This document shows, piece after piece, positions 1 through 64,000 of a stretch of DNA of 64,000 nucleotides (its first letter is position 1; every line of letters starts with the position of its first letter). The notes beneath the pieces are model-generated. The model ran no database searches and was not told the origin of the DNA. It worked only from the letters and a program-made list of their open reading frames with translations. A program made the position numbers and the translations under genes. The stretch is taken from NCBI GenBank assembly GCA_004298325.1, contig SCUF01000253.1, positions 6,762 through 70,761 of the forward strand, read 5' to 3'. Source of the stretch: Betaproteobacteria bacterium (GTDB taxonomy: Bacteria; Pseudomonadota; Gammaproteobacteria; Burkholderiales; SG8-39).

Positions 1-837
1 ATCGGTGCAGACGTCTGCACTCTTCACGTCGGCGAAGAGCTCGCGCTGGTTGCCGGTGCGCTTGGGACAGGCGGCGCAAGTGCCCGCCTTCGCGACGAGC
101 ACCGCATCGCCCGTCGGGAAGGGCGCCTTCGCCAGCTCGAGCATGTAGTGACGGTGGATGTGCTGCAGCGCGGCCTTGTAGCTCATCGGCCCATCGAAGC
201 GATCGCCGGTGAGGTCCTTCAACGCCTGGCGCTGGGTGTCGTGGTGGCCGATGCGCGCGATGAGGAGCGCCTTCGAGGCGTCGAGGGCGCCCGCATAGAA
301 GGCCTTGCGCGCCTCGGGACAGAGGGCGAGGAGCTTCGTGCGCGCGTAGACATAGCTGCGGCTCTTGCCGACCATCGCCGCGACGGCGTCGGCGTTGATG
401 GACTTGAGCTCCATCAGCTCCTCGTAGCCTTCGGCCTCCTCGAGCGCGTGCAGGCCTTCGCGCTGCAGGTTCTCGATCAGCTGGATCTCGAGGACCTGCT
501 CGTCGGTGAGCTCGGCGACGTTGACCGGCACGGTCGCGAGACCCGCCAACTTGGCGGCGAGGTAGCGGCGCTCGCCGGCGACGATCTCGTGCGTGGGGTC
601 GTCGGGCATATGGTTAATACATGGCGAGCGATACGCCGGCCGCCCGACGAGCGGCTGCAGGATGCCGACCTTCTTGATGCTCTCGGCCAGCTCCGCGAGC
701 GCCGCCTTGTCGAAGCGTTGGCGGCGCAGCGCCTGGATGTGCGTGCGGGAGGGCTTGAGCCTGTCGAGCGGGATGAACTGCAGCGTCGGCGCGGCGGTGG
801 GGCTGACGATCGCGGCCGCTGGGGCGGGAGCGTTCAT
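1..837 (-). CDS. ParB-like N-terminal domain protein (partition/nuclease family); C-terminus cut by window edge
   Basis: My own minus-strand translation from ATG at 837; absent from the ORF track because no stop falls in the window. MNAPAPAAAIV...GILQPLVGR...HEIVAGERRYLAAKLAGLATVPV...LIENLQREGL match ParB box motifs. The end reads ...CAACPKRTGNQRELF. ATGA overlap with the upstream ORF at 834-837. Confidence 0.8.
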   Translation of the reverse strand, partial: MNAPAPAAAIVSPTAAPTLQFIPLDRLKPSRTHIQALRRQRFDKAALAELAESIKKVGILQPLVGRPAYRSPCINHMPDDPTHEIVAGERRYLAAKLAGLATVPVNVAELTDEQVLEIQLIENLQREGLHALEEAEGYEELMELKSINADAVAAMVGKSRSYVYARTKLLALCPEARKAFYAGALDASKALLIARIGHHDTQRQALKDLTGDRFDGPMSYKAALQHIHRHYMLELAKAPFPTGDAVLVAKAGTCAACPKRTGNQRELFADVKSADVCTD

Positions 838-1289
838 GTCACTTTGCCTCGAAGCGTGGGCCGGTCGATGCGCTCGATCTCGGCGATGATCAGCGCCGCG
901 GCTCGTACCAGGTCGCGGCGCGGGTCCTTGGGCTTCCACCATTTGGAATTCCACGGCCACCACGGCAGCGTTCGCCCTTCCGTGCCGAGCCCGTCATAAG
1001 GGCTGAGCTTGCACGCTGCCTCGACGGCGTAACAGGCGCCTGCTGATGCCAGATCACCAGCATCATGCTCGTCGTCGTGCTTCGAGTCCCATCCCTCGAC
1101 CTTGATCTGGCGCACGCGCTCCGCGATGACGTCGCGGCTCGCTTGAGATATGCCTTGCGCGTTGAGATCGACGAGTTCCTGCAGAAGCACGCATGCAGCG
1201 AAGGAGTGCGGATTCGACTCGTCGAGTGCGCGGGCGCGCAGCCACTCGAAAGCGGCTGCCTTCTGCTCACGGGTGGCGGGAAGATTCAT
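834..1289 (-). CDS. hypothetical phage protein (151 aa)
   Basis: ORF track; GC-rich third codon positions; stop overlaps the ParB-like start; Trp-rich segment LPWWPWNSKWWKPKDP. Confidence 0.6.
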   Translation of the reverse strand: MNLPATREQKAAAFEWLRARALDESNPHSFAACVLLQELVDLNAQGISQASRDVIAERVRQIKVEGWDSKHDDEHDAGDLASAGACYAVEAACKLSPYDGLGTEGRTLPWWPWNSKWWKPKDPRRDLVRAAALIIAEIERIDRPTLRGKVT

Positions 1290-1290
1290 G

Positions 1291-1710
1291 TCACTCCACC
1301 TCGAAGTTCGTCAGAATCACGTCCGCGATCGCGTTCGTCTGCTCGGCTGTGAACACGCCCGGACGGCCGTCGTCCACGATCAGGAGCCGCCGGTCGTGGG
1401 TGATGGCGGCGACGAACTGTTCGCTGCCGTTCACGCGCGCCTTCTTCGCCGGCACCGCGGTGGACTTCGCGCGCTCGGCCTTCTTCTTCGTCTTGCGGCG
1501 CTGGGGGGGGGCGGACCCGGCCGGCTTGCCAGTGCCGACCGAGTAGACGGCGGTCTTGCCGTAACCCTTCTTCGCGAGCCGCCCGCGCCGGGTGTACTGG
1601 CTCAGGTAGGTATGCAGGTGATCCACGGCGGGCAGCTTCTCGACGAGCTGCGCGCTCGTCATGGCGCCGTGCGTGTTGATCGCGGCGATGATCTTGTCGA
1701 TGGTGGCCAT
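1291..1710 (-). CDS. hypothetical protein with winged-helix-like N-terminus and a basic linker
   Basis: ORF track 139 aa. N-terminus MATIDKIIAAINTHGAMTSAQLVEKL looks like wHTH; KKKAERAK-rich linker. Confidence 0.55.
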   Translation of the reverse strand: MATIDKIIAAINTHGAMTSAQLVEKLPAVDHLHTYLSQYTRRGRLAKKGYGKTAVYSVGTGKPAGSAPPQRRKTKKKAERAKSTAVPAKKARVNGSEQFVAAITHDRRLLIVDDGRPGVFTAEQTNAIADVILTNFEVE

Positions 1711-1732
1711 GCGGTTCCTCCCTGTGGAATGG

Positions 1733-2299
1733 TCAGGCGGCCGGGGCGTGGACGATGCACTCGCCTTCGAGCGCGCGGCGCACCTGGTCGCGCAGCTGGT
1801 CGAGCCCGGCCGCGTTGTCGATCACGCTGTCGGTGCCCAGGACAATCGGCAGCGCGTGTTCGCTCGCGTGCAGCGGCACGACGTTGCCGCCGTTCGGGCG
1901 CAGGACGTGCCAGATCTCGCCGCCCTGGCGGCGGATCCAGTCGGCCTCGTTCTCGAAGCGCACGTCGGTGACGACGGTGCCATCGTGGGCAAACTTGCGG
2001 TGGTGGGCGAGCCGCTGTTCGAGGCGGCGCAGCCAGATGTCGGTGTGCACGCGCTCGCGGGCCCACTCGGTGCCGAGCGACTGCATGAGTTGGCGGGGCG
2101 ACTTCCCGAGCCAGGGGATCACCTTTTCCTTGGCGAACGGGTCTTCCAGTTCGAAGCGCGAGAGCCCCAGCATGGCGATCAGGCCGTCCTTGATCGGGCC
2201 GGCGATCGCGAGGCGCGAGAAGGCGTGCAGCTGCCCGAGGACCGTGGCGATGGTGTCCTTGCCGGCGCCGGCGCGCCCGTGCAGGCCGATCAGCCTCAT
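1733..2299 (-). CDS. deoxynucleotide monophosphate kinase-like P-loop protein
   Basis: Internal start MRLIGLHGRAGAGKDT (Walker A) at 2299 within track ORF 1733..2437. The upstream extension is Pro/Arg-rich and non-protein-like. Confidence 0.65.
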   Translation of the reverse strand: MRLIGLHGRAGAGKDTIATVLGQLHAFSRLAIAGPIKDGLIAMLGLSRFELEDPFAKEKVIPWLGKSPRQLMQSLGTEWARERVHTDIWLRRLEQRLAHHRKFAHDGTVVTDVRFENEADWIRRQGGEIWHVLRPNGGNVVPLHASEHALPIVLGTDSVIDNAAGLDQLRDQVRRALEGECIVHAPAA

Positions 2300-2467
2300 C
2301 GCGCGGGCCTCGGCTCGACGTAGATGAAGCCGTCGCGCTTCACCAGGCGAAAAGGGCGCGGCGGGTCGTTCGGGATGGCCATCGGACGGCGCGGGCCGAA
2401 GAGCGCGCGGCGCAGGCCGAAACGAAGGCGCAGGCAATCGAGAAACGAGCGGTGCATGGCGTGGTCC

Positions 2468-2686
2468 TCAGAGAAGCGGTGGCGAAAGCGTCGGGTCGGG
2501 CGGCGGGCCGAAGTCGCGGTCGGGGTAGCGCGCGTCGAGCAGGTCGCGCAGCTGCCACGGCAGGCTATTGCGCCGGCGCCGGCACGCGGCGATGAAGCGG
2601 CGCGCCTTGAGCAGTTCGAGCGCGATGGCGAGGCGCGAGGCGCGCCCCAGTTCCATCGTGTCGGCGAGCTGCTCGGCCTCCGTCAT
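2468..2686 (-). CDS. hypothetical small protein (72 aa)
   Basis: ORF track; sits in the coupled minus-strand gene chain. Confidence 0.45.
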   Translation of the reverse strand: MTEAEQLADTMELGRASRLAIALELLKARRFIAACRRRRNSLPWQLRDLLDARYPDRDFGPPPDPTLSPPLL

Positions 2687-2952
2687 GTGCGCGGCTTGCG
2701 GTAGTAGGTGCCCTGGCTGCCGACGTAAGTGCAGACGGCGACGATGCGGCCATTGCGCACGTCGGTAATGATGACCAGGCGCTCGGTTTCGACGGCGGGG
2801 CGGCAGGAGGCGATGACAGTGGCGCGCTGCGCTTGCCAGGCTGTGACGTGCTCCGCGACGCGGTCGGCGATTGCGTCGGTGCCGCCGGCCGCGAGGATGC
2901 CGGCGTAGACGATGCCGAAGGCGATGATCGCGAGCGTGAGGCGGGTGATCAT
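2683..2952 (-). CDS. small membrane protein (89 aa)
   Basis: Start MITRLTLAIIAFGIVYAGILAAGG (TM helix) at 2952; ATGA overlap with the stop of 2949..3149. The longer track ORF 2683..3318 is Arg/Pro-rich upstream. Confidence 0.5.
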   Translation of the reverse strand: MITRLTLAIIAFGIVYAGILAAGGTDAIADRVAEHVTAWQAQRATVIASCRPAVETERLVIITDVRNGRIVAVCTYVGSQGTYYRKPRT

Positions 2953-3149
2953 GCGGCGCGCGCCTTTCGCCGCGAGTAGAAGGCCTTGCAGCAGTCCCTG
3001 CAGTGGCGGTGATAGCCGCCGGGTCCGGAGCCCTGGTTGAAGGCCTCGACGGGCTTCAGGATCTTGCAGCCGCTGCAGCGCTTGACGCGCCGGCCTTCGA
3101 CGATCTGGATCTGGCAGGTGCGCTTGCGGGGAGTGATGTCGAAGATCAT
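2949..3149 (-). CDS. small Cys-rich (zinc-finger-like) protein
   Basis: ORF track 66 aa; CxxC...HxxCxxCC pattern (CSGCKILK...HRHCRDCC). Confidence 0.55.
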   Translation of the reverse strand: MIFDITPRKRTCQIQIVEGRRVKRCSGCKILKPVEAFNQGSGPGGYHRHCRDCCKAFYSRRKARAA

Positions 3150-3379
3150 GCAGCGCGCGCCTTCTTCTTTTCCGCGCGCTCAGCGGTGACGCGCAGACGC
3201 ACGGCGATGGCGTAGATGGTCGAGGCGAGGATCTGCTCCTCGCGCCGCGTGCGCTCCAGGCGCAGGCCGAGCGCGCCCGAGGGGTACACGGTGACGACCA
3301 CGCGGCGCTGCTTGCCACCCGAGCGGATCGTGTCCTCGACGCGGCGGCGCACGGGGCGGGTGAAGGTCCGGGCGGTCAC
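3146..3379 (-). CDS. hypothetical basic protein (77 aa)
   Basis: ORF track; overlaps the neighbouring stop. Confidence 0.5.
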   Translation of the reverse strand: MTARTFTRPVRRRVEDTIRSGGKQRRVVVTVYPSGALGLRLERTRREEQILASTIYAIAVRLRVTAERAEKKKARAA

Positions 3380-3444
3380 GAGGGGCGCTCCCCGCGCTTA
3401 GAATCCGGAGGCCAGTCCTCAATCCCAACCGAAGGGAGGCCCTC

Positions 3445-3672
3445 ATGACCGGTCGAATCGGAAACTTCAAGGCGAAGTGCCCGCGCTGCGGCAAGACAAC
3501 TTTCGAATCGCCCGCCGGGGCGAAACCGAAGCCCGAGGACAAGCTCACCTGCACCGGGTGCGGGCACGTCGTTCGTCACAAGGATCTCGTCGCCCAGATT
3601 GGCAAGGAGGCCACGAAGCGCGTCGAAAAGGTCCTTGGGGACATGCTGAAGGGCTTCAACCGCCGCAAGTAG
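3445..3672 (+). CDS. zinc-ribbon protein (75 aa)
   Basis: CPRCG...CTGCG. GGAGG at ~3435 precedes the ATG. Third-position GC is clearly higher than for the fully overlapping antisense ORF 3376..3729. Confidence 0.55.
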   Translation: MTGRIGNFKAKCPRCGKTTFESPAGAKPKPEDKLTCTGCGHVVRHKDLVAQIGKEATKRVEKVLGDMLKGFNRRK

Positions 3673-3725
3673 CTCGTCGAGCTGACTGTCGAGCTGCGTC
3701 GAGTCGACAGCGAGCGTGAGTGTGG

Positions 3726-3917
3726 TCATGCCGCGCGCTCGCTTTCCAGCGGACCGGCCGGCATCTTCACCGCGTCGTCGATCGTGATCTCGGTGCTTTC
3801 GCCCGGCGCGTTGGCGGTGATGTGAAGCGCGCCTTCGAGGATGTAGATGCGGAACGTGCTGGCGTCGGCGTCGTGGGCGATGCGCAGGCTCTCGCCCTGC
3901 TTGAGGCAGAGCTTCAT
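3726..3917 (-). CDS. small protein (63 aa) with weak CsrA-like pattern
   Basis: Start MKLCLKQGESLRIA at 3917 (ATGA overlap with 3914..4159). GC-rich third positions. Pattern M-L-L-K-GE-L-I ... NAP-E resembles CsrA [15 protein letters not shown]...GVNAPKE. Confidence 0.5.
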   Translation of the reverse strand: MKLCLKQGESLRIAHDADASTFRIYILEGALHITANAPGESTEITIDDAVKMPAGPLESERAA

Positions 3918-4159
3918 GCGGCCTCCGGATTGGCGGCGCGGGCTGCGCGCCGTGCGCATTCGCGCTTACCTTGATGCGGCATGTACTTGCTGCGATCGAT
4001 CGGTCGCGCGTACATACGACCGTTCTCCAGATGCTGGATCGCGAACGTCCGATTGATACCAGTGCCACGGCCTTTGCCGCGCGAGACATACGGCGAGGGC
4101 GCGGAGCCTGCCGCGATCGCAGAGAGGAATTGCGCCAGGCGTGAGAACGCGGCTTTCAT
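3914..4159 (-). CDS. hypothetical protein (81 aa)
   Basis: ORF track; in the coupled chain. Confidence 0.45.
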   Translation of the reverse strand: MKAAFSRLAQFLSAIAAGSAPSPYVSRGKGRGTGINRTFAIQHLENGRMYARPIDRSKYMPHQGKRECARRAARAANPEAA

Positions 4160-4334
4160 GCGTCCACCCTCACCAGCTCGTGCGGCTGGTCGGCGATCGC
4201 CTGCGCGGCGATCAGCGCGGCTTTGCCGGTGGTGAAGCGGGAGGCGTTCGGCGCCGCGGTGAGCTGCGCGCGGTGCGGCGAGAAGAAGATGTAGAGCCCG
4301 GTGGTGGGCTCTTCGAGGAGGTAGCTGCGGAACG

Positions 4335-4691
4335 CTAAAGCGCTAGTTCGGCGAGCTTCTTCGCGATGGCGAGGATCACGTCGAGCGTCAGGTCCAGCCC
4401 TTTGTCCAGCGCCGTGCGCTTGATGCGGTTCCACATCGACGGCGCGCGGATCGCGTCGAGTAATTCGTGCCCCGCCCAGGTCATCCTGCGGCCCAGCGCG
4501 AACGCTTCGCCGCCCATCGTCTGAGAAACGATTGCCTCGATCAGGCCGGCCTCCTCGATCAGCATGATGTGGTAGGTCACCAGTGCTGCGTTGTAGCCCT
4601 GGATGTCCTCCGGGCGCAGCTGGCCCTTGAAGTCGGGTAGTTGCTCCAGCGCGAGCAGGATCGCCCGCACGAGATCCCAGTCGCGTGGCAT
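4335..4691 (-). CDS. DUF2513-like winged-helix protein
   Basis: Start MPRDWDLVRAILLALEQ at 4691; ...YHIMLIEEAGLIEA is typical of DUF2513. Confidence 0.6.
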   Translation of the reverse strand: MPRDWDLVRAILLALEQLPDFKGQLRPEDIQGYNAALVTYHIMLIEEAGLIEAIVSQTMGGEAFALGRRMTWAGHELLDAIRAPSMWNRIKRTALDKGLDLTLDVILAIAKKLAELAL

Positions 4692-4775
4692 CGTCAGTTC
4701 CTTTGTGGAGATGGTACTTCGGGGTCTTGCTGCTGCGGGCCATGCTGCCTCCGTCCGAGTGAACGGGGGCGAGTA

Positions 4776-4808
4776 AAGCATACTTCAGTTAGCTAGTCAA
4801 GCATACTT
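4776..4808. promoter_or_regulatory. pair of operator-like repeats (AAGCATACTT x2, 23-bp spacing) upstream of the leftward early operon
   Basis: AAGCATACTT at 4776-4785 and 4799-4808. This is the reverse complement of the core found twice in the cI/cro intergenic region. Confidence 0.55.
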
Positions 4809-4843
4809 TAGTTCTGGCCCAATGATGCGGTCGAGCGCGCGAT

Positions 4844-5080
4844 CTATTGTCTTATCCACTCGTAGCCGCGAGCCTGCAGGCACATCCGGCGAAGTTCGGC
4901 TTGCTGATAACCGGCCTCGATGCCGCTGCGGATGTTAGCTGTTGCTTTGCTGGCGTCATATTCGCATTCGAGCTGATCCCGCTTGAGCTGGTCGCTGGTG
5001 GCCGTTGGATGCTGCCAGCGGCCTGGCTGAGCACATCCGAGGAAGGTCGCGATCATGCAGGTAAGAATCGCTCGTTTCAT
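4844..5080 (-). CDS. lipoprotein (78 aa) co-transcribed with the repressor
   Basis: MKRAILTCMIATFLGCAQ: signal peptide plus lipobox FLGC. ATGA overlap with the repressor stop at 5077-5080. Confidence 0.65.
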   Translation of the reverse strand: MKRAILTCMIATFLGCAQPGRWQHPTATSDQLKRDQLECEYDASKATANIRSGIEAGYQQAELRRMCLQARGYEWIRQ

Positions 5081-5505
5081 TTTCGCTCCTTCAATTTGTC
5101 CGGCCGCGTCCAACCATCGCCGAGTTTCTCATCTGGGACGTGCTCGCTCAACATGTCAAGGAAAAGCTGTTGTCGATCGTGGTCTGTAATCATGGCCAGC
5201 GATACGACGTAGCGCCGCCACTTGGGAAGTGCGTTGCGGAGTCGCGAGATCGCTTCCGCTTCCTCGATGGTGAAGGACTTGAGTTTGACCCCGGTGCCAC
5301 TGGCGAGCCACTTGGGTTCGACACCGAGCGCGTCAGCGACCTTGAAAAGGTGCTCGAGCTTGAGGTTCTTGGTCTTATTCGATTCCCATTGGAGGACGGC
5401 CGAAATCGACACCCCGGATGCGCGGTGCAGATCGGCGGGCTTCATTTGGAGTTCTTCGCGGCGTTCCCTGATTCGGTCACCGATCAATTTCGGGGTATCT
5501 GGCAT
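5077..5505 (-). CDS. CI-like repressor (XRE-family HTH)
   Basis: MPDTPKLIGDRIRERREELQMKPADLHRASGVSISAVLQWESNKTKNLKLEHLFKVADALGV is an HTH_3 pattern. Divergent from the Cro-like gene. The start at 5505 keeps the operators intergenic. Confidence 0.8.
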   Translation of the reverse strand: MPDTPKLIGDRIRERREELQMKPADLHRASGVSISAVLQWESNKTKNLKLEHLFKVADALGVEPKWLASGTGVKLKSFTIEEAEAISRLRNALPKWRRYVVSLAMITDHDRQQLFLDMLSEHVPDEKLGDGWTRPDKLKERK

Positions 5506-5531
5506 GAAGCGAAAGTAAGCTCCATCGACAG

Positions 5532-5564
5532 AAGTATGCTTGACCTGTGTACTGAAGTATGCTT
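5532..5564. promoter_or_regulatory. pair of operator-like repeats (AAGTATGCTT x2, 23-bp spacing) between the divergent cI-like and cro-like genes
   Basis: AAGTATGCTT at 5532-5541 and 5555-5564. Extended consensus ACTRAAGTATGCTTNAC is shared with the 4776-4808 pair. Confidence 0.6.
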
Positions 5565-5575
5565 CACTAAGCATC

Positions 5576-5779
5576 GTGACTCCCGAACAGGCAATCGATC
5601 ATTTCAAGACCCGGGGCGCCCTGGCCAAAGCGTGCGAGGTGACCGAAACGGCCGTGTATCTGTGGCTGAAGCAAGGCGCCATTCCATACGACCGCCAATG
5701 CCAGATTCAGGTCGAGACGAACGGCGCGCTGCTCGCGAGCAAGGAAGATGCTGAATCCAGGGAACGGGCTGCGGCATGA
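5576..5779 (+). CDS. Cro-like / YdaS-type HTH regulator
   Basis: GTG at 5576 in frame with track ORF 5540..5779. ...LAKACEVTETAVYLWLKQGAIPYDRQCQIQVETNGAL matches the YdaS/Cro pattern. Confidence 0.7.
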   Translation: MTPEQAIDHFKTRGALAKACEVTETAVYLWLKQGAIPYDRQCQIQVETNGALLASKEDAESRERAAA

Positions 5780-5856
5780 GTCATTGTCTTTTTTTTGTCC
5801 CGCGGGCGACCTGAAACGGGCTGAAACTCGCCAACTTTTTGTTTCAAGGAGTTTCA

Positions 5857-6243
5857 ATGCGCCAACTATCCTTCACCCTCGAATCGAGCCTCGTCCAGCA
5901 GTTTCCGGACTTCCGGGACGTGATCAAGGCCTCGGTCTACTCCTGCGGCCGCGCGTTCAAGGCGATCGCCGCCGACCTCGACATGAGCGTGAGCGAACTC
6001 TCACGCAAGCTGACCGACAACCCAGCCGACCCGGTGCACTTTCCGGTGCACCGCCTGCCGGAGCTCGTGCGCGCCACGGGCGACAAGCGCCCGATCCTCT
6101 GGCTGGTCGAATCCTTCCTCGACGACCCTGACTTGCGCAAGCAGCACGCCGTCGATCGCATCGAGCAGCTCGTGCCTGAGTTGCTGGCGCTGGTGAAGGA
6201 GGCTAGGGCAGCGGACGCCCAGCCGCTCAAGGCGGTGAGGTAA
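5857..6243 (+). CDS. phage regulatory CII-like protein
   Basis: AAGGAG RBS at 5847-5852, ATG at 5857. AIAADLDMSVSELSRKLTDNPADPVHFPVHRLPELVRATGDKRPILWL resembles CII/CP76-type regulators. Confidence 0.55.
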   Translation: MRQLSFTLESSLVQQFPDFRDVIKASVYSCGRAFKAIAADLDMSVSELSRKLTDNPADPVHFPVHRLPELVRATGDKRPILWLVESFLDDPDLRKQHAVDRIEQLVPELLALVKEARAADAQPLKAVR

Positions 6244-6247
6244 GACG

Positions 6248-6466
6248 TCATGCCCCACCGCGCCGTCTCTCGCAGAGGTCCAGGGCTTGTCGAATTTCGA
6301 GCAACAGGCGGTCCAGTGATCCGTGTGGAAATGCCAGATTCACCGCGCTGCCATCCCGCAGTTCCACCGCAAGACCTATCCACTGTCCGTCTTCCGCGGA
6401 CCAGACGCGGTACGACTCGACCGCGCGGCCGAGGTAAGTGATGGAGCCGGCATTTTCAATGGCCAT
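6248..6466 (-). CDS. hypothetical protein (72 aa), opposite orientation to its neighbours
   Basis: ORF track; moderate third-position GC. Confidence 0.4.
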   Translation of the reverse strand: MAIENAGSITYLGRAVESYRVWSAEDGQWIGLAVELRDGSAVNLAFPHGSLDRLLLEIRQALDLCERRRGGA

Positions 6467-6545
6467 GAAGGCCTCCGTGGTCAGGGTTGACTGTTACGCG
6501 CTTTCGATTCTGCCACGGAGCGCCTTCGTGGTTCGCTAGGAGACG

Positions 6546-6779
6546 TTGTTCGCAGTACGGAGCGCGATCCGCACCAATGCGGACGCGAAGAACGGAGAAG
6601 AAGAAGATGCAGCACGATGCCTGGCCGCAGGGGCGCCATCCGTGAGACGGGCGTTCTTCGCCTTCGCAATCGCGCTCTTCGTCGCGCTGGGCACCGTCGC
6701 CGGCGTGCTGTTCGTGCTCTGGCACCTGCCCATCTGGACTTTCGACGCCATGCGCGCCGCCTGGAAGAGCCCGCGATGA
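6546..6779 (+). CDS. small membrane protein; start uncertain (possible GTG at 6642)
   Basis: TM segment AFFAFAIALFVALGTVAGVLFVLW; ATGA overlap with the next ORF at 6776-6779. Confidence 0.35.
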   Translation: MFAVRSAIRTNADAKNGEEEDAARCLAAGAPSVRRAFFAFAIALFVALGTVAGVLFVLWHLPIWTFDAMRAAWKSPR

Positions 6780-6967
6780 CGCTCAAGCCCGGCGACCTGG
6801 TGCGCACGCCTACGGGCCGCACGGCCGTCGTCGACGACATCCGAAAAGACGGCAAGCGCGATCTTCACTACATCGACGGCGGGCGCGACCAGGTGGCGCT
6901 CGATCCGGAGCTCCTCACGCTCATCACGTCGTGCGCGCCGCAGCGCTGGACGAAGCGCACGCTCTGA
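6776..6967 (+). CDS. hypothetical protein (63 aa)
   Basis: MTLKPGDLVRTPTGRTAVVDDIRKDGKRDLHYIDGG; coupled to both neighbours. Confidence 0.5.
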   Translation: MTLKPGDLVRTPTGRTAVVDDIRKDGKRDLHYIDGGRDQVALDPELLTLITSCAPQRWTKRTL

Positions 6968-7485
6968 TGCGACTCCTTCCCTACGCAAAAGCGCTACTGG
7001 ATCGACGGCGCGCGGGCGAGCAGCCGTGGCTCGTGGTGGTAAGCGTGGGAAGCGGCGGACACCGGCAGCTCGCGCAGCGCGCGGTGCTCCCCAAGGATCG
7101 CGGCGTCGCGCGCGTGTGGATCCCGGACGACTTCCCGCTCGAGCAGGCCGACCCGGTGCCTTTTCTCGGGCTCGACGTGCTGGTGGTGCCGGAATGCCCA
7201 GCGGAGCGGCTCCTCGATGCGCTGGGGCTTCTCTGGCGCGCGCAGTGCGCGACGCTGTGGCTGCTCGAAGAGAACTTCACCGCGTCGCGCTTGTACCCCT
7301 ACCGGCGCTGGCGCGAGCCTTCGGACCTCGTCGCCTGGTCGCCGCGCGGCGTGCCGATCGGGTCGGCGTTTCGCCAGGAGATCGTCGAGGCGCGCGCAGC
7401 GGCCTGCGACCGGGGCGACGAGCCGCTTTTCTCAAGACCGGAATTCGAGGCGGCGCGGCGGCCGCGAGCGGAGGCCGCGGCTTGA
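6967..7485 (+). CDS. hypothetical protein (172 aa) upstream of the replication NTPase
   Basis: TGATG junction at 6965-6969; ORF track frame 6931..7485. Confidence 0.55.
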   Translation: MRLLPYAKALLDRRRAGEQPWLVVVSVGSGGHRQLAQRAVLPKDRGVARVWIPDDFPLEQADPVPFLGLDVLVVPECPAERLLDALGLLWRAQCATLWLLEENFTASRLYPYRRWREPSDLVAWSPRGVPIGSAFRQEIVEARAAACDRGDEPLFSRPEFEAARRPRAEAAA

Positions 7486-7497
7486 GGCCGCGCATCC

Positions 7498-8781
7498 ATG
7501 GCAGACGAGAGCAAGGTCGTCCAGGGCATCTTTTCCTCGGAAAGCTGGGCGGCGGACCTGATCCGCAACGACCGCGGGAAGATCGCCGAATGCTGGGAGA
7601 ACATCTGCTCGATCCTCGAGAGGCACCCGGCCTGGCGCGGGGTGCTCGCGTTCGACGAGTTCGCGCAGCAGCCTGTGACGAGGAAGCCCGCGCCGTTCGC
7701 GCAAGCCGCGGGCCGCTGGCAGCCCGAGCACGAGTACGAGGTGGGCCTTTGGCTCGCCAATCACCTCAAGATGACGACGCGCGGCATGGCCGCGATCCGC
7801 GATGGCGTGATGGCCTGCGCGATGCGTCACAAGTTCCACCCGGTGAAGGAGTACCTCGACGGACTGCACTGGGACGGCACCGAGCGCGCGGCGACGTGGA
7901 TGCAGGAGCTGCTCGGCGCGGCCGATACGCCCTACGTGCGCGCGGTGTCGGCGTACTTCCTGCGCAATCTCGTCTGGCGCATCTACGACCCGGGCTGCGT
8001 GATGCGCTCGGTGCCGGTGCTCGAGGGGCCGCAGAATCGCGGCAAGAGCACGGCGGTGCGGATTCTCGGCGGCGAGTGGTACAGCGACGCGCAGCTGGAT
8101 GTGGGTTCCCGCGATTCCTTCGAGCTGATCCAGGGCGTCTGGGTGTACGAGATCGGCGAGATGGCGGGCTTCAACAAGACCGACGCCAACCGCGTGAAGC
8201 ACTTCATTTCGCAGCAGGTGGATTCCTGGGTGCCGAAGTACGTGCGCGGCCGCATCCAGGTGCCGCGGTCGGCGGTGTTCGTCGGCACGACGAACGACTC
8301 GCTCTATTTCCGCGACTGGTCGGGCAACACGCGCTTCTGGCCGATCCGCTGCGAGGTGACGGGCGAGATCCGCACGGACCTGCTCGCCGAGCTGCGGGAT
8401 CAGCTCATTGCGGAAGCCGTCGTCGCCTACCGGACGAAGCTGCGCCGGCACCCGACGCGCGAGGAGGAAACCGAGCTTTTCGAGCCGGAGCAGGCGCAGC
8501 GGCTCGCCGAGCACCCCTGGCAGCCGGTGATCTTCACCTGGCTGAAGGGCAATCCGCGAGGCCGGGTCTACACCGAGGAGATCCTCACCGACGGGCTCAA
8601 GGTGGAGACCTCGAAGATGCTCGAGACCCACAGCGCCGTGGTGGGCCGGATCATGCACGCGCTTGGGTGGGAGCGCCGGCGCGAGCCTTCGGGGGACCGG
8701 CGGTGGTTTTATGAAAAGCCTGCGCAGCCGAAAGGGGCGGGCGCTGAAAAGGGGGGTAGCGGTGAGTCGATCCCGTTCTAG
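7498..8781 (+). CDS. VirE-family (virulence-associated protein E) P-loop replication NTPase
   Basis: VLEGPQNRGKSTAVRILGG (Walker A) ... VYEIGEMAGFNKTDANRVKHFIS ... VFVGTTNDSLYFRDWSGNTRFWPIRC are typical VirE/primase-helicase C-terminal motifs. Confidence 0.8.
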   Translation: MADESKVVQGIFSSESWAADLIRNDRGKIAECWENICSILERHPAWRGVLAFDEFAQQPVTRKPAPFAQAAGRWQPEHEYEVGLWLANHLKMTTRGMAAIRDGVMACAMRHKFHPVKEYLDGLHWDGTERAATWMQELLGAADTPYVRAVSAYFLRNLVWRIYDPGCVMRSVPVLEGPQNRGKSTAVRILGGEWYSDAQLDVGSRDSFELIQGVWVYEIGEMAGFNKTDANRVKHFISQQVDSWVPKYVRGRIQVPRSAVFVGTTNDSLYFRDWSGNTRFWPIRCEVTGEIRTDLLAELRDQLIAEAVVAYRTKLRRHPTREEETELFEPEQAQRLAEHPWQPVIFTWLKGNPRGRVYTEEILTDGLKVETSKMLETHSAVVGRIMHALGWERRREPSGDRRWFYEKPAQPKGAGAEKGGSGESIPF

Positions 8782-8782
8782 C

Positions 8783-8888
8783 CGTCCCAGCGTCCCAGCA
8801 CGTCCCAGCACATTTGACGCGCGCACACATACGCGCGCGCGCGGGCGCGCACGTGGATACCACCCGGACGTGCTGGGACGGTGGGACG
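8783..8888. repeat. iteron/inverted-repeat element; candidate phage replication origin
   Basis: CGTCCCAG x3 (8783-8790, 8791-8798, 8801-8808). Inverted copies CTGGGACG at 8873-8880 and GTGGGACG at 8881-8888. An 11-bp perfect inverted repeat CGTCCCAGCAC / GTGCTGGGACG flanks an alternating purine-pyrimidine tract (cgcgcgcacacatacgcgcgcgcgcgggcgcgcacgtg). Confidence 0.4.
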
Positions 8889-8916
8889 AGTGACGGAAGG
8901 ACGGGAGCCTGGCTGG

Positions 8917-9090
8917 ATGCGATCGAAGATGCCGACGGTGGCGAAGTGGATCGACGAAATGCGGGAGGCGTTCGGCCGCGCTGAGATCGACCAGGCGAAC
9001 TGGGGCGCGCAGGCGGACGGCACCTTCGGCGCGACCGAGAACGGGCACACGATCGGCAGCCACGCTGCCACGGAAAGGAAGGCGGCATGA
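8917..9090 (+). CDS. hypothetical small protein
   Basis: MRSKMPTVAKWIDEMREAFGRAEIDQ; track ORF 8881..9090 with an internal ATG at 8917. Confidence 0.45.
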   Translation: MRSKMPTVAKWIDEMREAFGRAEIDQANWGAQADGTFGATENGHTIGSHAATERKAA

Positions 9091-9830
9091 GCGCCATGGT
9101 CGGTCGCGTGGATCTGCGGGAGATTGTCGGGCGCTCGCTCAACTCCTCGTCGCTCACGATCGCGGGCCGCGCGCCATCGGCCGAGACGCCGCTGCAGCGG
9201 GTCGGTGCGCTCGGCCTGGCGGCGCTGCACATCCACCATGGAGCCGATCGCCTCGGCGTGCCGGTGGCGACGGTGGTGTCGAGGCCTGCCCATGTGCCCG
9301 ATCGCAGGGACGTGATCGCAGCAGATCTGGCGCGCAACCTCTGGCACATCGCGTATGCACGGCAGCACGAGGCCGTGCCCAAGGCCACCGAGCTCTTCGC
9401 CGAGTGGATGAGCACGGCCGCGCGCGTGACGTCGCACTTCGAGAAGCACGGGCCCACGCAGGCAGCCGAGCAGCATGAGCTCCTGCGGCGCTTCGCCGTG
9501 CACGTCCTGCACGAGTGGCTGTCGGATCGGTGCATCGCCTGCGGCGGGAGCGGGAAGCTCGAGCGCAGCCGCACTGGATCTTGGGTGAGACCGCGCGGCT
9601 CTATGCAGAGGAACGCCGTCTTCCGTGTCTGCCCGGCCTGCCATGGCAGCCGGCGCCAGGCGCCGAGCCACGGTGCGCGCGCGAGAGCGTTGGAGATCAC
9701 GAACGCGCAGTACGAGCACGAGCGCTGGGCCGCGCACTTCACGGCCGCGCAGGCGTGGCTGAACTCGCAGATCCTGCGGTTGATGCGGCCGTTGACGATT
9801 CAGTTGGAGCGTGGTAGAAAGCGCGGGTAG
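9087..9830 (+). CDS. zinc-finger protein (247 aa), positioned like a late-gene regulator
   Basis: CIACGGSGK...CPACHGS (CxxCxGxG-type). Last gene before the terminator and packaging operon. Confidence 0.5.
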   Translation: MSAMVGRVDLREIVGRSLNSSSLTIAGRAPSAETPLQRVGALGLAALHIHHGADRLGVPVATVVSRPAHVPDRRDVIAADLARNLWHIAYARQHEAVPKATELFAEWMSTAARVTSHFEKHGPTQAAEQHELLRRFAVHVLHEWLSDRCIACGGSGKLERSRTGSWVRPRGSMQRNAVFRVCPACHGSRRQAPSHGARARALEITNAQYEHERWAAHFTAAQAWLNSQILRLMRPLTIQLERGRKRG

Positions 9831-9931
9831 TTGAACGCGCGGCAGGCCAGCACCATCGGCCCGCCACCCTCGGGGAGCAGGCGACGGTTACCCCGACTGG
9901 CACGGACGCCTCCGTTCGCCCTGAATCAATC

Positions 9932-9970
9932 GAAGCCCGATCGGCAGCAGCGGTCGGGCTTCTGCGTTTC
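9932..9970 (+). terminator. hairpin terminator-like element
   Basis: 12-bp stem GAAGCCCGATCG / CGGTCGGGCTTC (one G-U pair), 7-nt loop, then TGCGTTTC. Confidence 0.5.
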
Positions 9971-10042
9971 AGGTAGCGCCAGCGTCGCGGGTCCTTCCAG
10001 CAAAAAAATCGTATACGGCCGCCAAGACCGCGAAAAAGCGCT

Positions 10043-10065
10043 AGTCAGTCAACTCTCGACTGACT
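10043..10065. promoter_or_regulatory. 8-bp inverted repeat upstream of the terminase small subunit
   Basis: AGTCAGTC (10043-10050) and GACTGACT (10058-10065), with a 7-nt spacer. Confidence 0.35.
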
Positions 10066-10109
10066 CAAGAGCATTGACGGCCCTCAAGCACCTAGTCTCA
10101 AGGCCCTCT

Positions 10110-10898
10110 ATGCGACTGATCTCCAAGGCGGAATTCGCGCGCGAGCGTGGCGTGCATCCGAGCCGTGTGTCGCAATGGCTGCGCGATGGGCGTGTGACCG
10201 AGGCGGGTGAGCACGGGCGGATCGACGCGGACGCGGCGCACGCGCGGCTCGATGCGCACCTGGACCAGGCGAAGGGTTCGCGACGCAACGGCAACGTGAC
10301 CTCGAGCGCGCCGGTGGCGGTTGCGAGCGGCCCGGGTTCGGCGTCGGCGTCGGTGGTGGTTGCGAGCGCCTTGGCGTCTGCGTCTGCATCGATGCCTGGC
10401 GCGGTCGCTGGTGGCGATGGTGCTGCGAGCGGCGAGTTGTCGCTCGGACGCGCGCCTGATGATGCGGCGGGACCGGCTGGTCGCGACGCTGCGCTGGCTA
10501 ATGATGATCGCGACGATCCGGCCGGCGACGGCGCTCGTGGCGACACGCCGCCGACGAAGCCTGGTACGCGCGACGAGTCGGGTTACTGGGAACACAAGGC
10601 GCGGCGCGAGCGCGCGGAAGCGCAGCTCGCGGAGATGAAGGCGCTCGCCGCGGCGGGGGCGCTGACCTCTGCGCCGGCGGTGGCGAAGATCGCGCGCGAG
10701 ATGGCGCGCCAGGCGCGGAACGATTTGCTCGGCATGGTGGACCGGCTGGCGCCGGTCCTCGATCCCGCGAGCCCGGCGCGCGCGCACAAGCTGCTGACCG
10801 ACGAAGTGCAAAAGGTGATCCGTGAACTCTGTCGCCGACTGGATGAGCGGGCCGCCGGCGCTGCCGAGGCTCGCGAACCCGACGCAACTGTGGTGTAG
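10110..10898 (+). CDS. terS: terminase small subunit (Nu1-like N-terminal HTH)
   Basis: MRLISKAEFARERGVHPSRVSQWLRDGRV is HTH-like; low-complexity Ala/Ser/Asp middle; sits immediately upstream of and overlapping TerL. Confidence 0.65.
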   Translation: MRLISKAEFARERGVHPSRVSQWLRDGRVTEAGEHGRIDADAAHARLDAHLDQAKGSRRNGNVTSSAPVAVASGPGSASASVVVASALASASASMPGAVAGGDGAASGELSLGRAPDDAAGPAGRDAALANDDRDDPAGDGARGDTPPTKPGTRDESGYWEHKARRERAEAQLAEMKALAAAGALTSAPAVAKIAREMARQARNDLLGMVDRLAPVLDPASPARAHKLLTDEVQKVIRELCRRLDERAAGAAEAREPDATVV

Positions 10899-12951
10899 CG
10901 CCTTCTCGGAGGGGCTCGCGCTCGACCCTGAGCGCACGGTGAGCGAGTGGGCGGACGCGAATCGCGTGCTCTCGAAGGCGGCCTCCGCCGAGCCGGGGCG
11001 CTGGAGCACCGAGCGCACGCCGTACCTGCGCGAGATCATGGACGCGCTCTCGCCGACCGACCCGGTGCAGCACGTCGTGCTGCAGAAGGCGACGCAGTTG
11101 GGCGGCACGGAGTGCGGCAACAACTGGATCGGCGCCATCATCGACCAGGGCCTCGGGCCGACGATGATGGTGCAGCCGACCTCGAACGCGGCGAAGAAGG
11201 CTTCGCGCACGCGCCTCGGGCCGATGATCCGGGACACGCCCTGCCTGCGCGAGAAGGTGCGCGAGGCGAAGTCACGCGACAGTGGCAACACGATCCTGCT
11301 GAAGGAATTCGACGGCGGCGTGCTGATCCTCGCCGGCGCGAACTCGGCCACGGAACTGAAGTCGAGCCCGGTGCGGAACCAGTTCCTCGACGAGACCGAG
11401 GAATACCCGGCCGACGTCGACGGCCAGGGCGACCCCGAGGAGCTCGCCGAGAAGCGCACCGACACCTTCGCGCGGCGCAAGATCTTCAAGGTCTCGACGC
11501 CGACGATCAGCGGCGGGCGCATCGACGTGGCGTACAAGGCGAGCGACCAGCGGCTCTACCTCGTGCCGTGTCCGCAATGCGGCCATCACCAGGCGCTGCG
11601 CTTCGAGCAGCTCCGGTGGGAAACGCGCAAGGTGCTGGAACTCACCGACGCGGACTCGGGCGAGATCCGCGAAGTGGCGGCGGGCGATGCCGGCGCCGAG
11701 CAGTCGGTGGAGCGCGACACGGGCGAGCTGCTCGATGTGTGGTACGAGTGCGCGGGGTGTCGCGCGCGCATCGACGAGCACGCGAAGTCGGACATCCTGC
11801 GCGATGCGGCCCTGGGGGGCACGGCGCACTGGGTGCCGCAGAATCCCGGCCCCGATCGCGCGAAGGGCTACAAGATCAACGCGCTGTATTCGCCGCTCGG
11901 GTGGTTCGGCTGGCGCCAGGTGGTGCTGAAGAAGCTCGCGGCGGACAAGGACCCGAGCGGCACCAAGCTGAAGACGTTCTGGAACACGATCCTCGGCGAG
12001 GCCTACGACGAGGCGGGCGAGGCGATCGAGCCACACTTTCTCAAGGCGCGCATCGAACCTTGGCGCATCGGCGGCATGGTGCCGGCCAAGTGCCTGCTGC
12101 TCGCTGCCGGGGTGGACGTGCAGCACAACCGGCTCGAGGTGTACGTGTGGGGCTTCGGGCGGGACCTGGAAAGCTGGGTCGTCGATCGCCAGGTGATTTA
12201 CGGCTCGCCTGCGCTCGAGGAGACCTGGCGCGCGCTTGAGGACCTGCTCGCGAAAGGCTGGGCACACGCAGGCGGGCAGAGCCTGCGCCTGACGCGCCTC
12301 GCGATCGATTCGTCGGATGGCGTCACGACGCACTACGTGCGCGTCTTCGCGCGCAAGTGGATGCACACGAGCCGCGTCATCGCGGTCAAGGGCCAGTCGG
12401 TCGCCGGCAAGGCGTTGATCGGCAAGCCCACGAAGCAGGACGTGAACTACCGCGGCGAGATCCTGAAGCAGGGTGTCGAGATCTGGCAATACGGCGCCGA
12501 CACCGCGAAGGGCGCGCTCTATGCGCGCCTGAAGATCGAGGAACCCGGCGCGGGCTACGTGCACATCCCGAGCGGATTGCCGGACGAATTCTTCGAGCAG
12601 CTCACGGCGGAAAAACGCGTGACGCGCTACCTGCGTGGGCAGCCGCGCGTGGAGTGGGTGCTGGAGAAGGGGCGGCGCAACGAAGCCCTGGACTGCGCCG
12701 GCATGGCGCACGCCGCCGCCGAATCGGCGGGCCTCGCGCGCGTCAACTGGGATGCGCTCGAGCGGCTGATCAACCCAGGCCAGCGCGACCTGTTCGCCGA
12801 AGCGGCGAAGCCTGCGATACCGACTGCCGGCGCCGACGCAGCCTCTGCAGGGGCGGATGCGGTGCCGGCGCCGCCCGCTGCCGTTGTGCACACGTCTGGA
12901 CTCGCGCCGGCGCGGCGCGGCCGGCGCGTGCGCGGCCGCATGACGCACTGA
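10822..12951 (+). CDS. terL: terminase large subunit, lambda GpA family
   Basis: 709-aa ORF. ...WSTERTPYLREIMDALSP...VVLQKATQLGGTECGNNWIG... and zinc-ribbon CPQCGHHQ...CAGCRARI are typical of GpA. The true start may be downstream of 10822. Confidence 0.9.
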   Translation: MNSVADWMSGPPALPRLANPTQLWCSAFSEGLALDPERTVSEWADANRVLSKAASAEPGRWSTERTPYLREIMDALSPTDPVQHVVLQKATQLGGTECGNNWIGAIIDQGLGPTMMVQPTSNAAKKASRTRLGPMIRDTPCLREKVREAKSRDSGNTILLKEFDGGVLILAGANSATELKSSPVRNQFLDETEEYPADVDGQGDPEELAEKRTDTFARRKIFKVSTPTISGGRIDVAYKASDQRLYLVPCPQCGHHQALRFEQLRWETRKVLELTDADSGEIREVAAGDAGAEQSVERDTGELLDVWYECAGCRARIDEHAKSDILRDAALGGTAHWVPQNPGPDRAKGYKINALYSPLGWFGWRQVVLKKLAADKDPSGTKLKTFWNTILGEAYDEAGEAIEPHFLKARIEPWRIGGMVPAKCLLLAAGVDVQHNRLEVYVWGFGRDLESWVVDRQVIYGSPALEETWRALEDLLAKGWAHAGGQSLRLTRLAIDSSDGVTTHYVRVFARKWMHTSRVIAVKGQSVAGKALIGKPTKQDVNYRGEILKQGVEIWQYGADTAKGALYARLKIEEPGAGYVHIPSGLPDEFFEQLTAEKRVTRYLRGQPRVEWVLEKGRRNEALDCAGMAHAAAESAGLARVNWDALERLINPGQRDLFAEAAKPAIPTAGADAASAGADAVPAPPAAVVHTSGLAPARRGRRVRGRMTH

Positions 12952-12964
12952 AGGAGAGGACTCC

Positions 12965-13186
12965 ATGGCAGGCATCACGCTGGCGCAGGCCGAGGCGAAG
13001 CTCGCGGCCTATCTGGACGCGGAGACCGCGGTTCTCTCGGGGCAGGAGTACACCATCGGCAGCCGGCGGCTGCGGCGCGCGGATCTCGCGGAGATCCGCG
13101 AGGGCGTGACGTTCTGGAACGGCAAGGTGGCGGAGCTCTCGAACGGCGGGGCCGGCGTGCGGGTGCGCGGCCTGACGCTCGGCTAG
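12965..13186 (+). CDS. gpW-like head-tail joining protein
   Basis: 73 aa, positioned between TerL and portal. Pattern AKLAAYLDAETAVLSGQEYTIGSRRLRRADLAEIREGV parallels lambda gpW. Confidence 0.75.
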   Translation: MAGITLAQAEAKLAAYLDAETAVLSGQEYTIGSRRLRRADLAEIREGVTFWNGKVAELSNGGAGVRVRGLTLG

Positions 13187-13191
13187 CCGGC

Positions 13192-15003
13192 ATGCAATAC
13201 CGCATTCGCGCCGGCCGGCAGACGGTCACGGTCGACGAGACGCTGCTCGACCGGGCGGTGCGCTATGTCGACCCGGTGCGCGCGCGCGCGCGCATGGCGG
13301 CGCGCCTGCAGCTCGCGGCGGCGGGCGGCTACACGGGCGCCGCGCGCTCGAGCCGCCGGCTCGGGGCGTGGAAGCCGGGGGGCGGCTCGGCGGATGCGGA
13401 CCTCCTGCCGGACCTCGCGGCGCTGCGGGAGCGCTCGCGCGATCTCGTGCGGAACGCCCCGCTCGCCTCGGGCGCGATCAACACCGTCGCGACGAACGTC
13501 GTCGGCACGGGACTCATGCCGAAGGCACAGCCTCGCCGCGCGATCCTCGGCTGGACCGAAGAACGGGCCGCGGCGTGGAAGCGCACGGTCGAGCAGGAAT
13601 TTGCGGCCTGGGCCGAGTGCACGGCGTGCGATGCGACGCGCACGCAGTCGTTCTACGGGCTGCAGGACCTGGCATTCCGCTCGGCGCTGGAGAACGGCGA
13701 TTGCTTCGCGCTCACGCCGATGATCGAGCGCCCGGGCGTGCGCTATGCGACCGCCGTGCAACTGATCGAGGGCGACCGCTGCTCGAACCTGGACGGCAAG
13801 AGCGACACGCCGCGCCTGGCGGGCGGCGTGGCGCTGGATGAGCACGGGGCGCCGGTGGCGTACCACTTCCGGCGGGAGCACCCGGGCGAGCTGCGCCTGA
13901 CGACGCGCACCTGGGACGTGGTGCCGGCGTTCGGCGCCGAGAGCGGCCGGCGGAACGTCCTTCACCTCTACGGCAAGCGCCGGATCGGGCAGACGCGCGG
14001 CGCGCCGTACCTCGCGCCGGTGATCGAGGCGTTCAAGAATCTCGATCGCTACACCGAGGCCGAGATTTTCGCGGCGGTGGCGAACGCGATGTTCGCGATC
14101 AAGGTGAAGACGCCCGAGAAGACGGGCTTGTCGCCGCTCGAGTCGGCGGTCACCGGGCAGACGCCGGGGTCGACCGCGACGGACGCGCGCGAATCGAACT
14201 GGGACGGCACGCTCACCGCGGGGCTGGTGGTGGACCTGGGGCAGGACGAAGAGGTGGATTCGTTCACGCCGGGCCGGCCGAACGCGCAGTTCGATCCGTT
14301 CGTGATGGCCGTGCTGATGCAGATGGGCGCGGCGCTCGAGCTGCCGGTCGAGGTGCTTACGAAGCGCTTTCAGAGTAGCTACAGCGCGGCGCGCGGGGCG
14401 CTGCTGGAAGCGTGGAAGTTTTACCGCAACCGGCGGGCGTGGCTCGCGGAAGCGTTCTGCCAGCCGGTGTGGGAGACGTGGCTCGCCGAGGCAGTGGCGC
14501 GCGGCGCGGTGGATGCGCCGGGGTTTTTCGCCGATCCGCTCCTGCGCTACGCCTACAGCTACGCCACCTGGCACGGCGACGGGCCTGGATCGATCGATCC
14601 GGCGAAGGAAGCCACCGCGGTCGAGAAGCGCCTGCAGATCCACCTTTCGACGCTCGACCAGGAGATCGCCGAGTACAGCGGCGGCGACGCCGAGAGCACG
14701 CTCGAGCAGGCGGGGCGCGAGAAGGCGATGCGCGAGAAGCATGGCCTCGAGAGCCCTGCGCCGACGGCGGCCGGGCAGGGGGCGAGGCCCGCGGGCGACG
14801 ACGCGGACAAAGCGGACGACGGCGAGGAAGACGCTGCGCCGCCGCGCGGCTACGGCTTGACGCTCAACCTCGACAACCGCATGGGCGGCAAGTCCACGCG
14901 CAAGGTGGACTTCATCGAGGATGCCGACGGGCATATCGTCGGCGCGCGCGAAACGGTGACGCACGTCGTGAGCGAAGTCACCGAGCTGGAGGGCGCGCCA
15001 TGA
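13192..15003 (+). CDS. portal protein, lambda (gpB) type
   Basis: 603 aa. ...LRERSRDLVRNAPLASGAINTVATNVVGTGL...; position after gpW. Confidence 0.9.
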   Translation: MQYRIRAGRQTVTVDETLLDRAVRYVDPVRARARMAARLQLAAAGGYTGAARSSRRLGAWKPGGGSADADLLPDLAALRERSRDLVRNAPLASGAINTVATNVVGTGLMPKAQPRRAILGWTEERAAAWKRTVEQEFAAWAECTACDATRTQSFYGLQDLAFRSALENGDCFALTPMIERPGVRYATAVQLIEGDRCSNLDGKSDTPRLAGGVALDEHGAPVAYHFRREHPGELRLTTRTWDVVPAFGAESGRRNVLHLYGKRRIGQTRGAPYLAPVIEAFKNLDRYTEAEIFAAVANAMFAIKVKTPEKTGLSPLESAVTGQTPGSTATDARESNWDGTLTAGLVVDLGQDEEVDSFTPGRPNAQFDPFVMAVLMQMGAALELPVEVLTKRFQSSYSAARGALLEAWKFYRNRRAWLAEAFCQPVWETWLAEAVARGAVDAPGFFADPLLRYAYSYATWHGDGPGSIDPAKEATAVEKRLQIHLSTLDQEIAEYSGGDAESTLEQAGREKAMREKHGLESPAPTAAGQGARPAGDDADKADDGEEDAAPPRGYGLTLNLDNRMGGKSTRKVDFIEDADGHIVGARETVTHVVSEVTELEGAP

Positions 15004-15371
15004 AACTGCGCTATCCGGCGGGGCGCCAGGCGTTTGGCGAAGCGCGGCTTAACTGGGCGAAGGACGACATCGTCGCGTTCCTTGTTGGCGCGAACTATCG
15101 CGTTTCGGAAACGCACCGTGCGGTCGCGGATCTCAAGGCCGTGGTGCACGGGCCCGTGGCGGTGGAGAACCGCACCATTACCGACGGCTTCGCACGTTGC
15201 AACCGCATCCGGTTTCCGGGCGTCAAGGGCGAGGCGAAGGCGCACGCGGTGGTGATCGCGAAGCGCGGCGGGGTGCTGGTCGCGTACAGCGACGAAGTGG
15301 CGAACTTCCCGGTGCAGCCGAACGGCGGCGACATCGACGTGAAGTTCGAGCCGTTCATTTTCCGACTGTGA
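15000..15371 (+). CDS. hypothetical head-module protein (123 aa)
   Basis: ATGA overlap with the portal stop; MKLRYPAGRQAFGEARLNWAKDDIVAFLV. Confidence 0.55.
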   Translation: MKLRYPAGRQAFGEARLNWAKDDIVAFLVGANYRVSETHRAVADLKAVVHGPVAVENRTITDGFARCNRIRFPGVKGEAKAHAVVIAKRGGVLVAYSDEVANFPVQPNGGDIDVKFEPFIFRL

Positions 15372-15378
15372 GGCACGC

Positions 15379-15615
15379 ATGGAATTCACCGCGTTGCAGG
15401 ACTTTTTCTGCGAGGACACGCAGAGCAGCTACGGCAAGGGCCTGAGCTACACCGTGCGCCCGGCGAATGCGTATCCGCTCGACCAGATGGACCCGAAGCT
15501 CGCCGCCCAGGTGCGGGGGCGCTGCGAAGCGCTCGCCAAGCTCGTGCCGCAGTGGATCAAGGAAGGCAAGGTCGCGCCGGGTCGTCCGGCCGGCGGCGCC
15601 GTGAGAGGAGGCTGA
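15379..15615 (+). CDS. hypothetical protein (78 aa)
   Basis: ORF track. Confidence 0.5.
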   Translation: MEFTALQDFFCEDTQSSYGKGLSYTVRPANAYPLDQMDPKLAAQVRGRCEALAKLVPQWIKEGKVAPGRPAGGAVRGG

Positions 15616-15616
15616 C

Positions 15617-15994
15617 ATGGCCGTTACGCATGCAACTGCGCTGCGCACGGTGCTGGCCGATGCCGCGGTCGATTCGATCGACAACGGCGCGGCCGCAGGG
15701 ACGCTCGAATTCCAGACGGCCGCGAGCGCGGAGGTCGCGACGCTGACGTTTTCCGATCCGGCGTTCGGCGCCGCGGCGAACGGCGTGGCGACGGCAAGCG
15801 CGATCACCTCGGACTCGAGCGCGACCGGCGGCACGATCACCAAGGCCGTGCTGCAGGACTCCGACGGCAACGACAAGATCCTCTGCTCGGTGACGGCGAC
15901 GGGCGGCGGCGGTGACATCGAGTTATCCAGCGTCGTGGTCTCGGCCGGCCAGACGGTGTCGGTGTCGAGTCTGACCTACACCGCGCCGGCGTGA
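15617..15994 (+). CDS. hypothetical Ala/Thr/Ser-rich protein (125 aa)
   Basis: ORF track; coupled to its neighbours. Confidence 0.55.
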   Translation: MAVTHATALRTVLADAAVDSIDNGAAAGTLEFQTAASAEVATLTFSDPAFGAAANGVATASAITSDSSATGGTITKAVLQDSDGNDKILCSVTATGGGGDIELSSVVVSAGQTVSVSSLTYTAPA

Positions 15995-16311
15995 TTCTCT
16001 GGCGCATCTACTACGGCGACGGGTCGACGTTCTCGAGCGAGGATGGCGGCGTCGATGTCGCGCCGCGTGGCAACGTCCAGCGGGTGGCCTATTACGATTC
16101 GGACGGCCGGCGCCATCAATGCCACGACCGCGATTACTACTATCCGGACGGCGATCGCTGGTTTGGCGTCGATCTCTCAGGGCTCTTCCAGTATCTCTAC
16201 GAGCCCGGCATGAAGGCCGTGTTTTTCGGCCGGACGATTCCGGATGCGAAGTACCGCAGGATCGCCTCGATTGCGGATAACGATCTGCCGCTGGAGCGCG
16301 CCGCGAAATGA
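15991..16311 (+). CDS. hypothetical protein (106 aa)
   Basis: GTGA overlap at 15991-15994; Tyr/Asp-rich. Confidence 0.55.
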   Translation: MILWRIYYGDGSTFSSEDGGVDVAPRGNVQRVAYYDSDGRRHQCHDRDYYYPDGDRWFGVDLSGLFQYLYEPGMKAVFFGRTIPDAKYRRIASIADNDLPLERAAK

Positions 16312-17744
16312 CCACCTGCACGGCCGCCTGGAACCAGAAGGCGTTCCGCGGCAGGAACGACAACGGCGATCAGGCCACCGCGACGTGGAAGGCGAACCAG
16401 AACGTCAACTGGACACAGGCGGTTGACGAGAACTTTCGCGTCCGTTTTGAGGTGCAGGAAACCGCGGCCTGCGCTGGCAACAACAAGGTCTGGCAGCTCC
16501 AGTACAACCTGAATGCCGCAGGCTGGGTCACGGTCAACGGCGCGTCGAACGTTGTCCGCAGCACGGCAAGCCCGAACGTCGCCGACGCGGCCAACCTGAC
16601 CGACCAGTTGACCGCTGGAACTGGGACGTTCCAGGGTGCGACCGGCTTTGATGAGGCGAACGGCGCGGCCGGCGGCAACTCGATGGACGTTGCAGCTTCG
16701 GGGCACGCCGAGGCCGAGTTCTGCGTGCAGATCCTCAGCGCCGATGTCGCGAATAACGACACGGTGCAGTTGCGGATCACCGACAACGGCACGGCGTTTG
16801 CGGCCTACGACGCGACGCCGAGCATTACGGTCAGCGAGTCGTTGCCGGAGATTACCGGCACGGGGGCGCTACCGGCGCAGGCTGCTGCCGCTGATGGTAC
16901 CGGGGTCTCTGCGTCGAGCGGCACCGGCGCACTGGCGGCGCAGGCCGCTGCCGCTGACGGCACCGGCGAGGCCGCATGGACCGGGACCGGAGCGCTCGCT
17001 GCGCAGTCTGCGCCCGCTGCGGGGGCCGGCATTTCCGCATCGACGGGTAGCGGTGCGCTCGCGGCGCAAGCGTCGACCAGCGCCGGCGCGGGAGTTTCGC
17101 TTTCGACCGGAACGGGGGCTCTCGCCGCGCAGGCCGCGGCTGCTGCGGGCGCCGGTATTTCCGCATCGACGGGTAGCGGGGCGCTCGCTGCGCAATCGGC
17201 GAGCAGCGCCGGCGCGGGGGTCAGCGCATCGACGGGCAGCGGGGCGCTGGCGGCGCAGGCGGCGAGCGCCGCAGGAACCGGCACGGCGGGCAGTGCGAGT
17301 GTCACGGGCACAGGCGCGCTGGCGGCCCAGGCGGCTGCGGTGGCCGCCATCGGTGTCTCGGCTTCGATTGGCGCCGGGGCGCTGGCGGCCGGTGGTGCGG
17401 CGATCGCAGGCGTCGGCACGGCGGGCGATGCGGTCGTCGTCGTGCCGAGCGGGACACGTCCAGGCTTGTTGGTTCCGATCCTGCGCCTGCCGCTGCAGTG
17501 CCTCGCCGAGCCGATCCGCACGCGGGACGAATGGGGCGTCGCCACCGCCGATGTTTACACGCCAGGCGAGGCCGGCGCGATCGCGGTGCTCGAGGTGTGG
17601 GGCGATGCCGCGGCCGAACTGCCGCCGCTCGAGTGCGTCGCCAGTGCGGTGAACGACGACGAAGACTGGGGCGATTTCCGCGGGGCGCGCCAGCCGCCGC
17701 GGCACGAGATGTACATGGCCCTGCTCGATCGCAGGGCGGCATAG
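16308..17744 (+). CDS. repeat-containing putative virion surface protein (478 aa)
   Basis: N-terminal globular part (AWNQKAFRGRNDNGDQATATW...), then ~9 tandem 21-aa units TG(T/S)GALAAQAAAAxGxG(V/I)SAS, then an acidic C-terminal domain. Confidence 0.6.
   Translation: MTTCTAAWNQKAFRGRNDNGDQATATWKANQNVNWTQAVDENFRVRFEVQETAACAGNNKVWQLQYNLNAAGWVTVNGASNVVRSTASPNVADAANLTDQLTAGTGTFQGATGFDEANGAAGGNSMDVAASGHAEAEFCVQILSADVANNDTVQLRITDNGTAFAAYDATPSITVSESLPEITGTGALPAQAAAADGTGVSASSGTGALAAQAAAADGTGEAAWTGTGALAAQSAPAAGAGISASTGSGALAAQASTSAGAGVSLSTGTGALAAQAAAAAGAGISASTGSGALAAQSASSAGAGVSASTGSGALAAQAASAAGTGTAGSASVTGTGALAAQAAAVAAIGVSASIGAGALAAGGAAIAGVGTAGDAVVVVPSGTRPGLLVPILRLPLQCLAEPIRTRDEWGVATADVYTPGEAGAIAVLEVWGDAAAELPPLECVASAVNDDEDWGDFRGARQPPRHEMYMALLDRRAA
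16854..17430 (+). repeat. in-frame 63-bp tandem repeat array (~9 units)
   Basis: Direct reading: units such as ggcaccggcgcactggcggcgcaggccgctgcc... recur with a 63-bp period. Confidence 0.8.
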
Positions 17745-17753
17745 GAGACCGGA

Positions 17754-18656
17754 ATGTCCAAGCTGCTCGACATCGTTAACGCGCCCTGGGCGCTCGAACC
17801 GGCCAAGCTCGAGCAGCTGGTCGCCATCTACTGCGGGCACCTGCGCGGCGAGAAGGTGGACCTGCAGGCGATCGAGGCGCAGCTCGGCCGGCCGCTTGCC
17901 AACGAGCCGCAGACCTACGAGATCGTGGACGGCGTGGCGATCCTGCCGATGGAAGGGATGCTCGCCAAGCGCATGAACCTCTTCTCGAAGGTCTCCGGCG
18001 GCACCTCGACCGAACTCCTCGGGCGCGAACTGCGCAAAGCGCAGGAGGACCCGCGCGTGCACGCGATGATCCTTGCGATCGACTCGCCCGGCGGGCAGGT
18101 GGACGGCACGCAGGCGCTCGCCGACCAGGTGTTCGGCCTGCGCGCGAGCGGCAAGCCCGTGGTGGCGCTTGCCGACGGCGCGATGACCTCGGGCGCCTAC
18201 TGGATCGGCTCGGCCGCGGCCGAGATCTACATCGCCGGGGACACCGTGATCACCGGCTCGATCGGCGTGGCGACGCAGCATGTGGACGTGTCGCGCAACA
18301 ACGAGAAATGGGGCATCACGGTCACCGACATCTACGCGGGCAAGTACAAGCGCATCGCGAGCGAGAACAAGCCCCTCTCGGAAGAGGGCCGGGCGCACAT
18401 CCAGGCGCTCGTGGACAAGATGTACGGGGTGTTCGTCGACCAGGTGGCGCGGCATCGCGGCACGGAGGCGGACACGGTACTGAAGAACATGGCCGAGGGA
18501 CGGTTGTTCGTCGGCCGAGAGGCGATCGCCGCCGGGCTCGTGGACGGTGTTTCCACGCTCGATCAGCTGATCGCCGATCTGGTGGCGGGCCGCAAGCCCG
18601 CGAAGCGAACGAACGCGAAGGCGAGCGCGCCGGCGGCCGGTGCTGCCGCGGCATGA
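17754..18656 (+). CDS. S49-family (SppA/ClpP-like) head maturation protease
   Basis: ...ILAIDSPGGQVDG...ALADGAMTSGAYWIGSAAAEIYIAGDTVITGSIGV... Confidence 0.9.
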   Translation: MSKLLDIVNAPWALEPAKLEQLVAIYCGHLRGEKVDLQAIEAQLGRPLANEPQTYEIVDGVAILPMEGMLAKRMNLFSKVSGGTSTELLGRELRKAQEDPRVHAMILAIDSPGGQVDGTQALADQVFGLRASGKPVVALADGAMTSGAYWIGSAAAEIYIAGDTVITGSIGVATQHVDVSRNNEKWGITVTDIYAGKYKRIASENKPLSEEGRAHIQALVDKMYGVFVDQVARHRGTEADTVLKNMAEGRLFVGREAIAAGLVDGVSTLDQLIADLVAGRKPAKRTNAKASAPAAGAAAA

Positions 18657-18702
18657 CGCAAAGCCCATCGCGACCATCCAACCTCTGAAAAGGAAAGCCA
18701 CA

Positions 18703-19212
18703 ATGGCAATCGACAAGCAATTCCTCGAAGCGAATCACGCTGACCTCGTCGGCATGTTCCGCACCGAGGGGAAAGAGCAGGGCCTGGAGGAAGGCCGGCG
18801 CGCGGGGGCGGAAGCCGAGCGCGCGCGCATCCAGGCGGTGGAAGCAGCCGCCTTGCCGGGCTGCGAGGACGTGATCAAGGGCCTCAAGTTCGACGGCAAG
18901 ACCACGGGCGCGGAGGCCGCGCAGCAGTGCATCGCGCACTACAAGGCGCAGAACGCGGGGGCGCTCGCCGCGCTGAAAAGCGACGCCGCGGCGCTGCCCA
19001 AAGTGCCGGCGACACCGAGCGCCTCGGGCGAACAGCTTGATGCGGCCGCCGCCGAAGAGGCGAAGCTGCCACTCGAAGAGCGCTGCAAGGCGCGCTGGGA
19101 CCGCAACGCGGGCCAGTGCCGCGACGAGTTCCCGAACGTCGATGCCTACACCGCGTTCGAGCGGGCCAATGCCGCCGGCCGCGTGAAGGTCCTCGGCAAG
19201 CGGGCCGCCTGA
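18703..19212 (+). CDS. putative head scaffolding protein
   Basis: AAAGGAAAG RBS, ATG at 18703. Helical, Ala/Glu-rich; sits between protease and capsid genes. Confidence 0.5.
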   Translation: MAIDKQFLEANHADLVGMFRTEGKEQGLEEGRRAGAEAERARIQAVEAAALPGCEDVIKGLKFDGKTTGAEAAQQCIAHYKAQNAGALAALKSDAAALPKVPATPSASGEQLDAAAAEEAKLPLEERCKARWDRNAGQCRDEFPNVDAYTAFERANAAGRVKVLGKRAA

Positions 19213-19253
19213 GCCACGCGGCGACCTGAACCCATCCTGAAAGGAATCCAGTC

Positions 19254-20024
19254 ATGACGACTCTTGCAGCCAACAGCCCGCGCGCGTTCGAGATCGGGAA
19301 CCGCAACGAAATCCCGGTCATCGCGTCGGACATCATCTACGAGGGCGCCGCCGTCGGCGTGGTCGATGCGAGCGGGCATGCCCGTCCGCTCAATGCCGCC
19401 GACCGCTTCGCCGGTTTTGCCGAGGCGAAGGCGGACAACTCCGCCGGCGCGGCGGCCGCGATCAACGTGCGCGTGATCGAAAGCGGGAAAGTCCAGCTCT
19501 CGGTCTCGGGCGCCGTGATCACCGACCTGGGGCAGCCGGTTTACGCCACGGACGACGACACGTTCGTGTTTCTGCCGACGGGCGCGGCGTTCATCGGGTT
19601 TGTGCACCGCTTCGTCTCTTCGGGCGTCGTGGTCGTGGCATTCGACACGATGAACTACCAGGACCCCTACGGCGAATACACGGTGCGCGAGACGCTCTCT
19701 GGCGTGAAGACGTTCGACATCGAGGACAACGGCAAGGTGTTTTTCGCCGACGCCGCCGCCGATGACGATGCGCTCACGATGCCCGCGGTGGCGACCCCGG
19801 TCAACATCAAGATCGTGGCGATCGGCGCATTCGGCACCACGAAGGTCGAGATCGCTCCGCAGGCCGCGGATAAGATCCAGGGCCCGGATCTTCCCGGCAC
19901 CGACAACACGCCGCTCAGCCTCACCAAGGCGACCCAGCGGCGCGGAGATTTTGTGCGATTGGTGACCGGCGATGCGAACGGCCCGATTGTCGCGGAAATG
20001 CGCGGCATCTGGACCACCGCGTAA
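19254..20024 (+). CDS. head decoration-like protein (DUF2190-like N-terminal half)
   Basis: 256 aa immediately upstream of the major capsid gene. ...IIYEGAAVGVVDASGHARPL...GQPVYATDDDTF... resembles decoration/cement proteins. Confidence 0.45.
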   Translation: MTTLAANSPRAFEIGNRNEIPVIASDIIYEGAAVGVVDASGHARPLNAADRFAGFAEAKADNSAGAAAAINVRVIESGKVQLSVSGAVITDLGQPVYATDDDTFVFLPTGAAFIGFVHRFVSSGVVVVAFDTMNYQDPYGEYTVRETLSGVKTFDIEDNGKVFFADAAADDDALTMPAVATPVNIKIVAIGAFGTTKVEIAPQAADKIQGPDLPGTDNTPLSLTKATQRRGDFVRLVTGDANGPIVAEMRGIWTTA

Positions 20025-20060
20025 TCGGCCCGACAACCTCTTCAAGAAAAGGACGCCAAA

Positions 20061-21011
20061 ATGGATCAATCCATCCTGTCGAGCCGCGCCATCATGGGCA
20101 TGTACTTTGCCCGGCTCGAAACCAATCCCGGGCTTGCCTGGGTCAACGCGGTCTCGAACCTGTTCAACTCCGACCAGGCGAGCGAGACCTACGCTTTCCT
20201 CGGGCAATCGCCGGCAATGCGCGAGTGGATCGGCGGCCGCCAAGCCAAGGGGCTGCGCGGAAATTCGCTGATCATTGCCAACAAGCACTACGAGGCGACG
20301 CTCGAAGTCTCGGTGCGCGACGCGCGGCGCGACAAGACGCCGCAGATCGAGGCGCGGGTCAACGAGTTTGCCGACCGCTCACTCACGCACTGGGGGTCGC
20401 TCCTGTCGACGCTGCTCATCAACGCGCCGAGCACGGCGTGCTATGACGGACAGTTCTACTTCGACACCGACCACTCGGAGGGCGACTCGGGGACGCAGGA
20501 CAACGACATCACGGTGGACATCTCGGCGCTTCCGGCCGCGGTGCACGGCGTGGTGACGGCGCCGAGCGTCGAGGAGATGCAGCAGTCGATCCTGAAGGGG
20601 ATCGCGCAGATCCTCTCGTTCAAGGACGACCGTGGCGAGCCGATGAACGAGAATGCGAAAGCGTTTACCGTCATCGTGCCGACGGCGCTTTACCTTACGG
20701 CGGTGGCGGCCTGCAGCGTGCTCACCACGGCGGCGCTGCAGCAGAACCTCAACCCGAACCTCGTCGCCAGCATGACGGTGGACGTGCAGATGAATCCGCG
20801 CCTCACCTGGACGGATTCGTTCGCGGTGTTCCGCACCGACAGCCCGATCAAGGGGCTGATCCGCCAGAGCGAGACGGAAGTCGAGCTGAAGGCGAAGGCG
20901 GAAGGCTCGGAGTTCGAGTTCGACAACGATGCCTGGCAATTCGGCATCGACGCCTGGCGCAACGTCGGCTACGGCTACTGGCAGCGGGCCTGCTACGTGA
21001 CGATGACGTAA
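20061..21011 (+). CDS. major capsid protein, Mu gpT-like
   Basis: 316 aa. ...SETYAFLGQSPAMREWIGGRQAKGL... is characteristic of the Mu-like gpT head subunit family. Confidence 0.85.
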   Translation: MDQSILSSRAIMGMYFARLETNPGLAWVNAVSNLFNSDQASETYAFLGQSPAMREWIGGRQAKGLRGNSLIIANKHYEATLEVSVRDARRDKTPQIEARVNEFADRSLTHWGSLLSTLLINAPSTACYDGQFYFDTDHSEGDSGTQDNDITVDISALPAAVHGVVTAPSVEEMQQSILKGIAQILSFKDDRGEPMNENAKAFTVIVPTALYLTAVAACSVLTTAALQQNLNPNLVASMTVDVQMNPRLTWTDSFAVFRTDSPIKGLIRQSETEVELKAKAEGSEFEFDNDAWQFGIDAWRNVGYGYWQRACYVTMT

Positions 21012-21024
21012 GCATTCCTCCTCG

Positions 21025-21078
21025 CCCGGCGCAACGCCGGGTTGTGCCTGACACGGCCTCTTCGGAGGCCGTTTTTTC
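21025..21078 (+). terminator. tandem hairpins after the capsid gene; the second is a canonical rho-independent terminator
   Basis: CCCGGCG-caa-CGCCGGG (21025-21041); ACGGCCTC-ttcg-GAGGCCGT followed by TTTTTT (21053-21078). Confidence 0.7.
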
Positions 21079-21119
21079 GAGGGGCGCGCAATGCGCTCCT
21101 CCAAAAAACGGAGGTGAGC

Positions 21120-21392
21120 ATGAAAGAGTACGTCGCGAAAGCGGTCCTGACGCTCGGCGCAGGGCGCGTGCGGATCGACGTCGAGCAGGCGAAGACGCGC
21201 GCGCACAACCTGAAGCCCCTTGGCGAGGGCCTGCACGAGATCGTGAACCCGATCCAGTTCAAGCGCGGCGAGCGCTTCGGCTGGGATGGCGAGGTGCCGA
21301 AGGCGATGCGCGAGGCCTTCGGTGAGCCGGCCGGCGCCGCGGTGAAGAGGACGTTCGGCAAGGCCGTCGAGGCGGCGAGGAAGCTGGTGTGA
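21120..21392 (+). CDS. hypothetical protein (90 aa)
   Basis: GGAGGTGAGC RBS, ATG at 21120. Confidence 0.5.
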   Translation: MKEYVAKAVLTLGAGRVRIDVEQAKTRAHNLKPLGEGLHEIVNPIQFKRGERFGWDGEVPKAMREAFGEPAGAAVKRTFGKAVEAARKLV

Positions 21393-21393
21393 C

Positions 21394-21687
21394 ATGGTCG
21401 CGTTCACCGAAGACCTGAGCGTTTTCTTCGCGCTCAAGGCCGACGGCGGCCTGGCCGATGAAGCCACCGCCAGTTGGGGCGGCACGGTGAACGTGATCTT
21501 CGACAACGCCTACCTCGCCGAGCTGGGCGTGGCGGGCACGAACCCCGTGGCGCTCGCGAAGGCCTCTGACGTGTCAGCCGCGCGCGTAGGCTCGACGCTG
21601 ACGATCGCGGGCACCGTCTACACCATCCGCAACCGCGAGCCGCAGGACGACGGCTCTACGGTGCTCCTGCAGCTCGAGGCCGCCTGA
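21394..21687 (+). CDS. putative head-tail joining / head completion protein
   Basis: 97 aa; assigned by position; ...TIAGTVYTIRNREPQDDGSTVLLQLE. Confidence 0.45.
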   Translation: MVAFTEDLSVFFALKADGGLADEATASWGGTVNVIFDNAYLAELGVAGTNPVALAKASDVSAARVGSTLTIAGTVYTIRNREPQDDGSTVLLQLEAA

Positions 21688-22139
21688 TGGCCGATCACCT
21701 CCGCGAGCAGATCGCCGACGCGGCGGTGACGGCGCTGACGGGCCTCACGACGACCGGTGCGCGCATCTACCGCGGCCGCGACACCGATGCGCGGCCTCTC
21801 CAGTCGGACGAGGTGCCGGGCCTCGTGATCCTCACCGGGGGCGAGACGCCGGAGATCGGCTCGCTCGGGGTCTCGCGCATCCTCGAGCGGCGCATGCGCC
21901 TGCTCGTCACCGCGCACGTCAAGGCCGCCTCGGGCTACGACTCGACGCTCAACCTGATACTCAAGGAGTGCGAGGTCGCGCTCGCGGGGGCCTCCCTCGG
22001 CGGCGCGAAGTCGGCGCACATCGCCGAGGTCGGCGACATCGAGAGTTCGGAAGGCTCGGACAAGCCCGTCGCGAGCCAGCTCTTCGTGTTCGAGTTTTTC
22101 TACGTCACGGCGCACAACGCGCCGGACGTGGCCTTGTAA
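21687..22139 (+). CDS. putative tail completion / terminator protein
   Basis: 150 aa; TGATG junction; positioned before the tail tube gene. Confidence 0.45.
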   Translation: MADHLREQIADAAVTALTGLTTTGARIYRGRDTDARPLQSDEVPGLVILTGGETPEIGSLGVSRILERRMRLLVTAHVKAASGYDSTLNLILKECEVALAGASLGGAKSAHIAEVGDIESSEGSDKPVASQLFVFEFFYVTAHNAPDVAL

Positions 22140-22151
22140 AAGGAGATCCGC

Positions 22152-23357
22152 ATGACTATCGCCACCGGCGTCGCCAAACAGCTGCGCTACAAAGTCGAGG
22201 GCACCTGGGGCACCGCGCCAGGCGCCACCGGCGCCCAGCTCCTGCGGCGCGTGACCAGCGACCTCGGCCTGAAGAAGCAGACCTATGCCTCGAACGAGAT
22301 CCGCTCGGACTACCAGGTGTCCGACATGCGGCACGGCATCCGCTCGATCGAGGGCTCGATCAACGGCGAGCTCTCGCCCGGGACGTTCAAGGACTTCATC
22401 GCGGCGGCCCTGCGCAAGGCCTTCGCCACCACCACCGCGATGACGGGTCTTTCGATCACGGTTGCCGGGAGCGGTCCGACGTATACGGTCACGCGCGGCT
22501 CTGGGTCGTTCGTCACCGATGGCGTCAGGGCGGGCGACATCGTGCGTCTCACGGCGGGTTCGTTCAACGCCGCGAACCTGAACAAGAACCTGCTCGTGAT
22601 GTCACTCACCACGACCGAACTGACGGTGAGGCCGCTGAACGGCGTCGCCCTGGTCGCCGAAGGCCCGATCGCCTCGGCGACCGTCTCGGTGCCCGGCAAG
22701 CGGGTCTGGACTCCGACCTCCGGGCATCTTGACCTGTCCTACTACATCGAGCACTGGCACTCGGACCTTTCACTGTCCGAGCAGTTTGCCGGCTGCAAGA
22801 TCAATCAGATCGATATTTCGCTTCCGCCCACGGGCATCGCGACGATCGGTGTGCAGTTCCTCGGCAAGGACCTCACCACGGCGGGGTCGGCGTACTACAC
22901 GTCGCCCACGGCCGAGACGACCACCGGGGTGCTTGCGGCGGTGAATGGGTTGCTGGCCGTGCAGGGTGTGGCCGTCGCGACGCTTACGGGATTGAATCTT
23001 TCGATCAAGGGCAACATGCAGGCCGAGCCGGTGGTGGGCTCGAACACCTACGCCGACATCGGCGAGGGGCGGGTTGTGGTGGACGGACAGTTCACGGCGC
23101 TGTTCGATGGGGCCACGTTGCGCGACTACTTCGTCAACGAGACCGAGATCAGCCTGTTCGCGGCGCTCGCGACCGGGACTTCGGCGGCGGCGGATTTCGT
23201 GTCATTCGCCCTGCCGCGCATCAAGGTGGGCGGCGCCGACAAAGACGACGGCGAGAAGAACCTGATCCAGACGTTCCCGTTCGTTGCGCTGTACAACAGC
23301 GCCGCGTATCCGGGTCCAGAGCAGACGACGCTAGTCGTTCAGGACAGCCAGGCATGA
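22152..23357 (+). CDS. major tail tube protein
   Basis: 401 aa, immediately upstream of the chaperone pair and tape measure gene. Confidence 0.65.
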   Translation: MTIATGVAKQLRYKVEGTWGTAPGATGAQLLRRVTSDLGLKKQTYASNEIRSDYQVSDMRHGIRSIEGSINGELSPGTFKDFIAAALRKAFATTTAMTGLSITVAGSGPTYTVTRGSGSFVTDGVRAGDIVRLTAGSFNAANLNKNLLVMSLTTTELTVRPLNGVALVAEGPIASATVSVPGKRVWTPTSGHLDLSYYIEHWHSDLSLSEQFAGCKINQIDISLPPTGIATIGVQFLGKDLTTAGSAYYTSPTAETTTGVLAAVNGLLAVQGVAVATLTGLNLSIKGNMQAEPVVGSNTYADIGEGRVVVDGQFTALFDGATLRDYFVNETEISLFAALATGTSAAADFVSFALPRIKVGGADKDDGEKNLIQTFPFVALYNSAAYPGPEQTTLVVQDSQA

Positions 23358-23764
23358 ACCTCGACGAGTTCGACACGCAGCCAGCCTCCGAGGCTGGCGT
23401 CTGGGTGTCGCTCAAACACCCGGACACGGGCGCGGTGCTGCCGGCGAGGCTGCGGCTTCGCGGGCACGATGCGCCGAGCTACCAAGCGCTCCGGATCGAG
23501 CAGCGCCGTCGGCGCCTGGAGCAGCTCGCGCGCTCTAACGTTGATCGCGTGGAACTGGAGCAGCTCGATGAGGAAACCGTCGAGCAGCTCGTCTGCCTGA
23601 CGGTGGACTGGGAGGGGCTGACGCGGAACGGTGAAGCCTTTTCCTACAGCGCGGCGAATGCCCGCACCCTCTACACGCACAAAGGTTGGGCGTGGATTCG
23701 CGAGCAGGCGGTCGCGGCGATCGGGAACCGCGCAAATTTTTTGCCGCCGCCCGCGAGCGGCTGA
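23354..23764 (+). CDS. tail assembly chaperone (gpG analogue)
   Basis: 136 aa between the tube and tape measure genes; contains a slippery heptamer near its 3' end. Confidence 0.7.
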   Translation: MNLDEFDTQPASEAGVWVSLKHPDTGAVLPARLRLRGHDAPSYQALRIEQRRRRLEQLARSNVDRVELEQLDEETVEQLVCLTVDWEGLTRNGEAFSYSAANARTLYTHKGWAWIREQAVAAIGNRANFLPPPASG

Positions 23765-24108
23765 TCCGGTTCGCCGAGCACCAGTTTCGCCTGGCGCAGC
23801 CGCAGGCCGACGGCAGGGCGTACCGCGAGCACCTTCAGGTGGCCGCGAGATCCGGTTCCCGCGTCGCGGCGCAGGAGCTGCAGGGGCCGCCCTGCCCCGA
23901 GGCGCTCGAGCACGTCTGGGAGTGGTTCAAGGCGCTGCACGCTGCGCGCGGGGGCTCCGGCTTCGGATTGAATCCGATCGGGTGGGGCGAACTCGATGCC
24001 TTCGCGAGGATGAAGGGGCTGCGTTTCACGCCCTTCGAGACCGAGGTGCTGCTTGCGCTCGATCGATTGGCGCTCAGCGAGGCGGTGGCGAAGAAGGGGG
24101 CGACGTGA
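23354..24108 (+). CDS. tail assembly chaperone, -1 frameshift fusion product (gpGT analogue)
   Basis: Join of 23354..23740 with 23740..24108 via the heptamer. This is the conserved G/GT arrangement upstream of tape measure genes. Confidence 0.6.
23734..23740 (+). promoter_or_regulatory. programmed -1 ribosomal frameshift slippery heptamer A_AAT_TTT
   Basis: The zero frame reads GCA AAT TTT TTG. The -1 frame (track ORF 23686..24108) stays open from here to 24108. Confidence 0.65.
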
Positions 24109-24686
24109 TCCCGACGATCAACGTCAAGCACGACCTGAACCGTCTTTCGGCGGGACTTGGACTGCTTACGGCCGAACGGATGAAGGCCGCTGTGCGCGCG
24201 CTGAATCGCACCCTGACGACCGTTCGAGCGGAAGGCGCGCGCGATATGGGGCTCGCCTACCGGGGCCTCAAGATTTCCGCGATCAAGCGGCAGATGCGGT
24301 TCAAGCGGGCGAGCCAGGCGCATCCAGCTGCCGTGCTGACGTTCTCGAACCGGCGCTTCCGTCTTTTCGGGAACTGGCGCACGACGCAGACGCGCCGCGG
24401 CGTTCGCACGGGTCGGCTGCCGTTTCGCCTCGAAACTGGCGGCGGCCGGCGGCTCGATCCAGAAGCGTTGCGGCATGCGTTCTTGCAGCGCAGCCGGCAA
24501 GGTACGGCAAACGTCTGGTTGCGGGCCGGGAAGGAACGCTATCCGATCGAGGTGATCGTGGCCCCTAGCCTCGCCGAGGCGTTTGTCGAGCGAGCCATCG
24601 GCGAGGCCCTGTCTCGCCGTGCCCGGGCGCGCTTCGGGGCTGTCTTCCAGCAGGAAGCGAAGTTCAGGCTTTCCAAGCGAAGGTAA
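24105..24686 (+). CDS. minor tail protein Z (gpZ)-like
   Basis: GTG at 24105 (GTGA overlap). ...AGKERYPIEVIVAPSLAEAF... parallels lambda gpZ AGKNRYPIDVVKIPMAVPL. Confidence 0.55.
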   Translation: MIPTINVKHDLNRLSAGLGLLTAERMKAAVRALNRTLTTVRAEGARDMGLAYRGLKISAIKRQMRFKRASQAHPAAVLTFSNRRFRLFGNWRTTQTRRGVRTGRLPFRLETGGGRRLDPEALRHAFLQRSRQGTANVWLRAGKERYPIEVIVAPSLAEAFVERAIGEALSRRARARFGAVFQQEAKFRLSKRR

Positions 24687-24690
24687 CGCC

Positions 24691-26511
24691 ATGGCGAGAA
24701 AAGTCAACGTCACCGAGGAGCGGCTGGAGCTTACGGCCGTCGACCGGGCATCAGCGGTCGTCAAGGGGCTGCAGAATTCGGTTGGCGGTTTGCGAAGTCA
24801 GTATGTCGCGCTTGCCGGCGCGGTCACCGCCGCGCTCGGCGCCGGCGGGATGGGGGCTTTTCTGAGTGATGCCATTCGCGTGCGCTCGGCGCTCGACGAT
24901 CTGGCGGACACCACGGGCGATAACGTGCGTACGCTCGATGGATTGCGACGGCAGGCCTATGTTTCTGGCGTCGAGCTCGAGGCGATGGGCGGAGCGCTCA
25001 CCAAGCTCGCAAGGAACCTCAACAACGCCGACGACGAAGGCCAGGCGGCGGCCCAGGCGCTGAAGGCGATCGGGTTGAACGTCGAGAGCCTGCGCACCAT
25101 GAAGCCGGCGGACGCGATGCTCGAAGTGGCGCGCGCGCTCGACAAGTTTGCCGATGGCTCCGGAAAGGTGGCGGTCGCCCAGGCGCTCATGGGCAAGGAA
25201 GGGGCGAAGCAGCTGCCGCTCCTGAAGGACCTCGCCGAGGCCGGTGCTCTGCAGGGCAAGATCACGGCGCAGCAGGCGGCCGAGGCCGAGCGCATCGAGA
25301 AGGAGTGGCGCAAGCTCGTGCTCGCGTTCAAGGACGGCAAGGATGCGATCGCCACGTGGCTGATCCCCGAGATCGGCAACCTGATCGAGCAGATGCGCGA
25401 GGGCATCCGCATCGCAGGCGGGTTTGGCGCCGCGCTTCGGATCTTCGGCACGAGTGGGGCGTTTTCCTCGCCGCACGAGATCATCACGAGCGCGCAGGAA
25501 GACATCGCCCAGATGGAGCAGGGGCTCGGCACGATGCGCGGATTGCGCGGCTACGACGCGCAGATCGCGCTCACCGAGCGACGCATCGCGGATGCACGCA
25601 AGCGCATCGAGTTCGCGAAATTCCTGCAACGACAGGACGCGCTCTCCGGGCGCACGGGCGACGAGATGCTGGATGCGCGCGATCTTAGGGCGCGCCACAA
25701 ACCAGTGCTGGATCCAGGCAAACTGGGCGGCAAGGAACGCGACAAGAAAGACAATGCCCTGACCGCCTCGCAGATCGCCCGCATGACGGCCGAGAGTTGG
25801 GAGGACTTCGATAAGGAAGTGCGCCAGGGCATTGTCGCGCTGCAAGAGTGGGAAGCGGCCGGGCGCAAGGCGATCGAGGACCACAACAAAAAGCTCGAGG
25901 CCGAAGGCATCGCCGGCTGGATCAAGCTCGCCGAGACCATGCAGGACGCCGCCGACACGATGGTCTACACCTGGGACCAGTTTGGCAACCGCATCGAAGT
26001 GACTGCCGAACGCTGGAAGGAGATGCAGGACGAGGCGCAGAAAACTAAGGATTTCGCACGCGATTTGGGGTTGACGTTCACGTCGGCCTTCGAGGACGCG
26101 ATCGTCGAGGGCAAGAACCTGCGCGACGTCGTCAAGGGGCTCGGCCAGGACGTGGCGCGCATCATCACGCGCAAGACCGTGACCGAACCGCTAGGTAAGG
26201 CCATCGGAGGTTTCGTCGAAGGCATCGACTGGAAAGGGATCTTCGGCTTCGCCACCGGAGGCGACTTCACCGTGGGCGGCGCCGGCGGCACCGACTCGCA
26301 ACTCGTCGCCTTCCGCGCCACGCCGGGCGAGCGGGTGAGCGTGCGCACGCCCGAGCAGGCCGATGGCGGGGTGACGGTCATCCAGCACATCAATTTCGCG
26401 GTCGGGATCCGTGGTGAAGTGCGCGCCGAGCTCGCCGCGCAGTTGCCACGCATCGCCGAGGTGTCGCGCGCGGCGGTGCTGGATGCGCGCCTGCGCGGAA
26501 GGCCGGGTTGA
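24691..26511 (+). CDS. tail tape measure protein
   Basis: 606 aa, helical and Ala/Glu/Lys-rich; follows the G/GT pair. Confidence 0.85.
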   Translation: MARKVNVTEERLELTAVDRASAVVKGLQNSVGGLRSQYVALAGAVTAALGAGGMGAFLSDAIRVRSALDDLADTTGDNVRTLDGLRRQAYVSGVELEAMGGALTKLARNLNNADDEGQAAAQALKAIGLNVESLRTMKPADAMLEVARALDKFADGSGKVAVAQALMGKEGAKQLPLLKDLAEAGALQGKITAQQAAEAERIEKEWRKLVLAFKDGKDAIATWLIPEIGNLIEQMREGIRIAGGFGAALRIFGTSGAFSSPHEIITSAQEDIAQMEQGLGTMRGLRGYDAQIALTERRIADARKRIEFAKFLQRQDALSGRTGDEMLDARDLRARHKPVLDPGKLGGKERDKKDNALTASQIARMTAESWEDFDKEVRQGIVALQEWEAAGRKAIEDHNKKLEAEGIAGWIKLAETMQDAADTMVYTWDQFGNRIEVTAERWKEMQDEAQKTKDFARDLGLTFTSAFEDAIVEGKNLRDVVKGLGQDVARIITRKTVTEPLGKAIGGFVEGIDWKGIFGFATGGDFTVGGAGGTDSQLVAFRATPGERVSVRTPEQADGGVTVIQHINFAVGIRGEVRAELAAQLPRIAEVSRAAVLDARLRGRPG

Positions 26512-26514
26512 ACC

Positions 26515-27132
26515 GTGACGATCAGCTGGCCGACGACCCTGCCGGTGGCGACGCGCGGCGCGGCGGAAATCGTCATTACGCCGAACGTCGCGGGCGGGGT
26601 GTCGTCCTCGCCCTTCACCGGCGAGCAGCAGGTCTACATGCACCCCGGAGAGTGGTGGATGATCGAATTACGCCTGGGGGCGATGAACCGCGCTGACGCC
26701 GAGGAATGGCTCGGCGCGCTGCTCGGCTTGAACGGGCCCGAGGGCACGTTTCTGGCGGGCGATCCGCTGGGCGCGGCGCCGCGCGGCACCTGGACGGGCT
26801 CGCCGCTCGTGAACGGGGCCTCGCAGACCGGCAAGACGCTCGCGATCGACGGCATGGCGGCCGGCGCCACCGGCAAGCGTGGCGACTGGTTTCAGCTGGG
26901 CAGCGGCTCGTCCACACGTTTGCACAAGCTGACGGCGGATTTCACCGCCAACGGTTCCGGCGAGGCGACGATCGATTTCTGGCCGCGCCTGCGGGCAAGC
27001 CCGGCAAACAACGATCCGCTGACGATCGCCAATGCGCTCGGGATCTGGCGCCTCGCGACCCGCGGCGTGCCCTGGACGCTGCGCGATGTGCAAATCGGCG
27101 GCATCGTGATCCCGGGCATGGAGGTGCTCTAG
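26515..27132 (+). CDS. distal tail / tail tip protein
   Basis: 205 aa; first gene of the four-gene tip block after the tape measure. Confidence 0.5.
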   Translation: MTISWPTTLPVATRGAAEIVITPNVAGGVSSSPFTGEQQVYMHPGEWWMIELRLGAMNRADAEEWLGALLGLNGPEGTFLAGDPLGAAPRGTWTGSPLVNGASQTGKTLAIDGMAAGATGKRGDWFQLGSGSSTRLHKLTADFTANGSGEATIDFWPRLRASPANNDPLTIANALGIWRLATRGVPWTLRDVQIGGIVIPGMEVL

Positions 27133-27765
27133 ATGGCCGCGCGGGGCCTCACCGCCGGCATGCTCACCGCGATCGCGGCGGGCACGGTGCGGCCGGCGAT
27201 CTTCTACAAGGGCGAGTACGAGGGCGGCATTCTGCGGTTGTGGACGGGCGTCGGGACGGTGAGTTGGGATGGCCAGTCGTGGACGGGCGGCGGGCAGCTG
27301 CTCGGGATCTCGCCGCTCGAAGAGTCCTCCGGCGTGCACGCGGTGGGCTTCACCGTGACGCTCTCCGGCATGCCCTCGGCGCTGATCGCCATTGCCCTGG
27401 CGAACGTGCGCCAGGGCAAGCCCGGCACCCTCTGGCTCGCCCTGTATGACGCGACCGGCGCGCTGATCGCCGACCCCTACCAGCTGCAGGACGGGCGCTT
27501 CGACATCGCGGTGATCGAGGATAACGGCGAGACCTGCACGATCTCGGCGCAGTATGAGTCGCGCCTGATCGACCTCGAGCGCGCACGCGAGCGGCGCTAC
27601 ACGCACGAGGACCAGCAGATCGACTACCCCGGCGACCTGGGGTTCGAATACGTCGCCGCGCTGCAGGACATGCAGATCCTCTGGGGCGGGCCGGCGGCTG
27701 CGGCTTCCCCTGTGACTGCCCCGTGGGGCGGGGCGAGTGGCGGCACCGACACGGTTCAGCCTTAG
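27133..27765 (+). CDS. tail tip protein (DUF2163-like by position)
   Basis: 210 aa; assigned by position. Confidence 0.45.
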   Translation: MAARGLTAGMLTAIAAGTVRPAIFYKGEYEGGILRLWTGVGTVSWDGQSWTGGGQLLGISPLEESSGVHAVGFTVTLSGMPSALIAIALANVRQGKPGTLWLALYDATGALIADPYQLQDGRFDIAVIEDNGETCTISAQYESRLIDLERARERRYTHEDQQIDYPGDLGFEYVAALQDMQILWGGPAAAASPVTAPWGGASGGTDTVQP

Positions 27766-27767
27766 CG

Positions 27768-28178
27768 ATGCGCCTTGAGGGCTGGGAGTCGCGCCTCCAT
27801 GCGGTGATCGAGGCGTCGCGGCATACGCCGTATGCGCTTGGCACGCACGATTGTTTCCGGGTCGCCTGCGCGGTGGTGGAGGCGCTCACCGGCGTGGACT
27901 ACTGGCCTACATGGGGGCGGTATGCGACCAAGCGGGAGGCGAAGCGCCTGATCGCGAGCCGCGGGCATGCGACGTTCGAGGAGGCGTTCTCGTGGCTCTT
28001 TGGGACGGCGTTCTCGGACGTGCGCCACGCGCAGCGCGGCGATATCGTCTGCATCCAGACCGAGGACGGCGAGAAGCACCTCGGCGTGTGCCTCGGGGCG
28101 CACGCGGCATTCACCGCGCCTGAAGGCGTGCTCTTCGTGCCGACGTTGACCTGTCTGGGTTGCTGGAGGATTGGCTGA
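27768..28178 (+). CDS. tail-associated NlpC/P60-like cysteine peptidase
   Basis: GTHDCFRVACAVVE (Cys) and QRGDIVCIQTEDGEKHLGVCLG (His) match the NlpC/P60 pattern. Confidence 0.6.
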   Translation: MRLEGWESRLHAVIEASRHTPYALGTHDCFRVACAVVEALTGVDYWPTWGRYATKREAKRLIASRGHATFEEAFSWLFGTAFSDVRHAQRGDIVCIQTEDGEKHLGVCLGAHAAFTAPEGVLFVPTLTCLGCWRIG

Positions 28179-30784
28179 TGCCGACGTCGATCATCGCTGC
28201 GGTCGCCGGCGCGGTCATCGGCGCGTGGGCCGAGGTCACCATCGGCACGATTCTCTTCGCCGGCCTCGTGCGCGGCGTCGTCGGCGCCGTCGTCTCCGGC
28301 GTCGTCGGCGGGGTGTTGCGCGGCGATACGGACGACGATCGCGGCACGCCGACGATCACGCAGCAGGGCCGCATGCTCACGGTGCGCCAGGCGGCCGCCC
28401 CGTGGCAAGTGATCTACGGCGAGCGCCGCGTGGGCGGCGTCTTCACGTTTATCGAGGTGTCGAGCGACAACCAGACGCTGCACCTGGTGATCACGCTCGC
28501 GGGGCACGAATGCAATGCGATCGGCAACATCTACTTCGACGACGAGGTGGTGTCGCTCGACGGATCGGGCAATGCAACCGGCAGGTATGCGGGCTACGTG
28601 CACATCGAAAAGTCGCTCGGGAATGAAGGCGATGTGCAGCCCTTCGCGACGCTGCAGGCGGCGTCGGCCGGCAAGTGGACGTTGAACCACAAGCAGCGGG
28701 GGCGCACGAAGCTCTACGTGCGCCTGACGGCGAATCCGGACCTTTTTCCGAGCGGCACGCCGAACATCACCGCGGTGGTGCAGGGCCGCAAGATGTACGA
28801 CCCACGTTCGACGCTCACGGCCTACTCGGCCAACGTGGCGCTCTGCGCAAACGACTACCTGACGAACGCCACTTTCGGCCTGGGCGCGACTTACGCGACC
28901 GAGATCGACGAGACGACGCTGATTGCCGCGGCGAACCTCTGCGACGAGGACGTGTCGCTCGCCGCTGGCGGGACGGAAGACCGCTACCGTTGCGGCGGGG
29001 CGTTCGACTTGACGGTGCAGCCGCGCGAGGTGCTGGGGCGGCTCCTCGCGGCGATGGCCGGGCACGCGGTGAACGTGGGCGGCAAGTGGTATCTCTTCGG
29101 CGGGGCCTACGAAGCGCCGACGATTACCCTCGACGAGGGCGACCTGGCCGGGCCGATCCGGGTGCAGTCGCTCGTGGGCCGGCGCGAGAACGCCAACGGC
29201 GTCAAGGGCAAATTCACCGACCCGAATTCGAGCTGGCAGGTCACCGACTTCCCGGCGCTCGGCTCGAGCACCTACATGGCCGAGGACGGCGGCGAGCGGG
29301 TCTGGAAGGACATCGACCTTTCGGCGTTTGTCACGAGCGGCACGCAGGCGCAGCGCCTGGCGAAGATCGAGCTGCTCAGCCTGCGGCAGGGGCTTTCGTT
29401 TGTCGCGCCGTTCAAGCTGACGGCCTACCAGGTGCAGACTGGCCGCACCTTTGCGATGAACAACACCAAGTTCGGCTGGTCGGGGAAAGCCTTCCGAGCG
29501 GACTCTGGACGATTCACGGTGAACGCCGACGGCACGCTCGGATTCGAGATCGCCGGCCGCGAGATCGCATCCACGATCTGGGATTGGAACTCCTCCGAAG
29601 AGCAGACGGTCGATGCGGCGCCGAATTCGAACCTGCCGGATCCGTTCACAACGCTTCCGCCGGGCGCTCCGGAGGTGACCGAGTCGCTCTATGTCACGCG
29701 AGACGGCGGCGGCACGAAGGCGAAGGCGAGCGCGACCTGGGCTGCCTCCACGGACCCCTACAGCGATCGCTACCAGCTCGAGTACAAGCTCGTCACCGAC
29801 CCGGAATACACGGTGCGGCCGACGATCCGCGCAACCGCCGACGAGGTGCTGGACATCGCCCCGGGGTTTTACGACTGGCGGGTGAAGGCGATCAGCGCGA
29901 TCGGCGTGTCGTCGGCCTATTCGTACTCGCAGAAGGAGATCTTCGGGCTGTCCGCGCGCCCGGCCGATGTCTCCGGGCTCACGCTGCAGGCGGCGGGCGG
30001 GATCGCGGTGCTCGCCTGGACGCTGCACCCCGACCTCGATGTGCGTGAAGGCGGGCACATCCAGTTCCGCCATTCCGAGGCGACCAGCGGCGCGGTGTGG
30101 TCCGAAGCGTTCACCATCGGCGACGCGGCGCCCGGGAACGCGGGCCAGTGGATCCTGCCTCTGAAGGCGGGAACCTATCTTGCCAAGGCGGTGGACAGCT
30201 CCGGTCTCACCAGCGTCAACGCGGCGTCGATCTCGACCAAGCAGGCTTCGATCCACGCTTTCAGCACGCTGAACACGGTGCAGGAGGACAGCACCTTCAG
30301 CGGCACGCACTCCAGCACGATCGCGATCGACAGCGTGCTCAAGCTGCTCGGATCCGGGATGTTCGATGCGATCCCCGATCTGGATGCGGTGGCAAGCCTC
30401 GACGCCTATGGCGGGGTGGCCGCGAGCGGCACCTACACCTTCGCGACCGGCGTCGACCGGGGCAGCGTCGAGCGCGTCCGCGTGACCTCGCAGATCGACG
30501 GCATCATCGTCAACCTGAACGACAAGATCGACTCGCGCACCGGCAGCATCGACGACTGGCTGAACTTCGACGGCACCGACGGCGCGGAGGCCGACGCCTA
30601 CGTCGAGATGCGCGAGACGGACGACAACCCGTCCGGAAGCCCTACCTGGAGCGCCTGGAATCGGCTCGATGCCTCCGAGCACGAATGCCGCGGGCTGCAA
30701 TTCAGGGCGCGGCTCTCGACCACGGACCCGGCCTACAACGTGCATATCGACACGCTGCGCGTGCGAGTCGACCAACGGACCTGA
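28178..30784 (+). CDS. host specificity / central tail fibre protein (gpJ-like)
   Basis: 868 aa from ATG at 28178 (TGATG). ...RGRTKLYVRLTANPDLFPSGTPNITAVVQGRKMYDPRS... is a Phage-tail_3-like core. Confidence 0.8.
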   Translation: MPTSIIAAVAGAVIGAWAEVTIGTILFAGLVRGVVGAVVSGVVGGVLRGDTDDDRGTPTITQQGRMLTVRQAAAPWQVIYGERRVGGVFTFIEVSSDNQTLHLVITLAGHECNAIGNIYFDDEVVSLDGSGNATGRYAGYVHIEKSLGNEGDVQPFATLQAASAGKWTLNHKQRGRTKLYVRLTANPDLFPSGTPNITAVVQGRKMYDPRSTLTAYSANVALCANDYLTNATFGLGATYATEIDETTLIAAANLCDEDVSLAAGGTEDRYRCGGAFDLTVQPREVLGRLLAAMAGHAVNVGGKWYLFGGAYEAPTITLDEGDLAGPIRVQSLVGRRENANGVKGKFTDPNSSWQVTDFPALGSSTYMAEDGGERVWKDIDLSAFVTSGTQAQRLAKIELLSLRQGLSFVAPFKLTAYQVQTGRTFAMNNTKFGWSGKAFRADSGRFTVNADGTLGFEIAGREIASTIWDWNSSEEQTVDAAPNSNLPDPFTTLPPGAPEVTESLYVTRDGGGTKAKASATWAASTDPYSDRYQLEYKLVTDPEYTVRPTIRATADEVLDIAPGFYDWRVKAISAIGVSSAYSYSQKEIFGLSARPADVSGLTLQAAGGIAVLAWTLHPDLDVREGGHIQFRHSEATSGAVWSEAFTIGDAAPGNAGQWILPLKAGTYLAKAVDSSGLTSVNAASISTKQASIHAFSTLNTVQEDSTFSGTHSSTIAIDSVLKLLGSGMFDAIPDLDAVASLDAYGGVAASGTYTFATGVDRGSVERVRVTSQIDGIIVNLNDKIDSRTGSIDDWLNFDGTDGAEADAYVEMRETDDNPSGSPTWSAWNRLDASEHECRGLQFRARLSTTDPAYNVHIDTLRVRVDQRT

Positions 30785-30796
30785 TGGGAGCAAGCC

Positions 30797-31156
30797 ATGC
30801 GGGAAGAGCAGCAGCAGGAACGTTTCAAGGCGATGCGGCTCGACGCAAACGACGTGCTGGTCGGCGTCGAGGAGCTGCAAAGCGAAGCCGATCTCACCGA
30901 GCGCCACGTCGATCTCCGCCCCTACGGGGGCGAATGCGACCGCCCGGCCAACGAATACCGCTGGAACCGTGAGGCGGAGCGCCTCGAGCCGTTGCGCGTG
31001 GCCGAGCGCCTGCAGCCTGCCGGCGTGAGCCTGGAGCAGGCGGTTGCCGCGCTCATCGTCGCACTCGGCCATGCGGGGGTCACGGTGCCGGAGATCTCCG
31101 CGCGCTGGGCGGCCTCGTTCCTGAACAGCGTGGAAGGGCAGCGTCTCCAGCGGTAG
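30797..31156 (+). CDS. hypothetical protein (119 aa)
   Basis: ORF track. Confidence 0.5.
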   Translation: MREEQQQERFKAMRLDANDVLVGVEELQSEADLTERHVDLRPYGGECDRPANEYRWNREAERLEPLRVAERLQPAGVSLEQAVAALIVALGHAGVTVPEISARWAASFLNSVEGQRLQR

Positions 31157-31178
31157 CGGGCAGATCGTGCATTCAAGC

Positions 31179-31203
31179 AGGCCGCCGTTGCGGCCTTTTT
31201 TTA
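31179..31203 (+). terminator. rho-independent terminator
   Basis: AGGCCGC-cgtt-GCGGCCT followed by TTTTTTT. Confidence 0.75.
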
Positions 31204-31218
31204 TCTTGAGGAGAAACC

Positions 31219-32313
31219 ATGTCGCAGCATGACATGAACATCGCAAACGCCGATGGCGCCACCGTCCGCGCGGACCTGAACAACGCACTCGGCGCGCTCG
31301 TCACGAATAACAGCGGCGCGGCCGCGCCCGCTTCGACGTTCGCAAACATGCTCTGGGCCGACACGACGGCCGCGCTTCTCAAGATGCGCAACCAGTCGAA
31401 CACGGCCTGGAACACGGTTGGGCTGCTCGACACGGCGAATCTCGGCCTCTTGCCGCTCACCGGCGGCACGCTCTCGGGTGACGTGACGCTCGATACGAAC
31501 GCACAGATCTTTCTCGACGATTCGATCTCCTCCGCCGGTGCCAACCTGCCGCTCGCCTTCGACGGCGACGCGAATACGGGGTTGTTCCGGCCCGGCGCGG
31601 ACATCCTCGGTTTGGCTACCGGCGGCAACGAAGTCGGGCGGCTCACGCTGGAGCGGTACGCCAAGTTCTCCGCGAGCGGCGCCTACATCGGCTCGACCGG
31701 CGCTTATCACGAACTGCGCGGCGCGAGCAACGGAGACCACACGGCCGTCCTCTCGCACGCTGGCTCGAACCCCTTCGGCGTGCGCCTTTACTTCGACGGG
31801 GCGACGCCCGACAACAACACGAACTACTTCCTGCGGGCCGAGGACGCCACGCTGCCGCGGTGCTACATCTACTCGGACGGCGACCTGCAGAACCACGATA
31901 ACAGCTATGGTGCGATCTCGGATGCGCGCCTGAAGCAGGACCTCGTGCCCTCCGGCTCGCAGTGGGACGACATCAAGGCGCTGGAGGTCGTGAAGTGGCG
32001 CGACAAGAGCGACGTCGAGCGCGATGGCGACGCGGCGAAGGTCATGCTCGGCTGCTCGGCGCAGCAGGTCGAGACGGTATCGCCCGGCCTCGTGATCGAG
32101 ACCGACGAGGTCGAGTTCTACCAGGTGCCGGTCATCGACGACAAAACGAAGCTGCCGCTCATCGGCAAGACCGAGCGGCGCGAGCGGAAGACGGGCCGCA
32201 AGCTGAAGGGCGTGCAGTATTCGATCCTCTACATGAAGGCGGTGAAGGCGCTGCAGGAGGCGATGGCGCGCATCGAGGCGCTCGAGGCGAAAGCCGCCGG
32301 CGGCGCGCAATGA
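31219..32313 (+). CDS. tail fibre with C-terminal S74-type intramolecular chaperone domain
   Basis: ...GAISDARLKQDLVPSGSQWDDIKALEVVKWRDKSD...GCSAQQVETVSPGLV...ALQEAMARIEALEAK. Confidence 0.75.
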   Translation: MSQHDMNIANADGATVRADLNNALGALVTNNSGAAAPASTFANMLWADTTAALLKMRNQSNTAWNTVGLLDTANLGLLPLTGGTLSGDVTLDTNAQIFLDDSISSAGANLPLAFDGDANTGLFRPGADILGLATGGNEVGRLTLERYAKFSASGAYIGSTGAYHELRGASNGDHTAVLSHAGSNPFGVRLYFDGATPDNNTNYFLRAEDATLPRCYIYSDGDLQNHDNSYGAISDARLKQDLVPSGSQWDDIKALEVVKWRDKSDVERDGDAAKVMLGCSAQQVETVSPGLVIETDEVEFYQVPVIDDKTKLPLIGKTERRERKTGRKLKGVQYSILYMKAVKALQEAMARIEALEAKAAGGAQ

Positions 32314-32332
32314 TCACTCGTCAGAACTCCCG

Positions 32333-33316
32333 ATGAACCTCACGGCTTCCGACGAAGAACTGCCGTCCCTGTATCTGCAAAAGACGGGGGCTCCAGCACA
32401 GTCCTGGCGGATCTACGCGACTAACACGACGTGGCGCGTTCGCAATGAGACTGCTGGAAACGAGCCGCTCATCTACACGGCCGGCAGCGGCCTGAGCGTC
32501 CTGGACAACTTGATCATCGGGGAGTCCCTGATCGCCCGTGGTTCCAACCATGCAATCGGCGTGGGTTCCGTGGTGGATTGGGTCGGCCTCAGAATCAACA
32601 TGTCGCTGGTGTCCGGTGGCGTAAACGATTTCGCGCTCGGAGTGGATTGCGATCCGTCGATCACGCTGGCGGCTGGCGACACGAACTACGCTGCCAAGAT
32701 GGGCATTGCCGGCGGCACCATCACCACGCAAGGGATGTCCCAGCACATCGGGCACGTCGCCGCGCTTCGGGTTGGCGACCCGATCATTGTCCTCGGCACG
32801 GGTGACAGTATCGGCGTTGCGGCAACCGTTTACATCGTTGACGCACCGACCGAGGGGGATGTGAACGCCGCCCTCTATGTGGCGAGCGGAGCGACGATTC
32901 TGTGCGGCGATCTGGACGTCAAGGGCGGCGACTTGACGCTGACGCAGTCCGCTGGCAATGCGATCCTGGATATCGTCACGGAAACCAATTCCAGCGGAGT
33001 GGTCAGGTTCACGACCGACGGCATCATTCGCTCGACGATTCTCAGCGGCAGCGCGGCCCCGTTCCGGTTTTTCGCGGGAGACACGGAAACAGAGATCGCG
33101 ACTCTGGCGAGCGCTGGCGCGTCACGCATGAATGGCGGTGTGCGCATCGGCGCCGACTCGGTCAACAATCTGCTCGACGATTCAGCCAACGGCGCGGGGA
33201 GCGCGACGCTGTACATCGGGAACAAGCCGATCCTGGTGGGCAACGGCGTGAATTTCGGTCCAGGCGCGGTGACGAGCCTCACGGTCGTCAACGGCCAGAT
33301 CACGGCGATCAATTAG
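32333..33316 (+). CDS. second fibre / receptor-binding candidate (beta-rich)
   Basis: 327 aa, Gly/Ser/Thr/Ile/Val-rich; GC looks lower than in the flanking tail genes. Confidence 0.5.
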   Translation: MNLTASDEELPSLYLQKTGAPAQSWRIYATNTTWRVRNETAGNEPLIYTAGSGLSVLDNLIIGESLIARGSNHAIGVGSVVDWVGLRINMSLVSGGVNDFALGVDCDPSITLAAGDTNYAAKMGIAGGTITTQGMSQHIGHVAALRVGDPIIVLGTGDSIGVAATVYIVDAPTEGDVNAALYVASGATILCGDLDVKGGDLTLTQSAGNAILDIVTETNSSGVVRFTTDGIIRSTILSGSAAPFRFFAGDTETEIATLASAGASRMNGGVRIGADSVNNLLDDSANGAGSATLYIGNKPILVGNGVNFGPGAVTSLTVVNGQITAIN

Positions 33317-33326
33317 ACCCGCCCGA

Positions 33327-33554
33327 ATGACAAAGAAAAAGAGGCAGCAAACGCAAGTGAACCCCGCCGAGATCGACGGGCGCATCGAGATGCTCGCTCA
33401 TCAGCGTAATCAGGCCCTCGACCGGAACGTGCTGCTCGCCGGTCAGGTCGCCGCACTGACGCAGGAGGTGGCCGGACTGAAACAAAGACTCGATAGCGCT
33501 CAAAAGGCACGCATCGAGGCGCTCGAGGCGAAGGTCGCGGCGATTGCGAAATGA
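33327..33554 (+). CDS. small coiled-coil protein
   Basis: 75 aa; heptad-like ...LTQEVAGLKQRLDSAQKARIEALEAKVAAIAK. Confidence 0.5.
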   Translation: MTKKKRQQTQVNPAEIDGRIEMLAHQRNQALDRNVLLAGQVAALTQEVAGLKQRLDSAQKARIEALEAKVAAIAK

Positions 33555-34039
33555 TGGCCTGGCGCCGCATCTTCGGCTTCATCCCGGTGCCGGTCGTCTA
33601 CACCGACCGCCTGCCCGAGGGCGTGGGCGGGCGTGCGATCGGGCCGCTCGTGCAGATCCGGCCGAAATACCGAGAGCGCGGCGACGAGGGGCTCCACCAG
33701 CACGAGCTGGATCACGTCAAGCAGTTCTGGCGGCTGTGGCTCGTCTCGTTCGTGGCGCTCCTCTGGCCACTCGCTGGGCCGGAGGCGCTCGACCTCGCAT
33801 CGCAGGATGCACTTGCCTATGCCGCCGCGCTCGCGCTGCTGCCGCACACGCTGCTCTATCACCTGGCGCGACCGTACCGGCTTTATGCCGAGGCGCACGC
33901 CTACAAGGTGCAGACCCGCTACCCGGACGGGCTGGGCGGAGCGCTCACGCCTGCCAAGGCCGCCATGCGCCTGACGGCGGCGCGCTACCGGCTCGACCTT
34001 ACGTTCGGCGAGGCGCTCGAGGCGATCAAGCGCGCGTAG
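33551..34039 (+). CDS. HExxH-motif membrane protein (putative Zn metallopeptidase-like)
   Basis: HQHELDHV (HExxH) followed by the hydrophobic segment FWRLWLVSFVALLWPLAG. Confidence 0.5.
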   Translation: MMAWRRIFGFIPVPVVYTDRLPEGVGGRAIGPLVQIRPKYRERGDEGLHQHELDHVKQFWRLWLVSFVALLWPLAGPEALDLASQDALAYAAALALLPHTLLYHLARPYRLYAEAHAYKVQTRYPDGLGGALTPAKAAMRLTAARYRLDLTFGEALEAIKRA

Positions 34040-34066
34040 CCGGCAGCACACGCTTCACCCACGAGC

Positions 34067-34090
34067 ACCCGCCCGCGCGCGGGTTTTTTA
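34067..34090 (+). terminator. rho-independent terminator
   Basis: ACCCGC-ccgcgc-GCGGGT followed by TTTTTT. Confidence 0.7.
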
Positions 34091-34109
34091 TTGCCAGAGG
34101 AGGTCCACG

Positions 34110-34430
34110 GTGTCCGAAGATGAGCGAAGCGAAGCCTCGATCACCACGCCGGCGGGCGCGATCGCGATCAAATCCAAGCGCGCCGCCGAGTTCATTGCGT
34201 CGGCGTCGATGGTGCTGCTGTTTCTCCTCGCCTATGTGTTCTGGGAACACAAGGGCGACGCGCTGCGCGGCCAGGACCAGCTTGCGCAGGCGATCAAGGA
34301 CCTCTCGCAGACCAACATCAAGATGGTCGAGGCGCAGCGCGAGATGAACTGCCTGATCGCCATGCCGGCGGATAGGCGCGAGGCCGAGTACCAGAGTCCG
34401 TACTCGATCTGCAAGCGCCTGGCGCAGTGA
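34110..34430 (+). CDS. membrane protein, holin candidate
   Basis: AGAGGAGG RBS, GTG at 34110. One TM (FIASASMVLLFLLAYVFW). First gene of the lysis block. Confidence 0.45.
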   Translation: MSEDERSEASITTPAGAIAIKSKRAAEFIASASMVLLFLLAYVFWEHKGDALRGQDQLAQAIKDLSQTNIKMVEAQREMNCLIAMPADRREAEYQSPYSICKRLAQ

Positions 34431-34819
34431 GGCCGATCATGGACGACGACTGGGATTGGATCGACCGGATCGGCGAGCCTTGGGCGCTGCTGCTCGCGAT
34501 CCTGCTCATCATCGCCGGATGCGTGGTCGCGGCGACGGGGGCGCTCGCCGGCGAGCGGCCGAAGGGCGTGGTCTTCGACTGCGCGCAGTTCGGGCGCTCG
34601 ATCCGGAACGTGGCCGAGCTGCGGGACCTCGACGCGAGCCTCGAGAAGACCCTCGCCCTGATCCGCACGAAGAACGCCGCCACGCCGCGGCCGCAGCTTG
34701 AGGCGATCGAGCGCGAGGTCCGGCGCATGTGGCGCGAACGCCTGCCGGCGGACGAGGCGGGCTGGGCGCTTTACCGCCGCTGCCAGGCGCAACTGGGCGA
34801 CATGGGGCGGGAGGGCTGA
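34427..34819 (+). CDS. membrane protein (holin/antiholin candidate)
   Basis: TM WALLLAILLIIAGCVVAATGALAG; immediately upstream of the endolysin. Confidence 0.45.
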   Translation: MRPIMDDDWDWIDRIGEPWALLLAILLIIAGCVVAATGALAGERPKGVVFDCAQFGRSIRNVAELRDLDASLEKTLALIRTKNAATPRPQLEAIEREVRRMWRERLPADEAGWALYRRCQAQLGDMGREG

Positions 34820-35290
34820 ATGACGCGCGCGATCCGACACATCGTGATCCACTGCTCCGCGACGCCGAACGGTGACGCGCGCTTCGGGCTCGAGGCGATC
34901 GACCGCATGCACCGCGAGCGCGGCTGGAGAAAGATCGGCTACCACTACGTGATCGAGGCAGACGGCACGGTGCGCCGCGGCCGCGACGAGGACGAGATCG
35001 GCGCGCACGTCGAGGGCTCGAACGCCCACTCGATCGGCATCTGCCTGATCGGCACGGACGCCTTCGTGTGGGCGCAGTGGGAAGCGCTCGCGCGCCTCGC
35101 GCGCCACCTGGAGGACCGCTACCCGGCGGCGGACATGCTCGGGCACCGCGACTACTCGCCCGACAAGGACGGCGACGGCGTGGTGGAGCCCTGGGAGTGG
35201 CTGAAAACCTGCCCCGGCTTCGACGTACGGACCTGGCTCCTCGGCGGCATGGAGCCGATGGCGGCGAATGTGCTGCCGGATGCGGCATGA
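34820..35290 (+). CDS. endolysin, N-acetylmuramoyl-L-alanine amidase (Amidase_2/PGRP type)
   Basis: IVIHCSATP...GYHYVIEADGTVRRGRDEDEIGAHVEGSNAHSIGICLIG. Confidence 0.9.
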   Translation: MTRAIRHIVIHCSATPNGDARFGLEAIDRMHRERGWRKIGYHYVIEADGTVRRGRDEDEIGAHVEGSNAHSIGICLIGTDAFVWAQWEALARLARHLEDRYPAADMLGHRDYSPDKDGDGVVEPWEWLKTCPGFDVRTWLLGGMEPMAANVLPDAA

Positions 35291-35385
35291 AAGTCTTTCT
35301 CTGGATCTGCCTCGGCGTGGCGCTGGCGGTTGCGCTCTACTCCGCATGGTGGATGTGGACCCTCGTCAAGGCGCTGCCGCACTGA
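35287..35385 (+). CDS. very small membrane peptide (32 aa)
   Basis: ATGA overlap with the endolysin stop; MKVFLWICLGVALAVALYSAWWMW. Confidence 0.4.
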   Translation: MKVFLWICLGVALAVALYSAWWMWTLVKALPH

Positions 35386-35386
35386 C

Positions 35387-35791
35387 ATGCTCTGGCTCCT
35401 CAACTTCTTCGCTGGCTCGGCGGCTCGGCTGCAGGCGCTGCTGATTGGCGCCGCGGTTGCGCTGATCACCATCCTGGCGCTGACCGTCTGGGGCCTGTAC
35501 TGGCGCGGCGAATACCGCGAGGCGAAGGCCGCGCTCGTCATGCTCGAGGCGCAGAGCAAGATCCTGGCCGAGAGCGTGCGCGCCTGCAGCGCCGGCGTGG
35601 CCGAGGCGAAGAAGGCGGGCGAGGCGGCGATCGAGGACGGCCGCAAGCTCCTCGCCGAAGCGCGGCGCCTGGCTGCCGGCGGCCGCCAGCAGGCCGAGCG
35701 CATCGAGCGGCTGCTCGCCCAGCCGACGCCGCCCGGTGCCGGCTGCGAGGATGCATGGAAGGACATCGAGAAGGCCAGGGGAGCGCGATGA
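35387..35791 (+). CDS. i-spanin (Rz-like)
   Basis: N-terminal TM (LLIGAAVALITILALTVWGLYW) plus a coiled-coil periplasmic part. Confidence 0.65.
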   Translation: MLWLLNFFAGSAARLQALLIGAAVALITILALTVWGLYWRGEYREAKAALVMLEAQSKILAESVRACSAGVAEAKKAGEAAIEDGRKLLAEARRLAAGGRQQAERIERLLAQPTPPGAGCEDAWKDIEKARGAR

Positions 35792-36087
35792 GTGCCGCAC
35801 GTCGGACCTCCTCCCTGCCGATCGCGCTCGTCGCGCTCGCCCTGGCCGCTGGCTGCTCGTCGCTGTCGGACATCAAGGTGCCCGAGACCGTGAAGGTGCA
35901 GGTCCCGGTGCCCTGCATCGCCCCAGCCGATGTGCCGCAACGGCCCGCCCTGCGCACGGAAGCCGACCTGATGGCCATGGACACGTATCGCCGGACGCTC
36001 GCGGCCTGGAGCGATCTGAAACGCTACGAGGCCTATGCCGCGGAGCTGGAGGCGGTGGTGCAGGGGTGCTCGAGGATCAAGAGGTAG
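35788..36087 (+). CDS. o-spanin (Rz1-like lipoprotein)
   Basis: MSAARRTSSLPIALVALALAAGCSS (lipobox LAAGC); Pro-rich; ATGA overlap with the i-spanin stop. Confidence 0.7.
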   Translation: MSAARRTSSLPIALVALALAAGCSSLSDIKVPETVKVQVPVPCIAPADVPQRPALRTEADLMAMDTYRRTLAAWSDLKRYEAYAAELEAVVQGCSRIKR

Positions 36088-36173
36088 AGAGCGACAACCA
36101 TTGCAGAGGAGATCGACCTATGTGACCGACCCCATCCGCTGAAACCAGCCAAGACGGTAGCCAAGAAAGACGA

Positions 36174-36216
36174 CGCCCGGATCCCGCCCGCGAGGGTTGG
36201 GGTCCGGGCGTTTTTG
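36174..36216 (+). terminator. rho-independent terminator at the end of the lysis operon
   Basis: 12-bp stem CGCCCGGATCCC / GGGGTCCGGGCG, then TTTTT. Confidence 0.7.
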
Positions 36217-36600
36217 CTTTTCAGGCGGCGCGACGGAAGCCTTGGAGCGCCAGGCGTCGCCGGACTTGCAGCACAGACCGCTGGGGTTTACCGTCCGGTA
36301 GTCGTGGGGTCGCCATACTAATCAATATGTTATACAAGGACCGGCGGCTGATTTGGCCGTCGTGTCTAGTCCGTGTCTAGAAAGCCTTGCGGAAAACAGC
36401 GGACGGCGCTCGCGAGGAACGTCAGCTATCTAATTTCTTCGTTCGCTCGCCAGCGCACCGCGAGCAGCACGGGCCGGGGTAGGGGTGCCCATCCTTTTTC
36501 GGCCTCGACCCCGTCCCGGCGTTCGTAGGCCCCATCACCTGTACATGGAGCTGCATTTTTAGAGATTTCGGCACCAAGTTACAACGGACAAGGAATGTAG

Positions 36601-37152
36601 CTATCGTCTGATGTCTAAAATTCTTAGCGCGGTCATCGCTGCGCTATTGTTCGCTATCCTGAGTTCTTGTCGCTTTGCTTCCCAAATCTTCTGCTCGGTT
36701 TTCGCATCCCTGCACAGAGCGAACAGCTCTCTACTCAAGCGATCGGCTGTTAACAATTCGTGAGAGAGATCACTGCTCTCAAAGTAAACGTCCAGTCTGT
36801 TTCTCGCACTCCGGAACGAATCGACGGCCTCGCCTTGGAAAAGATTGATCGCCGTTTGATCGTCGTTGCTGGGTTCTGGCTTCTGATATGCACGGCACGC
36901 ATCGTACGCTAGGGCTGTGTAACGATAGCTGGCAGCTAAAAACTCATCCACGACGCGAGCTCGTATTGCCAGGACGGTCTTGCTCAACTCAGCGCGATAT
37001 TCGATGTCCTTTTCCCAAGGCTTGACGACCCATAAAATTGCTAGAGCACCCGCAACTCCTAGCAGCACAGTGCGGGCAGTTTCCGTCCAGAACTTCTTTG
37101 ATTCGTCCCACTGCGCCATCCGCAGATCTCCCAATTTATTAACTGTGAGCAC
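36601..37152 (-). CDS. hypothetical membrane-anchored protein (183 aa)
   Basis: ORF track; TM VLLGVAGALAILWVV; low-GC codon usage. Confidence 0.55.
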   Translation of the reverse strand: MLTVNKLGDLRMAQWDESKKFWTETARTVLLGVAGALAILWVVKPWEKDIEYRAELSKTVLAIRARVVDEFLAASYRYTALAYDACRAYQKPEPSNDDQTAINLFQGEAVDSFRSARNRLDVYFESSDLSHELLTADRLSRELFALCRDAKTEQKIWEAKRQELRIANNSAAMTALRILDIRR

Positions 37153-37303
37153 GCTAGCAATGCTCGCACCTTCGTCTGATGTGTCGTTTGCGCTTGAAAT
37201 TCTCAGCAGGTAAGCGTTAGCATATTCTTATAGAAAGAGTTATTGTGCGGTGGGAGCATTCTGTTGCTGCTTTCTGTCCGCTCAGCTACTCAGGGGCCAG
37301 ACG

Positions 37304-37870
37304 ATGTCATGGATGAACTCCGAGCTGATCCTCTACCACGGATGTGATTGGGATTCAGCAGACGCGATCTGCCGTCCTTCGTCAACTTTTCCTGTCCACT
37401 CTATAAACCTTATGCTGTGTACACCGCACACCGACTTCGGCAAAGGTTTCTATGCCACCACCAACCTTCATCAGGCAAAGAATTGGGCGAACGATCGCAC
37501 GACGCTGCTGAGGATTACTGATCCCCAAAAGTTCGCGGCTGTTGTAGAGATTGCGGTTGAGCGAGAGCACCTCGCTGCTAACGCGAGTGTGTTGTGCTTC
37601 GTAACGGAAGGTAGCGCAGCGACTTCGGACTTTTGGGAGTTTATAAAGCATTGCCGTACGGGTAGTACTACTTCTGGCCATGAGCTAAGTGCGAACAAGA
37701 AGGATCGGATGTATGACTTAGTATTTGGCCCCGTGTCGCTTTGGACCCAAACGCTGGTCATCAAGGATTGCGACCAAATTAGCTTCCATACTCAAGACGC
37801 TCTCAAAGCGATCAAGAAAGCAACGGTCAAGTACCAATGCACTCAGACTAACCCCCACTTTATTGTCTAG
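37304..37870 (+). CDS. DUF3990-like protein
   Basis: LILYHGC...HTDFGKGFYATTNLHQAKNWAN...MYDLVFGPV...DQISFHTQDALKAIK matches the DUF3990 motif series. Confidence 0.65.
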   Translation: MSWMNSELILYHGCDWDSADAICRPSSTFPVHSINLMLCTPHTDFGKGFYATTNLHQAKNWANDRTTLLRITDPQKFAAVVEIAVEREHLAANASVLCFVTEGSAATSDFWEFIKHCRTGSTTSGHELSANKKDRMYDLVFGPVSLWTQTLVIKDCDQISFHTQDALKAIKKATVKYQCTQTNPHFIV

Positions 37871-37877
37871 AACGGCT

Positions 37878-38201
37878 ATGGCTACGCTTAACGACGACGA
37901 GTTATCGCAGTTCCTGAAAGAGTCATATGTCGACGATTACTGGGACATGGTTAGGAGTACATTTGAGCGCGTGTTCGATGAGAGCGATTTCGCTCTCGTT
38001 GATCGACTCCGCGACGCCATCCTTAAGCGCCCGGAGAAAGAACAAGTACTTTTTTACCATGCCGAGCCATTAGCCGTGGCGGCCGGTTTGCTCGGGGCGC
38101 GTGCAGGCCAACTCAAGGCTTCGCAATATACAGAGTACGCGATGCTGGTGAAAGCGAAGGGGCGAGATCGACCCGCGGGCACTCTAACTCTAGTCCCGTA
38201 A
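37878..38201 (+). CDS. small helical partner protein of the DUF3990-like gene
   Basis: ATG 8 nt after the upstream stop; 107 aa. Confidence 0.55.
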   Translation: MATLNDDELSQFLKESYVDDYWDMVRSTFERVFDESDFALVDRLRDAILKRPEKEQVLFYHAEPLAVAAGLLGARAGQLKASQYTEYAMLVKAKGRDRPAGTLTLVP

Positions 38202-38382
38202 AGTTCGGCGCGAAGTGCTGCAATGGGTTCTCCCGGTCCCCGCTCCCGAAAGCGGCCATTCGTCGCTGCCGATGATTTGAACCTCTGTTACGCGCCATGA
38301 GCGTCCACTGACTACCATCAGCATCCGGCTTTTGCGCCCTATGGTTACGAGGCATAGAGTGTGGCCACAAGGATGCTGAACC

Positions 38383-38814
38383 ATGGCGAAGTGGACTAAG
38401 GGTCAAAGCGGCAATCCAGGCGGGCGACCAAAGGAAATGGGCTATCTCCGAGAGATAGCGCGTAAGCACCGCGAGGCGATCGAAACGCTTGTCACGGTAA
38501 TGCAGAACTCGGAAGCGACAGACCAAGCACGCGTCCACGCTGCAACGGCGTTGCTGGATCGCGGCTGGGGTCGCCCCGCTCAGACGATCACGAACAGCAA
38601 CGGCAACACCCTGAAGGTGGATGAGAAGGCGTTTGAAAGCACGCGTGAGTTGCTCGCTAAGTACATAGACAAACCTGAGAACACGCGGGAAGCAGCGTCA
38701 GCCATCGTTACCGCTGCGGATGAAGGCGACGCCCCCGCGTCGGGCGTTACGCATCAGCGGTTCGTCGGGTTCTATAACTCCGCGGCAGTTTCCGCTCGCG
38801 CCCGCCAAACCTAG
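38383..38814 (+). CDS. DUF5681-like protein (mobile-element associated)
   Basis: N-terminal KGQSGNPGGRPK motif. Confidence 0.65.
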   Translation: MAKWTKGQSGNPGGRPKEMGYLREIARKHREAIETLVTVMQNSEATDQARVHAATALLDRGWGRPAQTITNSNGNTLKVDEKAFESTRELLAKYIDKPENTREAASAIVTAADEGDAPASGVTHQRFVGFYNSAAVSARARQT

Positions 38815-39450
38815 AATCGGTCCCCATGCGAGCAAGACTTGCATTCCGTGCGGCCCAGATCGCGCACGAGCGGATGATCTCCTACTTGCGGGACGTGCCG
38901 GCAGGAGTCGTAGAGGCGGACCGCGGCAAAGCCGAGCAGCTAACGCGGGACTGCGAAAATACTTTCTAGGAATGGATGGCAGCCTGCAGAGAGTTCACGG
39001 TCCACTAGCCGCGAGAGCAGTGGCTCCGCGAGCAGCTAGCCAAAGATCAAGACGGCCCACGGTCGCGCGACCGATGCGGAGCGCAGGAAGTGGAACGAGC
39101 GTCGACAGAGACGTCCGCAACGCCAACGCATGACGTCACGGACCGAGTGGCGTGAGCGGATCGACGATTCGAACTCAGGCTCAGTCATTGTGACGATCGC
39201 CATTCGCAACGTTGCTCCACTCGAGATCGAGATTCCCAGATGGAAATGGAATCCATTCTTGTTCTTGGCTGTTCTCGATCGATATCCCGCGGCTGGGGCC
39301 TGTGCACTAGGTCCACACACACGTGCCCTCATTGCGTAGCTTGGCTCGAGGCACCGGCAATGAGGCCTGGTCGGACGATTCCCGCTCCGCTTCCCAGTCT
39401 ATAGTTGCATAATCGTACGAGCGGGCTTTATCTAGTTGACGAGGCTTGCC

Positions 39451-40140
39451 ATGTACGCCGCGATTTCAGGCAAGGCAGCGCAAAAAGGGGGGTCTCGTTT
39501 CCGCGAGAAAACGGTGCGCCTTAACTATTTCACCAGCGCGCAATTTGGCCTGCAGGCGCTGAGCAAGCGTCGCATTAAGATTGCTCGACTTACCGAGCTG
39601 AATGATCCGTTTGAGTTCCTGGCAGCCGATCTATCGGACAAGAACAGTCGGACGCTTCTTCGTCAAACGAGGGCAACGCTTTCGGAGACGAAAGGAATTC
39701 TGTGTTTCAGCAGGGTTTGGAACAATCCGGTTTTGTGGGGTCACTATGCAGACAAGCACCATGGCGTCGCTCTCGGGTTCGAAGTACCGTCAACGCATGC
39801 ACATCCAATAGCGTACGTTAGCTCACGCCTTTCGTGGCCGGCCGTTATTGATGGAGCGTTCGTGTGCCGACTTCTTTTTACCAAATTTTCCCACTGGAGC
39901 TACGAAGATGAGTACCGCGTTTACGTTGACCTCGATAGTCAAGAAGGCGGACTGTACTTCGCAGATTTCTCAGAGACGTTGGCTCTGCGTCGCGTCATTG
40001 TCGGGTGTGAATCGGCACTTACGCGTGCTGATATCCGCGAAGCGTTGGGTGGCCACAGCGATATTGATGTGTTCAAAGCACGCCCCGCCTTTAAGTCCTT
40101 CCGCATCGTAAGAAACAGAGACGAGTCGCTATGGGCTTAG
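39451..40140 (+). CDS. DUF2971-like protein
   Basis: ...ARLTELNDPFEFL...GILCFSRVWNNPVLWGHYADKHHGVALGFEV...FTKFSHWSYEDEYRV... The track start TTG at 39436 is also possible. Confidence 0.7.
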   Translation: MYAAISGKAAQKGGSRFREKTVRLNYFTSAQFGLQALSKRRIKIARLTELNDPFEFLAADLSDKNSRTLLRQTRATLSETKGILCFSRVWNNPVLWGHYADKHHGVALGFEVPSTHAHPIAYVSSRLSWPAVIDGAFVCRLLFTKFSHWSYEDEYRVYVDLDSQEGGLYFADFSETLALRRVIVGCESALTRADIREALGGHSDIDVFKARPAFKSFRIVRNRDESLWA

Positions 40141-40264
40141 TGACAGGTTTGAGCGGAACGACAACCGCATCCGTCAAGGAGCCAAGCTTTGGGTCAACCC
40201 GTCCACGCGTGACCGCTGGCTGCAGGCGACCCGCATGAAGCCTCGAGCCAAGTAGGGAGCCGTT

Positions 40265-41158
40265 ATGCGAGCGTTCTGGATTTACAAATGCAATAACAAG
40301 AACGAGGAATATCAGCGCACATGGGGTGATTGGGCGGAAGTATTCGATAGCACAAAGGCTAAAGGGTGGGGCTCAACGAGCATAGTTGCCGAACTTGCCC
40401 AGGCCAAGATCCGAGATATGGTCATCGCATATCAAACGGATCGGAACGAGCTTGTCGGTGTCGCTCGCGTTGTAGGATGGAGACCTCAGGGCAGGTACAA
40501 ACGACTCGTTGTAAAGCCAATCCGGAGAATTGGCGTACGCGTCCGGCCGCTGAAGGAATCAAACGCTAAGGTCGCGCGAATTCCGGCGCTGCAGCCGGGG
40601 AGGATCGGTACGCTCTATTCGGTCTCGCGAGCAGATGCCCATACTTTGCTTCGGGCCGCCGGACTGCGTCTCGCTGAGAATGCTAATGAACCGAGCGACA
40701 ACGCTGAACGCTCAGTTCAGGGTGCCGGGTTTGGCACGCCAGAACGGAACAAGCTCGTTGAGCGAGAGGCAGTGAGACACATAAAGCGCCATTTTCGACG
40801 TCAAGGTTGGTCAGTGACGGACGTATCATCTGAGAACCGGGGTTACGATCTCCTCTGCAAGCGCCCCGGCGAGCGTAGTCACGTCGAGGTCAAGGGCGCG
40901 CGTGGTGAAGGCCAGCAATTCATCCTCACCGCTAGAGAGCTCGATACTTGGACCAAGGACAAACAGTTCGTACTCGCTTTCGTCGGTAGCGCGCTATCAG
41001 CCAAACCTTCGCTCTCGTTCTTTCCGAGCGCAGCGGCTCAACGGGAGTTTGAGTTACGTCCACTTTCTTTCATTGCACGAAGGCAGCCTAACCCCGACAT
41101 CCAAACCAGCGCCCGTAAGAGCCGCCGCCACCGAAACGGAGCCTCAAGCGCCGGATGA
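40265..41158 (+). CDS. PUA-like (EVE/ASCH-type) domain fused to a DUF3883 restriction-endonuclease-fold domain
   Basis: N-terminus FWIYKCN...IRDMVIAYQTDRNELVGVARVV...GTLYSVSRADAHTLL is an EVE-like pattern. C-terminus RGYDLLCKRPGERSHVEVKGARGEGQQFILTARELD is the DUF3883 D...EVK core. Confidence 0.65.
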   Translation: MRAFWIYKCNNKNEEYQRTWGDWAEVFDSTKAKGWGSTSIVAELAQAKIRDMVIAYQTDRNELVGVARVVGWRPQGRYKRLVVKPIRRIGVRVRPLKESNAKVARIPALQPGRIGTLYSVSRADAHTLLRAAGLRLAENANEPSDNAERSVQGAGFGTPERNKLVEREAVRHIKRHFRRQGWSVTDVSSENRGYDLLCKRPGERSHVEVKGARGEGQQFILTARELDTWTKDKQFVLAFVGSALSAKPSLSFFPSAAAQREFELRPLSFIARRQPNPDIQTSARKSRRHRNGASSAG

Positions 41159-41207
41159 CGAAAAATACGCGATCGTCTGCGGACCGCTTACATCAACAAA
41201 GCAGGCA

Positions 41208-42404
41208 ATGAACGTCGCTACTTCTTCACGCGTTGCCGTGGAGCTCTGCGCCGGATTCGGAGGAATCGGCATCGGCCTACGAGCACTCGGGTTTCACATC
41301 GCAAGAGCGTACGACTCATGGGAACAGGCAGTTTCGATTTACAACCACAACTTCGGTGACAAGGTCGCGACGACCGCCAATCTGCTGAGCGAAAAAGGCC
41401 TCCAACTTGTGGATACCGACCGCGACCGCATCGGCGACGTTGAGCTCCTCGCTGCCGGGCCGCCCTGCAAGGGTTTCAGCCAGCTTAGAAATGGTTACCA
41501 CGACGGACGTAACGGCCACAATCGCGTGCTGGCGGCCATGCCCGACTATGTTGCAATTCTCCGGCCGCGCCTTTTTCTCTTGGAGAATGTTCCGGACCTT
41601 ATAAGACATCGCGACGGAAGGACTCTCGCCGACATCTTGGAACGGCTGGAGCGGCCAGCGAAGCACCTCCGATACCGAGTCGAGTACAAGGTCTACGACG
41701 CGGCGCTCTTCGGAACGCCGCAAGCTAGACGCAGGATCTTGATCTTTGGCGTCCGCAGCGGTGCGAAGGAACGGCTCCCGGAACCCGGACCCGATCTCGC
41801 CCCACTCTTTGCGGCAGTCCGCCACCAAGGAAGGATCCCGAAGGAGTTCAACCAGTACTTAGAGGCCCTAGCGGACCCGGAGAACGCAACGCTTACCTCT
41901 GCAAGGCAAGCACTCTCCGATCTGCCTCTCCTCGGCCCAGGCGAACCAGAGGCTGAGAGACTCTATGCCTCTGAAGCAAAAAACGCGTTTCAGCGATGGG
42001 TGCGGACTGGTGCGCCCGCGAAGCTCCGTGACACTCGAACGCCGGCGGTCAATGCCGAGACTGTGAAACGCCTGCGACATGTCCCACCTGGCGGGTGCGC
42101 TAGGGTGATTCCAGAGGGGCATCTCAACGGACTCGCGAGGCGGTACGGTTCGGCCTACAGGAGGCTACACCCCGACGCCCCTTCGACCGCGCTTTCAACA
42201 AAGTACGACTGTGTCTACCACTACAAGGAGCAGCGTTCGCTATCCGTACGGGAGTACGCCCGCATTCAAGGGATTCCGGATTGCATTACATTCCCAGCGA
42301 GCCTGGTCTGTCGGCGGAGTGCGTATGAAATGATTGGCAACTCGGTGCCGCCTCTACTGATCGAACGGGTGCTCGGCCAGGCGATCGGCAACGGGAACGC
42401 CTAG
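41208..42404 (+). CDS. DNA (cytosine-5) methyltransferase
   Basis: Motifs ELCAGFGG (I), PPCKGFS (IV), ENV (VI), QARRR (VIII), GNSVPP (X). The ATG at 41208 lies within the longer track ORF 40902..42404. Confidence 0.92.
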   Translation: MNVATSSRVAVELCAGFGGIGIGLRALGFHIARAYDSWEQAVSIYNHNFGDKVATTANLLSEKGLQLVDTDRDRIGDVELLAAGPPCKGFSQLRNGYHDGRNGHNRVLAAMPDYVAILRPRLFLLENVPDLIRHRDGRTLADILERLERPAKHLRYRVEYKVYDAALFGTPQARRRILIFGVRSGAKERLPEPGPDLAPLFAAVRHQGRIPKEFNQYLEALADPENATLTSARQALSDLPLLGPGEPEAERLYASEAKNAFQRWVRTGAPAKLRDTRTPAVNAETVKRLRHVPPGGCARVIPEGHLNGLARRYGSAYRRLHPDAPSTALSTKYDCVYHYKEQRSLSVREYARIQGIPDCITFPASLVCRRSAYEMIGNSVPPLLIERVLGQAIGNGNA

Positions 42405-42405
42405 A

Positions 42406-43182
42406 ATGAAATCTGCGCCCCCTCTCAGACTAGGCGCGGTAAAGCGCCTCGCCCTCATCGATGCCGTGCTTGATTCGGCCTACGGCACGCCGGAGGCCGA
42501 TCTCGACAACAAGTCTGATCCACTCGACGAGGCGATCTACATCATCCTGAGCTTCCAAACCGATCTTGCGCGGTTCAGATCCACTTGGTCTCGACTGCGC
42601 GCCGCATACCCATCGTGGGACGCGCTCGAGCGAGCTGCGGTTCGCGATGTCACGCGGATTCTTCGTGACGGAGGCCTCCACAGACAGAAGACCCGGACGA
42701 TCCGCCGGTTACTCGCAGAGGTCCGTAAAGTCGCCGGCGAGCTTTCTCTCGATCGCTTGCGCCTGATGAATAACGAGGACGCTGAGGCATTGCTAGTGCG
42801 ACTCCCCGGCCTGTCGTGGAAGTCGGCTCGCTGCGTCCTTCTGTATAGCCTCGGACGCGACGCCCTCCCTGTTGACAGCAACACATTTCGCATTCTCAAA
42901 CGAACTGGTGTTCTGTCGAGACCCGCCGTCTATCGACGGCGCTCACTGCACGATGCCATTCAAGCCGCTGTACCCGCGCACCGCCGCCGTGCTTTGCATG
43001 TGAACCTTGTTGTGCACGGGCAGCGCATCTGCTTGCCACGTAGCCCGCGGTGCACGCTCTGCCCGTTGCTTGTCGAATGCCCGAAGGTTGGTCTTCCATC
43101 CGGTGCACGCAAGCGCAAACAAGCGCCCCCCGTAAAGGCGCCAAACGCGCACGCTGGCGGTGGAGGAGATGCCAGGCTGTAG
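42406..43182 (+). CDS. HhH-GPD superfamily DNA glycosylase (EndoIII/MutY/Mig family) with FeS cluster loop
   Basis: LPGLSWKSARCVLLYSLGRDALPVDSNTFRIL (HhH-GPD) and CLPRSPRCTLCPLLVEC (C-x6-C-x2-C-x5-C). Starts 1 nt after the methyltransferase stop. Confidence 0.85.
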   Translation: MKSAPPLRLGAVKRLALIDAVLDSAYGTPEADLDNKSDPLDEAIYIILSFQTDLARFRSTWSRLRAAYPSWDALERAAVRDVTRILRDGGLHRQKTRTIRRLLAEVRKVAGELSLDRLRLMNNEDAEALLVRLPGLSWKSARCVLLYSLGRDALPVDSNTFRILKRTGVLSRPAVYRRRSLHDAIQAAVPAHRRRALHVNLVVHGQRICLPRSPRCTLCPLLVECPKVGLPSGARKRKQAPPVKAPNAHAGGGGDARL

Positions 43183-43236
43183 AGAAGGGTTGTAGGGAGG
43201 AAGCCCGAACAACGAGCAGGAGGGGGGAACGTCCCG

Positions 43237-45276
43237 GTGGTCGTGGAAGTGCTTTTGCTCCTCAGCGGAGTTGGTCTCGCGCTGGCAGCTGGGTTCGCGG
43301 CAATAGTGGTGCGCGCGCGCCGCCGTCACCATGGCGACAACGAGGCGCATAACAAAGCAGAGCGAGAAGCACAGCGCCAGGCCGAAGAGCCACGCACTCG
43401 TGAGGAAGCTCGCGCGGTGGCGGAGCAAGAAGCGCAGCGACAAGACGAAGAAACGCGCAAGCGTGTCGAGGAGGAAGCTCGCGCGGAATCAGAGCGAGCA
43501 GCGAAACAACAAGCCGAAGAAGCAGCGCGCGCGGCGGCGGAGCGAGAGGCACAGCGCCAGGCTGAAGAGGCACGCACTCGTGCCGAGGAAGTTCGCGCGG
43601 AATCAGAGCGAGCAGCGAAACAACAAGCTGAAGAAGCAGCGCGCGCGGCGGCAGAGCGAGAAGCACAGCGCCAGGCCGAAGAGGCACGCACTCGTGAGGA
43701 AGCTCGCGCGGTGGCGGCGCAAGAAGCACAGCGAGAAGCCGAAGAGGCACGCGCTCGTGCTGAGGAGGCCCAATCCCGCGCCGAAGATCAACATGGGGGT
43801 GCCGACGCCGATGACAGTGCGGAGAACGGCCCACTAACCGAACCGTTACGCGCGCGTGACCGTACGCCGAGGATTCCCCGGCAATACCGTCCAACTGGAC
43901 GCACCCCAACGCCGCAACGGCCCACGGCGACACCACCTACAGAGCGAGAGGCACGCGATCGTGCGACGCCGATCGAAGTTCGCCTCGAGTTCCAGAAAGG
44001 TGGCTTCTGCCGAGTGTCGTTGCTCCCGCGCCGTGCCGCGGACATGCCGGTCGAGTTCGCGGTCGAGGGTACTGGCAATCCTCTCGAGCTCCTGGAGCTG
44101 CAGGATGAGTGGTATGAGGACGTTGTTCTGCCAGACATCGGACACCTGCTCATGCAGGGCGTCGAGTGGGCAGGCGCATTGCCCGGTGGCGGCGTGGGCA
44201 GGCTGTCGCTAAGTGGCCGTGGGCTTTACGTGTTGACTCGCCATACTGATCTAAGCGGCTTCGTCAGCACGGTGCGCCTGATCCTCGGTGAGGAGCACGT
44301 GGTTCTCTGCCTCGCCGAACTTCTGCCGGACGTCCGTGCAGCCATCGCACTAACCGAAGGTCCTGAGCCGGACGTCGTTCACTCCGACAAGGGAATCCCG
44401 GTAGGGTGGGTTGGCCTCCGGGGCGTGCGTCCCCGGAAGCCGATCACGCCTAGTCCGGCTGGCGACATGCTCGATGCGCTCCGCCCACTTCCAGATGTGG
44501 AGATTGCATTGAACGGCGGCATCAGAATCGATCGCCAGAGTTGGCTTCGCGGCTTCCCGCCTGCGATCCACGTTCTCGGCGATACCAGCACGATCGGCGC
44601 ACTCACTATCGACGGGCAGGAAGCGCAACTCTCTCTCAATGGAGCGTATGTTGTTCCGGGCTGGGATTCCGCGGGTGAGCACACGATATGGTGCGTAAGC
44701 ACTTCACGAACGTACGCTATTCGGAGCGGTGCCGAGGAGTGGGCGGATTGGGATGCATACGCTTGGTCACTTGGCGAACCGAGTGCACGCGACACGCATT
44801 CGCGGCCCGCGATCTGCGGCGTACTCGTGCGCGCGCCAAAGGCCGTCCAATCAGATACCCGCCCTACGATTGTGGCCGTATCGAATCCAGTACTGATTGG
44901 CGCGAAGCCCGGCGAGATCGAAGTTTGCGTTCCCCGCAAGGATGTGCCCTCCGGATCCTGCGTTGCATTTCCAACTTTTGAACCCGTCTGGGCAATCCCG
45001 GCCAGTCTCCGTCGCAGGGACAAGCGAGGCGCTCGAGTGATTCTGATCGGCCCCCAACGACCTGTGGAAACGGAAACCCACCCGGCGAATAAGCGACCCA
45101 AGGGACGACGCATGTCTCGTCGCCGTGCTCTGGGCCTGGGAACGTACGCGTGGTGCAGGTCAATTCTCGCCGCTGGCCGAAAGGGGTTGCAGCCTGACCC
45201 GCGGCACCGTGACATCGAGAACCTGTGGAAGACCTATAAACGCTTTGCCAAGGTACTCTGGGGAAACCGTCGATGA
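43237..45276 (+). CDS. membrane-anchored protein (679 aa) with charged repeat stalk and unknown C-terminal domain
   Basis: GGAGGGGGG RBS, GTG at 43237. TM LLLLSGVGLALAAGFAAIVV, ~170 aa of EAQRQAEEAR-type repeats, a Pro/Arg/Thr linker, then ~430 aa with no motif I recognise. Confidence 0.7.
   Translation: MVVEVLLLLSGVGLALAAGFAAIVVRARRRHHGDNEAHNKAEREAQRQAEEPRTREEARAVAEQEAQRQDEETRKRVEEEARAESERAAKQQAEEAARAAAEREAQRQAEEARTRAEEVRAESERAAKQQAEEAARAAAEREAQRQAEEARTREEARAVAAQEAQREAEEARARAEEAQSRAEDQHGGADADDSAENGPLTEPLRARDRTPRIPRQYRPTGRTPTPQRPTATPPTEREARDRATPIEVRLEFQKGGFCRVSLLPRRAADMPVEFAVEGTGNPLELLELQDEWYEDVVLPDIGHLLMQGVEWAGALPGGGVGRLSLSGRGLYVLTRHTDLSGFVSTVRLILGEEHVVLCLAELLPDVRAAIALTEGPEPDVVHSDKGIPVGWVGLRGVRPRKPITPSPAGDMLDALRPLPDVEIALNGGIRIDRQSWLRGFPPAIHVLGDTSTIGALTIDGQEAQLSLNGAYVVPGWDSAGEHTIWCVSTSRTYAIRSGAEEWADWDAYAWSLGEPSARDTHSRPAICGVLVRAPKAVQSDTRPTIVAVSNPVLIGAKPGEIEVCVPRKDVPSGSCVAFPTFEPVWAIPASLRRRDKRGARVILIGPQRPVETETHPANKRPKGRRMSRRRALGLGTYAWCRSILAAGRKGLQPDPRHRDIENLWKTYKRFAKVLWGNRR
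43340..43790 (+). repeat. in-frame tandem repeats encoding a charged helix
   Basis: Two near-identical ~114-bp units (43483-43596 and 43597-~43707) inside a degenerate array of related units. Confidence 0.75.
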
Positions 45277-46220
45277 ACGCTAACTCGCTGCTACTCTGGA
45301 TGTCGGCGCGGCGTCACGGTTCGTGGCAGCAGTTTCGCGGCGCAGTTGAGGAACTGCAGCTTGGCGAAGGTGATGAACTTGAGGGAGAGAGCGACGATGC
45401 AGCGGACCTCTTTTCCCTACCGCCCCACCAGACACTCCGATTCAACCTTCAGCGCCTCGGACACGCTGAGTTCTTTGCGGGAGCTGGAGACGGTGCAGAC
45501 TGGCGGGTTACGCCGCCAAGCCTAGCGGTAACACAGCACGCGTCCGGTTGGCTCGGCATTGTTGTCGGCGCCCGTTCGTTAACGCTTCTGCAGCGCATTC
45601 GCTCAGCTGCCGGGGACGCAAATATCGAGACTCTCTTGGTACCGGGATATCCCGACCAGATTCTGATCTCAGCCAACGACAAAAGCACACTCTTTGCGTT
45701 GGCGAATCGGGCCGGCCTTCTATCGCAGAGTGATGCCCCAGCCGCCCTTTTGGCGTGCCTCCCAACTGTCGATGACCCATGCGTGCGCTATCCCACACAA
45801 CTACCCCTGGGCGCCGCCTGGAAGATCGATCGATTTTCTCCGGACGACCTTGCTTGGCATTCTGCGACTCGCGAGGACGCTGCTGCCGTGTCTGACGGTC
45901 TCTTCCGATTCGCTCTTCGGCACCAAAACCACATGCTGCTTTGCCGGAGGGGCGAACCATTTCGAGTTCCCGGCCAAGTAGGCAAATATATCGTCCTTCG
46001 GCATAGGCGCCAAGTTCTCCAGTACGACCGTGAGATCCGATCGCTCGCACTGCCGCCAAGTTGCCGGCCGCCATTCTTGGTCGAGCGAGCCCTGATCTTG
46101 TGCTCTGGATCGCCGCCTTCGTACGAGCGCGGACCGCGAGGGCGTGTTCTCCGGTACCAGCAGATTCCGCAAGACATTGCTTTAACCGCAGCCGCACTAC
46201 TCCGCCAGGAGCTCAGATGA
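45273..46220 (+). CDS. hypothetical protein (315 aa), translationally coupled on both sides
   Basis: ATGA overlaps at 45273-45276 and 46217-46220; no motif recognised. Confidence 0.65.
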   Translation: MNANSLLLWMSARRHGSWQQFRGAVEELQLGEGDELEGESDDAADLFSLPPHQTLRFNLQRLGHAEFFAGAGDGADWRVTPPSLAVTQHASGWLGIVVGARSLTLLQRIRSAAGDANIETLLVPGYPDQILISANDKSTLFALANRAGLLSQSDAPAALLACLPTVDDPCVRYPTQLPLGAAWKIDRFSPDDLAWHSATREDAAAVSDGLFRFALRHQNHMLLCRRGEPFRVPGQVGKYIVLRHRRQVLQYDREIRSLALPPSCRPPFLVERALILCSGSPPSYERGPRGRVLRYQQIPQDIALTAAALLRQELR

Positions 46221-49200
46221 GTAATCCACTCACTATCTTCGAGAATCTTCGCGACACGTATTTCCGGTATCTCGACAGTCCGTTTGATCTCCGTTACCCG
46301 GACCTCATTGCAGAGCGCCGCGCGCTCCTCGACGTAGATGGCCGACTTTACAGACGCCCGCTCATCGAGCCCGTTCCGACATATCAGTTCTCCGGGCAGA
46401 CGTTCTCCCAAGCAGCGCAGGCCCTCCTCGGACCTATCTGGCCCCAGCCTGTTGTGGCGGATCTGTCCCAGTTCGTGTCGCAAGGACTCTTTCCACCAAC
46501 TCTCCCAAACGGGCAGCCCCGCGAACTGTACGCACACCAGCGGGAAGTTTTCGAACAGTCGGTCATTCACGGCCACGATGTCGTAGTGACTACGGGAACT
46601 GGTTCAGGGAAGACGGAGTGTTTTCTGCTTCCTATTGCCGCAGGATTGGCTAGAGAATCAGTGAATTGGCCAGCGCCCGGTCCTCTGCCAGCGCAGTGGG
46701 ACTGGTGGAATCACTGGACCATGCAGGGAGGTCGGCGTCGTTATGCCCCTCGGATCGCCCAGCGAGCTCATGAAAGTCGCACACCAGCCATCCGAGCACT
46801 TATCCTCTACCCGCTCAACGCGCTCGTGGAGGACCAGCTCGCACGCTTGCGCGACGGTCTTGACGGCGCCGGTGCCAGAGCTTGGCTCCAAACGCATCGC
46901 GCAGGGAACCGGATCTACTTCGGGCGCTACACGGGACGGACGCCCGTGTCGGGGAATCGCACTTCGGCGACCACGAATAGGCTTCGCGCAGAGCTCGCTG
47001 ATACGCACCGAGACGCTCAACTTGTAGTGGGGACTCCGGCGGCACGGTTCTTCGCGAACATGGACGGTGGTGAGATGTGGTCGCGATGGGACATGCAGGA
47101 CCACCCGCCGGACATCCTGATCACCAACTACTCGATGCTGAACATCATGTTAATGCGCAGCGCCGAGGCGCCGATTTTCGAACGGACGAAGCAATGGCTT
47201 GAGCAGGACCCCTCGAACGTCTTTCATCTCGTTGTCGACGAGCTGCACACCTATCGCGGGACCCCCGGTACTGAAGTCGCGTACCTCATTCGAGTGCTCC
47301 TCGACCGCATCGGTCTGCCGCCAAACTCGGACCAGCTGCGCATCATCGCTTCAAGCGCATCGGTGGCCACTGGCGTCATGGGTCTCCAGTACCTCGAGTC
47401 ATTCTTCGGCCGCGATCAGAATCGGTTTCGCATCGTTGGTGCTGCCCCTCAGCCGCTCAGCCCTGGTGCGTTCGGTCCGATGCAGGCAAACGTCGCGGCG
47501 TTGCGGCAACTCCGTAACGATCTGCGAGCATCAACCACATTGACCGCGTCTATTGCGACCGCCTTCCAAAACGCAACGGGTGCGCCAGCGGCGTCCCCTG
47601 GAGCGAGCGCGGAGTTAACGCTCGACTCTGCCCTTGCCCATGTGATGGCCGCCGACGCACTACGCTTGGCATGTGCAGCTGGGTCGGTTACCGCTCCTAT
47701 TCTGGAACCGAGATTCCCTGAACAGATCGCGTCGACGATGTTCCCGGGGCTTCCTCTTCCCGATGGTCTCGAAGCTGTAGAAGGTCTGCTCGCTGGTCTC
47801 TCTGCGGCACGTGGCGCGAGCGGCACTGCCTCACTTCCCGTTCGAGCGCATATCATCTATCGCAACTTGCAGGGCCTCTGGGCGTGCACGAACCCTGCCT
47901 GTACGCAGGCTCCACCTCGGACCGGCGCTCCACCCGTCGGGGCGCTTCACTACGTTCCGACGCTGACCTGCGGTTGCGGCTCGCGCGTACTCGAACTCCT
48001 GTACTGCGAGGCCTGCGGCGACACCTTCTTCGGCGGCTACCGCCGAGACACAGGGAATCCGAATGAGTGGTATCTCAGCCCGGACCACCCGGACCTTGAG
48101 GCGTCGCCGGACATGGCTTCGATGGATCGAGACTACCTTCGATATGCCGTGTATTGGCCAGGAGCGCCTGGCGTAACGCCTGCGTCCTTGCAATGGACCC
48201 AAGATCGTGTTGGAAGGGAGTGGCGAGCCGCACGCTTCACACCAGTAGACGGAAAAGTGGCGCTAGGTGGTCGCGGATACCTCTACTACGTACCGGCAAT
48301 GCACTCGCCACCTCCGCCCACTGGTGATAGCGCGCGCCAGGCGTATCCCGCGCGCTGCCCCCGATGTGACGCGGATTGGTCTCGACGGCAGATCGGGTCA
48401 CCAGTTCGCACGCTTCGCACCGGCTTTCAGAAGATCGCACAGGTCCTGTCAGACGCCCTCCTTCGGGACATCGCACCCGTTACCGCCAACCAGTCACGCA
48501 AGCTGGTGGTGTTCTCAGATAGCCGACAAGATGCCGCCAAGCTCTCGGCAGGAATGCGCTTCTCACACTATCGAGACGCGCTACGGCAGGCGATCACAGA
48601 CGCAGTCGGTGTCCAAGGAACAGGTGCGCTGGCGTTCGCATCGCAAGTTGGCGGACGGCATTTGCCGCCGCAGCAACAGGCGCTCGCCACAGCGTTTACT
48701 GGAATCCACCCGGCTGAGGCAGCTTCGCTCTCGATGGCCGCCAACCCCGCGACCGCGCATCTGCAGTCGCCATCGCATCCAAGCCTCACATGCCAAGCGG
48801 CAGCTCAGCAGATTTTGACTCGAGCCGCCCAGGGACCATTCCACATTGGGCAGCTCTCGGCTGACGCGTCGGCGCAGCTGCTCGCGAAGGGGATCAACCC
48901 TGGTGGTTTCACTCAGGACGTGCTCTGGACCGCCCCGCGAACGAGAGAGGGCAGCTGGCGAGACCTCTACATCTGGGGCACGCCCGGTACTATTCCCCAA
49001 GCGAAAGCGGCGGCGCAACTCCTCCAGCAACAGCGCGATCACTTGCGCAGGATCCAAGACCAGTCGGTCCTCGAAGCGATGGACGTCGTCTTCGCATCGG
49101 GACGCCGTAGCCTTGAGTCTCTTCGGCTGGCGTACGCAACCACCGACCGCATTGTCACGCCAGCGCCAAGCACGCTTGTCCAAGAAGCCGCTGACGGTGC

Positions 49201-51781
49201 GATTCGCTTGCTAGGGGCACGGCGCCGGCTCTCGACGCACGGAGCCGCGGGCCAGCCAAACCCGCCGGCGTACGTCGCGCAGTATCTCGCGGCGGTCGCG
49301 CAGCGACACGCCATGGCGCCGGCATCGTTCGTTGCGGACGTGCTGAATTACCTTAACCGCGCCGGCGTCCTTACACAGCACGTCCTTGTCGCGCAGAACC
49401 TGTGCCTTGCACTACCGGCGATGGTGTACTTTGAATGCGGTCAGTGTCGCCGAGTTCATCTGCATGCGGCGGGAGGCGTCTGCACGGATTGCCACATCCC
49501 CCTTGGCCCGGCGCAGCCCCTGGCAGGCGCTCAAGCTACGCGCGACTACTACAGCTATCTGGCCACGCAAGCCGGTCCGATCTTCCGGTTGAACTGTGAG
49601 GAACTCACTGGCCAGACGAACAAGAACGACGGTCGCAAGCGGCAGCGACTCTTCCAAGACATCTGCCTCCCCGCACCAGACGAGATTCAGGTCACAGATT
49701 CGATCGATCTGCTCAGCGTGACCACCACGATGGAAGCCGGTGTGGACATCGGCTCTCTGCTCGCCGTCATGATGGCGAATATGCCGCCGATGCGCTTCAA
49801 CTACCAGCAACGCGTTGGCCGTGCCGGGCGGCGCGGCGCGGGCTTATCGGTTGCGCTCACCCTTTGCCGCGGGCGGAGCCACGACGACTACTACTTCCAG
49901 CGGCCCGATCGGATTACCTCGGACCCGCCACCGCAGCCTTACGTTGACATGCGCCGAGAGGCCATCCTCCAGCGAGTACTAGCGAAGGAAGTCTTGCGGA
50001 AAGCGTTCGCGGCGCTCGGGCTGTTTGCTGCGCAAGGTGGTGACAGCGTACACGGTGAGTTTGGAAATGCATCCGACTGGGGCACTTCGCCCGCTCAGCC
50101 CCCGCCGGGGACACCGCCGGGTCTGACGGTCGAGCAGTTGGTGGATGCTTGGATCCAGAACAATGGACCAGAAATCGCCCATACGTGTGATGTGCTGCTG
50201 GCGTTCACGCCACCACAAATGCATGCGCAGAGGTCGGCGCTCATCGCCTACGTCCAAACGCAACTGGTGCCACGAGTCACCGCCGCCTCAGTGAATCCGA
50301 TGCTGCCGCAGAGGTCACTGAGCGAGCGACTCGCGAATGTCGGCGTGCTGCCCATGTTCGGATTCCCAACGCGCATCCGTTATCTCTTCCACGAGCGGCC
50401 AGGTGGGGCCTACGAGTGGCCCCCCGATGGCGTCGTCGATCGCGAGCTCGACATTGCGATAAGTCAATTTGCCCCGTCATCTGAAACGGTGAAGGACGGC
50501 CTGATCCACACAGCGGTGGGCGTCGTCGACTATCAGCCGCAAGGAACCTCTGTGGTGGAGCAACCGAATCCACTCGGCCCCCCTATTCCGATCGGGCTGT
50601 GCCGGCGCTGCGCAGCGGTCGATGGCTCCTCGAACCCTGCGCAGACATGTGCCGTTTGCGGGGCGGCACCTCCGGAATACGAGCTGGTGAACCTCTCACA
50701 ACCGCGTGGCTTTACTACTTGTCCGTGGTTTGGCGGAAGCCGCGACTTTGACGGAGTTTTCGAGTGGACCGCGCGCGCGTCGCGGCCAAAAGTCGGGGTG
50801 ACACCGATCGCGATGACGCCCGTTGCGAACTTCGAGATTTCGAGTGGGCAGGAAACCGTATATGTAATCAACGATAACGAAGGCCAGCAGTTTGAGTTCG
50901 AGAAGCTCGCCCAAGGTGAGACTTGGGTAACTCGCGAGGCGCTTGCTAAGATCGGGATCAACAACCCTGCTTTCGCGGGCGGCGGTGGTCCAGATCGGCG
51001 GGCGCTCGCCTCCGTCAAACCAACCGACGTTCTCGTCCTCGGGATTCAGAACTGGCCAGTTGGCATCAACGCTGTTCCCCTTCGGGTGGAGGGCCGGGCG
51101 GCGCTCTACTCTCTCGGGTTCCTCCTGCGTCGAGCTGCTGCCGTCCGCCTCGATATCCATGAACGCGAGCTTAAAGTTGGCCTTCGTGTATTGCAGGATC
51201 CGAATGGGCAGGTGGTCGGCCAAATATTTATGTCGGACAGCCTGGAGAATGGGGCGGGCTATAGCTCCTACTTTGGCACCCCTGCGGAAGCTGAGAGTTT
51301 GCTGCGCTTCGTTGTAGGCCAGACGAGTAACACCTTCTATGCCCCACTCGTTGCCCAGGCGAATCCACAAGGTTTGCCCGCGCACGGGGCTCTGTGCAGG
51401 ACCTCCTGCCCGGACTGCCTCCGCGATTTCAGCAACCTCGCGTACCACAACATTCTCGATTGGCGGCTGGGTCTCGATCTGGCGCGCTTGGCGCTCGATC
51501 CAGCGGCACCGATCGACTTCTCGGTCTCCTACTGGCAAGGCCTTGATACGGCAGCCGCTGGCCCCTACTTCGCGGCCATGCCCGGCTGGCAGCCGACAAC
51601 GTTTGGTAGCCTTCAGGCCGGACGGCGTGGAAACGAAGTCGAGATCGTGACCCACCCGCTGTGGAACACGGATCCCAACTTCGCTGGGCCGCTCCTCGCG
51701 ACAGCGTACGCGCAAGCGATTGCGGCTGGTTGCCAAGTGACGATGAAGTCCATCTTTGAAGTGCTGCGGAGGCCTTTCTAA
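46217..51781 (+). CDS. large DEAD/DEAH-box helicase with C-terminal DUF1998 (MrfA-type Zn) module (1854 aa); DruE/DrmAB-like
   Basis: GTGSGKT (46601-46615), DELH (47237-47248), QQRVGRAGRRG (49805-49837), several inserted CxxC Zn ribbons, and terminal CRTSCPDCLRDFSNLAYHNILDW (51395-). Confidence 0.9.
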   Translation: MSNPLTIFENLRDTYFRYLDSPFDLRYPDLIAERRALLDVDGRLYRRPLIEPVPTYQFSGQTFSQAAQALLGPIWPQPVVADLSQFVSQGLFPPTLPNGQPRELYAHQREVFEQSVIHGHDVVVTTGTGSGKTECFLLPIAAGLARESVNWPAPGPLPAQWDWWNHWTMQGGRRRYAPRIAQRAHESRTPAIRALILYPLNALVEDQLARLRDGLDGAGARAWLQTHRAGNRIYFGRYTGRTPVSGNRTSATTNRLRAELADTHRDAQLVVGTPAARFFANMDGGEMWSRWDMQDHPPDILITNYSMLNIMLMRSAEAPIFERTKQWLEQDPSNVFHLVVDELHTYRGTPGTEVAYLIRVLLDRIGLPPNSDQLRIIASSASVATGVMGLQYLESFFGRDQNRFRIVGAAPQPLSPGAFGPMQANVAALRQLRNDLRASTTLTASIATAFQNATGAPAASPGASAELTLDSALAHVMAADALRLACAAGSVTAPILEPRFPEQIASTMFPGLPLPDGLEAVEGLLAGLSAARGASGTASLPVRAHIIYRNLQGLWACTNPACTQAPPRTGAPPVGALHYVPTLTCGCGSRVLELLYCEACGDTFFGGYRRDTGNPNEWYLSPDHPDLEASPDMASMDRDYLRYAVYWPGAPGVTPASLQWTQDRVGREWRAARFTPVDGKVALGGRGYLYYVPAMHSPPPPTGDSARQAYPARCPRCDADWSRRQIGSPVRTLRTGFQKIAQVLSDALLRDIAPVTANQSRKLVVFSDSRQDAAKLSAGMRFSHYRDALRQAITDAVGVQGTGALAFASQVGGRHLPPQQQALATAFTGIHPAEAASLSMAANPATAHLQSPSHPSLTCQAAAQQILTRAAQGPFHIGQLSADASAQLLAKGINPGGFTQDVLWTAPRTREGSWRDLYIWGTPGTIPQAKAAAQLLQQQRDHLRRIQDQSVLEAMDVVFASGRRSLESLRLAYATTDRIVTPAPSTLVQEAADGAIRLLGARRRLSTHGAAGQPNPPAYVAQYLAAVAQRHAMAPASFVADVLNYLNRAGVLTQHVLVAQNLCLALPAMVYFECGQCRRVHLHAAGGVCTDCHIPLGPAQPLAGAQATRDYYSYLATQAGPIFRLNCEELTGQTNKNDGRKRQRLFQDICLPAPDEIQVTDSIDLLSVTTTMEAGVDIGSLLAVMMANMPPMRFNYQQRVGRAGRRGAGLSVALTLCRGRSHDDYYFQRPDRITSDPPPQPYVDMRREAILQRVLAKEVLRKAFAALGLFAAQGGDSVHGEFGNASDWGTSPAQPPPGTPPGLTVEQLVDAWIQNNGPEIAHTCDVLLAFTPPQMHAQRSALIAYVQTQLVPRVTAASVNPMLPQRSLSERLANVGVLPMFGFPTRIRYLFHERPGGAYEWPPDGVVDRELDIAISQFAPSSETVKDGLIHTAVGVVDYQPQGTSVVEQPNPLGPPIPIGLCRRCAAVDGSSNPAQTCAVCGAAPPEYELVNLSQPRGFTTCPWFGGSRDFDGVFEWTARASRPKVGVTPIAMTPVANFEISSGQETVYVINDNEGQQFEFEKLAQGETWVTREALAKIGINNPAFAGGGGPDRRALASVKPTDVLVLGIQNWPVGINAVPLRVEGRAALYSLGFLLRRAAAVRLDIHERELKVGLRVLQDPNGQVVGQIFMSDSLENGAGYSSYFGTPAEAESLLRFVVGQTSNTFYAPLVAQANPQGLPAHGALCRTSCPDCLRDFSNLAYHNILDWRLGLDLARLALDPAAPIDFSVSYWQGLDTAAAGPYFAAMPGWQPTTFGSLQAGRRGNEVEIVTHPLWNTDPNFAGPLLATAYAQAIAAGCQVTMKSIFEVLRRPF

Positions 51782-51783
51782 AC

Positions 51784-52965
51784 GTGTCGGCGCTGGAGCT
51801 GCGGGAGATTAGCGCGACAAGCCCGACGCTGGCGGAAACCATGCGCGTATGTCTCCTTCGCGCCGGCCTATCGAGGGCGAGCGGCGGGTCTAAGTTCGTC
51901 CTCGGGAATCCGAAAGCGTGGCTCGGCACCGCGTACCATGAAGTGCTAGAAAAGATCGTTCACGTCGACCTCGGACAGGAGCCTCTGCTCGACGCTGTCG
52001 CTCGCCTTTGGAACGAGGCCGTTGCCGCACAAGAGCGCCGCGCCAAGGCTCACGCGCTTGATCGCCGCTTCGGTCCACCGGTTGGTTGGCCGGGTTACCA
52101 CGTTGCGCGTGCGAGCGTTCTGCTTCGAGCCGAAGAACTCGCAGGCAAGCCGACGCCCCCAGAGTTGCCCATCGAGAAGCAGACCCGCAGCATTGAAGCG
52201 GCTGCGGCGACTCTTCGCGAACACGAGTTCACGGCCTTCGGCGGTAAGCTGCTCGGGCGCCCAGATGTGGTCCGCGCCGACGAGGTGGTCGACTACAAGA
52301 GCGGCGCGATCTTTGAACACGACGCTGCGACGCAAACCGATGTGGTAAAGGCAACGTATGTGCGTCAGCTCCACATCTACGCGTACTTGGTGAAGCAGCA
52401 GCTCGGTTGGTGGCCCCAACGAGGTATTCTTCTCCCTCTTGGGGGAGCCGGAATCGAGATTGCGTTCGAGCCATCCGCGTGCGAGCGAGAGGCGAAAGAA
52501 GCCCTAGCACTGCTGGACGAATACAACGATAGGTTGCGCGCCGGCGCTGGGCCTGAGGACTTTGCGTCACCCTCGCCTGAGAACTGCCGGTGGTGTCAGT
52601 ACAAGCTCGTTTGCTCATCTTTCTGGAAAACGTCGTCGCCCGCGTGGTCTGGGCACTTGGACGGTGCTGCTGTAGAAGGCGTTCTCGCCGACGGACCTGC
52701 AATGATCCACGCCGGTGCAGCGAGAGCGGTCAGCCTGGACATTCAAGGTGGAAGCGAGGTGCGGCGGCGGGCGCAAATCGCCCCACTAAATATAAGCACT
52801 CACCCTGCAGTCACTACGCTCGCGCCGGGCGATAGCGTTCGCTTCATAGGGCTTCGCGCTCGCCCCGATGGCGTGTTGGCCCCAAGCGATCGAACCGTTC
52901 TCTTCCGACTCAAAGACTTGCCATTTGTCAACAACGAGAGGGGTCCCATCGCGCGCGGTCCCTGA
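51784..52965 (+). CDS. PD-(D/E)xK nuclease, Cas4/RecB-like
   Basis: GRPDVV...VVDYKSG (D...D-x-K), YVRQLHIYAYL (QxxxY), C-terminal CRWCQYKLVC plus an N-terminal Cys. GTG starts 2 nt after the helicase stop. Confidence 0.75.
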   Translation: MSALELREISATSPTLAETMRVCLLRAGLSRASGGSKFVLGNPKAWLGTAYHEVLEKIVHVDLGQEPLLDAVARLWNEAVAAQERRAKAHALDRRFGPPVGWPGYHVARASVLLRAEELAGKPTPPELPIEKQTRSIEAAAATLREHEFTAFGGKLLGRPDVVRADEVVDYKSGAIFEHDAATQTDVVKATYVRQLHIYAYLVKQQLGWWPQRGILLPLGGAGIEIAFEPSACEREAKEALALLDEYNDRLRAGAGPEDFASPSPENCRWCQYKLVCSSFWKTSSPAWSGHLDGAAVEGVLADGPAMIHAGAARAVSLDIQGGSEVRRRAQIAPLNISTHPAVTTLAPGDSVRFIGLRARPDGVLAPSDRTVLFRLKDLPFVNNERGPIARGP

Positions 52966-53018
52966 TCGTGGTTGTCCACAACTTCAAAACTGTCTACTTG
53001 ACGGGGAAGCTTACGCTG

Positions 53019-56000
53019 TCATTTGGAGGTTCTTAGTATGCGCTGCAGCGTCTCGCGGTTTTCAGTGATGAATTCGCCAACTCGAAGTGACGCAAACCCC
53101 GTATGGGCGTGTTCGGCTACGAGCGAAATTACCACACCTGACTCGATCTCCCCTCGTATTTCATTTTTCCAGCGTATTAGGGCTACGACGAGCCGCGATG
53201 TTTCGGTGCGACCATCGTCAGTCGAGAGGGTCCCAGTTTTCGCGTAGATGCGAACTCCAAGGTTTCGCAATGCATCAAGAGCTTTGGTGGCTTGCAAAGA
53301 TTTGTACGCAGTACCACCGCTTTGGGCCACTGCAGCTAAACCGGGGCGCAGCCTCCTAGCTGCGTCCTCAAACGAGGCGCGTGATTCTGAATGCCGGACT
53401 GAACCAGAAGGCAAGTGAGCCGCTATTGGCTTCCCGATTACTACTGATGCGAACGCGGCGGCGAAATCCACGTTAGCCCATCGGTTCTCAGCCCCACCAA
53501 GTGCAAGACTTACGTACTCACGTGGGTTATGTATCAGGTCCAACCGAAAGTTCGGCGAGGGCGGTGAAAGATAGAGCAGTCGGTCGGACAAATGGTTGGT
53601 CGGGTCGGCATCGTCTTGTAGAGTCCAAAATGACCTCTTGATGCGGCCAGGATCCTCGTCATTACGTCTGACGCGAAACATCGAGAAAAAATTACTGGCC
53701 AACTCTGTCTGATGCAGATTCGTTATCGCATTCGGTTGCGCAGCCGAGAACCCAAGTTCGGGTGGGAAAGCAGGGTATCGGCGCCAGGGGCTTGGTGGTG
53801 TCCGGATGGATTCGCCATGCGACGGGGAAACTCCAGCCTTAGGGTCTTCAACCGGGTTTCCGTTGGAAAATTGGGCTAACCCAAGAAAGGCCAACCGCGT
53901 TTCATATCGGTTGTCAGAAACAGCCATGTATCCTGTGACATCGCGCCAGCGGCCATCGGCTGGAACGGGCCACGCCCTACCCCGTATGGGGATACCAAAC
54001 ACGCTGTTTTCTTGCTTCTCTCCGGAAGTACCTCGGGTACGAAGGTACTTATCCAACTGGGGCGTTCTTCGCAGGACCGCTGCCGCAAATAGTGGTTTCG
54101 TAGCCGAACCCATCTCGATCAAATCAAAATTGCGGTCACCGCCGTAGCGCAGCACAATTGCGGTCGGCGCTGTCGATTCCAACCAAGAGGCTGATGGAAG
54201 CCATCCTCCAGGATTTTGCCCCCATGTTCTAAACGGTGACATCCTCGGCCAGCCGCCAAGTGCAAGAACTTGTCCGGAAGGGACTTCCAAGATCGATAAA
54301 GCAATGCGCGGCGGCAGCGCTTGCCTTACATCGGTACGGCGCATCGCTAACAACTGTTCGTGTCGGAGTCGTCCCTTTCGCATTGTGAAATCCATTGCGG
54401 CGTTCTGAAGATCCACGTCGAAAGACAACTTGCCATAGTGGCGCGTCGCCTCGGCGCCCCCGAGTCGATGCCATTCATCGCGCAGACCAGCAGCGAGCTG
54501 GCGACTCCATGGAATATCGATCGTCAAATCTACGGCGGTTCTCCATCGTCCGTTAACCCATGCAGGGCCGATAAATTGCAGGTCCGTAGCTGATTTGACC
54601 CGATCTCGTGCAGTACCCCGCACTAGAACACTGGGTATTTCTTGATGATGCTGATCAGGTGTCAATTGCAACCGAATGTTGAATGCAGGATTGACTTCCA
54701 GACGCTCAACCTGTTGTGCCGTAGCTTCCGAATCCCGGGCGTGGCCACCAGTTACCCTGAACAGTAGCGGGCGGCGCGCTTCTGGAGGCGTTTGACTCGC
54801 AGCCATTGCGGCAAATGCGGAGTCGTATTCAGCAATAGTGCGAACGCGCGAAAGGAACGCTTGCAGATCCGGGGTTATATCCAGCCTTTCGGCCAGGGGT
54901 AACGAATTGAATCGCGTCACCTCCTGCTCGAGGAATGTCTCGCCGCTAAGTGTCAAGCGCAAATTACGAAGACTCACAGTTTTAGTTTTTGAATCCCATT
55001 CAATAAGACCTCGCTGAATAAGATCTTCAATATGCAAGATGAGGCGATCCCACCCGAACGGTTCCTTCAAAGTGTTGTTCTTGAGAATCCCGTATGCTGG
55101 GATGAGGACGCACAAGATTGCGAAGGTTACACATGTAAGCGCACCCAACATGATCGCGCAGGCCCAGCTAGATCGATTCTCCGGTTCGGCATCGCCAGCA
55201 CGCCCGTGATGCAAGATGGAAAAACCGTAGGGAGGAGAAAATCCAGTTCTCTCCCCGGTCTGGCGCCAGCAGATTGCTTGAGCGGCTAGACACAAGAGAA
55301 GAGTGCAGCGAATTGCATCTGTTGTTGAATTTACAGAAAGCAATGGCAAGTTTCTGCCAGTAAACGGTAGGGCGCCGACGTTCATCGCGGCCTGTATCAA
55401 CGCTTCGTTCAACAATCCAGCGGCAATGACTAGCGCGATGCAGTGCCCTATATCAAATCGGCGCCTGGCGCTGACACTGATGAGGATAAAGGGTAGGGCG
55501 TACATAGTAAGCAGCGCCAAACCTCCTACCAGACCATGCTCTGAAACAATGAAGAAACTGAAGGTGCTGTCGTATTGGAGTACATGTTGCGGCACCATGG
55601 ACCGTCGCGTTGGCGCATTTCCAAATCCCATCCCAAGCCATCCTCCGAGATGAGCGATGGCAGCGTTTTCCCAAGTATGTTCAATGCTATTCTGCAAACT
55701 CTGTAGCGGCACGCCTTGCCCGACGTCGCGGGAGAGTTGGGTGAACGGAAGCAGCTGCTGGGCGTTGTCTCCGCCGCGGAACACCAAAAGCCTGCTGATC
55801 CCTCGCTCAAGCGCTTTAACACCGAAATCAGGCAGTATTGAGACGCTGGCAATCGCTAGAGCGACCAGCAGAACTAGAGCTATGAATGCCGCCCCCAACG
55901 CATATAGACCGACTCTTACAGGACGTGCATAGAGCAAGACAAAGACTAGGGGTAAGACGTATGCGAGCGTTGCAAAGATACCGCCAACATCAAGCAGCGC

Positions 56001-58067
56001 GACGGGCGAAAAAATTGGAATCAACACCAATAAGCCCACAAAGAGAACCACTGGTACATCCCGAATTCGCGCGATACCACGACCAACTAGCAGTGCGGTC
56101 AAACCTAACCAGAGCAATAGAGGGATGCCTGCTAAGAAAATCGGGCCAATAAGCTCTTGAATGAGCACCTGTCGTTGCGCGATTGTTTGAAGTGCCCAGA
56201 AGAGCGCACAGGTAACCATGTACACAAGAAACCACACCGCGGCGAGAATAACGCTCTTACCAGGCCGCTGCACTAGCTCCCACAGGCCCCTTGCATGCTT
56301 AAAAACGAGTTGGCGAGGAAAATTTGTTGATAGATTCGCCAACCACTGGAGACGTTCTTGTTGTGCTGTATTTAGCCGATACGTGTATCCGAACAGCGCC
56401 GCGAAAGTGAGAAACACAAGACTTACTATGAGGACAGTGCCCCAGCTTGTTGCCGGCTTGAGGCGCTCAGGTAAGTTGGGCCAGGTTTCGGGAACAAGTA
56501 TTGAAAGGAAGATGGCGACACCCCCGACAAGCACCAGATATGCTAACGAGGACCAAAGGCGACCGCGTCGCTCCTTAACCCCGATTGATATGAACCGCTC
56601 GCGGTAGAGCGTTACTATAAGAAAAAGAAAAGCTGGGGTAAGGACAAGCGTGACCGTGGAAGTTATCACTCCACGAACTGCTACTAAGTCGAGGCCGGTT
56701 GGATCTAAGGCATACCGAAAGGCTAGAAGTAGACGCAGTGCCACCACATTCCAAGCGAATGCAGCAAGTCCAGCTATCGCCCAGACGTCGCGGTCCGCCA
56801 ACGTACGGACGCAGATGAGTAGTCCCAGCCCGAACGTCACTAGCGCGCATGCTAGCGCGATACTGAGTTCGTTCGTGCGCGGCAGATCTCGAATAGTCGC
56901 CAACTGGACGGCAATAGGCCCAAGCGGAACTCCGATCGAGGAGGTAACTCCATGCGGCTGAAAGCGGTCAACCCTCAGTGGTTGGACAGGACCTGGCGGG
57001 AGGGGGATGATCTCCCGTTCTGGTTGCCAACTACCCGGACCGGTGAAGATAGTTCGTCCGCTTTGCTCGCGCATCATGGTCGGGACATGAATGCCCCCGG
57101 CTGCATCTCCAAACGGCAGTTCAAATACTTTGTCCTGCGGCCGCGGCTCGCCAGTTATTACGAGCGGGAATGGCTTACTTGCATCAGAGACGTCCGGCAA
57201 AGGGATTGCCATCCGCCAAGGCGGGAGGAATGCCGCAGACAGTACCCCTTTGTCTTCGGTGATCTCCATGACAACTAATTGCCCAGGCCAACGGACCGTG
57301 ACTTTCCCGGGTAGCTTCAGTGGCGCTGTGGCTGCCTCCGAATCGTTGGAGTTATCCAGCAAACGCAGGTCACTCTCATATCCGAAGAACTTCGTTCGGT
57401 AGGCGATTTGGCGTGTGCTAGCCCATCTTTCTAAATCAAGCGCGAGCGAGGGGTCGTGCGAGGATGTATGTGCTCGCAACGCAACAATCCTCGAATGCAT
57501 TTGAGGAAGTAGTGCTCTAACCCCACTTGGCGATGTGCGAAGCTTGATTTCGTCGATCTTTATTCCGTTACGTGAAATGACTAAAGAGGATAAGAACCAA
57601 AGCTTTCTATGCTCTAAGATAAAACCACCACTAAGGACAGGCTGACCGTCGAGAAGGGGAATTCCGTTAACAGCAGCGCCTTCTGTTTCAACCAGTCCGC
57701 CGCCACCAAGTACCTTGAGTTCCGCCTCTGTCGCGCTCTTGCTCTGTATGACGATCTTCGGAGAGAACGATCCTGTAGGCCAGCCCAGTACGGCCTGCGC
57801 ACGTCGGCCTCCGAGCTCTAATTTGTGGGACGACCCCAGAGAAGTAAGACCAACCCATGCGATCTGTGTGTGTTCACGCCAGTATGGAGATGCGGCTAGT
57901 TGTCGCCAGACAGCTCCACTCGAAATGAGGACTACAAGAATTGCACCCACGATCGAGAATCGAGACACTTGCTTCGCTACGTCAGGCCCTCTAGAGAGGA
58001 GTACGAGAATGGTCGGGAAGCAGGCATACAGCAGTAACGGACCTAGTAGAAATAAGAGCAGGGTCAT
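53019..58067 (-). CDS. 1682-aa fusion protein: N-terminal TM + unknown domain, polytopic SEDS (RodA/FtsW/SpoVE-like) domain, extra TM, class-B-PBP-like transpeptidase domain
   Basis: SEDS C-terminal signature PQHVLQYDSTFSFFIVSEHGLVGG...NVGALPFTGRNLPLLSVNS (around 55.3-55.6 kb). PBP motifs SATK (54096-54107), SDN (53910-53918) and KTG (53232-53240), each verified against the DNA. Confidence 0.85.
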   Translation of the reverse strand: MTLLLFLLGPLLLYACFPTILVLLSRGPDVAKQVSRFSIVGAILVVLISSGAVWRQLAASPYWREHTQIAWVGLTSLGSSHKLELGGRRAQAVLGWPTGSFSPKIVIQSKSATEAELKVLGGGGLVETEGAAVNGIPLLDGQPVLSGGFILEHRKLWFLSSLVISRNGIKIDEIKLRTSPSGVRALLPQMHSRIVALRAHTSSHDPSLALDLERWASTRQIAYRTKFFGYESDLRLLDNSNDSEAATAPLKLPGKVTVRWPGQLVVMEITEDKGVLSAAFLPPWRMAIPLPDVSDASKPFPLVITGEPRPQDKVFELPFGDAAGGIHVPTMMREQSGRTIFTGPGSWQPEREIIPLPPGPVQPLRVDRFQPHGVTSSIGVPLGPIAVQLATIRDLPRTNELSIALACALVTFGLGLLICVRTLADRDVWAIAGLAAFAWNVVALRLLLAFRYALDPTGLDLVAVRGVITSTVTLVLTPAFLFLIVTLYRERFISIGVKERRGRLWSSLAYLVLVGGVAIFLSILVPETWPNLPERLKPATSWGTVLIVSLVFLTFAALFGYTYRLNTAQQERLQWLANLSTNFPRQLVFKHARGLWELVQRPGKSVILAAVWFLVYMVTCALFWALQTIAQRQVLIQELIGPIFLAGIPLLLWLGLTALLVGRGIARIRDVPVVLFVGLLVLIPIFSPVALLDVGGIFATLAYVLPLVFVLLYARPVRVGLYALGAAFIALVLLVALAIASVSILPDFGVKALERGISRLLVFRGGDNAQQLLPFTQLSRDVGQGVPLQSLQNSIEHTWENAAIAHLGGWLGMGFGNAPTRRSMVPQHVLQYDSTFSFFIVSEHGLVGGLALLTMYALPFILISVSARRRFDIGHCIALVIAAGLLNEALIQAAMNVGALPFTGRNLPLLSVNSTTDAIRCTLLLCLAAQAICWRQTGERTGFSPPYGFSILHHGRAGDAEPENRSSWACAIMLGALTCVTFAILCVLIPAYGILKNNTLKEPFGWDRLILHIEDLIQRGLIEWDSKTKTVSLRNLRLTLSGETFLEQEVTRFNSLPLAERLDITPDLQAFLSRVRTIAEYDSAFAAMAASQTPPEARRPLLFRVTGGHARDSEATAQQVERLEVNPAFNIRLQLTPDQHHQEIPSVLVRGTARDRVKSATDLQFIGPAWVNGRWRTAVDLTIDIPWSRQLAAGLRDEWHRLGGAEATRHYGKLSFDVDLQNAAMDFTMRKGRLRHEQLLAMRRTDVRQALPPRIALSILEVPSGQVLALGGWPRMSPFRTWGQNPGGWLPSASWLESTAPTAIVLRYGGDRNFDLIEMGSATKPLFAAAVLRRTPQLDKYLRTRGTSGEKQENSVFGIPIRGRAWPVPADGRWRDVTGYMAVSDNRYETRLAFLGLAQFSNGNPVEDPKAGVSPSHGESIRTPPSPWRRYPAFPPELGFSAAQPNAITNLHQTELASNFFSMFRVRRNDEDPGRIKRSFWTLQDDADPTNHLSDRLLYLSPPSPNFRLDLIHNPREYVSLALGGAENRWANVDFAAAFASVVIGKPIAAHLPSGSVRHSESRASFEDAARRLRPGLAAVAQSGGTAYKSLQATKALDALRNLGVRIYAKTGTLSTDDGRTETSRLVVALIRWKNEIRGEIESGVVISLVAEHAHTGFASLRVGEFITENRETLQRILRTSK

Positions 58068-60739
58068 GAGCTTCTAGGTCTGCCCTTTGTTAGTCGTTTT
58101 GCGCGGCAAAGAAACCGACTTATGAGGTCGCTATCGCCATTTCGGCTGGTACTGTCGCGATTACTTTTAGTCTTTTGCTTTACATGTTTGGAAGAGCTTT
58201 CTGGTGCGGATTCGTAGGAATCGCTCAACAAAGAGGGTTGACCCGTTCCACCAAGCCGAGTCTCCCACGATCGAAATTGCTCTTCCCAGTCCAAGCGAAA
58301 ATCGCGGCCGCTCAATCCCAGCAATCTGTTACCCAGCTGGTCACATGCACTTCTTGATGCCGGTTGGGTGACGACGTAATCGGTGGCCATACGCAGGAAG
58401 ATAGGTGTCTGGACAACTGCATGACCGCGTAGGGCTTCGGTCAACTGGCGATAGAGTCCTCCCAACAGATCTACGCCCCCGTCACAAAGCGCTAGGAGAA
58501 TCTTGGGAAGTGTTTCGCATCCCTCTTTGGTTCCAAGCCCTTCTAGTACTACTTCGATTGTCTCGGCACCAAGCTTGAGCTCATGGCCCATGCGTCCTGA
58601 CACCGTTGCATTAATCGCCTCCCGTAAAGCTTGTCTATGCGCGGTGTCGGGCTTGTCTACCTGCAACCGTTGGAGCTTGCGGCGGGTCTCTGCGTCTATG
58701 CTCGGCCGTGTTTCCACCAACAATCGCGCAACAATTGACTTCCACGTTTCTAGATCGAGTGTCTTGCGCTCGATGCTTGTGAAGTCCCCATACACGTATG
58801 TTTCAAGAACTTTCTCCCAATAGATTTCTGGCGCTTGAATCTTCAGCCAAGCCCGCTGGGCGCGCCCGGACGGCAACATTCTGTCTTTCGTAACCCAAGA
58901 AACAAGCACGGGGACTGCCTCGGGACCCACGATTCGCTCAATGGTCCTGAAATCCGCCGCTACTTGCTGAGATACATTTGAAAGCAGTTGACGCAATTCA
59001 TCCAAGAGATTGTCCCGCGTTTGGATCTTCGTCGATTGTTTCGTTCCGGAAAATTCCGAAGGCAATCCCCTAAGTGCGTGATCAATTGAGAGCAAGGGTG
59101 TCCATGCATCACCGACTAGCTGAGCAATTTGCAGCTTCGCCGAAATAGGCAACAACGTTCTAATGCTCGTGGAAGCGGAAGCAACAAGCCAGGCGCGCGC
59201 ATAGTCTCCGACGACAGCACTTCGGGACGCGGCGAAGTCAGCGCTGCAAGCTTCCAGGGCTGCCTGCGTCGTCGCTGTTGCTAGTGGTGCATGCGCTGAT
59301 GCAAGCCACACGCCGCCTGGATCTGCTCCAAGGGCAACGTAGTCGAGTAGGGCATCGAAATCATCGATGATGCGCTCCTTGACTACCTCGGCCAATTCGT
59401 TAAGAAGTGCGACGGACAATTTGTAAATCTTCTGCACCTCAACTATCGGCCAAGCGGGATCGTGGGCCGCTATACGACTGCGAATCGCCTTGCCTACAAG
59501 ATATTCGACGTGCTCATCCGAGTAGCCGTTGACCCGCAGATGAGTGATAGCCTCGATCAAATTCTGCGGAAACCCTGAATTGCCCTCAAGTGCAACCTGT
59601 CGAAGCCAGACCGCAACAATCCATTCCGCCGGGGGACCAGGCTTCATGGCCGTTAGTGCGGAAAGCGTCGAGCCTCGCGCTTGTAGTGCTGCTGCGAATT
59701 CTTGTGGATCGAGTCGCTGTGCCAACTCAATGTCTATGTCATCAAACGTATGACGCAGCACTATCGAGCTGATTGCTTGATTCGCGACTACCGAGCTTTT
59801 CTTGAGGGAAACAAGTAGCGCGTTTATCAATTGTTTTGACCTTGCGGTATTCGTTGTCCGCAGAAGGCGTTCGAGCTCTGCCGGATCAGCACTGATCAAC
59901 GCAGAGGTGGAAACCCGCCCTAGGGACAGAAAGACATCAATCGTTGCTGTCGGGTCAGTCCAGCTAAATACTGGTTGTGACAACAAGGAAAGATCTTCCT
60001 CACTGAAAAGACCAGCTTGTGTTGCGGAAGCGCATGCGCGAAGAATATTCAGACCTAACTGTTGAAGGTCTGTTGCTGATTCTGTTGGGAGCTCTGCGTG
60101 CTGTGCGTCATCGATTGCGAGGTGGCAGCCGAGAGCATGGGCTGTGTCGTGTCGTGCACCTAGCAGCCAACCGAATCCAGTGCGGAATGAAGTGGGAATA
60201 GTCTCGAGTTGACACGCAATCGCTCTGGGCTCGCGAGCGTTGGTCAGCTGCAGCTGACCCGCAGTAATCGTGAAGGGTTCTGTTTTGAGCGCAGAGGCCG
60301 TTATAGATGCGCCTAGCGAAGTGAAGGTGGTGTCGTCTCCCAGCGGTTCGGAGAATTCCAACGAAGTGAGTGCAGTATCTAGCGCGTCGGGACTGGAAAA
60401 TCGCTCTGGTTCAAGGAGCAGATTTCTCCAAAGCAGTGGCTGTTTCTGCAATGAAAGCATCAGCCGTCCTGCGTTCCAGCAGCAATTGCGCCATAGTTGT
60501 ACGCCTGGATCTAGCAAGAGAACGTACGCGTATCCTCCGCGATCTTGAGTGTTTTGACGTTGCCTTACTATGAGGAAAGCGAGACCATCGCGTACGCCAA
60601 CGCCCCAAGACGTTGTGCCCTCAGGCCCCAACCCTTGAGTATCCTCCATCGCAGCATTGTCATTGGCGATGTCGTCAGGCCATACGCCAACGCGTACTCG
60701 TAGGCCGAAACGCGTTCCTCCAAAGGCGAGAAGGCGCAT
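58064..60739 (-). CDS. large predicted helical protein (891 aa), unknown function
   Basis: ORF track; ATGA overlap with the downstream gene and TGATG junction with the upstream GTPase; no catalytic motif recognised. Confidence 0.75.
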   Translation of the reverse strand: MRLLAFGGTRFGLRVRVGVWPDDIANDNAAMEDTQGLGPEGTTSWGVGVRDGLAFLIVRQRQNTQDRGGYAYVLLLDPGVQLWRNCCWNAGRLMLSLQKQPLLWRNLLLEPERFSSPDALDTALTSLEFSEPLGDDTTFTSLGASITASALKTEPFTITAGQLQLTNAREPRAIACQLETIPTSFRTGFGWLLGARHDTAHALGCHLAIDDAQHAELPTESATDLQQLGLNILRACASATQAGLFSEEDLSLLSQPVFSWTDPTATIDVFLSLGRVSTSALISADPAELERLLRTTNTARSKQLINALLVSLKKSSVVANQAISSIVLRHTFDDIDIELAQRLDPQEFAAALQARGSTLSALTAMKPGPPAEWIVAVWLRQVALEGNSGFPQNLIEAITHLRVNGYSDEHVEYLVGKAIRSRIAAHDPAWPIVEVQKIYKLSVALLNELAEVVKERIIDDFDALLDYVALGADPGGVWLASAHAPLATATTQAALEACSADFAASRSAVVGDYARAWLVASASTSIRTLLPISAKLQIAQLVGDAWTPLLSIDHALRGLPSEFSGTKQSTKIQTRDNLLDELRQLLSNVSQQVAADFRTIERIVGPEAVPVLVSWVTKDRMLPSGRAQRAWLKIQAPEIYWEKVLETYVYGDFTSIERKTLDLETWKSIVARLLVETRPSIDAETRRKLQRLQVDKPDTAHRQALREAINATVSGRMGHELKLGAETIEVVLEGLGTKEGCETLPKILLALCDGGVDLLGGLYRQLTEALRGHAVVQTPIFLRMATDYVVTQPASRSACDQLGNRLLGLSGRDFRLDWEEQFRSWETRLGGTGQPSLLSDSYESAPESSSKHVKQKTKSNRDSTSRNGDSDLISRFLCRAKRLTKGRPRSS

Positions 60740-62139
60740 CAGCTAAAACACCATTGCACAAAATCGTCGAGACCTCGAATCACAGGGTCCGGATTCTTGA
60801 GGTTAACCCCACCTTGGGGCCAAACAAAGAATATTCGCTCTATTGTTGCACCGTCTTTCCCGGCGGCCATTACTTCATCGCAAAGTAGCGATAGTCCGCC
60901 GCGTTTACCGATCGCAGACAACGCTTTCTCGAAGCCGTGCCTATCGAGTTTTGCATCCGTAGGCCAAAGATCACATTTGGTCACAATAAGGCAACATCGA
61001 GGCCGGAGATGACGCGGAAGTGCTTTCACATGAGTCAAACGATTCCACGCTACGTTCAAGCTAAGTCTCTCCGCAGCGTCTGGCGCGAGGTCCGTCGCCT
61101 GTAGGAGGATGGCGATGACGTCAACAGTCGTGTCCAGCTGTTCGAGTAATTCGCTGTGCGCCACCTCGGCTGCCTCACCAGCCACGTCATAGAGTACTAG
61201 CGTACGGTATTGGTTCAGTTTTGTGAGGTTTGAGTGCGGCTGGAACGCTGTAGGCACGTCATCATCACCACCCTTTCGCAGAGCCTCAGCCAGCTCCCTA
61301 ACTAGGTCGCGCCCGTGTGCCCATAACGACCGCGTGGACTCAACCTTCTTAGGAAGTGCCTCCTCACTCTTCGGTGCTTCCGGCGGTTGAATATCTTTGG
61401 GAGTCGCTTCCGGTGGAAAGAACGCTGCTTTCAAGTTCCGGCGAGGTGTGCTGGGGGTGAGCCACGTCGTGAAGAGCTGATTCAGGCGCATCAGCTCACG
61501 GAGCCTTAGTGTGCGAAGAAATTCACTAGCATTTGCTTGAACTGCCGCCCCTTCAGCAGGGTAGCAGTATATGAAGTCTTCGATGGGTCGGAGGTCGCGT
61601 GAAAAACCCTTCTGATCCAACGCATGCAATGCAAAAAAGGTCTTTCCCACCCCTTTTGCGCCAGTGAAATTGACAACGACCGACCGTGAAGGACTCCCTA
61701 AGCGTCGACCGTGCAGTAGTAAGGCCGACGGGAACCACATTTCTTGTGGAGCTGGACCGTCACCAACTTGCTTTTGCAACTTTCGCAGCGCCGTTATTTC
61801 CCAATGACTCACTCGAACCGAGCGAATGACTTTATCTTTGGGATCTTCTGTAGAGAATTGCTCAGGTACATCTAACTTGGGCGGTGCGTTCTTTGAGATT
61901 ACAACAAATGGATTCTTCCCATATTCGCAATTCACATGTCGATATAGCAACCCTTTGCCACCTATAAATTCAAAGCTATTACAGCGATCACCGCAAAGGA
62001 GGCTGCCATCACTCATCGATTGCGTGAAGCTTACAATCGCGGAGTTCTTCGGATGCTGAGGACAGAACCGCTCCAACTTATCCTCTTCGCCTAGAACTAT
62101 GAGGCAGAGGGGGCAGCGATACACGGTTTCAGTGTCCAT
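60739..62139 (-). CDS. Zn-ribbon + P-loop GTPase-like protein (466 aa)
   Basis: N-terminus CPLC...CPQH and further Cys pairs. GAKGVGKT (G1/Walker A), LYDVAGE (G3), VTKCD (G4, [NT]KxD). Confidence 0.8.
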   Translation of the reverse strand: MDTETVYRCPLCLIVLGEEDKLERFCPQHPKNSAIVSFTQSMSDGSLLCGDRCNSFEFIGGKGLLYRHVNCEYGKNPFVVISKNAPPKLDVPEQFSTEDPKDKVIRSVRVSHWEITALRKLQKQVGDGPAPQEMWFPSALLLHGRRLGSPSRSVVVNFTGAKGVGKTFFALHALDQKGFSRDLRPIEDFIYCYPAEGAAVQANASEFLRTLRLRELMRLNQLFTTWLTPSTPRRNLKAAFFPPEATPKDIQPPEAPKSEEALPKKVESTRSLWAHGRDLVRELAEALRKGGDDDVPTAFQPHSNLTKLNQYRTLVLYDVAGEAAEVAHSELLEQLDTTVDVIAILLQATDLAPDAAERLSLNVAWNRLTHVKALPRHLRPRCCLIVTKCDLWPTDAKLDRHGFEKALSAIGKRGGLSLLCDEVMAAGKDGATIERIFFVWPQGGVNLKNPDPVIRGLDDFVQWCFS

Positions 62140-62876
62140 TCAAGCTCCCGGCGTTCTTGTACTCACCTTGGCCTCACAGGGCAAGCAAGAGGCGTACTCA
62201 CTGATTTGTCGAGCGCTCATGCCCCTGCATGAAGAGCATCACCAGTGGCTCCACCTGTTCCGACGCAGGCGCGAGCATACTTTCTTCGAGAAACAGTAGA
62301 TCTCATCTTCGCCCTCCGCCTTGCGCAAACGACTGCATGGCCAGGGCTTGGATGTTGCGCGAGTGGTCTGGTACGAGTGGATTTGCACACATTGCTACGG
62401 GGACGAAGGCAGGTTGTGCCGAATCGCAGAGCAGTGACTTGCTGGAGCGGTTGTAGCGATTAGCAGCGAAGTAGCTACTGCTTTCTTGCGGCTCGAGCGG
62501 TTTGCCAAGTGACTAGATCCGTGTCCAGTCGAATGACGTGACAAGGAGCATAAAGAGCTACCAAACGAGCGGCCCGAGTTACTCCTTGTCCTACTTAAGG
62601 GGCTGCTTCCCCCTTCTACAGCCCTACCCAACGCCCCATGTGGCGCAGCCCCAAACAGCCATCGGTACGAGCCAGCTGACATTGCCCCCCCCGGATGCAA
62701 CGTACCCTATCATAGCCCTCAATACAGGTTCGGGTCGCAAATGCGGCTTTCTCATTTTGGGGAAGGGTCAAGTTGTTCTGTTGAAGGGTTTGACCTGCCC
62801 AGGCTCGCAGGACCAATCGTAAGTTGAGAGAATGGCTCCCGTAGCACAATAATTCGCAACCTGTTGGGATGGCCGC

Positions 62877-63074
62877 ATGAAACATTCAATTATCGTGCCG
62901 CTGCTTCTGTTGACGGGATGTACATCAACGCCGACGCGGCCGTCAGAAGCCGACGCGCATCTCACTACCGAGTTCGGCCAATGCCGACCCGAAATTGCCG
63001 TGCCACCGCCGGCTAAGAATGCGGATTCTGGGCTGGATTGCAATATTCGGGGAGAGGCACACCGTGAACGGTAA
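62877..63074 (+). CDS. small lipoprotein candidate (65 aa)
   Basis: MKHSIIVPLLLLTGCTS (lipobox LLTGC). Confidence 0.4.
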   Translation: MKHSIIVPLLLLTGCTSTPTRPSEADAHLTTEFGQCRPEIAVPPPAKNADSGLDCNIRGEAHRER

Positions 63075-63468
63075 GCCGAAGCACCTGAACGAGGCACTGG
63101 TACGCAGCCTTCCCGACCAAGGTCCGGTCACAATGGTGAACCTCGTTCGCTTCCGCAGGCGCTCTGCAGACGGCACCGGCACGGGATGGGATGCCTATTT
63201 GCGCTACAGCACAGCGACGATGCCGCTCATAAAGGCGCGGGGCGGCACGGTACTGTGGGCAGGGAATGCGGAAGGTCTCGCATTTGGTAACGGCGCCAAC
63301 AACCGCTGGGACTATGTTGTCCTGGTCCGATACCCGTCCCGAAGCGCGTTCCTGGACATGATGACTTCCCCGGAGTACGCAACGGCCAACATCGACCGGG
63401 AAAACGCGGTTGACGACCACGTCATCATCGCAGCCACTGAGACCTACTCGAAGTTCAAGTCCAGCTGA
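63064..63468 (+). CDS. DUF1330-like protein
   Basis: GTG at 63064 in track frame 62995..63468. ...VTMVNLVRFR...GGTVLWAG...WDYVVLVRYPSRSAFLDMMTSPEYATANIDRENAV. Confidence 0.6.
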   Translation: MNGKPKHLNEALVRSLPDQGPVTMVNLVRFRRRSADGTGTGWDAYLRYSTATMPLIKARGGTVLWAGNAEGLAFGNGANNRWDYVVLVRYPSRSAFLDMMTSPEYATANIDRENAVDDHVIIAATETYSKFKSS

Positions 63469-63721
63469 TTGGCAACCGCTTCCGGCAAGTCCCGTAGACG
63501 CCAGCTGTCCCGGTAGCGGTCATTCAGACCGGGAGTTCGTAAAGTCCGGTTGCAGGATTATCAGTACCGAGGTCACATGCCCGCGGAACGGTGCAGCACG
63601 AGGTTTGTGTTTGGTCGAAGTACAGCGACGAAGGTATGCCGACTGAGCCCCGACTTTAGTCGGTACACGCCCATACGTTCGTCAGCTTGCCCGGGTCGGT
63701 TACCGGTGTTTCACTGCCGCC

Positions 63722-63952
63722 ATGCCTCGCATTCGCATGGAAAGCATCGAAGCCGAAGACATCGATCCTTCCACGATGTCCGTTCTGAAACTGCAGGTCA
63801 CGCCAGCGATAGCCGGCAACGGCGATACCGACTGGTTGTGCGGAGACTGCAACGAGACGCTGCTCTACGGGGTCGACGGCGCGGCGAACGCCAGCATTGT
63901 TTTCCGATGCCCGCACTGTTTCAGGTTCAGTCGATTCCGCCGGACTGATTAG
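63722..63952 (+). CDS. small CxxC...CxxC protein (76 aa)
   Basis: ORF track; CGDC...CPHC. Confidence 0.3.
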   Translation: MPRIRMESIEAEDIDPSTMSVLKLQVTPAIAGNGDTDWLCGDCNETLLYGVDGAANASIVFRCPHCFRFSRFRRTD

Positions 63953-64000
63953 AGGTTACTGGCAGCCTCTGCGTCGCCGGGCTTTAGAGCCAAGCAGACC

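What the first reader, a model, noticed from the sequence alone, without database searches (positions are those of the whole stretch)
36217..62900. ~26-kb lower-GC island at the lysis end of the prophage, stacked with conflict genes; boundaries unresolved
Seen in sequence:
- Base composition and codon usage change abruptly after the lysis-operon terminator (36216) and recover near ~62.9 kb.
- No integrase or tRNA is visible.
- A DUF5681 gene and a decayed coding stretch suggest remnants of another mobile element.
- Two weak candidate boundary repeats exist. TCCCGGCGTTC occurs at 36514-36524 and 62146-62156, bracketing the low-GC genes almost exactly. CTAGTCCGTGTCTAG (36366-36380, part of a tandem CGTGTCTAG x2 at 36361-36380) resembles CTAGATCCGTGTCCAG (62513-62528).

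Established knowledge: prophage ends are known hotspots for defence cargo.

Inference: the island is either phage-borne cargo lying between the lysis genes and attR, or an older island that the phage integrated next to. The short repeats could be chance.
Basis: partly seen in the sequence, partly recalled or inferred. Interest (0 to 1): 0.55.

Follow-up and report, generated by a model that had tools for sequence, protein, structure and literature searches.

The report
Three-part defence island beside a prophage
The lower-GC stretch after the prophage's lysis genes is real, but it is three separately acquired gene cassettes packed end to end: small candidate defence genes, a complete Druantia-type anti-phage system, and a rare GTPase-linked cell-wall synthase operon. 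This is an ordinary kind of defence island whose third cassette is the unusual part.

Summary
The composition drop is confirmed. GC falls from 0.675 to 0.55 at about 36,310, and GC3 from 0.83-0.93 to 0.52-0.68. "Recovery" at 62.9 kb is a small but real step, 0.54 to 0.60 only.

The island is three blocks, not one unit:
- A (36.3-41.2 kb): DUF3990 pair, DUF5681, DUF2971/PDC-S31 and a NOV_C protein.
- B (41.2-53.0 kb): a Druantia type IV-like cassette of C5 methylase, EndoIII-type glycosylase, coiled-coil membrane protein, DruL, DruE and DruK. It shares 65-77% DNA identity with cassettes in unrelated phyla, only over 41,229-52,902.
- C (53.0-62.1 kb, minus strand): a rare conserved triad of a zinc-ribbon DO-GTPase2-like GTPase, an unannotated 891-aa partner, and a 1,682-aa SEDS (FtsW/RodA)-class B PBP fusion.

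Both candidate boundary repeats are at chance level. The window holds no integrase, tRNA or tRNA fragment. The source is a 71-kb contig of a Betaproteobacteria MAG. The phage has no close relative in any collection searched, so attR could not be located.

Size, mosaic composition and the self-contained Druantia cassette favour an island adjoining the prophage over packaged cargo. That step is inferred, not shown.

The parts
36173..36222 (+). Intrinsic terminator closing the prophage lysis operon (hairpin plus T-run)
   Evidence: Inverted repeat I3, 13-nt arms, 92% complementary, 13-nt loop; the T-run is seen in the sequence
36223..36600 (.). Non-coding junction. It holds the main compositional change point (about 36,310) and a tandem CGTGTCTAG pair with 11-bp spacing (36361-36380). 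This is the most likely place for attR, which was not shown.
   Evidence: no RNA-gene fragment
36601..37152 (-). Block A: 172/183-aa protein with one predicted TM helix; no family match
   Evidence: the gene call in L126 is 172 aa
37304..37870 (+). Block A: DUF3990 protein (PADLOC candidate PDC-M13)
   Evidence: Pfam PF13151 E = 2e-14; PDC-M13B 1.1e-16
37878..38201 (+). Block A: 107-aa partner gene immediately after DUF3990; no family match
   Evidence: called as a gene in L126
38383..38814 (+). Block A: DUF5681 protein. The family is also found in phages, so it may be a remnant of another mobile element.
   Evidence: PF18932 E = 3e-8; phrog_15261 5.7e-9
38815..39435 (.).
39436..40140 (+). Block A: DUF2971 protein (single-gene defence candidate PDC-S31)
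   Evidence: PDC-S31 5.6e-23; PF11185 2.7e-5; phrog_1762 1.6e-22
40265..41158 (+). Block A: 297-aa protein with a C-terminal NOV_C (DUF3883) domain; N-terminal domain unassigned
   Evidence: PF13020 6.2e-12; no PDB sequence match for the N-terminus
41202..42404 (+). Block B: C5 cytosine DNA methyltransferase (DruM-like)
   Evidence: PF00145 2.5e-49; MTase_II 1.5e-59 and DruM2 5.3e-54; a C5 methylase lies near DruE in 47 of 80 loci
42406..43182 (+). Block B: endonuclease III-family (HhH-GPD, Fe-S) DNA glycosylase that travels with the methylase
   Evidence: PDB EndoIII 1.1e-23, ROS1 2e-10, Mig.MthI 1.5e-8; PF00730; found in 25 of 80 loci
43237..45276 (+). Block B: 679-aa membrane-anchored protein. 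It has an N-terminal TM helix, a TolA-like charged coiled-coil repeat, and a conserved C-terminal domain of about 435 aa. It sits in the DruF position.
   Evidence: C-terminal part conserved in 68 of 80 DruE loci; TM and repeats; no PADLOC or Pfam hit
45273..46220 (+). Block B: DruL
   Evidence: DruL4 4.3e-23; also matches the C-terminus of DruF2 at 8e-11; in 76 of 80 loci
46217..51781 (+). Block B: DruE, a 1,854-aa YprA-family SF2 helicase
   Evidence: DruE4 1723 bits, E = 0; DEAD and Helicase_C; 80 loci in many phyla
51784..52965 (+). Block B: DruK, a PD-(D/E)XK (Cas4-like) nuclease
   Evidence: DruK 8.9e-26; PF12705 1.8e-16; in 25 of 80 loci
53019..58067 (-). Block C: 1,682-aa fusion protein. 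Order of parts: 2 TM helices, a beta-rich domain of unknown fold (aa ~50-400), a SEDS glycosyltransferase (aa ~400-930, catalytic Asp833), a TM helix (971-989), and a class B PBP transpeptidase (S1321-xx-K1324, S1384-D-N, K1610-T-G).
   Evidence: FtsW PDB 1.3e-7; TIGR02614 1.3e-9; motif conservation; AF2 plus Foldseek to PBP3/PBP2, E = 3.5e-11, prob 1.00; N-domain model without a PDB match; TM scan
58064..60739 (-). Block C: 891-aa cytoplasmic protein of an unannotated family; always lies between the GTPase and the SEDS-PBP fusion
   Evidence: No Pfam, NCBIfam or PADLOC hit; orthologues in L122, L123, L131, L132; 253 cluster representatives; one member fused to DO-GTPase2
60739..62139 (-). Block C: 466-aa zinc-ribbon plus TRAFAC GTPase, DO-GTPase2-like (Walker A GAKGVGKT, Walker B YDVAGE, G4-like VTKCD)
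   Evidence: Alignment A6 invariants; homology to the L123 protein that passes PF19993; u466 itself has no Pfam hit
62140..62925 (.). ORF-poor right junction, ending at a small GC step (0.538 to 0.601 at 62,925)

Best explanation
The stretch from about 36.3 to 62.9 kb is not one element. It is a mosaic accessory (defence) island built from three independently acquired cassettes that abut each other with gaps of 55 nt or less. It begins in the 380-nt non-coding stretch just after the prophage's lysis terminator.

Block A (36.3-41.2 kb) holds small single-gene or two-gene candidate defence/toxin genes and a DUF5681 remnant.

Block B (41.2-53.0 kb) is a complete Druantia type IV-like system that moves between phyla as a unit.
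- A C5 methylase marks the host's own DNA.
- An EndoIII-family glycosylase probably repairs the T:G mismatches caused by 5mC deamination, or otherwise handles the modified base.
- A membrane-anchored coiled-coil protein, DruL, the DruE helicase and the DruK PD-(D/E)XK nuclease would act on invading DNA.

Block C (53.0-62.1 kb, opposite strand) is a rare fixed triad. A cytoplasmic zinc-ribbon GTPase of the DO-GTPase2 kind and an 891-aa partner most likely switch a membrane SEDS-class B PBP fusion, a self-contained peptidoglycan polymerase-crosslinker, through its cytoplasmic N-terminal domain.

Most likely the island is chromosomal DNA (a hotspot or an older island) lying next to the prophage, with attR in 36.2-36.6 kb, rather than DNA packaged by the phage.

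Shown: the composition steps, the identities of the cassettes, the unit-wise transfer of block B, and the conservation of the triad.
Inferred: all mechanisms, and the 'adjacent, not cargo' conclusion.
For: Composition
- Change points at 36,310, 41,410 and 52,900, with segment GC of 0.675, 0.552, 0.621 and 0.544.
- GC3 by gene: phage 0.79-0.93, block A 0.56-0.68, block B 0.60-0.675, block C 0.52-0.53.

Block B
- PADLOC: DruE4 at E = 0, DruL4 4e-23, DruK 9e-26, DruM-like methylase 5e-54.
- Among 80 DruE loci from many phyla, DruL occurs in 76, the p679 C-terminus in 68, a methylase in 47, DruK in 25 and the glycosylase in 25. No other island gene occurs in any of them.
- blastn homology of 65-77% is confined to 41,229-52,902.

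Block C
- The same gene order appears in four further unrelated contexts.
- The SEDS Asp and the PBP SxxK/SDN/KTG motifs are invariant.
- The fold match to PBP3/PBP2 has E = 3.5e-11.
- GTPase motifs and the link to PF19993.
- u466 and u891 have no TM segment, and the topology puts the N-domain in the cytoplasm.

Adjacent rather than cargo
- The phage part already measures at least 37.1 kb (window -920 to 36,216). Its lambda-type TerL/portal/protease/capsid module is a type that typically packages about 38-50 kb (established knowledge). Adding 26.6 kb would give at least 63.8 kb.
- A strong terminator closes the phage late operon, and the first island gene converges on it.
- The junction is confirmed by a second assembly.
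Against: - No att site, integrase, tRNA or significant direct repeat delimits the island.
- No host housekeeping gene separates phage and island, and the host backbone GC is unknown. 'Lower GC' is therefore measured against the phage only.
- Some block A families also occur in phages: DUF5681 and DUF2971 have PHROG hits. Prophage ends are known to carry defence cargo.
- The capsid-capacity argument is an inference from module type, not a measurement.
- For block C, no experiment or published description links a DO-GTPase to a SEDS-PBP protein. u466 itself does not reach the Pfam DO-GTPase2 threshold, and u891 matches no GAP1 model.
- Outside this window its neighbours are not recognisable defence genes, apart from generic kinases and one conjugative element.
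Confidence: 0.6

Rival explanations
1. The whole 26.6 kb is phage-borne cargo lying between the lysis genes and an attR at or beyond about 62.9 kb. It would be packaged and spread by the phage.
For: - It directly follows the last phage gene with no host gene between.
- Prophage ends are known defence-cargo hotspots (established knowledge).
- DUF5681 and DUF2971 families occur in phages.
- There is a small GC step at 62,925.
Against: - It would make the prophage at least 63.8 kb with a lambda-type head module (inference).
- The three blocks have different composition.
- The Druantia cassette is found in 80 genomes without this phage's lysis genes.
- The candidate flanking repeats are at chance level.
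- GC never returns to the phage level.
Confidence: 0.1
2. Only part of block A is phage moron cargo, for example the TM protein and the DUF3990 pair at 36.6-38.2 kb, or everything up to 41.2 kb. attR would lie in the ORF-poor 38.2-39.4 kb stretch or at the A/B junction, with blocks B and C chromosomal.
For: - Small, lower-GC, independently transcribed genes after a lysis cassette are typical morons (established knowledge).
- ORF-poor stretches at 38.2-38.4 and 38.8-39.4 kb could hold an att site.
- Block A is only 5 kb, which would fit in the capsid.
Against: - The strongest composition break is at 36,310, not further right.
- Three of the six block A proteins tested have no PHROG match.
- There is no DNA similarity to any phage.
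- No att-like repeat was detected.
Confidence: 0.2
3. The island is the body of a separate integrative element (genomic island or ICE remnant). Its own integrase and attachment site would lie beyond the right end of the window, and the phage later inserted at its left edge.
For: - GC stays low (0.60) to the end of the window.
- In L132 the same triad sits directly next to a T4SS coupling protein and a MobL relaxase.
- The DUF5681 remnant.
Against: - No integrase, relaxase, transposase or tRNA is found anywhere in 36-64 kb.
- The three-block mosaic argues for stepwise accretion rather than a single element.
Confidence: 0.25
4. Block C is not a conflict system. It would be an accessory, horizontally mobile peptidoglycan synthase: a by-pass SEDS-bPBP regulated by a GTPase, used for morphogenesis, envelope-stress survival or beta-lactam tolerance, and sitting in the island by chance.
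For: - Natural SEDS-bPBP fusions are described as morphogenetic enzymes, one of them flanked by a Ser/Thr kinase and phosphatase (PMC12516126).
- A Hanks kinase follows the triad in L123 and L132.
- In L131 the neighbours are metabolic genes, and a class A beta-lactamase gene lies two genes downstream.
- The catalytic residues are intact.
Against: - DO-GTPases have so far been described only in predicted conflict systems (PMC7159879).
- Here the operon lies against a Druantia cassette and has the lowest GC3 of the window.
- It is next to conjugation genes in L132.
- The family is very patchy and rare: 9 close SEDS-fusion homologues among 5.8 billion proteins.
Confidence: 0.4

Closest known systems
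Druantia type IV (PADLOC; Payne et al. 2021, PMC8565338) and Druantia type II (Doron et al. 2018)
   Same: - The DruE helicase matches at full length (DruE4 1723 bits, DruE2 1574 bits).
- DruL matches.
- A large protein sits in the DruF position upstream of DruL.
- The DruK nuclease is present.
- The distribution is patchy and spans many phyla.
   Different: - Type IV was defined as lacking DruM. Here a DruM-like C5 methylase is part of the transferred cassette, and a C5 methylase lies near DruE in 47 of 80 related loci.
- An EndoIII-family glycosylase accompanies the methylase.
- The DruF-position protein matches no PADLOC DruF model.
- DruG of type II is absent.
GTPase-centric (DO-GTPase plus GAP1) conflict systems of Kaur, Burroughs, Iyer and Aravind 2020 (PMC7159879)
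   Same: - A TRAFAC GTPase with a conserved Glu after Walker B and an N-terminal zinc ribbon.
- A large partner gene immediately downstream, fused to the GTPase in one family member.
- A membrane-proximal third component.
   Different: - There is one GTPase gene, not a paralogous pair.
- The partner matches no GAP1 Pfam model.
- The third component is fixed (a SEDS-bPBP fusion in 5 of 5 contexts) rather than a variable effector.
- The paper never mentions FtsW, PBP or peptidoglycan synthesis as a component.
Natural SEDS-class B PBP fusion proteins ('bifunctional class B PG synthases'; Microlife 2025, PMC12516126)
   Same: - GTase (FtsW/RodA) followed by a TM helix and a transpeptidase in one chain.
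- All catalytic motifs are present.
- A Ser/Thr kinase lies next door in some loci.
   Different: - About 1,700 aa against about 950 aa.
- An extra 400-aa N-terminal region with a beta-rich domain of unmatched fold.
- Extra TM helices.
- The transpeptidase is too divergent for the Pfam model.
- It is obligatorily linked to a GTPase and an 800-1,140-aa partner.
- It is found in an accessory island and next to conjugation genes.
Defence islands and defence cargo at prophage ends (e.g. P2/P4 hotspots; lambda moron regions)
   Same: Several unrelated defence or candidate defence cassettes are clustered, with atypical composition, directly beside a prophage end.
   Different: At 26.6 kb it is much larger than typical phage cargo. 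No att site, integrase or conserved flanking genes define a hotspot here.
C5 methylase with a companion mismatch-repair enzyme (Dcm/Vsr; M.MthTI with the Mig.MthI glycosylase)
   Same: An EndoIII/MutY-family Fe-S glycosylase is encoded right after, and inherited together with, a C5 methylase. It shows sequence similarity to Mig.MthI (1kea, 1.5e-8).
   Different: It is closer to Deinococcus EndoIII (1e-23) than to Mig. Substrate specificity is untested. PADLOC labels the family as a type II nicking endonuclease.

Membership tests
Druantia type IV (PADLOC definition) | DruE helicase present | tested here: met
   DruE4 model, E = 0, 1723 bits, full length
Druantia type IV (PADLOC definition) | DruL present next to DruE | tested here: met
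   DruL4 4.3e-23; the gene overlaps the DruE start; in 76 of 80 related loci
Druantia type IV (PADLOC definition) | DruF present | tested here: inconclusive
   The 679-aa protein holds the position, and its C-terminal 435 aa are conserved in 68 of 80 loci. It matches no PADLOC DruF model. DruL matches the C-terminus of DruF2.
Druantia type IV (PADLOC definition) | Lacks DruM and DruG | tested here: not met
   A DruM-like C5 methylase (DruM2 5.3e-54) is inside the transferred cassette. DruG is indeed absent.
Druantia (any type) | Protects against phage | not testable with these tools
   Needs cloning and plaque assays
DO-GTPase / GAP1 GTPase-centric conflict system | TRAFAC GTPase of the DO-GTPase family (Glu after Walker B) | tested here: inconclusive
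   The motifs GAKGVGKT, YDVAGE and VTKCD are invariant in the family. The orthologue in L123 passes PF19993 (38.6 bits against 27). Two other orthologues fall below threshold, and u466 has no hit.
DO-GTPase / GAP1 GTPase-centric conflict system | N-terminal zinc ribbon(s) on the GTPase | tested here: met
   Invariant CPLC, with C26/H29 and C49/H68/C71
DO-GTPase / GAP1 GTPase-centric conflict system | GAP1 protein (GAP1-N/M/C domains) downstream | tested here: not met
   u891 and 49 relatives match no Pfam family at E <= 1e-3, and u891 none at E <= 10. Only the position, and one fusion to a DO-GTPase2 domain, agree.
DO-GTPase / GAP1 GTPase-centric conflict system | Variable effector component | tested here: not met
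   The third gene is the same SEDS-PBP fusion in all 5 contexts seen
SEDS (FtsW/RodA/SpoVE) glycosyltransferase | Sequence match and catalytic Asp in the extracellular loop | tested here: met
   PDB FtsW 1.3e-7; TIGR02614 1.3e-9, far below the equivalog cut-off; Asp833 invariant in 9 of 9; 6 of 8 homologues carry PF01098
Class B PBP transpeptidase | PBP fold with SxxK, SxN and KTG motifs | tested here: met
   AF2 pLDDT 80-96 in the domain. The Foldseek top 50 hits are nearly all class B PBPs (PBP3/FtsI, PBP2, SpoVD), E down to 3.5e-11, prob 1.00. The motifs are invariant in 8 of 8. There is no Pfam PF00905 hit.
Class B PBP transpeptidase | Binds beta-lactam / cross-links peptidoglycan | not testable with these tools
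   Needs Bocillin labelling or an in-vitro lipid II assay
Integrative genomic island / prophage cargo | Atypical composition relative to flanks | tested here: met
   It is measured only against the phage on the left, and the right flank rises only to 0.60.
Integrative genomic island / prophage cargo | Integrase and tRNA or another att target | tested here: not met
   None in the window
Integrative genomic island / prophage cargo | Flanking direct repeats above chance | tested here: not met
Integrative genomic island / prophage cargo | Empty site in related genomes / packaged in virions | not testable with these tools
   The source genome is not in the GTDB set and the phage has no close relatives. 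Induction is needed.

The most novel reading that the evidence does not exclude
Block C (53,019-62,139, minus strand) would be a previously undescribed kind of GTPase-switched conflict system whose output is peptidoglycan synthesis. A zinc-ribbon DO-GTPase2-like switch and an unannotated partner of about 900 aa would control a dedicated 1,700-aa SEDS-class B PBP fusion. On infection or envelope attack the cell would locally rebuild or reinforce, or else fatally mis-build, its wall. The module is mobile: it is found in a defence island here and beside conjugation genes elsewhere.
Probability: 0.3. Interest if true: 0.75.

Novelty: new member of a known kind. Interest (0 to 1): 0.42.

Why it matters
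As a whole, this is one more mosaic defence island beside a prophage. That is useful for annotation but not surprising.

Two points go further.
1. The Druantia cassette shows that many "type IV" loci carry a DruM-like C5 methylase and an EndoIII-type glycosylase as part of the transferred unit. This blurs the type II/IV boundary and gives a testable self-marking component.
2. The GTPase / unknown partner / SEDS-bPBP triad is a conserved, mobile and essentially unannotated module. It links a conflict-system GTPase family to a complete peptidoglycan synthase. If it is defensive, it would be a new effector logic (wall synthesis). If not, it is a new regulated by-pass cell-wall synthase that could bear on beta-lactam tolerance.

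Tried and rejected
Reaching the integrase and attL
- Exact-protein look-ups of left-edge genes failed twice.
- A third look-up gave a Logan contig that extends only 920 nt left of the window, into a ParB-like gene.
- The NCBI MAG contig (70,999 bp) is not indexed.
- The ParB query found nothing in the GTDB genomes.

Finding related phages to map the homology breakpoint
- megablast and blastn against INPHARED: no near match; only about 70% identity over the amidase gene.
- TerL by tblastn: at most 46%.
- Amidase in IMG/VR: at most 52%.
- J protein in IMG/VR and in JGI metagenomes: at most 37%.
- All are too distant to be useful.

Boundary features
- Boundary repeats: at chance level.
- Truncated tRNA or tmRNA at the boundaries: none. 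The Pxr hit at 17 bits is noise.
- Decayed mobile-element genes in 38.2-39.45 kb and 62.1-64 kb: no ORF with a match and no DNA similarity to phages or plasmids.
- Logan contig break at 63,679 as a sign of a variable junction: breaks also occur at 7,953 and 20,501 without any in-window repeat, so this is uninformative.

Domain guesses
- My guess that the u1682 N-terminal domain is FHA-like: the model is confident but has no PDB fold match. Rejected.
- My by-eye 'EVE' label for the N-terminus of the NOV_C protein: no support. Dropped.

Triad context and family links
- Variable-effector architecture for the triad: the u891 relatives P0011 and P0012 sit in the same triad, not with other effectors.
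- Defence neighbours of the triad elsewhere: only generic Hanks kinases hit PADLOC.
- Context of a distant u891 relative: the contig was too short.
- Family profile against PDB sequences: it recovers only SEDS, not PBP. The PBP assignment needed the structure model.

Full report
OBSERVATION

The window's left 36 kb is a genuine lambda-like siphovirus prophage.
- It has a repressor (5077-5574, minus strand), TerL, portal, protease, major capsid protein, tape measure, J-like protein, tail fibre, amidase and spanins.
- Its late operon ends in a hairpin plus T-run at 36173-36222.

Directly after this the composition changes.
- 1-kb GC drops from 0.66-0.74 to 0.50-0.65.
- An annotation-free likelihood segmentation places the strongest change point of the whole window at 36,310 (LLR 636).
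- GC3 falls from 0.79-0.93 in phage genes to 0.52-0.68 in island genes.
- A second assembly of the same run (Logan contig, window 20,501-43,386, 0 mismatches) crosses the junction, so it is not a binning or assembly chimera.

The claimed recovery at about 62.9 kb is only partial.
- There is a statistically real step at 62,925 (0 of 300 block shuffles reach it).
- GC rises only from 0.538 to 0.601, and the window ends 1.1 kb later.
- Nothing in the window is a certain host core gene, so the island is 'lower GC' relative to the phage, not demonstrably relative to the host.

BOUNDARY MARKERS

- No tRNA and no Rfam family.
- No truncated tRNA or tmRNA in either boundary zone, even with permissive settings.
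- No integrase in any Pfam-annotated gene call or in my scans.
- TCCCGGCGTTC does occur exactly twice. However, a shared 11-mer between a 600-nt zone and a 2.1-kb zone arises in 25% of shuffles, and the left zone has 12-15-nt exact matches scattered over the window.
- The second repeat needs an indel. Its 10-mer core with one mismatch or fewer occurs 4 times against 2.8 expected.
- Both repeats are therefore at chance level.
- The tandem CGTGTCTAG pair with 11-bp spacing at 36361-36380 is real and could be a protein-binding site. It has no significant partner.

THE ISLAND IS THREE CASSETTES

Segmentation gives further change points at 41,410 and 52,900, with segment GC of 0.552, 0.621 and 0.544.

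Block A (36.3-41.2 kb)
- A one-TM protein with no family match.
- A DUF3990 protein (PDC-M13) followed by a 107-aa partner.
- A DUF5681 protein.
- A 620-nt ORF-poor stretch.
- A DUF2971 protein (PDC-S31).
- A protein with a C-terminal NOV_C/DUF3883 domain.
- DUF5681 and DUF2971 also have PHROG families; three other block A proteins tested do not.
- The block has no DNA similarity to phage or plasmid records.

Block B (41.2-53.0 kb)
- C5 methylase (DruM2 5e-54).
- EndoIII-family Fe-S glycosylase (PDB EndoIII 1e-23, ROS1 2e-10, Mig.MthI 1.5e-8).
- A 679-aa protein with an N-terminal TM helix, a TolA-like charged coiled-coil repeat and a conserved C-terminal domain.
- DruL (4e-23), DruE (E = 0, 1723 bits) and DruK (9e-26).
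- A scan of one genome per GTDB species found 141 DruE relatives. In the best 80, from many phyla, DruL is present in 76, the C-terminal part of the 679-aa protein in 68, a C5 methylase in 47, DruK in 25 and the glycosylase in 25. None of the other island genes, nor the phage lysis genes, is present in any of them.
- The closest loci are MAGs labelled Steroidobacteraceae, Planctomycetia, Thermoanaerobaculia and Deltaproteobacteria. They have the identical gene order and 65-77% DNA identity, confined to window 41,229-52,902.
- Block B is thus a self-contained, horizontally transferred cassette whose edges coincide with the composition steps.
- It fits PADLOC's Druantia type IV (DruE, DruF, DruL; Payne 2021), with two differences. 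A DruM-like methylase, which type IV was defined as lacking, belongs to the unit. The DruF-position protein matches no DruF model.

Block C (53,019-62,139, minus strand)

This three-gene operon had no Pfam or PADLOC hit at first.

u466
- It has an invariant CPLC zinc ribbon, Walker A G-x-x-x-VGKT, Walker B YD-x-AGE and a VTKxD motif.
- Its orthologue in an Acidobacteria genome passes Pfam's DO-GTPase2 threshold, and two other orthologues hit below threshold.
- These are the features Kaur et al. 2020 give for DO-GTPases of 'GTPase-centric' conflict systems: Glu after Walker B, an N-terminal zinc ribbon and a partner gene downstream.

u891
- It belongs to an unannotated family of 253 cluster representatives in an exhaustive HMMER search.
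- Of 50 members scanned, none has a Pfam domain except one that also carries a DO-GTPase2 domain.
- It matches no GAP1 model.

u1682
- It matches FtsW/RodA over aa 685-927 (PDB 1.3e-7, TIGR02614 1.3e-9) with the catalytic Asp invariant.
- Its C-terminal domain has invariant SxxK, SDN and KTGT motifs.
- That domain folds with pLDDT 80-96 into a class B PBP transpeptidase. Foldseek hits PBP3/FtsI and gonococcal PBP2 at E = 3.5e-11, probability 1.00.
- The N-terminal 400 aa give a confident beta-rich model with no PDB match.
- By hydropathy, this N-terminal domain, u466 and u891 are cytoplasmic and the PBP domain is periplasmic.

Conservation and context
- The triad recurs in the same order in four other contexts: 454-939-1691 aa; DUF4407-621-1140-1817-kinase; 424-832-1682; and 471-906-1710-kinase.
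- The last of these lies directly after a T4SS coupling protein and a MobL relaxase.
- Only 9 close homologues of the fusion exist among 5.8 billion proteins.
- Natural SEDS-bPBP fusions are known (117 in InterPro, about 950 aa), but not this long form and not linked to a GTPase.

SOURCE

- The self-hits are NCBI proteins EPO27_10755, EPO27_10760 and EPO27_10765 of a 'Betaproteobacteria bacterium' MAG, on a 70,999-bp contig. At most 7 kb of the contig lies outside the window.
- The genome is not in the GTDB representative set or in the gene-position index.

CARGO OR NEIGHBOUR?

Direct proof was out of reach. attL and the integrase are beyond the left edge: the leftward early operon continues into a ParB-like gene at window 837 to -782. 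The phage has no close relative anywhere I could search.

The indirect evidence favours an island adjoining the prophage.
- The phage part is already at least 37.1 kb with a lambda-type head module. Another 26.6 kb would give at least 63.8 kb.
- The late operon ends in a strong terminator, with the first island gene converging on it.
- The island is a three-part mosaic of different compositions.
- Block B travels on its own.

Against this:
- No host gene separates phage and island.
- Two block A families occur in phages.
- Prophage ends do carry defence cargo.

My probabilities are about 0.6 for 'adjacent island, attR in 36.2-36.6 kb', about 0.2 for part of block A being phage morons, and about 0.1 for the whole island being cargo.

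MECHANISMS (INFERRED)

Block B: the methylase marks self DNA. The glycosylase probably limits 5mC-deamination damage, as Vsr and Mig do next to other C5 methylases. DruE with DruL, the membrane-anchored coiled-coil protein and the DruK nuclease act on invading DNA. Recent work on type III describes DruE as a helicase-nuclease that engages ssDNA intermediates (abstracts listed).

Block C: the GTPase and u891 act as a cytoplasmic switch on the N-terminal domain of the SEDS-PBP fusion and turn a private peptidoglycan synthase on or off. Whether this serves defence, envelope repair or beta-lactam tolerance is open.

VERDICT

The finding is real and more structured than described, but as an island it is an ordinary member of a known kind. 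The boundary repeats should be dropped. The most interesting content is the GTPase-SEDS-PBP triad, which deserves its own follow-up.

Noticed in passing
window 53019-62139 (minus strand); also L122 5801-15076, L123 4602-15454, L131 6742-15547, L132 6567-15878: A rare conserved three-gene module: a zinc-ribbon DO-GTPase2-like GTPase, an unannotated 800-1,140-aa partner, and a ~1,700-aa fusion of an unknown beta-rich domain, SEDS and a class B PBP with all catalytic motifs intact. I found no description of it in the papers I read (PMC7159879, PMC12516126). In two loci a Hanks kinase follows it, and in L132 it lies next to conjugation genes.
   Followed up: yes
window 41202-43182 and 25 of the 80 DruE loci (e.g. 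L043 4882-6845, L052 4803-6787): A C5 methylase and an EndoIII-family Fe-S glycosylase are inherited as an adjacent pair at the head of Druantia type IV-like cassettes. This is reminiscent of Dcm/Vsr or M.MthTI/Mig. It also conflicts with the definition of type IV as lacking DruM.
   Followed up: partly
window 43330-43760: The 679-aa Druantia-associated protein starts with a TM helix and a highly charged, internally repeated coiled-coil (EAQRQAEEAR units; exact DNA repeats 294 nt apart, e.g. 43357 and 43651). The repeat breaks the independent Logan assembly between 43,386 and 43,688. Only the C-terminal ~435 aa are conserved in other genomes.
   Followed up: partly
window 36361-36380: A tandem CGTGTCTAG pair with 11-bp (one helical turn) spacing lies about 50 nt right of the main composition break. 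It could be a protein-binding site, for example integrase arm-type sites or an operator. No significant further copies occur in the window or in L041.
   Followed up: partly
window 1-999 and L041 7117-8736: The long plus-strand ORF at 148-999 is spurious. The real gene there is a 539-aa ParB_N/HTH_ParB protein on the minus strand that runs off the left edge of the window. It is part of the prophage's leftward early operon, along with a DNMK-like kinase and others.
   Followed up: partly
window 5000-6300: The GC dip to 0.57 inside the prophage coincides with the immunity region: a divergent repressor (5077-5574, minus strand; GC3 0.66) and a Cro/CII-like gene. This is a second, smaller patch of atypical composition within the phage.
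   Followed up: no
L042-L121 (80 loci): DruE cassettes with 84-87% protein identity (best segment) and about 75% DNA identity to the window occur in MAGs labelled Dehalococcoidia, Planctomycetia, Thermoanaerobaculia, Steroidobacteraceae and Deltaproteobacteria. This points to very recent inter-phylum transfer, or in part to mis-binning of a mobile element.
   Followed up: no
window 40265-41158: A 297-aa protein with a NOV_C (DUF3883, restriction-endonuclease-like) C-terminal domain and an unassigned N-terminal domain lies 44 nt upstream of the C5 methylase. It is not part of the transferred Druantia cassette. It may be a stand-alone nuclease-type defence gene.
   Followed up: partly
window 62877-63074 and 63722-63952: Two small ORFs lie in the right flank. 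One is a 65-aa protein with a lipoprotein-type signal (LLLTGC). The other is a 76-aa protein with two CxxC pairs (zinc-ribbon-like). Neither has a family match, and the DUF1330 gene (63019-63468, GC3 0.75) lies between them.
   Followed up: no
L131 18364-18499 and L123/L132 kinase genes: In other genomes the triad's neighbours include a class A beta-lactamase gene two genes downstream (L131) and Hanks Ser/Thr kinases immediately downstream (L123, L132). This hints at a cell-wall stress or antibiotic context rather than phage defence.
   Followed up: partly

Follow-up and report, generated by a model that had tools for sequence, protein, structure and literature searches.

We find that the gene at positions 40265..41158 (+ strand) of the window (the whole 64,000-nt stretch of DNA that was analysed) probably encodes a stand-alone, type IV-like restriction nuclease directed against modified DNA, and that its adjacency to a Dcm-type methylase gene is likely to reflect a shared defence island. 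The product joins an EVE-like domain to a NOV_C nuclease domain in which the catalytic residues are intact; its gene is a single-gene module that has no conserved partner, and the methylase next to it belongs to a gene cassette of its own. By analogy with characterised enzymes, the protein may flip bases and depend on DNA modification for its action, and the same analogy allows candidate ligands to be put forward. An earlier note on this DNA, made from the letters and their open reading frames, had also read the protein as type IV-like; this continues to be the best reading, and it is strengthened by the occurrence of the same reader domain on HNH nucleases in relatives.

The gene is complete in the list of open reading frames, begins with ATG, is preceded at 5 nt by a Shine-Dalgarno-like GGGAG (40255..40259, + strand, by direct reading of the sequence) and specifies 297 aa. 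A full-length AlphaFold2 model (pLDDT 86) places two domains on either side of a long helix (aa 122-141) followed by a weak segment (aa 141-155; 40685..40729, + strand), a low-confidence linker with pLDDT < 50 that varies in length in the alignment. The core of the C-terminal domain, aa 165-247 (40757..41005, + strand), matches Pfam NOV_C/PF13020 (formerly DUF3883) with E = 6.2e-12 and 45.9 bits, against a gathering cut-off of 22.1, and it carries GYDLLC at aa 193-198 and VEVKG at aa 207-211, the motifs from which a DUF3883 core had been proposed earlier and which the Pfam match now corroborates. The catalytic motif runs from D195 (in GYD) to E208-V-K210 (in VEVKG) at 40847..40894 (+ strand), with a further catalytic residue, E166, upstream at 40760-40762 (+ strand), and an alignment of 35 homologues with 43-78% identity shows no variation at any of the four (E166, D195, E208 and K210). 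In a Foldseek search with the whole chain the C-terminal half resembled Hjc (1gef) and I-Ssp6803I (2ost), both of which are PD-(D/E)xK nucleases, and the PADLOC models recognised only the nuclease module of the protein, as the C-termini of TmtA and HmaA. These comparisons identify the C-terminal domain as a NOV_C PD-(D/E)xK nuclease of predicted activity, its catalytic residues being intact.

The N-terminal domain, a putative modified-base reader delimited to aa 1-140 (40265..40684, + strand) by AlphaFold2, Foldseek and conservation, is recognised by its fold. Residues 1-140 have no Pfam or NCBIfam match of their own, EVE PF01878 (Pfam gathering score 23 bits) is absent at E <= 0.1, and no NCBIfam model matches the 297-aa protein as a whole. 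When aa 1-142 were modelled alone with AlphaFold2, the structure was confident (pLDDT 91.4, pTM 0.86), and its four best Foldseek matches in the PDB, at E 1.8e-6 to 2.6e-4 and TM 0.57-0.66, were MJECL36 (2p5d, E 1.8e-6), Atu2648 (1zce, E 4.5e-6, TM 0.66), PpR72 (2g2x) and PH1033 (2hd9), which we take to be structural-genomics proteins used to define the EVE domain (Bertonati et al. 2009). YTH m6A-reader domains rank next after these four, and the EVE protein 2g2x together with YTH domains had already matched the N-terminal half in the whole-chain search. Neither an ASCH structure nor VcaM4I is among the top 50 PDB matches of the N-terminal model. The earlier note had proposed a PUA-like N-terminus of EVE or ASCH type: the PUA-like fold held in the structural search, the EVE type is favoured by Foldseek on the confident model, and the ASCH type is rejected, with zero ASCH structures among those 50 matches. 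Sequence-profile searches of the PDB with two family alignments gave no EVE match (the first returned none, the second a spurious coiled-coil at E ~0.6), so that the EVE assignment rests on the fold comparison and on weak Pfam matches in relatives, for which sub-threshold PF01878 scores are 14.8-18.1 bits and of which 7 of 82 family representatives match PF01878 at E <= 1e-3 (best 8.7e-6). On the modelled fold, we call this region a divergent EVE/YTH-type PUA-like domain that would function as EVE domains do but lies outside PF01878 by Pfam's own threshold. Within the 35-member alignment its invariant or near-invariant residues are W5, Y7, K8, C9, W23, F27, W35, G36, D51, Y56, Q57, R60, E62 and Y118, including seven aromatics (W5, Y7, W23, F27, W35, Y56 and Y118) that may be placed in a pocket; since invariant residues occur here as well as at the catalytic site, both domains are under purifying selection.

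The family is small, and its reader domain occurs with more than one type of nuclease. From 5.8 billion proteins we recovered 217 homologues, nearly all of 270-300 aa and spanning both domains, and family members are found in MAGs of Burkholderiales, Planctomycetota, Vicinamibacteria, Gemmatimonadaceae and Verrucomicrobiae. A phmmer search with aa 1-142 against 1.84 billion representatives gave only 245 clusters (50% identity) at E <= 1e-3, in which the reader domain is almost always N-terminal and the proteins fall into three length classes, of ~140-150 aa (the domain alone), 260-310 aa and 400-490 aa. When the 82 representatives that reach 200 aa or more were scanned with Pfam, NOV_C was detected in 40, HNH_2 in 14, HNH in four and HNH_5 in two. 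At 44-52% identity the N-terminal domain is carried by HNH or HNH_2 nucleases at six of the loci (L008, L009, L065, L067, L068 and L093), at another (L078) it is joined to a different, VEVKS-type nuclease-like C-terminus, and elsewhere it exists as a stand-alone gene. One such stand-alone copy (L010) lies within a type I R-M operon, in the order HsdR, HsdS, GIY-YIG/DUF4357, N-domain, HsdM, and EVE domains inside type I R-M operons have been described for the defence-associated EVE domains (PMC7641849); at three Planctomycetota loci that we inspected for a partner of the stand-alone domain, the genes that follow it downstream (HsdM, DUF1501 and an unknown gene) bear no relation to one another. 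A sensor that is shuffled among nuclease types is the hallmark of modification-dependent restriction enzymes that need no NTP (PMC6765204, PMC7897488), and the distribution seen here indicates that the reader domain is a mobile module, coupled interchangeably to predicted NOV_C or HNH nucleases. Searches by tblastn of a plasmid collection found relatives of the C-terminal (DUF3883) domain only and not the two-domain form, and a phage collection searched in the same way held no match to the family.

The surroundings of the homologues reveal no constant companion. We gathered 97 loci with family members (L001-L097) from genome and metagenome collections and by exact look-ups, and, at the 39 that are non-redundant and encode a homologue with both domains in full, surveyed the 138 ORFs that lie within 3 kb. 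By Pfam counts, no family occurs beside more than three members among these ORFs, and an all-vs-all BLASTP of the 138 yielded a single cross-locus pair, with no shared antitoxin, NTPase or methylase. The neighbours include integrases, transposases, BrnT and PIN toxins, Mrr, AbiU2, SLFN and a PLD-helicase, as well as an N6_N4 methylase with a helicase (L001/L014) and, near the stand-alone reader of L010, an N6 methylase. Compared at the nucleotide level with eight other loci, the window resembles them only over 40265-41125, that is, over the ORF alone.

These neighbourhoods also bear on another reading, which we regard as unlikely: a toxin, an effector of abortive infection or an enzyme directed at RNA, whose N-terminal domain would read a modified RNA base, for example in tRNA or rRNA, and whose nuclease, once triggered, would attack RNA or host DNA. 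It draws on the strong structural matches to YTH m6A-RNA readers, on the occurrence of EVE domains within toxin-antitoxin systems (PMC7641849) and on the frequency of TA genes (BrnT, PIN and nucleotidyltransferase/HEPN) among the neighbours. An antitoxin-like gene is, however, not a conserved neighbour, NOV_C and its structural matches Hjc and I-Ssp6803I are DNA nucleases, the alternative fusion partners of the reader are HNH DNA nucleases, and the stand-alone copy of the reader sits in an operon for DNA restriction of type I.

Downstream of the gene, on the same strand, lies a Dcm-type methylase gene (PF00145, E = 1e-49; TIGR00675) whose start is most likely at 41208, leaving a gap of 49 nt. 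According to the Pfam and PADLOC scans this methylase, which is Dcm/DruM-like (41208-42404), heads a Druantia-like cassette of six genes (41208..52965, + strand throughout) that forms the context outside the reader-nuclease unit and continues with an HhH-GPD glycosylase (42406-43182), a 679-aa protein (43237-45276), a DruL-like protein (45273-46220), DruE (46061-51781, the true start being probably near 46214) and a DruK PD-(D/E)xK nuclease (51784-52965). Literature searches on DruK and DruL returned unrelated papers only. Homologues of the window's methylase, with 75-85% identity, are numerous across phyla. Three other contexts (L098/L099, L100 and L101) contain the same cassette, each time with the Dcm methylase in front; an HhH-GPD glycosylase gene comes second, then genes for proteins of 700-800 aa, of ~315 aa (DruL-like) and of ~1850 aa (the DruE helicase), and last one for a DruK-like PD-(D/E)xK nuclease, which is missing after DruE in L100. 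The cassette proteins are 37-87% identical to the copies in the window. The genes upstream of the cassette differ in each of the three contexts, and an EVE-NOV_C gene is absent from that place in all of them. Nucleotide homology between the cassettes begins at 41229-41235, just within the methylase ORF, and since the homology of the reader-nuclease gene is for its part limited to its ORF, the boundary between two independent modules falls in the 49-nt gap. The comparison of loci thus establishes, at the level of gene content and alignment, that the methylase cassette is independent of the reader-nuclease gene.

The reciprocal search gave the same picture. With the methylase of the window as query, tblastn found zero matches in L001-L097, and a regular expression for C5-methylase motifs IV-VI, applied to the six-frame translation of these loci (597 kb), found none, the window itself being the only match. 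By tblastn the other proteins of the cassette and island were likewise unmatched there, with DruE as the exception: its only match, 28% identical, is a distant helicase that lies ~6 kb downstream in a single genome (L005 and L020, which are the same place). The survey of co-occurrence between EVE-DUF3883 and Dcm genes that had been proposed earlier therefore found no C5-methylase in the 39 non-redundant loci, and a functional pairing of the EVE-NOV_C protein with the adjacent 5mC methylase is not supported. Of the three ways in which the earlier note had tried to resolve what it saw as a paradoxical pairing with a 5mC writer, the use of self-5mC as an off-switch and a partnership with the methylase in which the PUA-like domain senses the unmethylated state are both argued against by the absence of C5-methylase linkage in L001-L097 and the existence of the cassette without the reader-nuclease; the paradox itself dissolves, because the Dcm gene belongs to that recurring cassette. 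The third way, recognition of a different, phage-type modification, is the only one of the three consistent with the data, and we widen it to include methylation in a different sequence context.

A role as accessory component or sensor within the Druantia-like system next door, in which the protein would flag modified or unmodified phage DNA for DruE or take the 5mC written by DruM as a signal of self or an off signal, seems to us quite unlikely. The arrangement on one strand with a 49-nt gap, in which neither a sigma-70 promoter nor a + strand terminator is predicted (a scan that is uninformative), would suit such a role, as would the fusion of EVE-like domains to the related DISARM class 1 YprA helicases (PMC12458937), from which readers can be seen to work with this helicase family. 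Against it stand the three other cassette contexts, which start at the methylase and lack EVE-NOV_C, the onset of cassette nucleotide homology inside the methylase ORF, and the 97 family loci, which contain no methylase or other small cassette gene and only the distant DruE-like helicase of L005/L020; in addition, the PADLOC Druantia models do not match the EVE-NOV_C protein.

Since the two genes share a strand and a short gap with no predicted + strand terminator, co-transcription, and hence some local functional link, is possible. A stronger form of this idea, in which the EVE-NOV_C gene and the Dcm-led cassette are a co-transcribed, layered unit whose nuclease is held off by DruM-like 5mC or removes escapers that hypermodify cytosine, seems to us very unlikely; were it true, it would provide a first case of a type IV reader coupled to the methylase with which a helicase-based defence system marks self. 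The position of the genes suggests a simpler account of their adjacency. Positions 1-36,000 of the window, at ~68% GC, are a siphovirus-like prophage (terminase, portal, tape measure and tail fibre J), and the region from ~36,000 to 64,000, at 50-62% GC, holds candidate defence genes, namely DUF3990/PDC-M13, DUF2971/PDC-S31, the EVE-NOV_C gene and the Druantia-like cassette. Such a low-GC region of candidate defence genes beside a prophage makes the adjacency to Dcm ordinary defence-island clustering.

The same setting argues against a housekeeping role in DNA repair or recombination, in which an Hjc-like, structure-specific nuclease would be guided by a reader of damaged bases. The likeness of the C-terminal domain to the archaeal Holliday-junction resolvase Hjc speaks for this reading, which we nevertheless hold to be highly improbable: the distribution is patchy and rare (the 245 clusters among 1.84 billion representatives, in unrelated phyla), the flanks are variable and rich in mobile elements and defence genes, and the copy in the window lies in the low-GC island beside the prophage. 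Least probable of all is a type II-like R-M pair in which the nuclease cuts DNA left unmethylated by the adjacent Dcm and its PUA-like domain senses the unmodified state, an idea whose sole support is adjacency and shared orientation in one window and which is opposed by the lack of a C5 methylase beside the family in the 39 non-redundant loci, by close homologues (63-79% identical) that adjoin TA genes, transposases or an N6_N4 methylase instead, by the conserved cassette that the methylase has of its own, and by the consideration that a methylase-dependent nuclease could not persist stand-alone in so many genomes.

For the stand-alone restriction nuclease that we favour, we suggest a mechanism modelled on VcaM4I. 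The EVE-like domain would bind DNA and flip a modified base into a conserved aromatic or hydrophobic pocket, for which W23, W35, Y56 and Y118 are candidate residues. The helical linker would tether the NOV_C domain and possibly auto-inhibit it until substrate is bound, whereupon the NOV_C domains, probably as a dimer, would make double-strand breaks near the modified site. Incoming phage or plasmid DNA bearing a modification that the host does not make would thus be destroyed, and a cognate methylase would not be needed.

As to the ligand, the presence of intact EVE-NOV_C and Dcm genes on one contig leads us to infer that the 5mC made by that methylase is not a mark that the reader recognises. 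Taken together with the coexistence of family members with C5 (window), N6_N4 (L001/L014) and N6 (L010) methylases, this suggests that the ligand is not simple host-type methylation in those hosts. The reader would then recognise either a hypermodified base, of a type such as 5hmC or glucosyl-hmC, or methylation set in another sequence context; our guess is that a phage hypermodified base, for example 5hmC or its glucosylated form, would be the most economical ligand. The best structural matches being stand-alone EVE proteins with no known ligand and YTH domains, which bind RNA, it is also possible that the ligand is RNA or m6A. That a type IV enzyme is encoded alongside a resident Dcm methylase is no paradox in itself. 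Enzymes of the DUF3427-DUF3883 kind are found beside C5 methylases, and the same coexistence has been discussed for them (Lutz et al. 2019, PMC6765204); some members of the YenY4I and McaZI type adjoin C5 methylases, with compatibility ascribed to different sequence contexts, and the ORFs of PUA-family endonucleases in general are seldom near methylases (PMC6765204).

Among known systems, the nearest class is that of the EVE-PD(D/E)XK fusions, catalogued together with EVE-HNH fusions as predicted type IV enzymes (Bell, Wolf & Koonin 2020, PMC7641849). Like the protein described here, the EVE-PD(D/E)XK fusions combine an N-terminal EVE-type reader with a PD-(D/E)xK nuclease, and the defence-associated EVE domains of that study are strongly divergent, many being 'detected only with sensitive methods', as is the reader of the EVE-NOV_C protein. 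The class is a computational catalogue in which no member is characterised, and the main text of the study does not mention DUF3883. EVE-HNH enzymes have been characterised biochemically and structurally: VcaM4I flips 5mC and 5hmC into a hydrophobic pocket with residues P24, W82 and Y130 (PMC7897488). VcaM4I and TspA15I share with our protein an NTP-independent layout of N-terminal EVE sensor, helical linker and C-terminal nuclease (PMC7897488, PMC6765204), but their nuclease is HNH, whereas that of the window protein is PD-(D/E)xK (NOV_C) and its EVE domain is divergent and lacks a Pfam match, and the 5mC/5hmC specificity of VcaM4I is not transferable to it. DUF3883 is the catalytic domain of YenY4I (PUA-like + DUF3427 + DUF3883) and of the McaZI-type enzymes, and thus, as we propose for the window protein, the effector of a modification-dependent enzyme (PMC6765204), although little in vitro nuclease activity was seen for the DUF3427-DUF3883 enzymes (Lutz et al. 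2019, PMC6765204). The window protein differs from the YenY4I and McaZI type in having no DUF3427 (SauUSI-like) specificity domain, in being half the size and in relying on a single EVE-like sensor.

More distant parallels extend beyond the EVE domain. YTH, the type of reader found in McrB, is the second-best structural class for the N-terminal domain of the window protein. The McrB of Thermococcus gammatolerans reads m6A; it is GTP-dependent and needs McrC, whereas the nuclease of the EVE-NOV_C protein is fused directly to the reader and no NTPase is involved. The MspJI family also places a base-flipping reader of the PUA superfamily, which is SRA-like, and a PD-(D/E)xK nuclease in one small polypeptide (PMC6765204), but the reader of the window protein is EVE-like, the nuclease subfamilies differ and we detected no sequence similarity. 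Use of the YTH-like N-domain of the T. gammatolerans McrB in the restriction of modified DNA is cited in PMC7897488.

In the searchable literature we found no characterised member of the EVE-NOV_C subfamily. Fusions of EVE domains to PD(D/E)XK or HNH nucleases are already catalogued; the novelty lies only in this particular reader subfamily, rare and divergent as it is, and in the way it is joined directly to NOV_C. The significance is modest: a small, rare subfamily of divergent EVE-like readers is defined that goes unrecognised by the current Pfam and NCBIfam models. That its members are found, depending on the host, alongside C5, N6 or N6/N4 methylases is a hint that a hypermodified base is read and not simple methylation. 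MspJI, AbaSI and CMoRE serve in the mapping of 5mC and 5hmC, and compact reader-nucleases such as the one described here may be sources of new modification-specific reagents. Finally, the annotation of this region should be corrected so that the neighbouring Dcm gene is listed as part of a Druantia-like cassette and not as the partner of the EVE-NOV_C nuclease. A Betaproteobacteria MAG protein that is 100% identical to the product of 40265-41158 is annotated as 'DUF3883 domain-containing protein'.

Directly downstream of the EVE-NOV_C reader-nuclease gene, a conserved, six-gene Druantia-like cassette occupies window positions 41208–52965 (+ strand) and encodes, in order, the DruM-like Dcm methylase (with PCK in place of the PCQ motif), an HhH-GPD glycosylase, a protein of about 700 aa, a DruL-like protein, DruE (1906 aa) and a DruK PD-(D/E)xK/Cas4-like nuclease. 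Counterparts are present at three loci that carry no EVE-NOV_C gene, L098 (10001–21215), L100 (10001–20648) and L101 (10001–21218). The cassette fits neither canonical Druantia type II, since DruG is absent from it, nor PADLOC Druantia type IV, which is defined without DruM. The glycosylase is tightly coupled to the methylase gene, with a spacing of 1 nt, and could have a Vsr-like T:G repair function or be an effector. The third protein, here of 679 aa (43237–45276, + strand), starts with a hydrophobic segment followed by highly charged EAQRQAEEAR-type repeats (approximately 43330–43800) that resemble TolA (E = 3e-8); it matched no family in Pfam or PADLOC, and its homologues in other cassettes are of 716–804 aa and 37–57% identity.

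Relatives of the EVE-like N-domain, the putative modified-base reader, are found in other settings. In a Pirellulales MAG (L010, 4685–11976), a stand-alone N-domain gene (9965–10432) lies within a type I R-M operon of the order HsdR, HsdS, GIY-YIG/DUF4357 (RAMA-like), N-domain, HsdM, which suggests that the N-domain can also function in trans, together with multi-subunit restriction systems. In some further relatives (L066, 5995–6807, and those of L081 and L082), the N-domain precedes C-terminal regions with no Pfam match, comprising a half of about 140 aa at L066 and an extension of more than 300 aa at L082, where an in-frame stop interrupts the N-domain. Such relatives may represent additional kinds of effector or be pseudogenes.

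The defence island, of lower GC content (50–62%), directly adjoins a high-GC (approximately 68%) siphovirus-like prophage (1–36000) with terminase large subunit (10822–12951), portal (13192–15003), tape measure (24583–26511) and J-like tail fibre (28160–30784) genes; no tRNA genes were found in the window. At the island's far end, three large and closely spaced ORFs of 466, 891 and 1682 aa (53019–62139, − strand) with no match in Pfam or PADLOC may form an uncharacterized system; residues 803–927 of the 1682-aa protein weakly match the SEDS glycosyltransferase FtsW in its C-terminal part (E = 1e-7). Upstream of the reader-nuclease gene, the DUF3990 gene (37250–37870, + strand; PADLOC candidate PDC-M13, E = 1e-16) and the DUF2971 gene (39436–40140, + strand; PDC-S31, likewise a PADLOC candidate, E = 6e-23) are candidates for further defence genes, and a DUF5681 ORF (38383–38814) lies between them.
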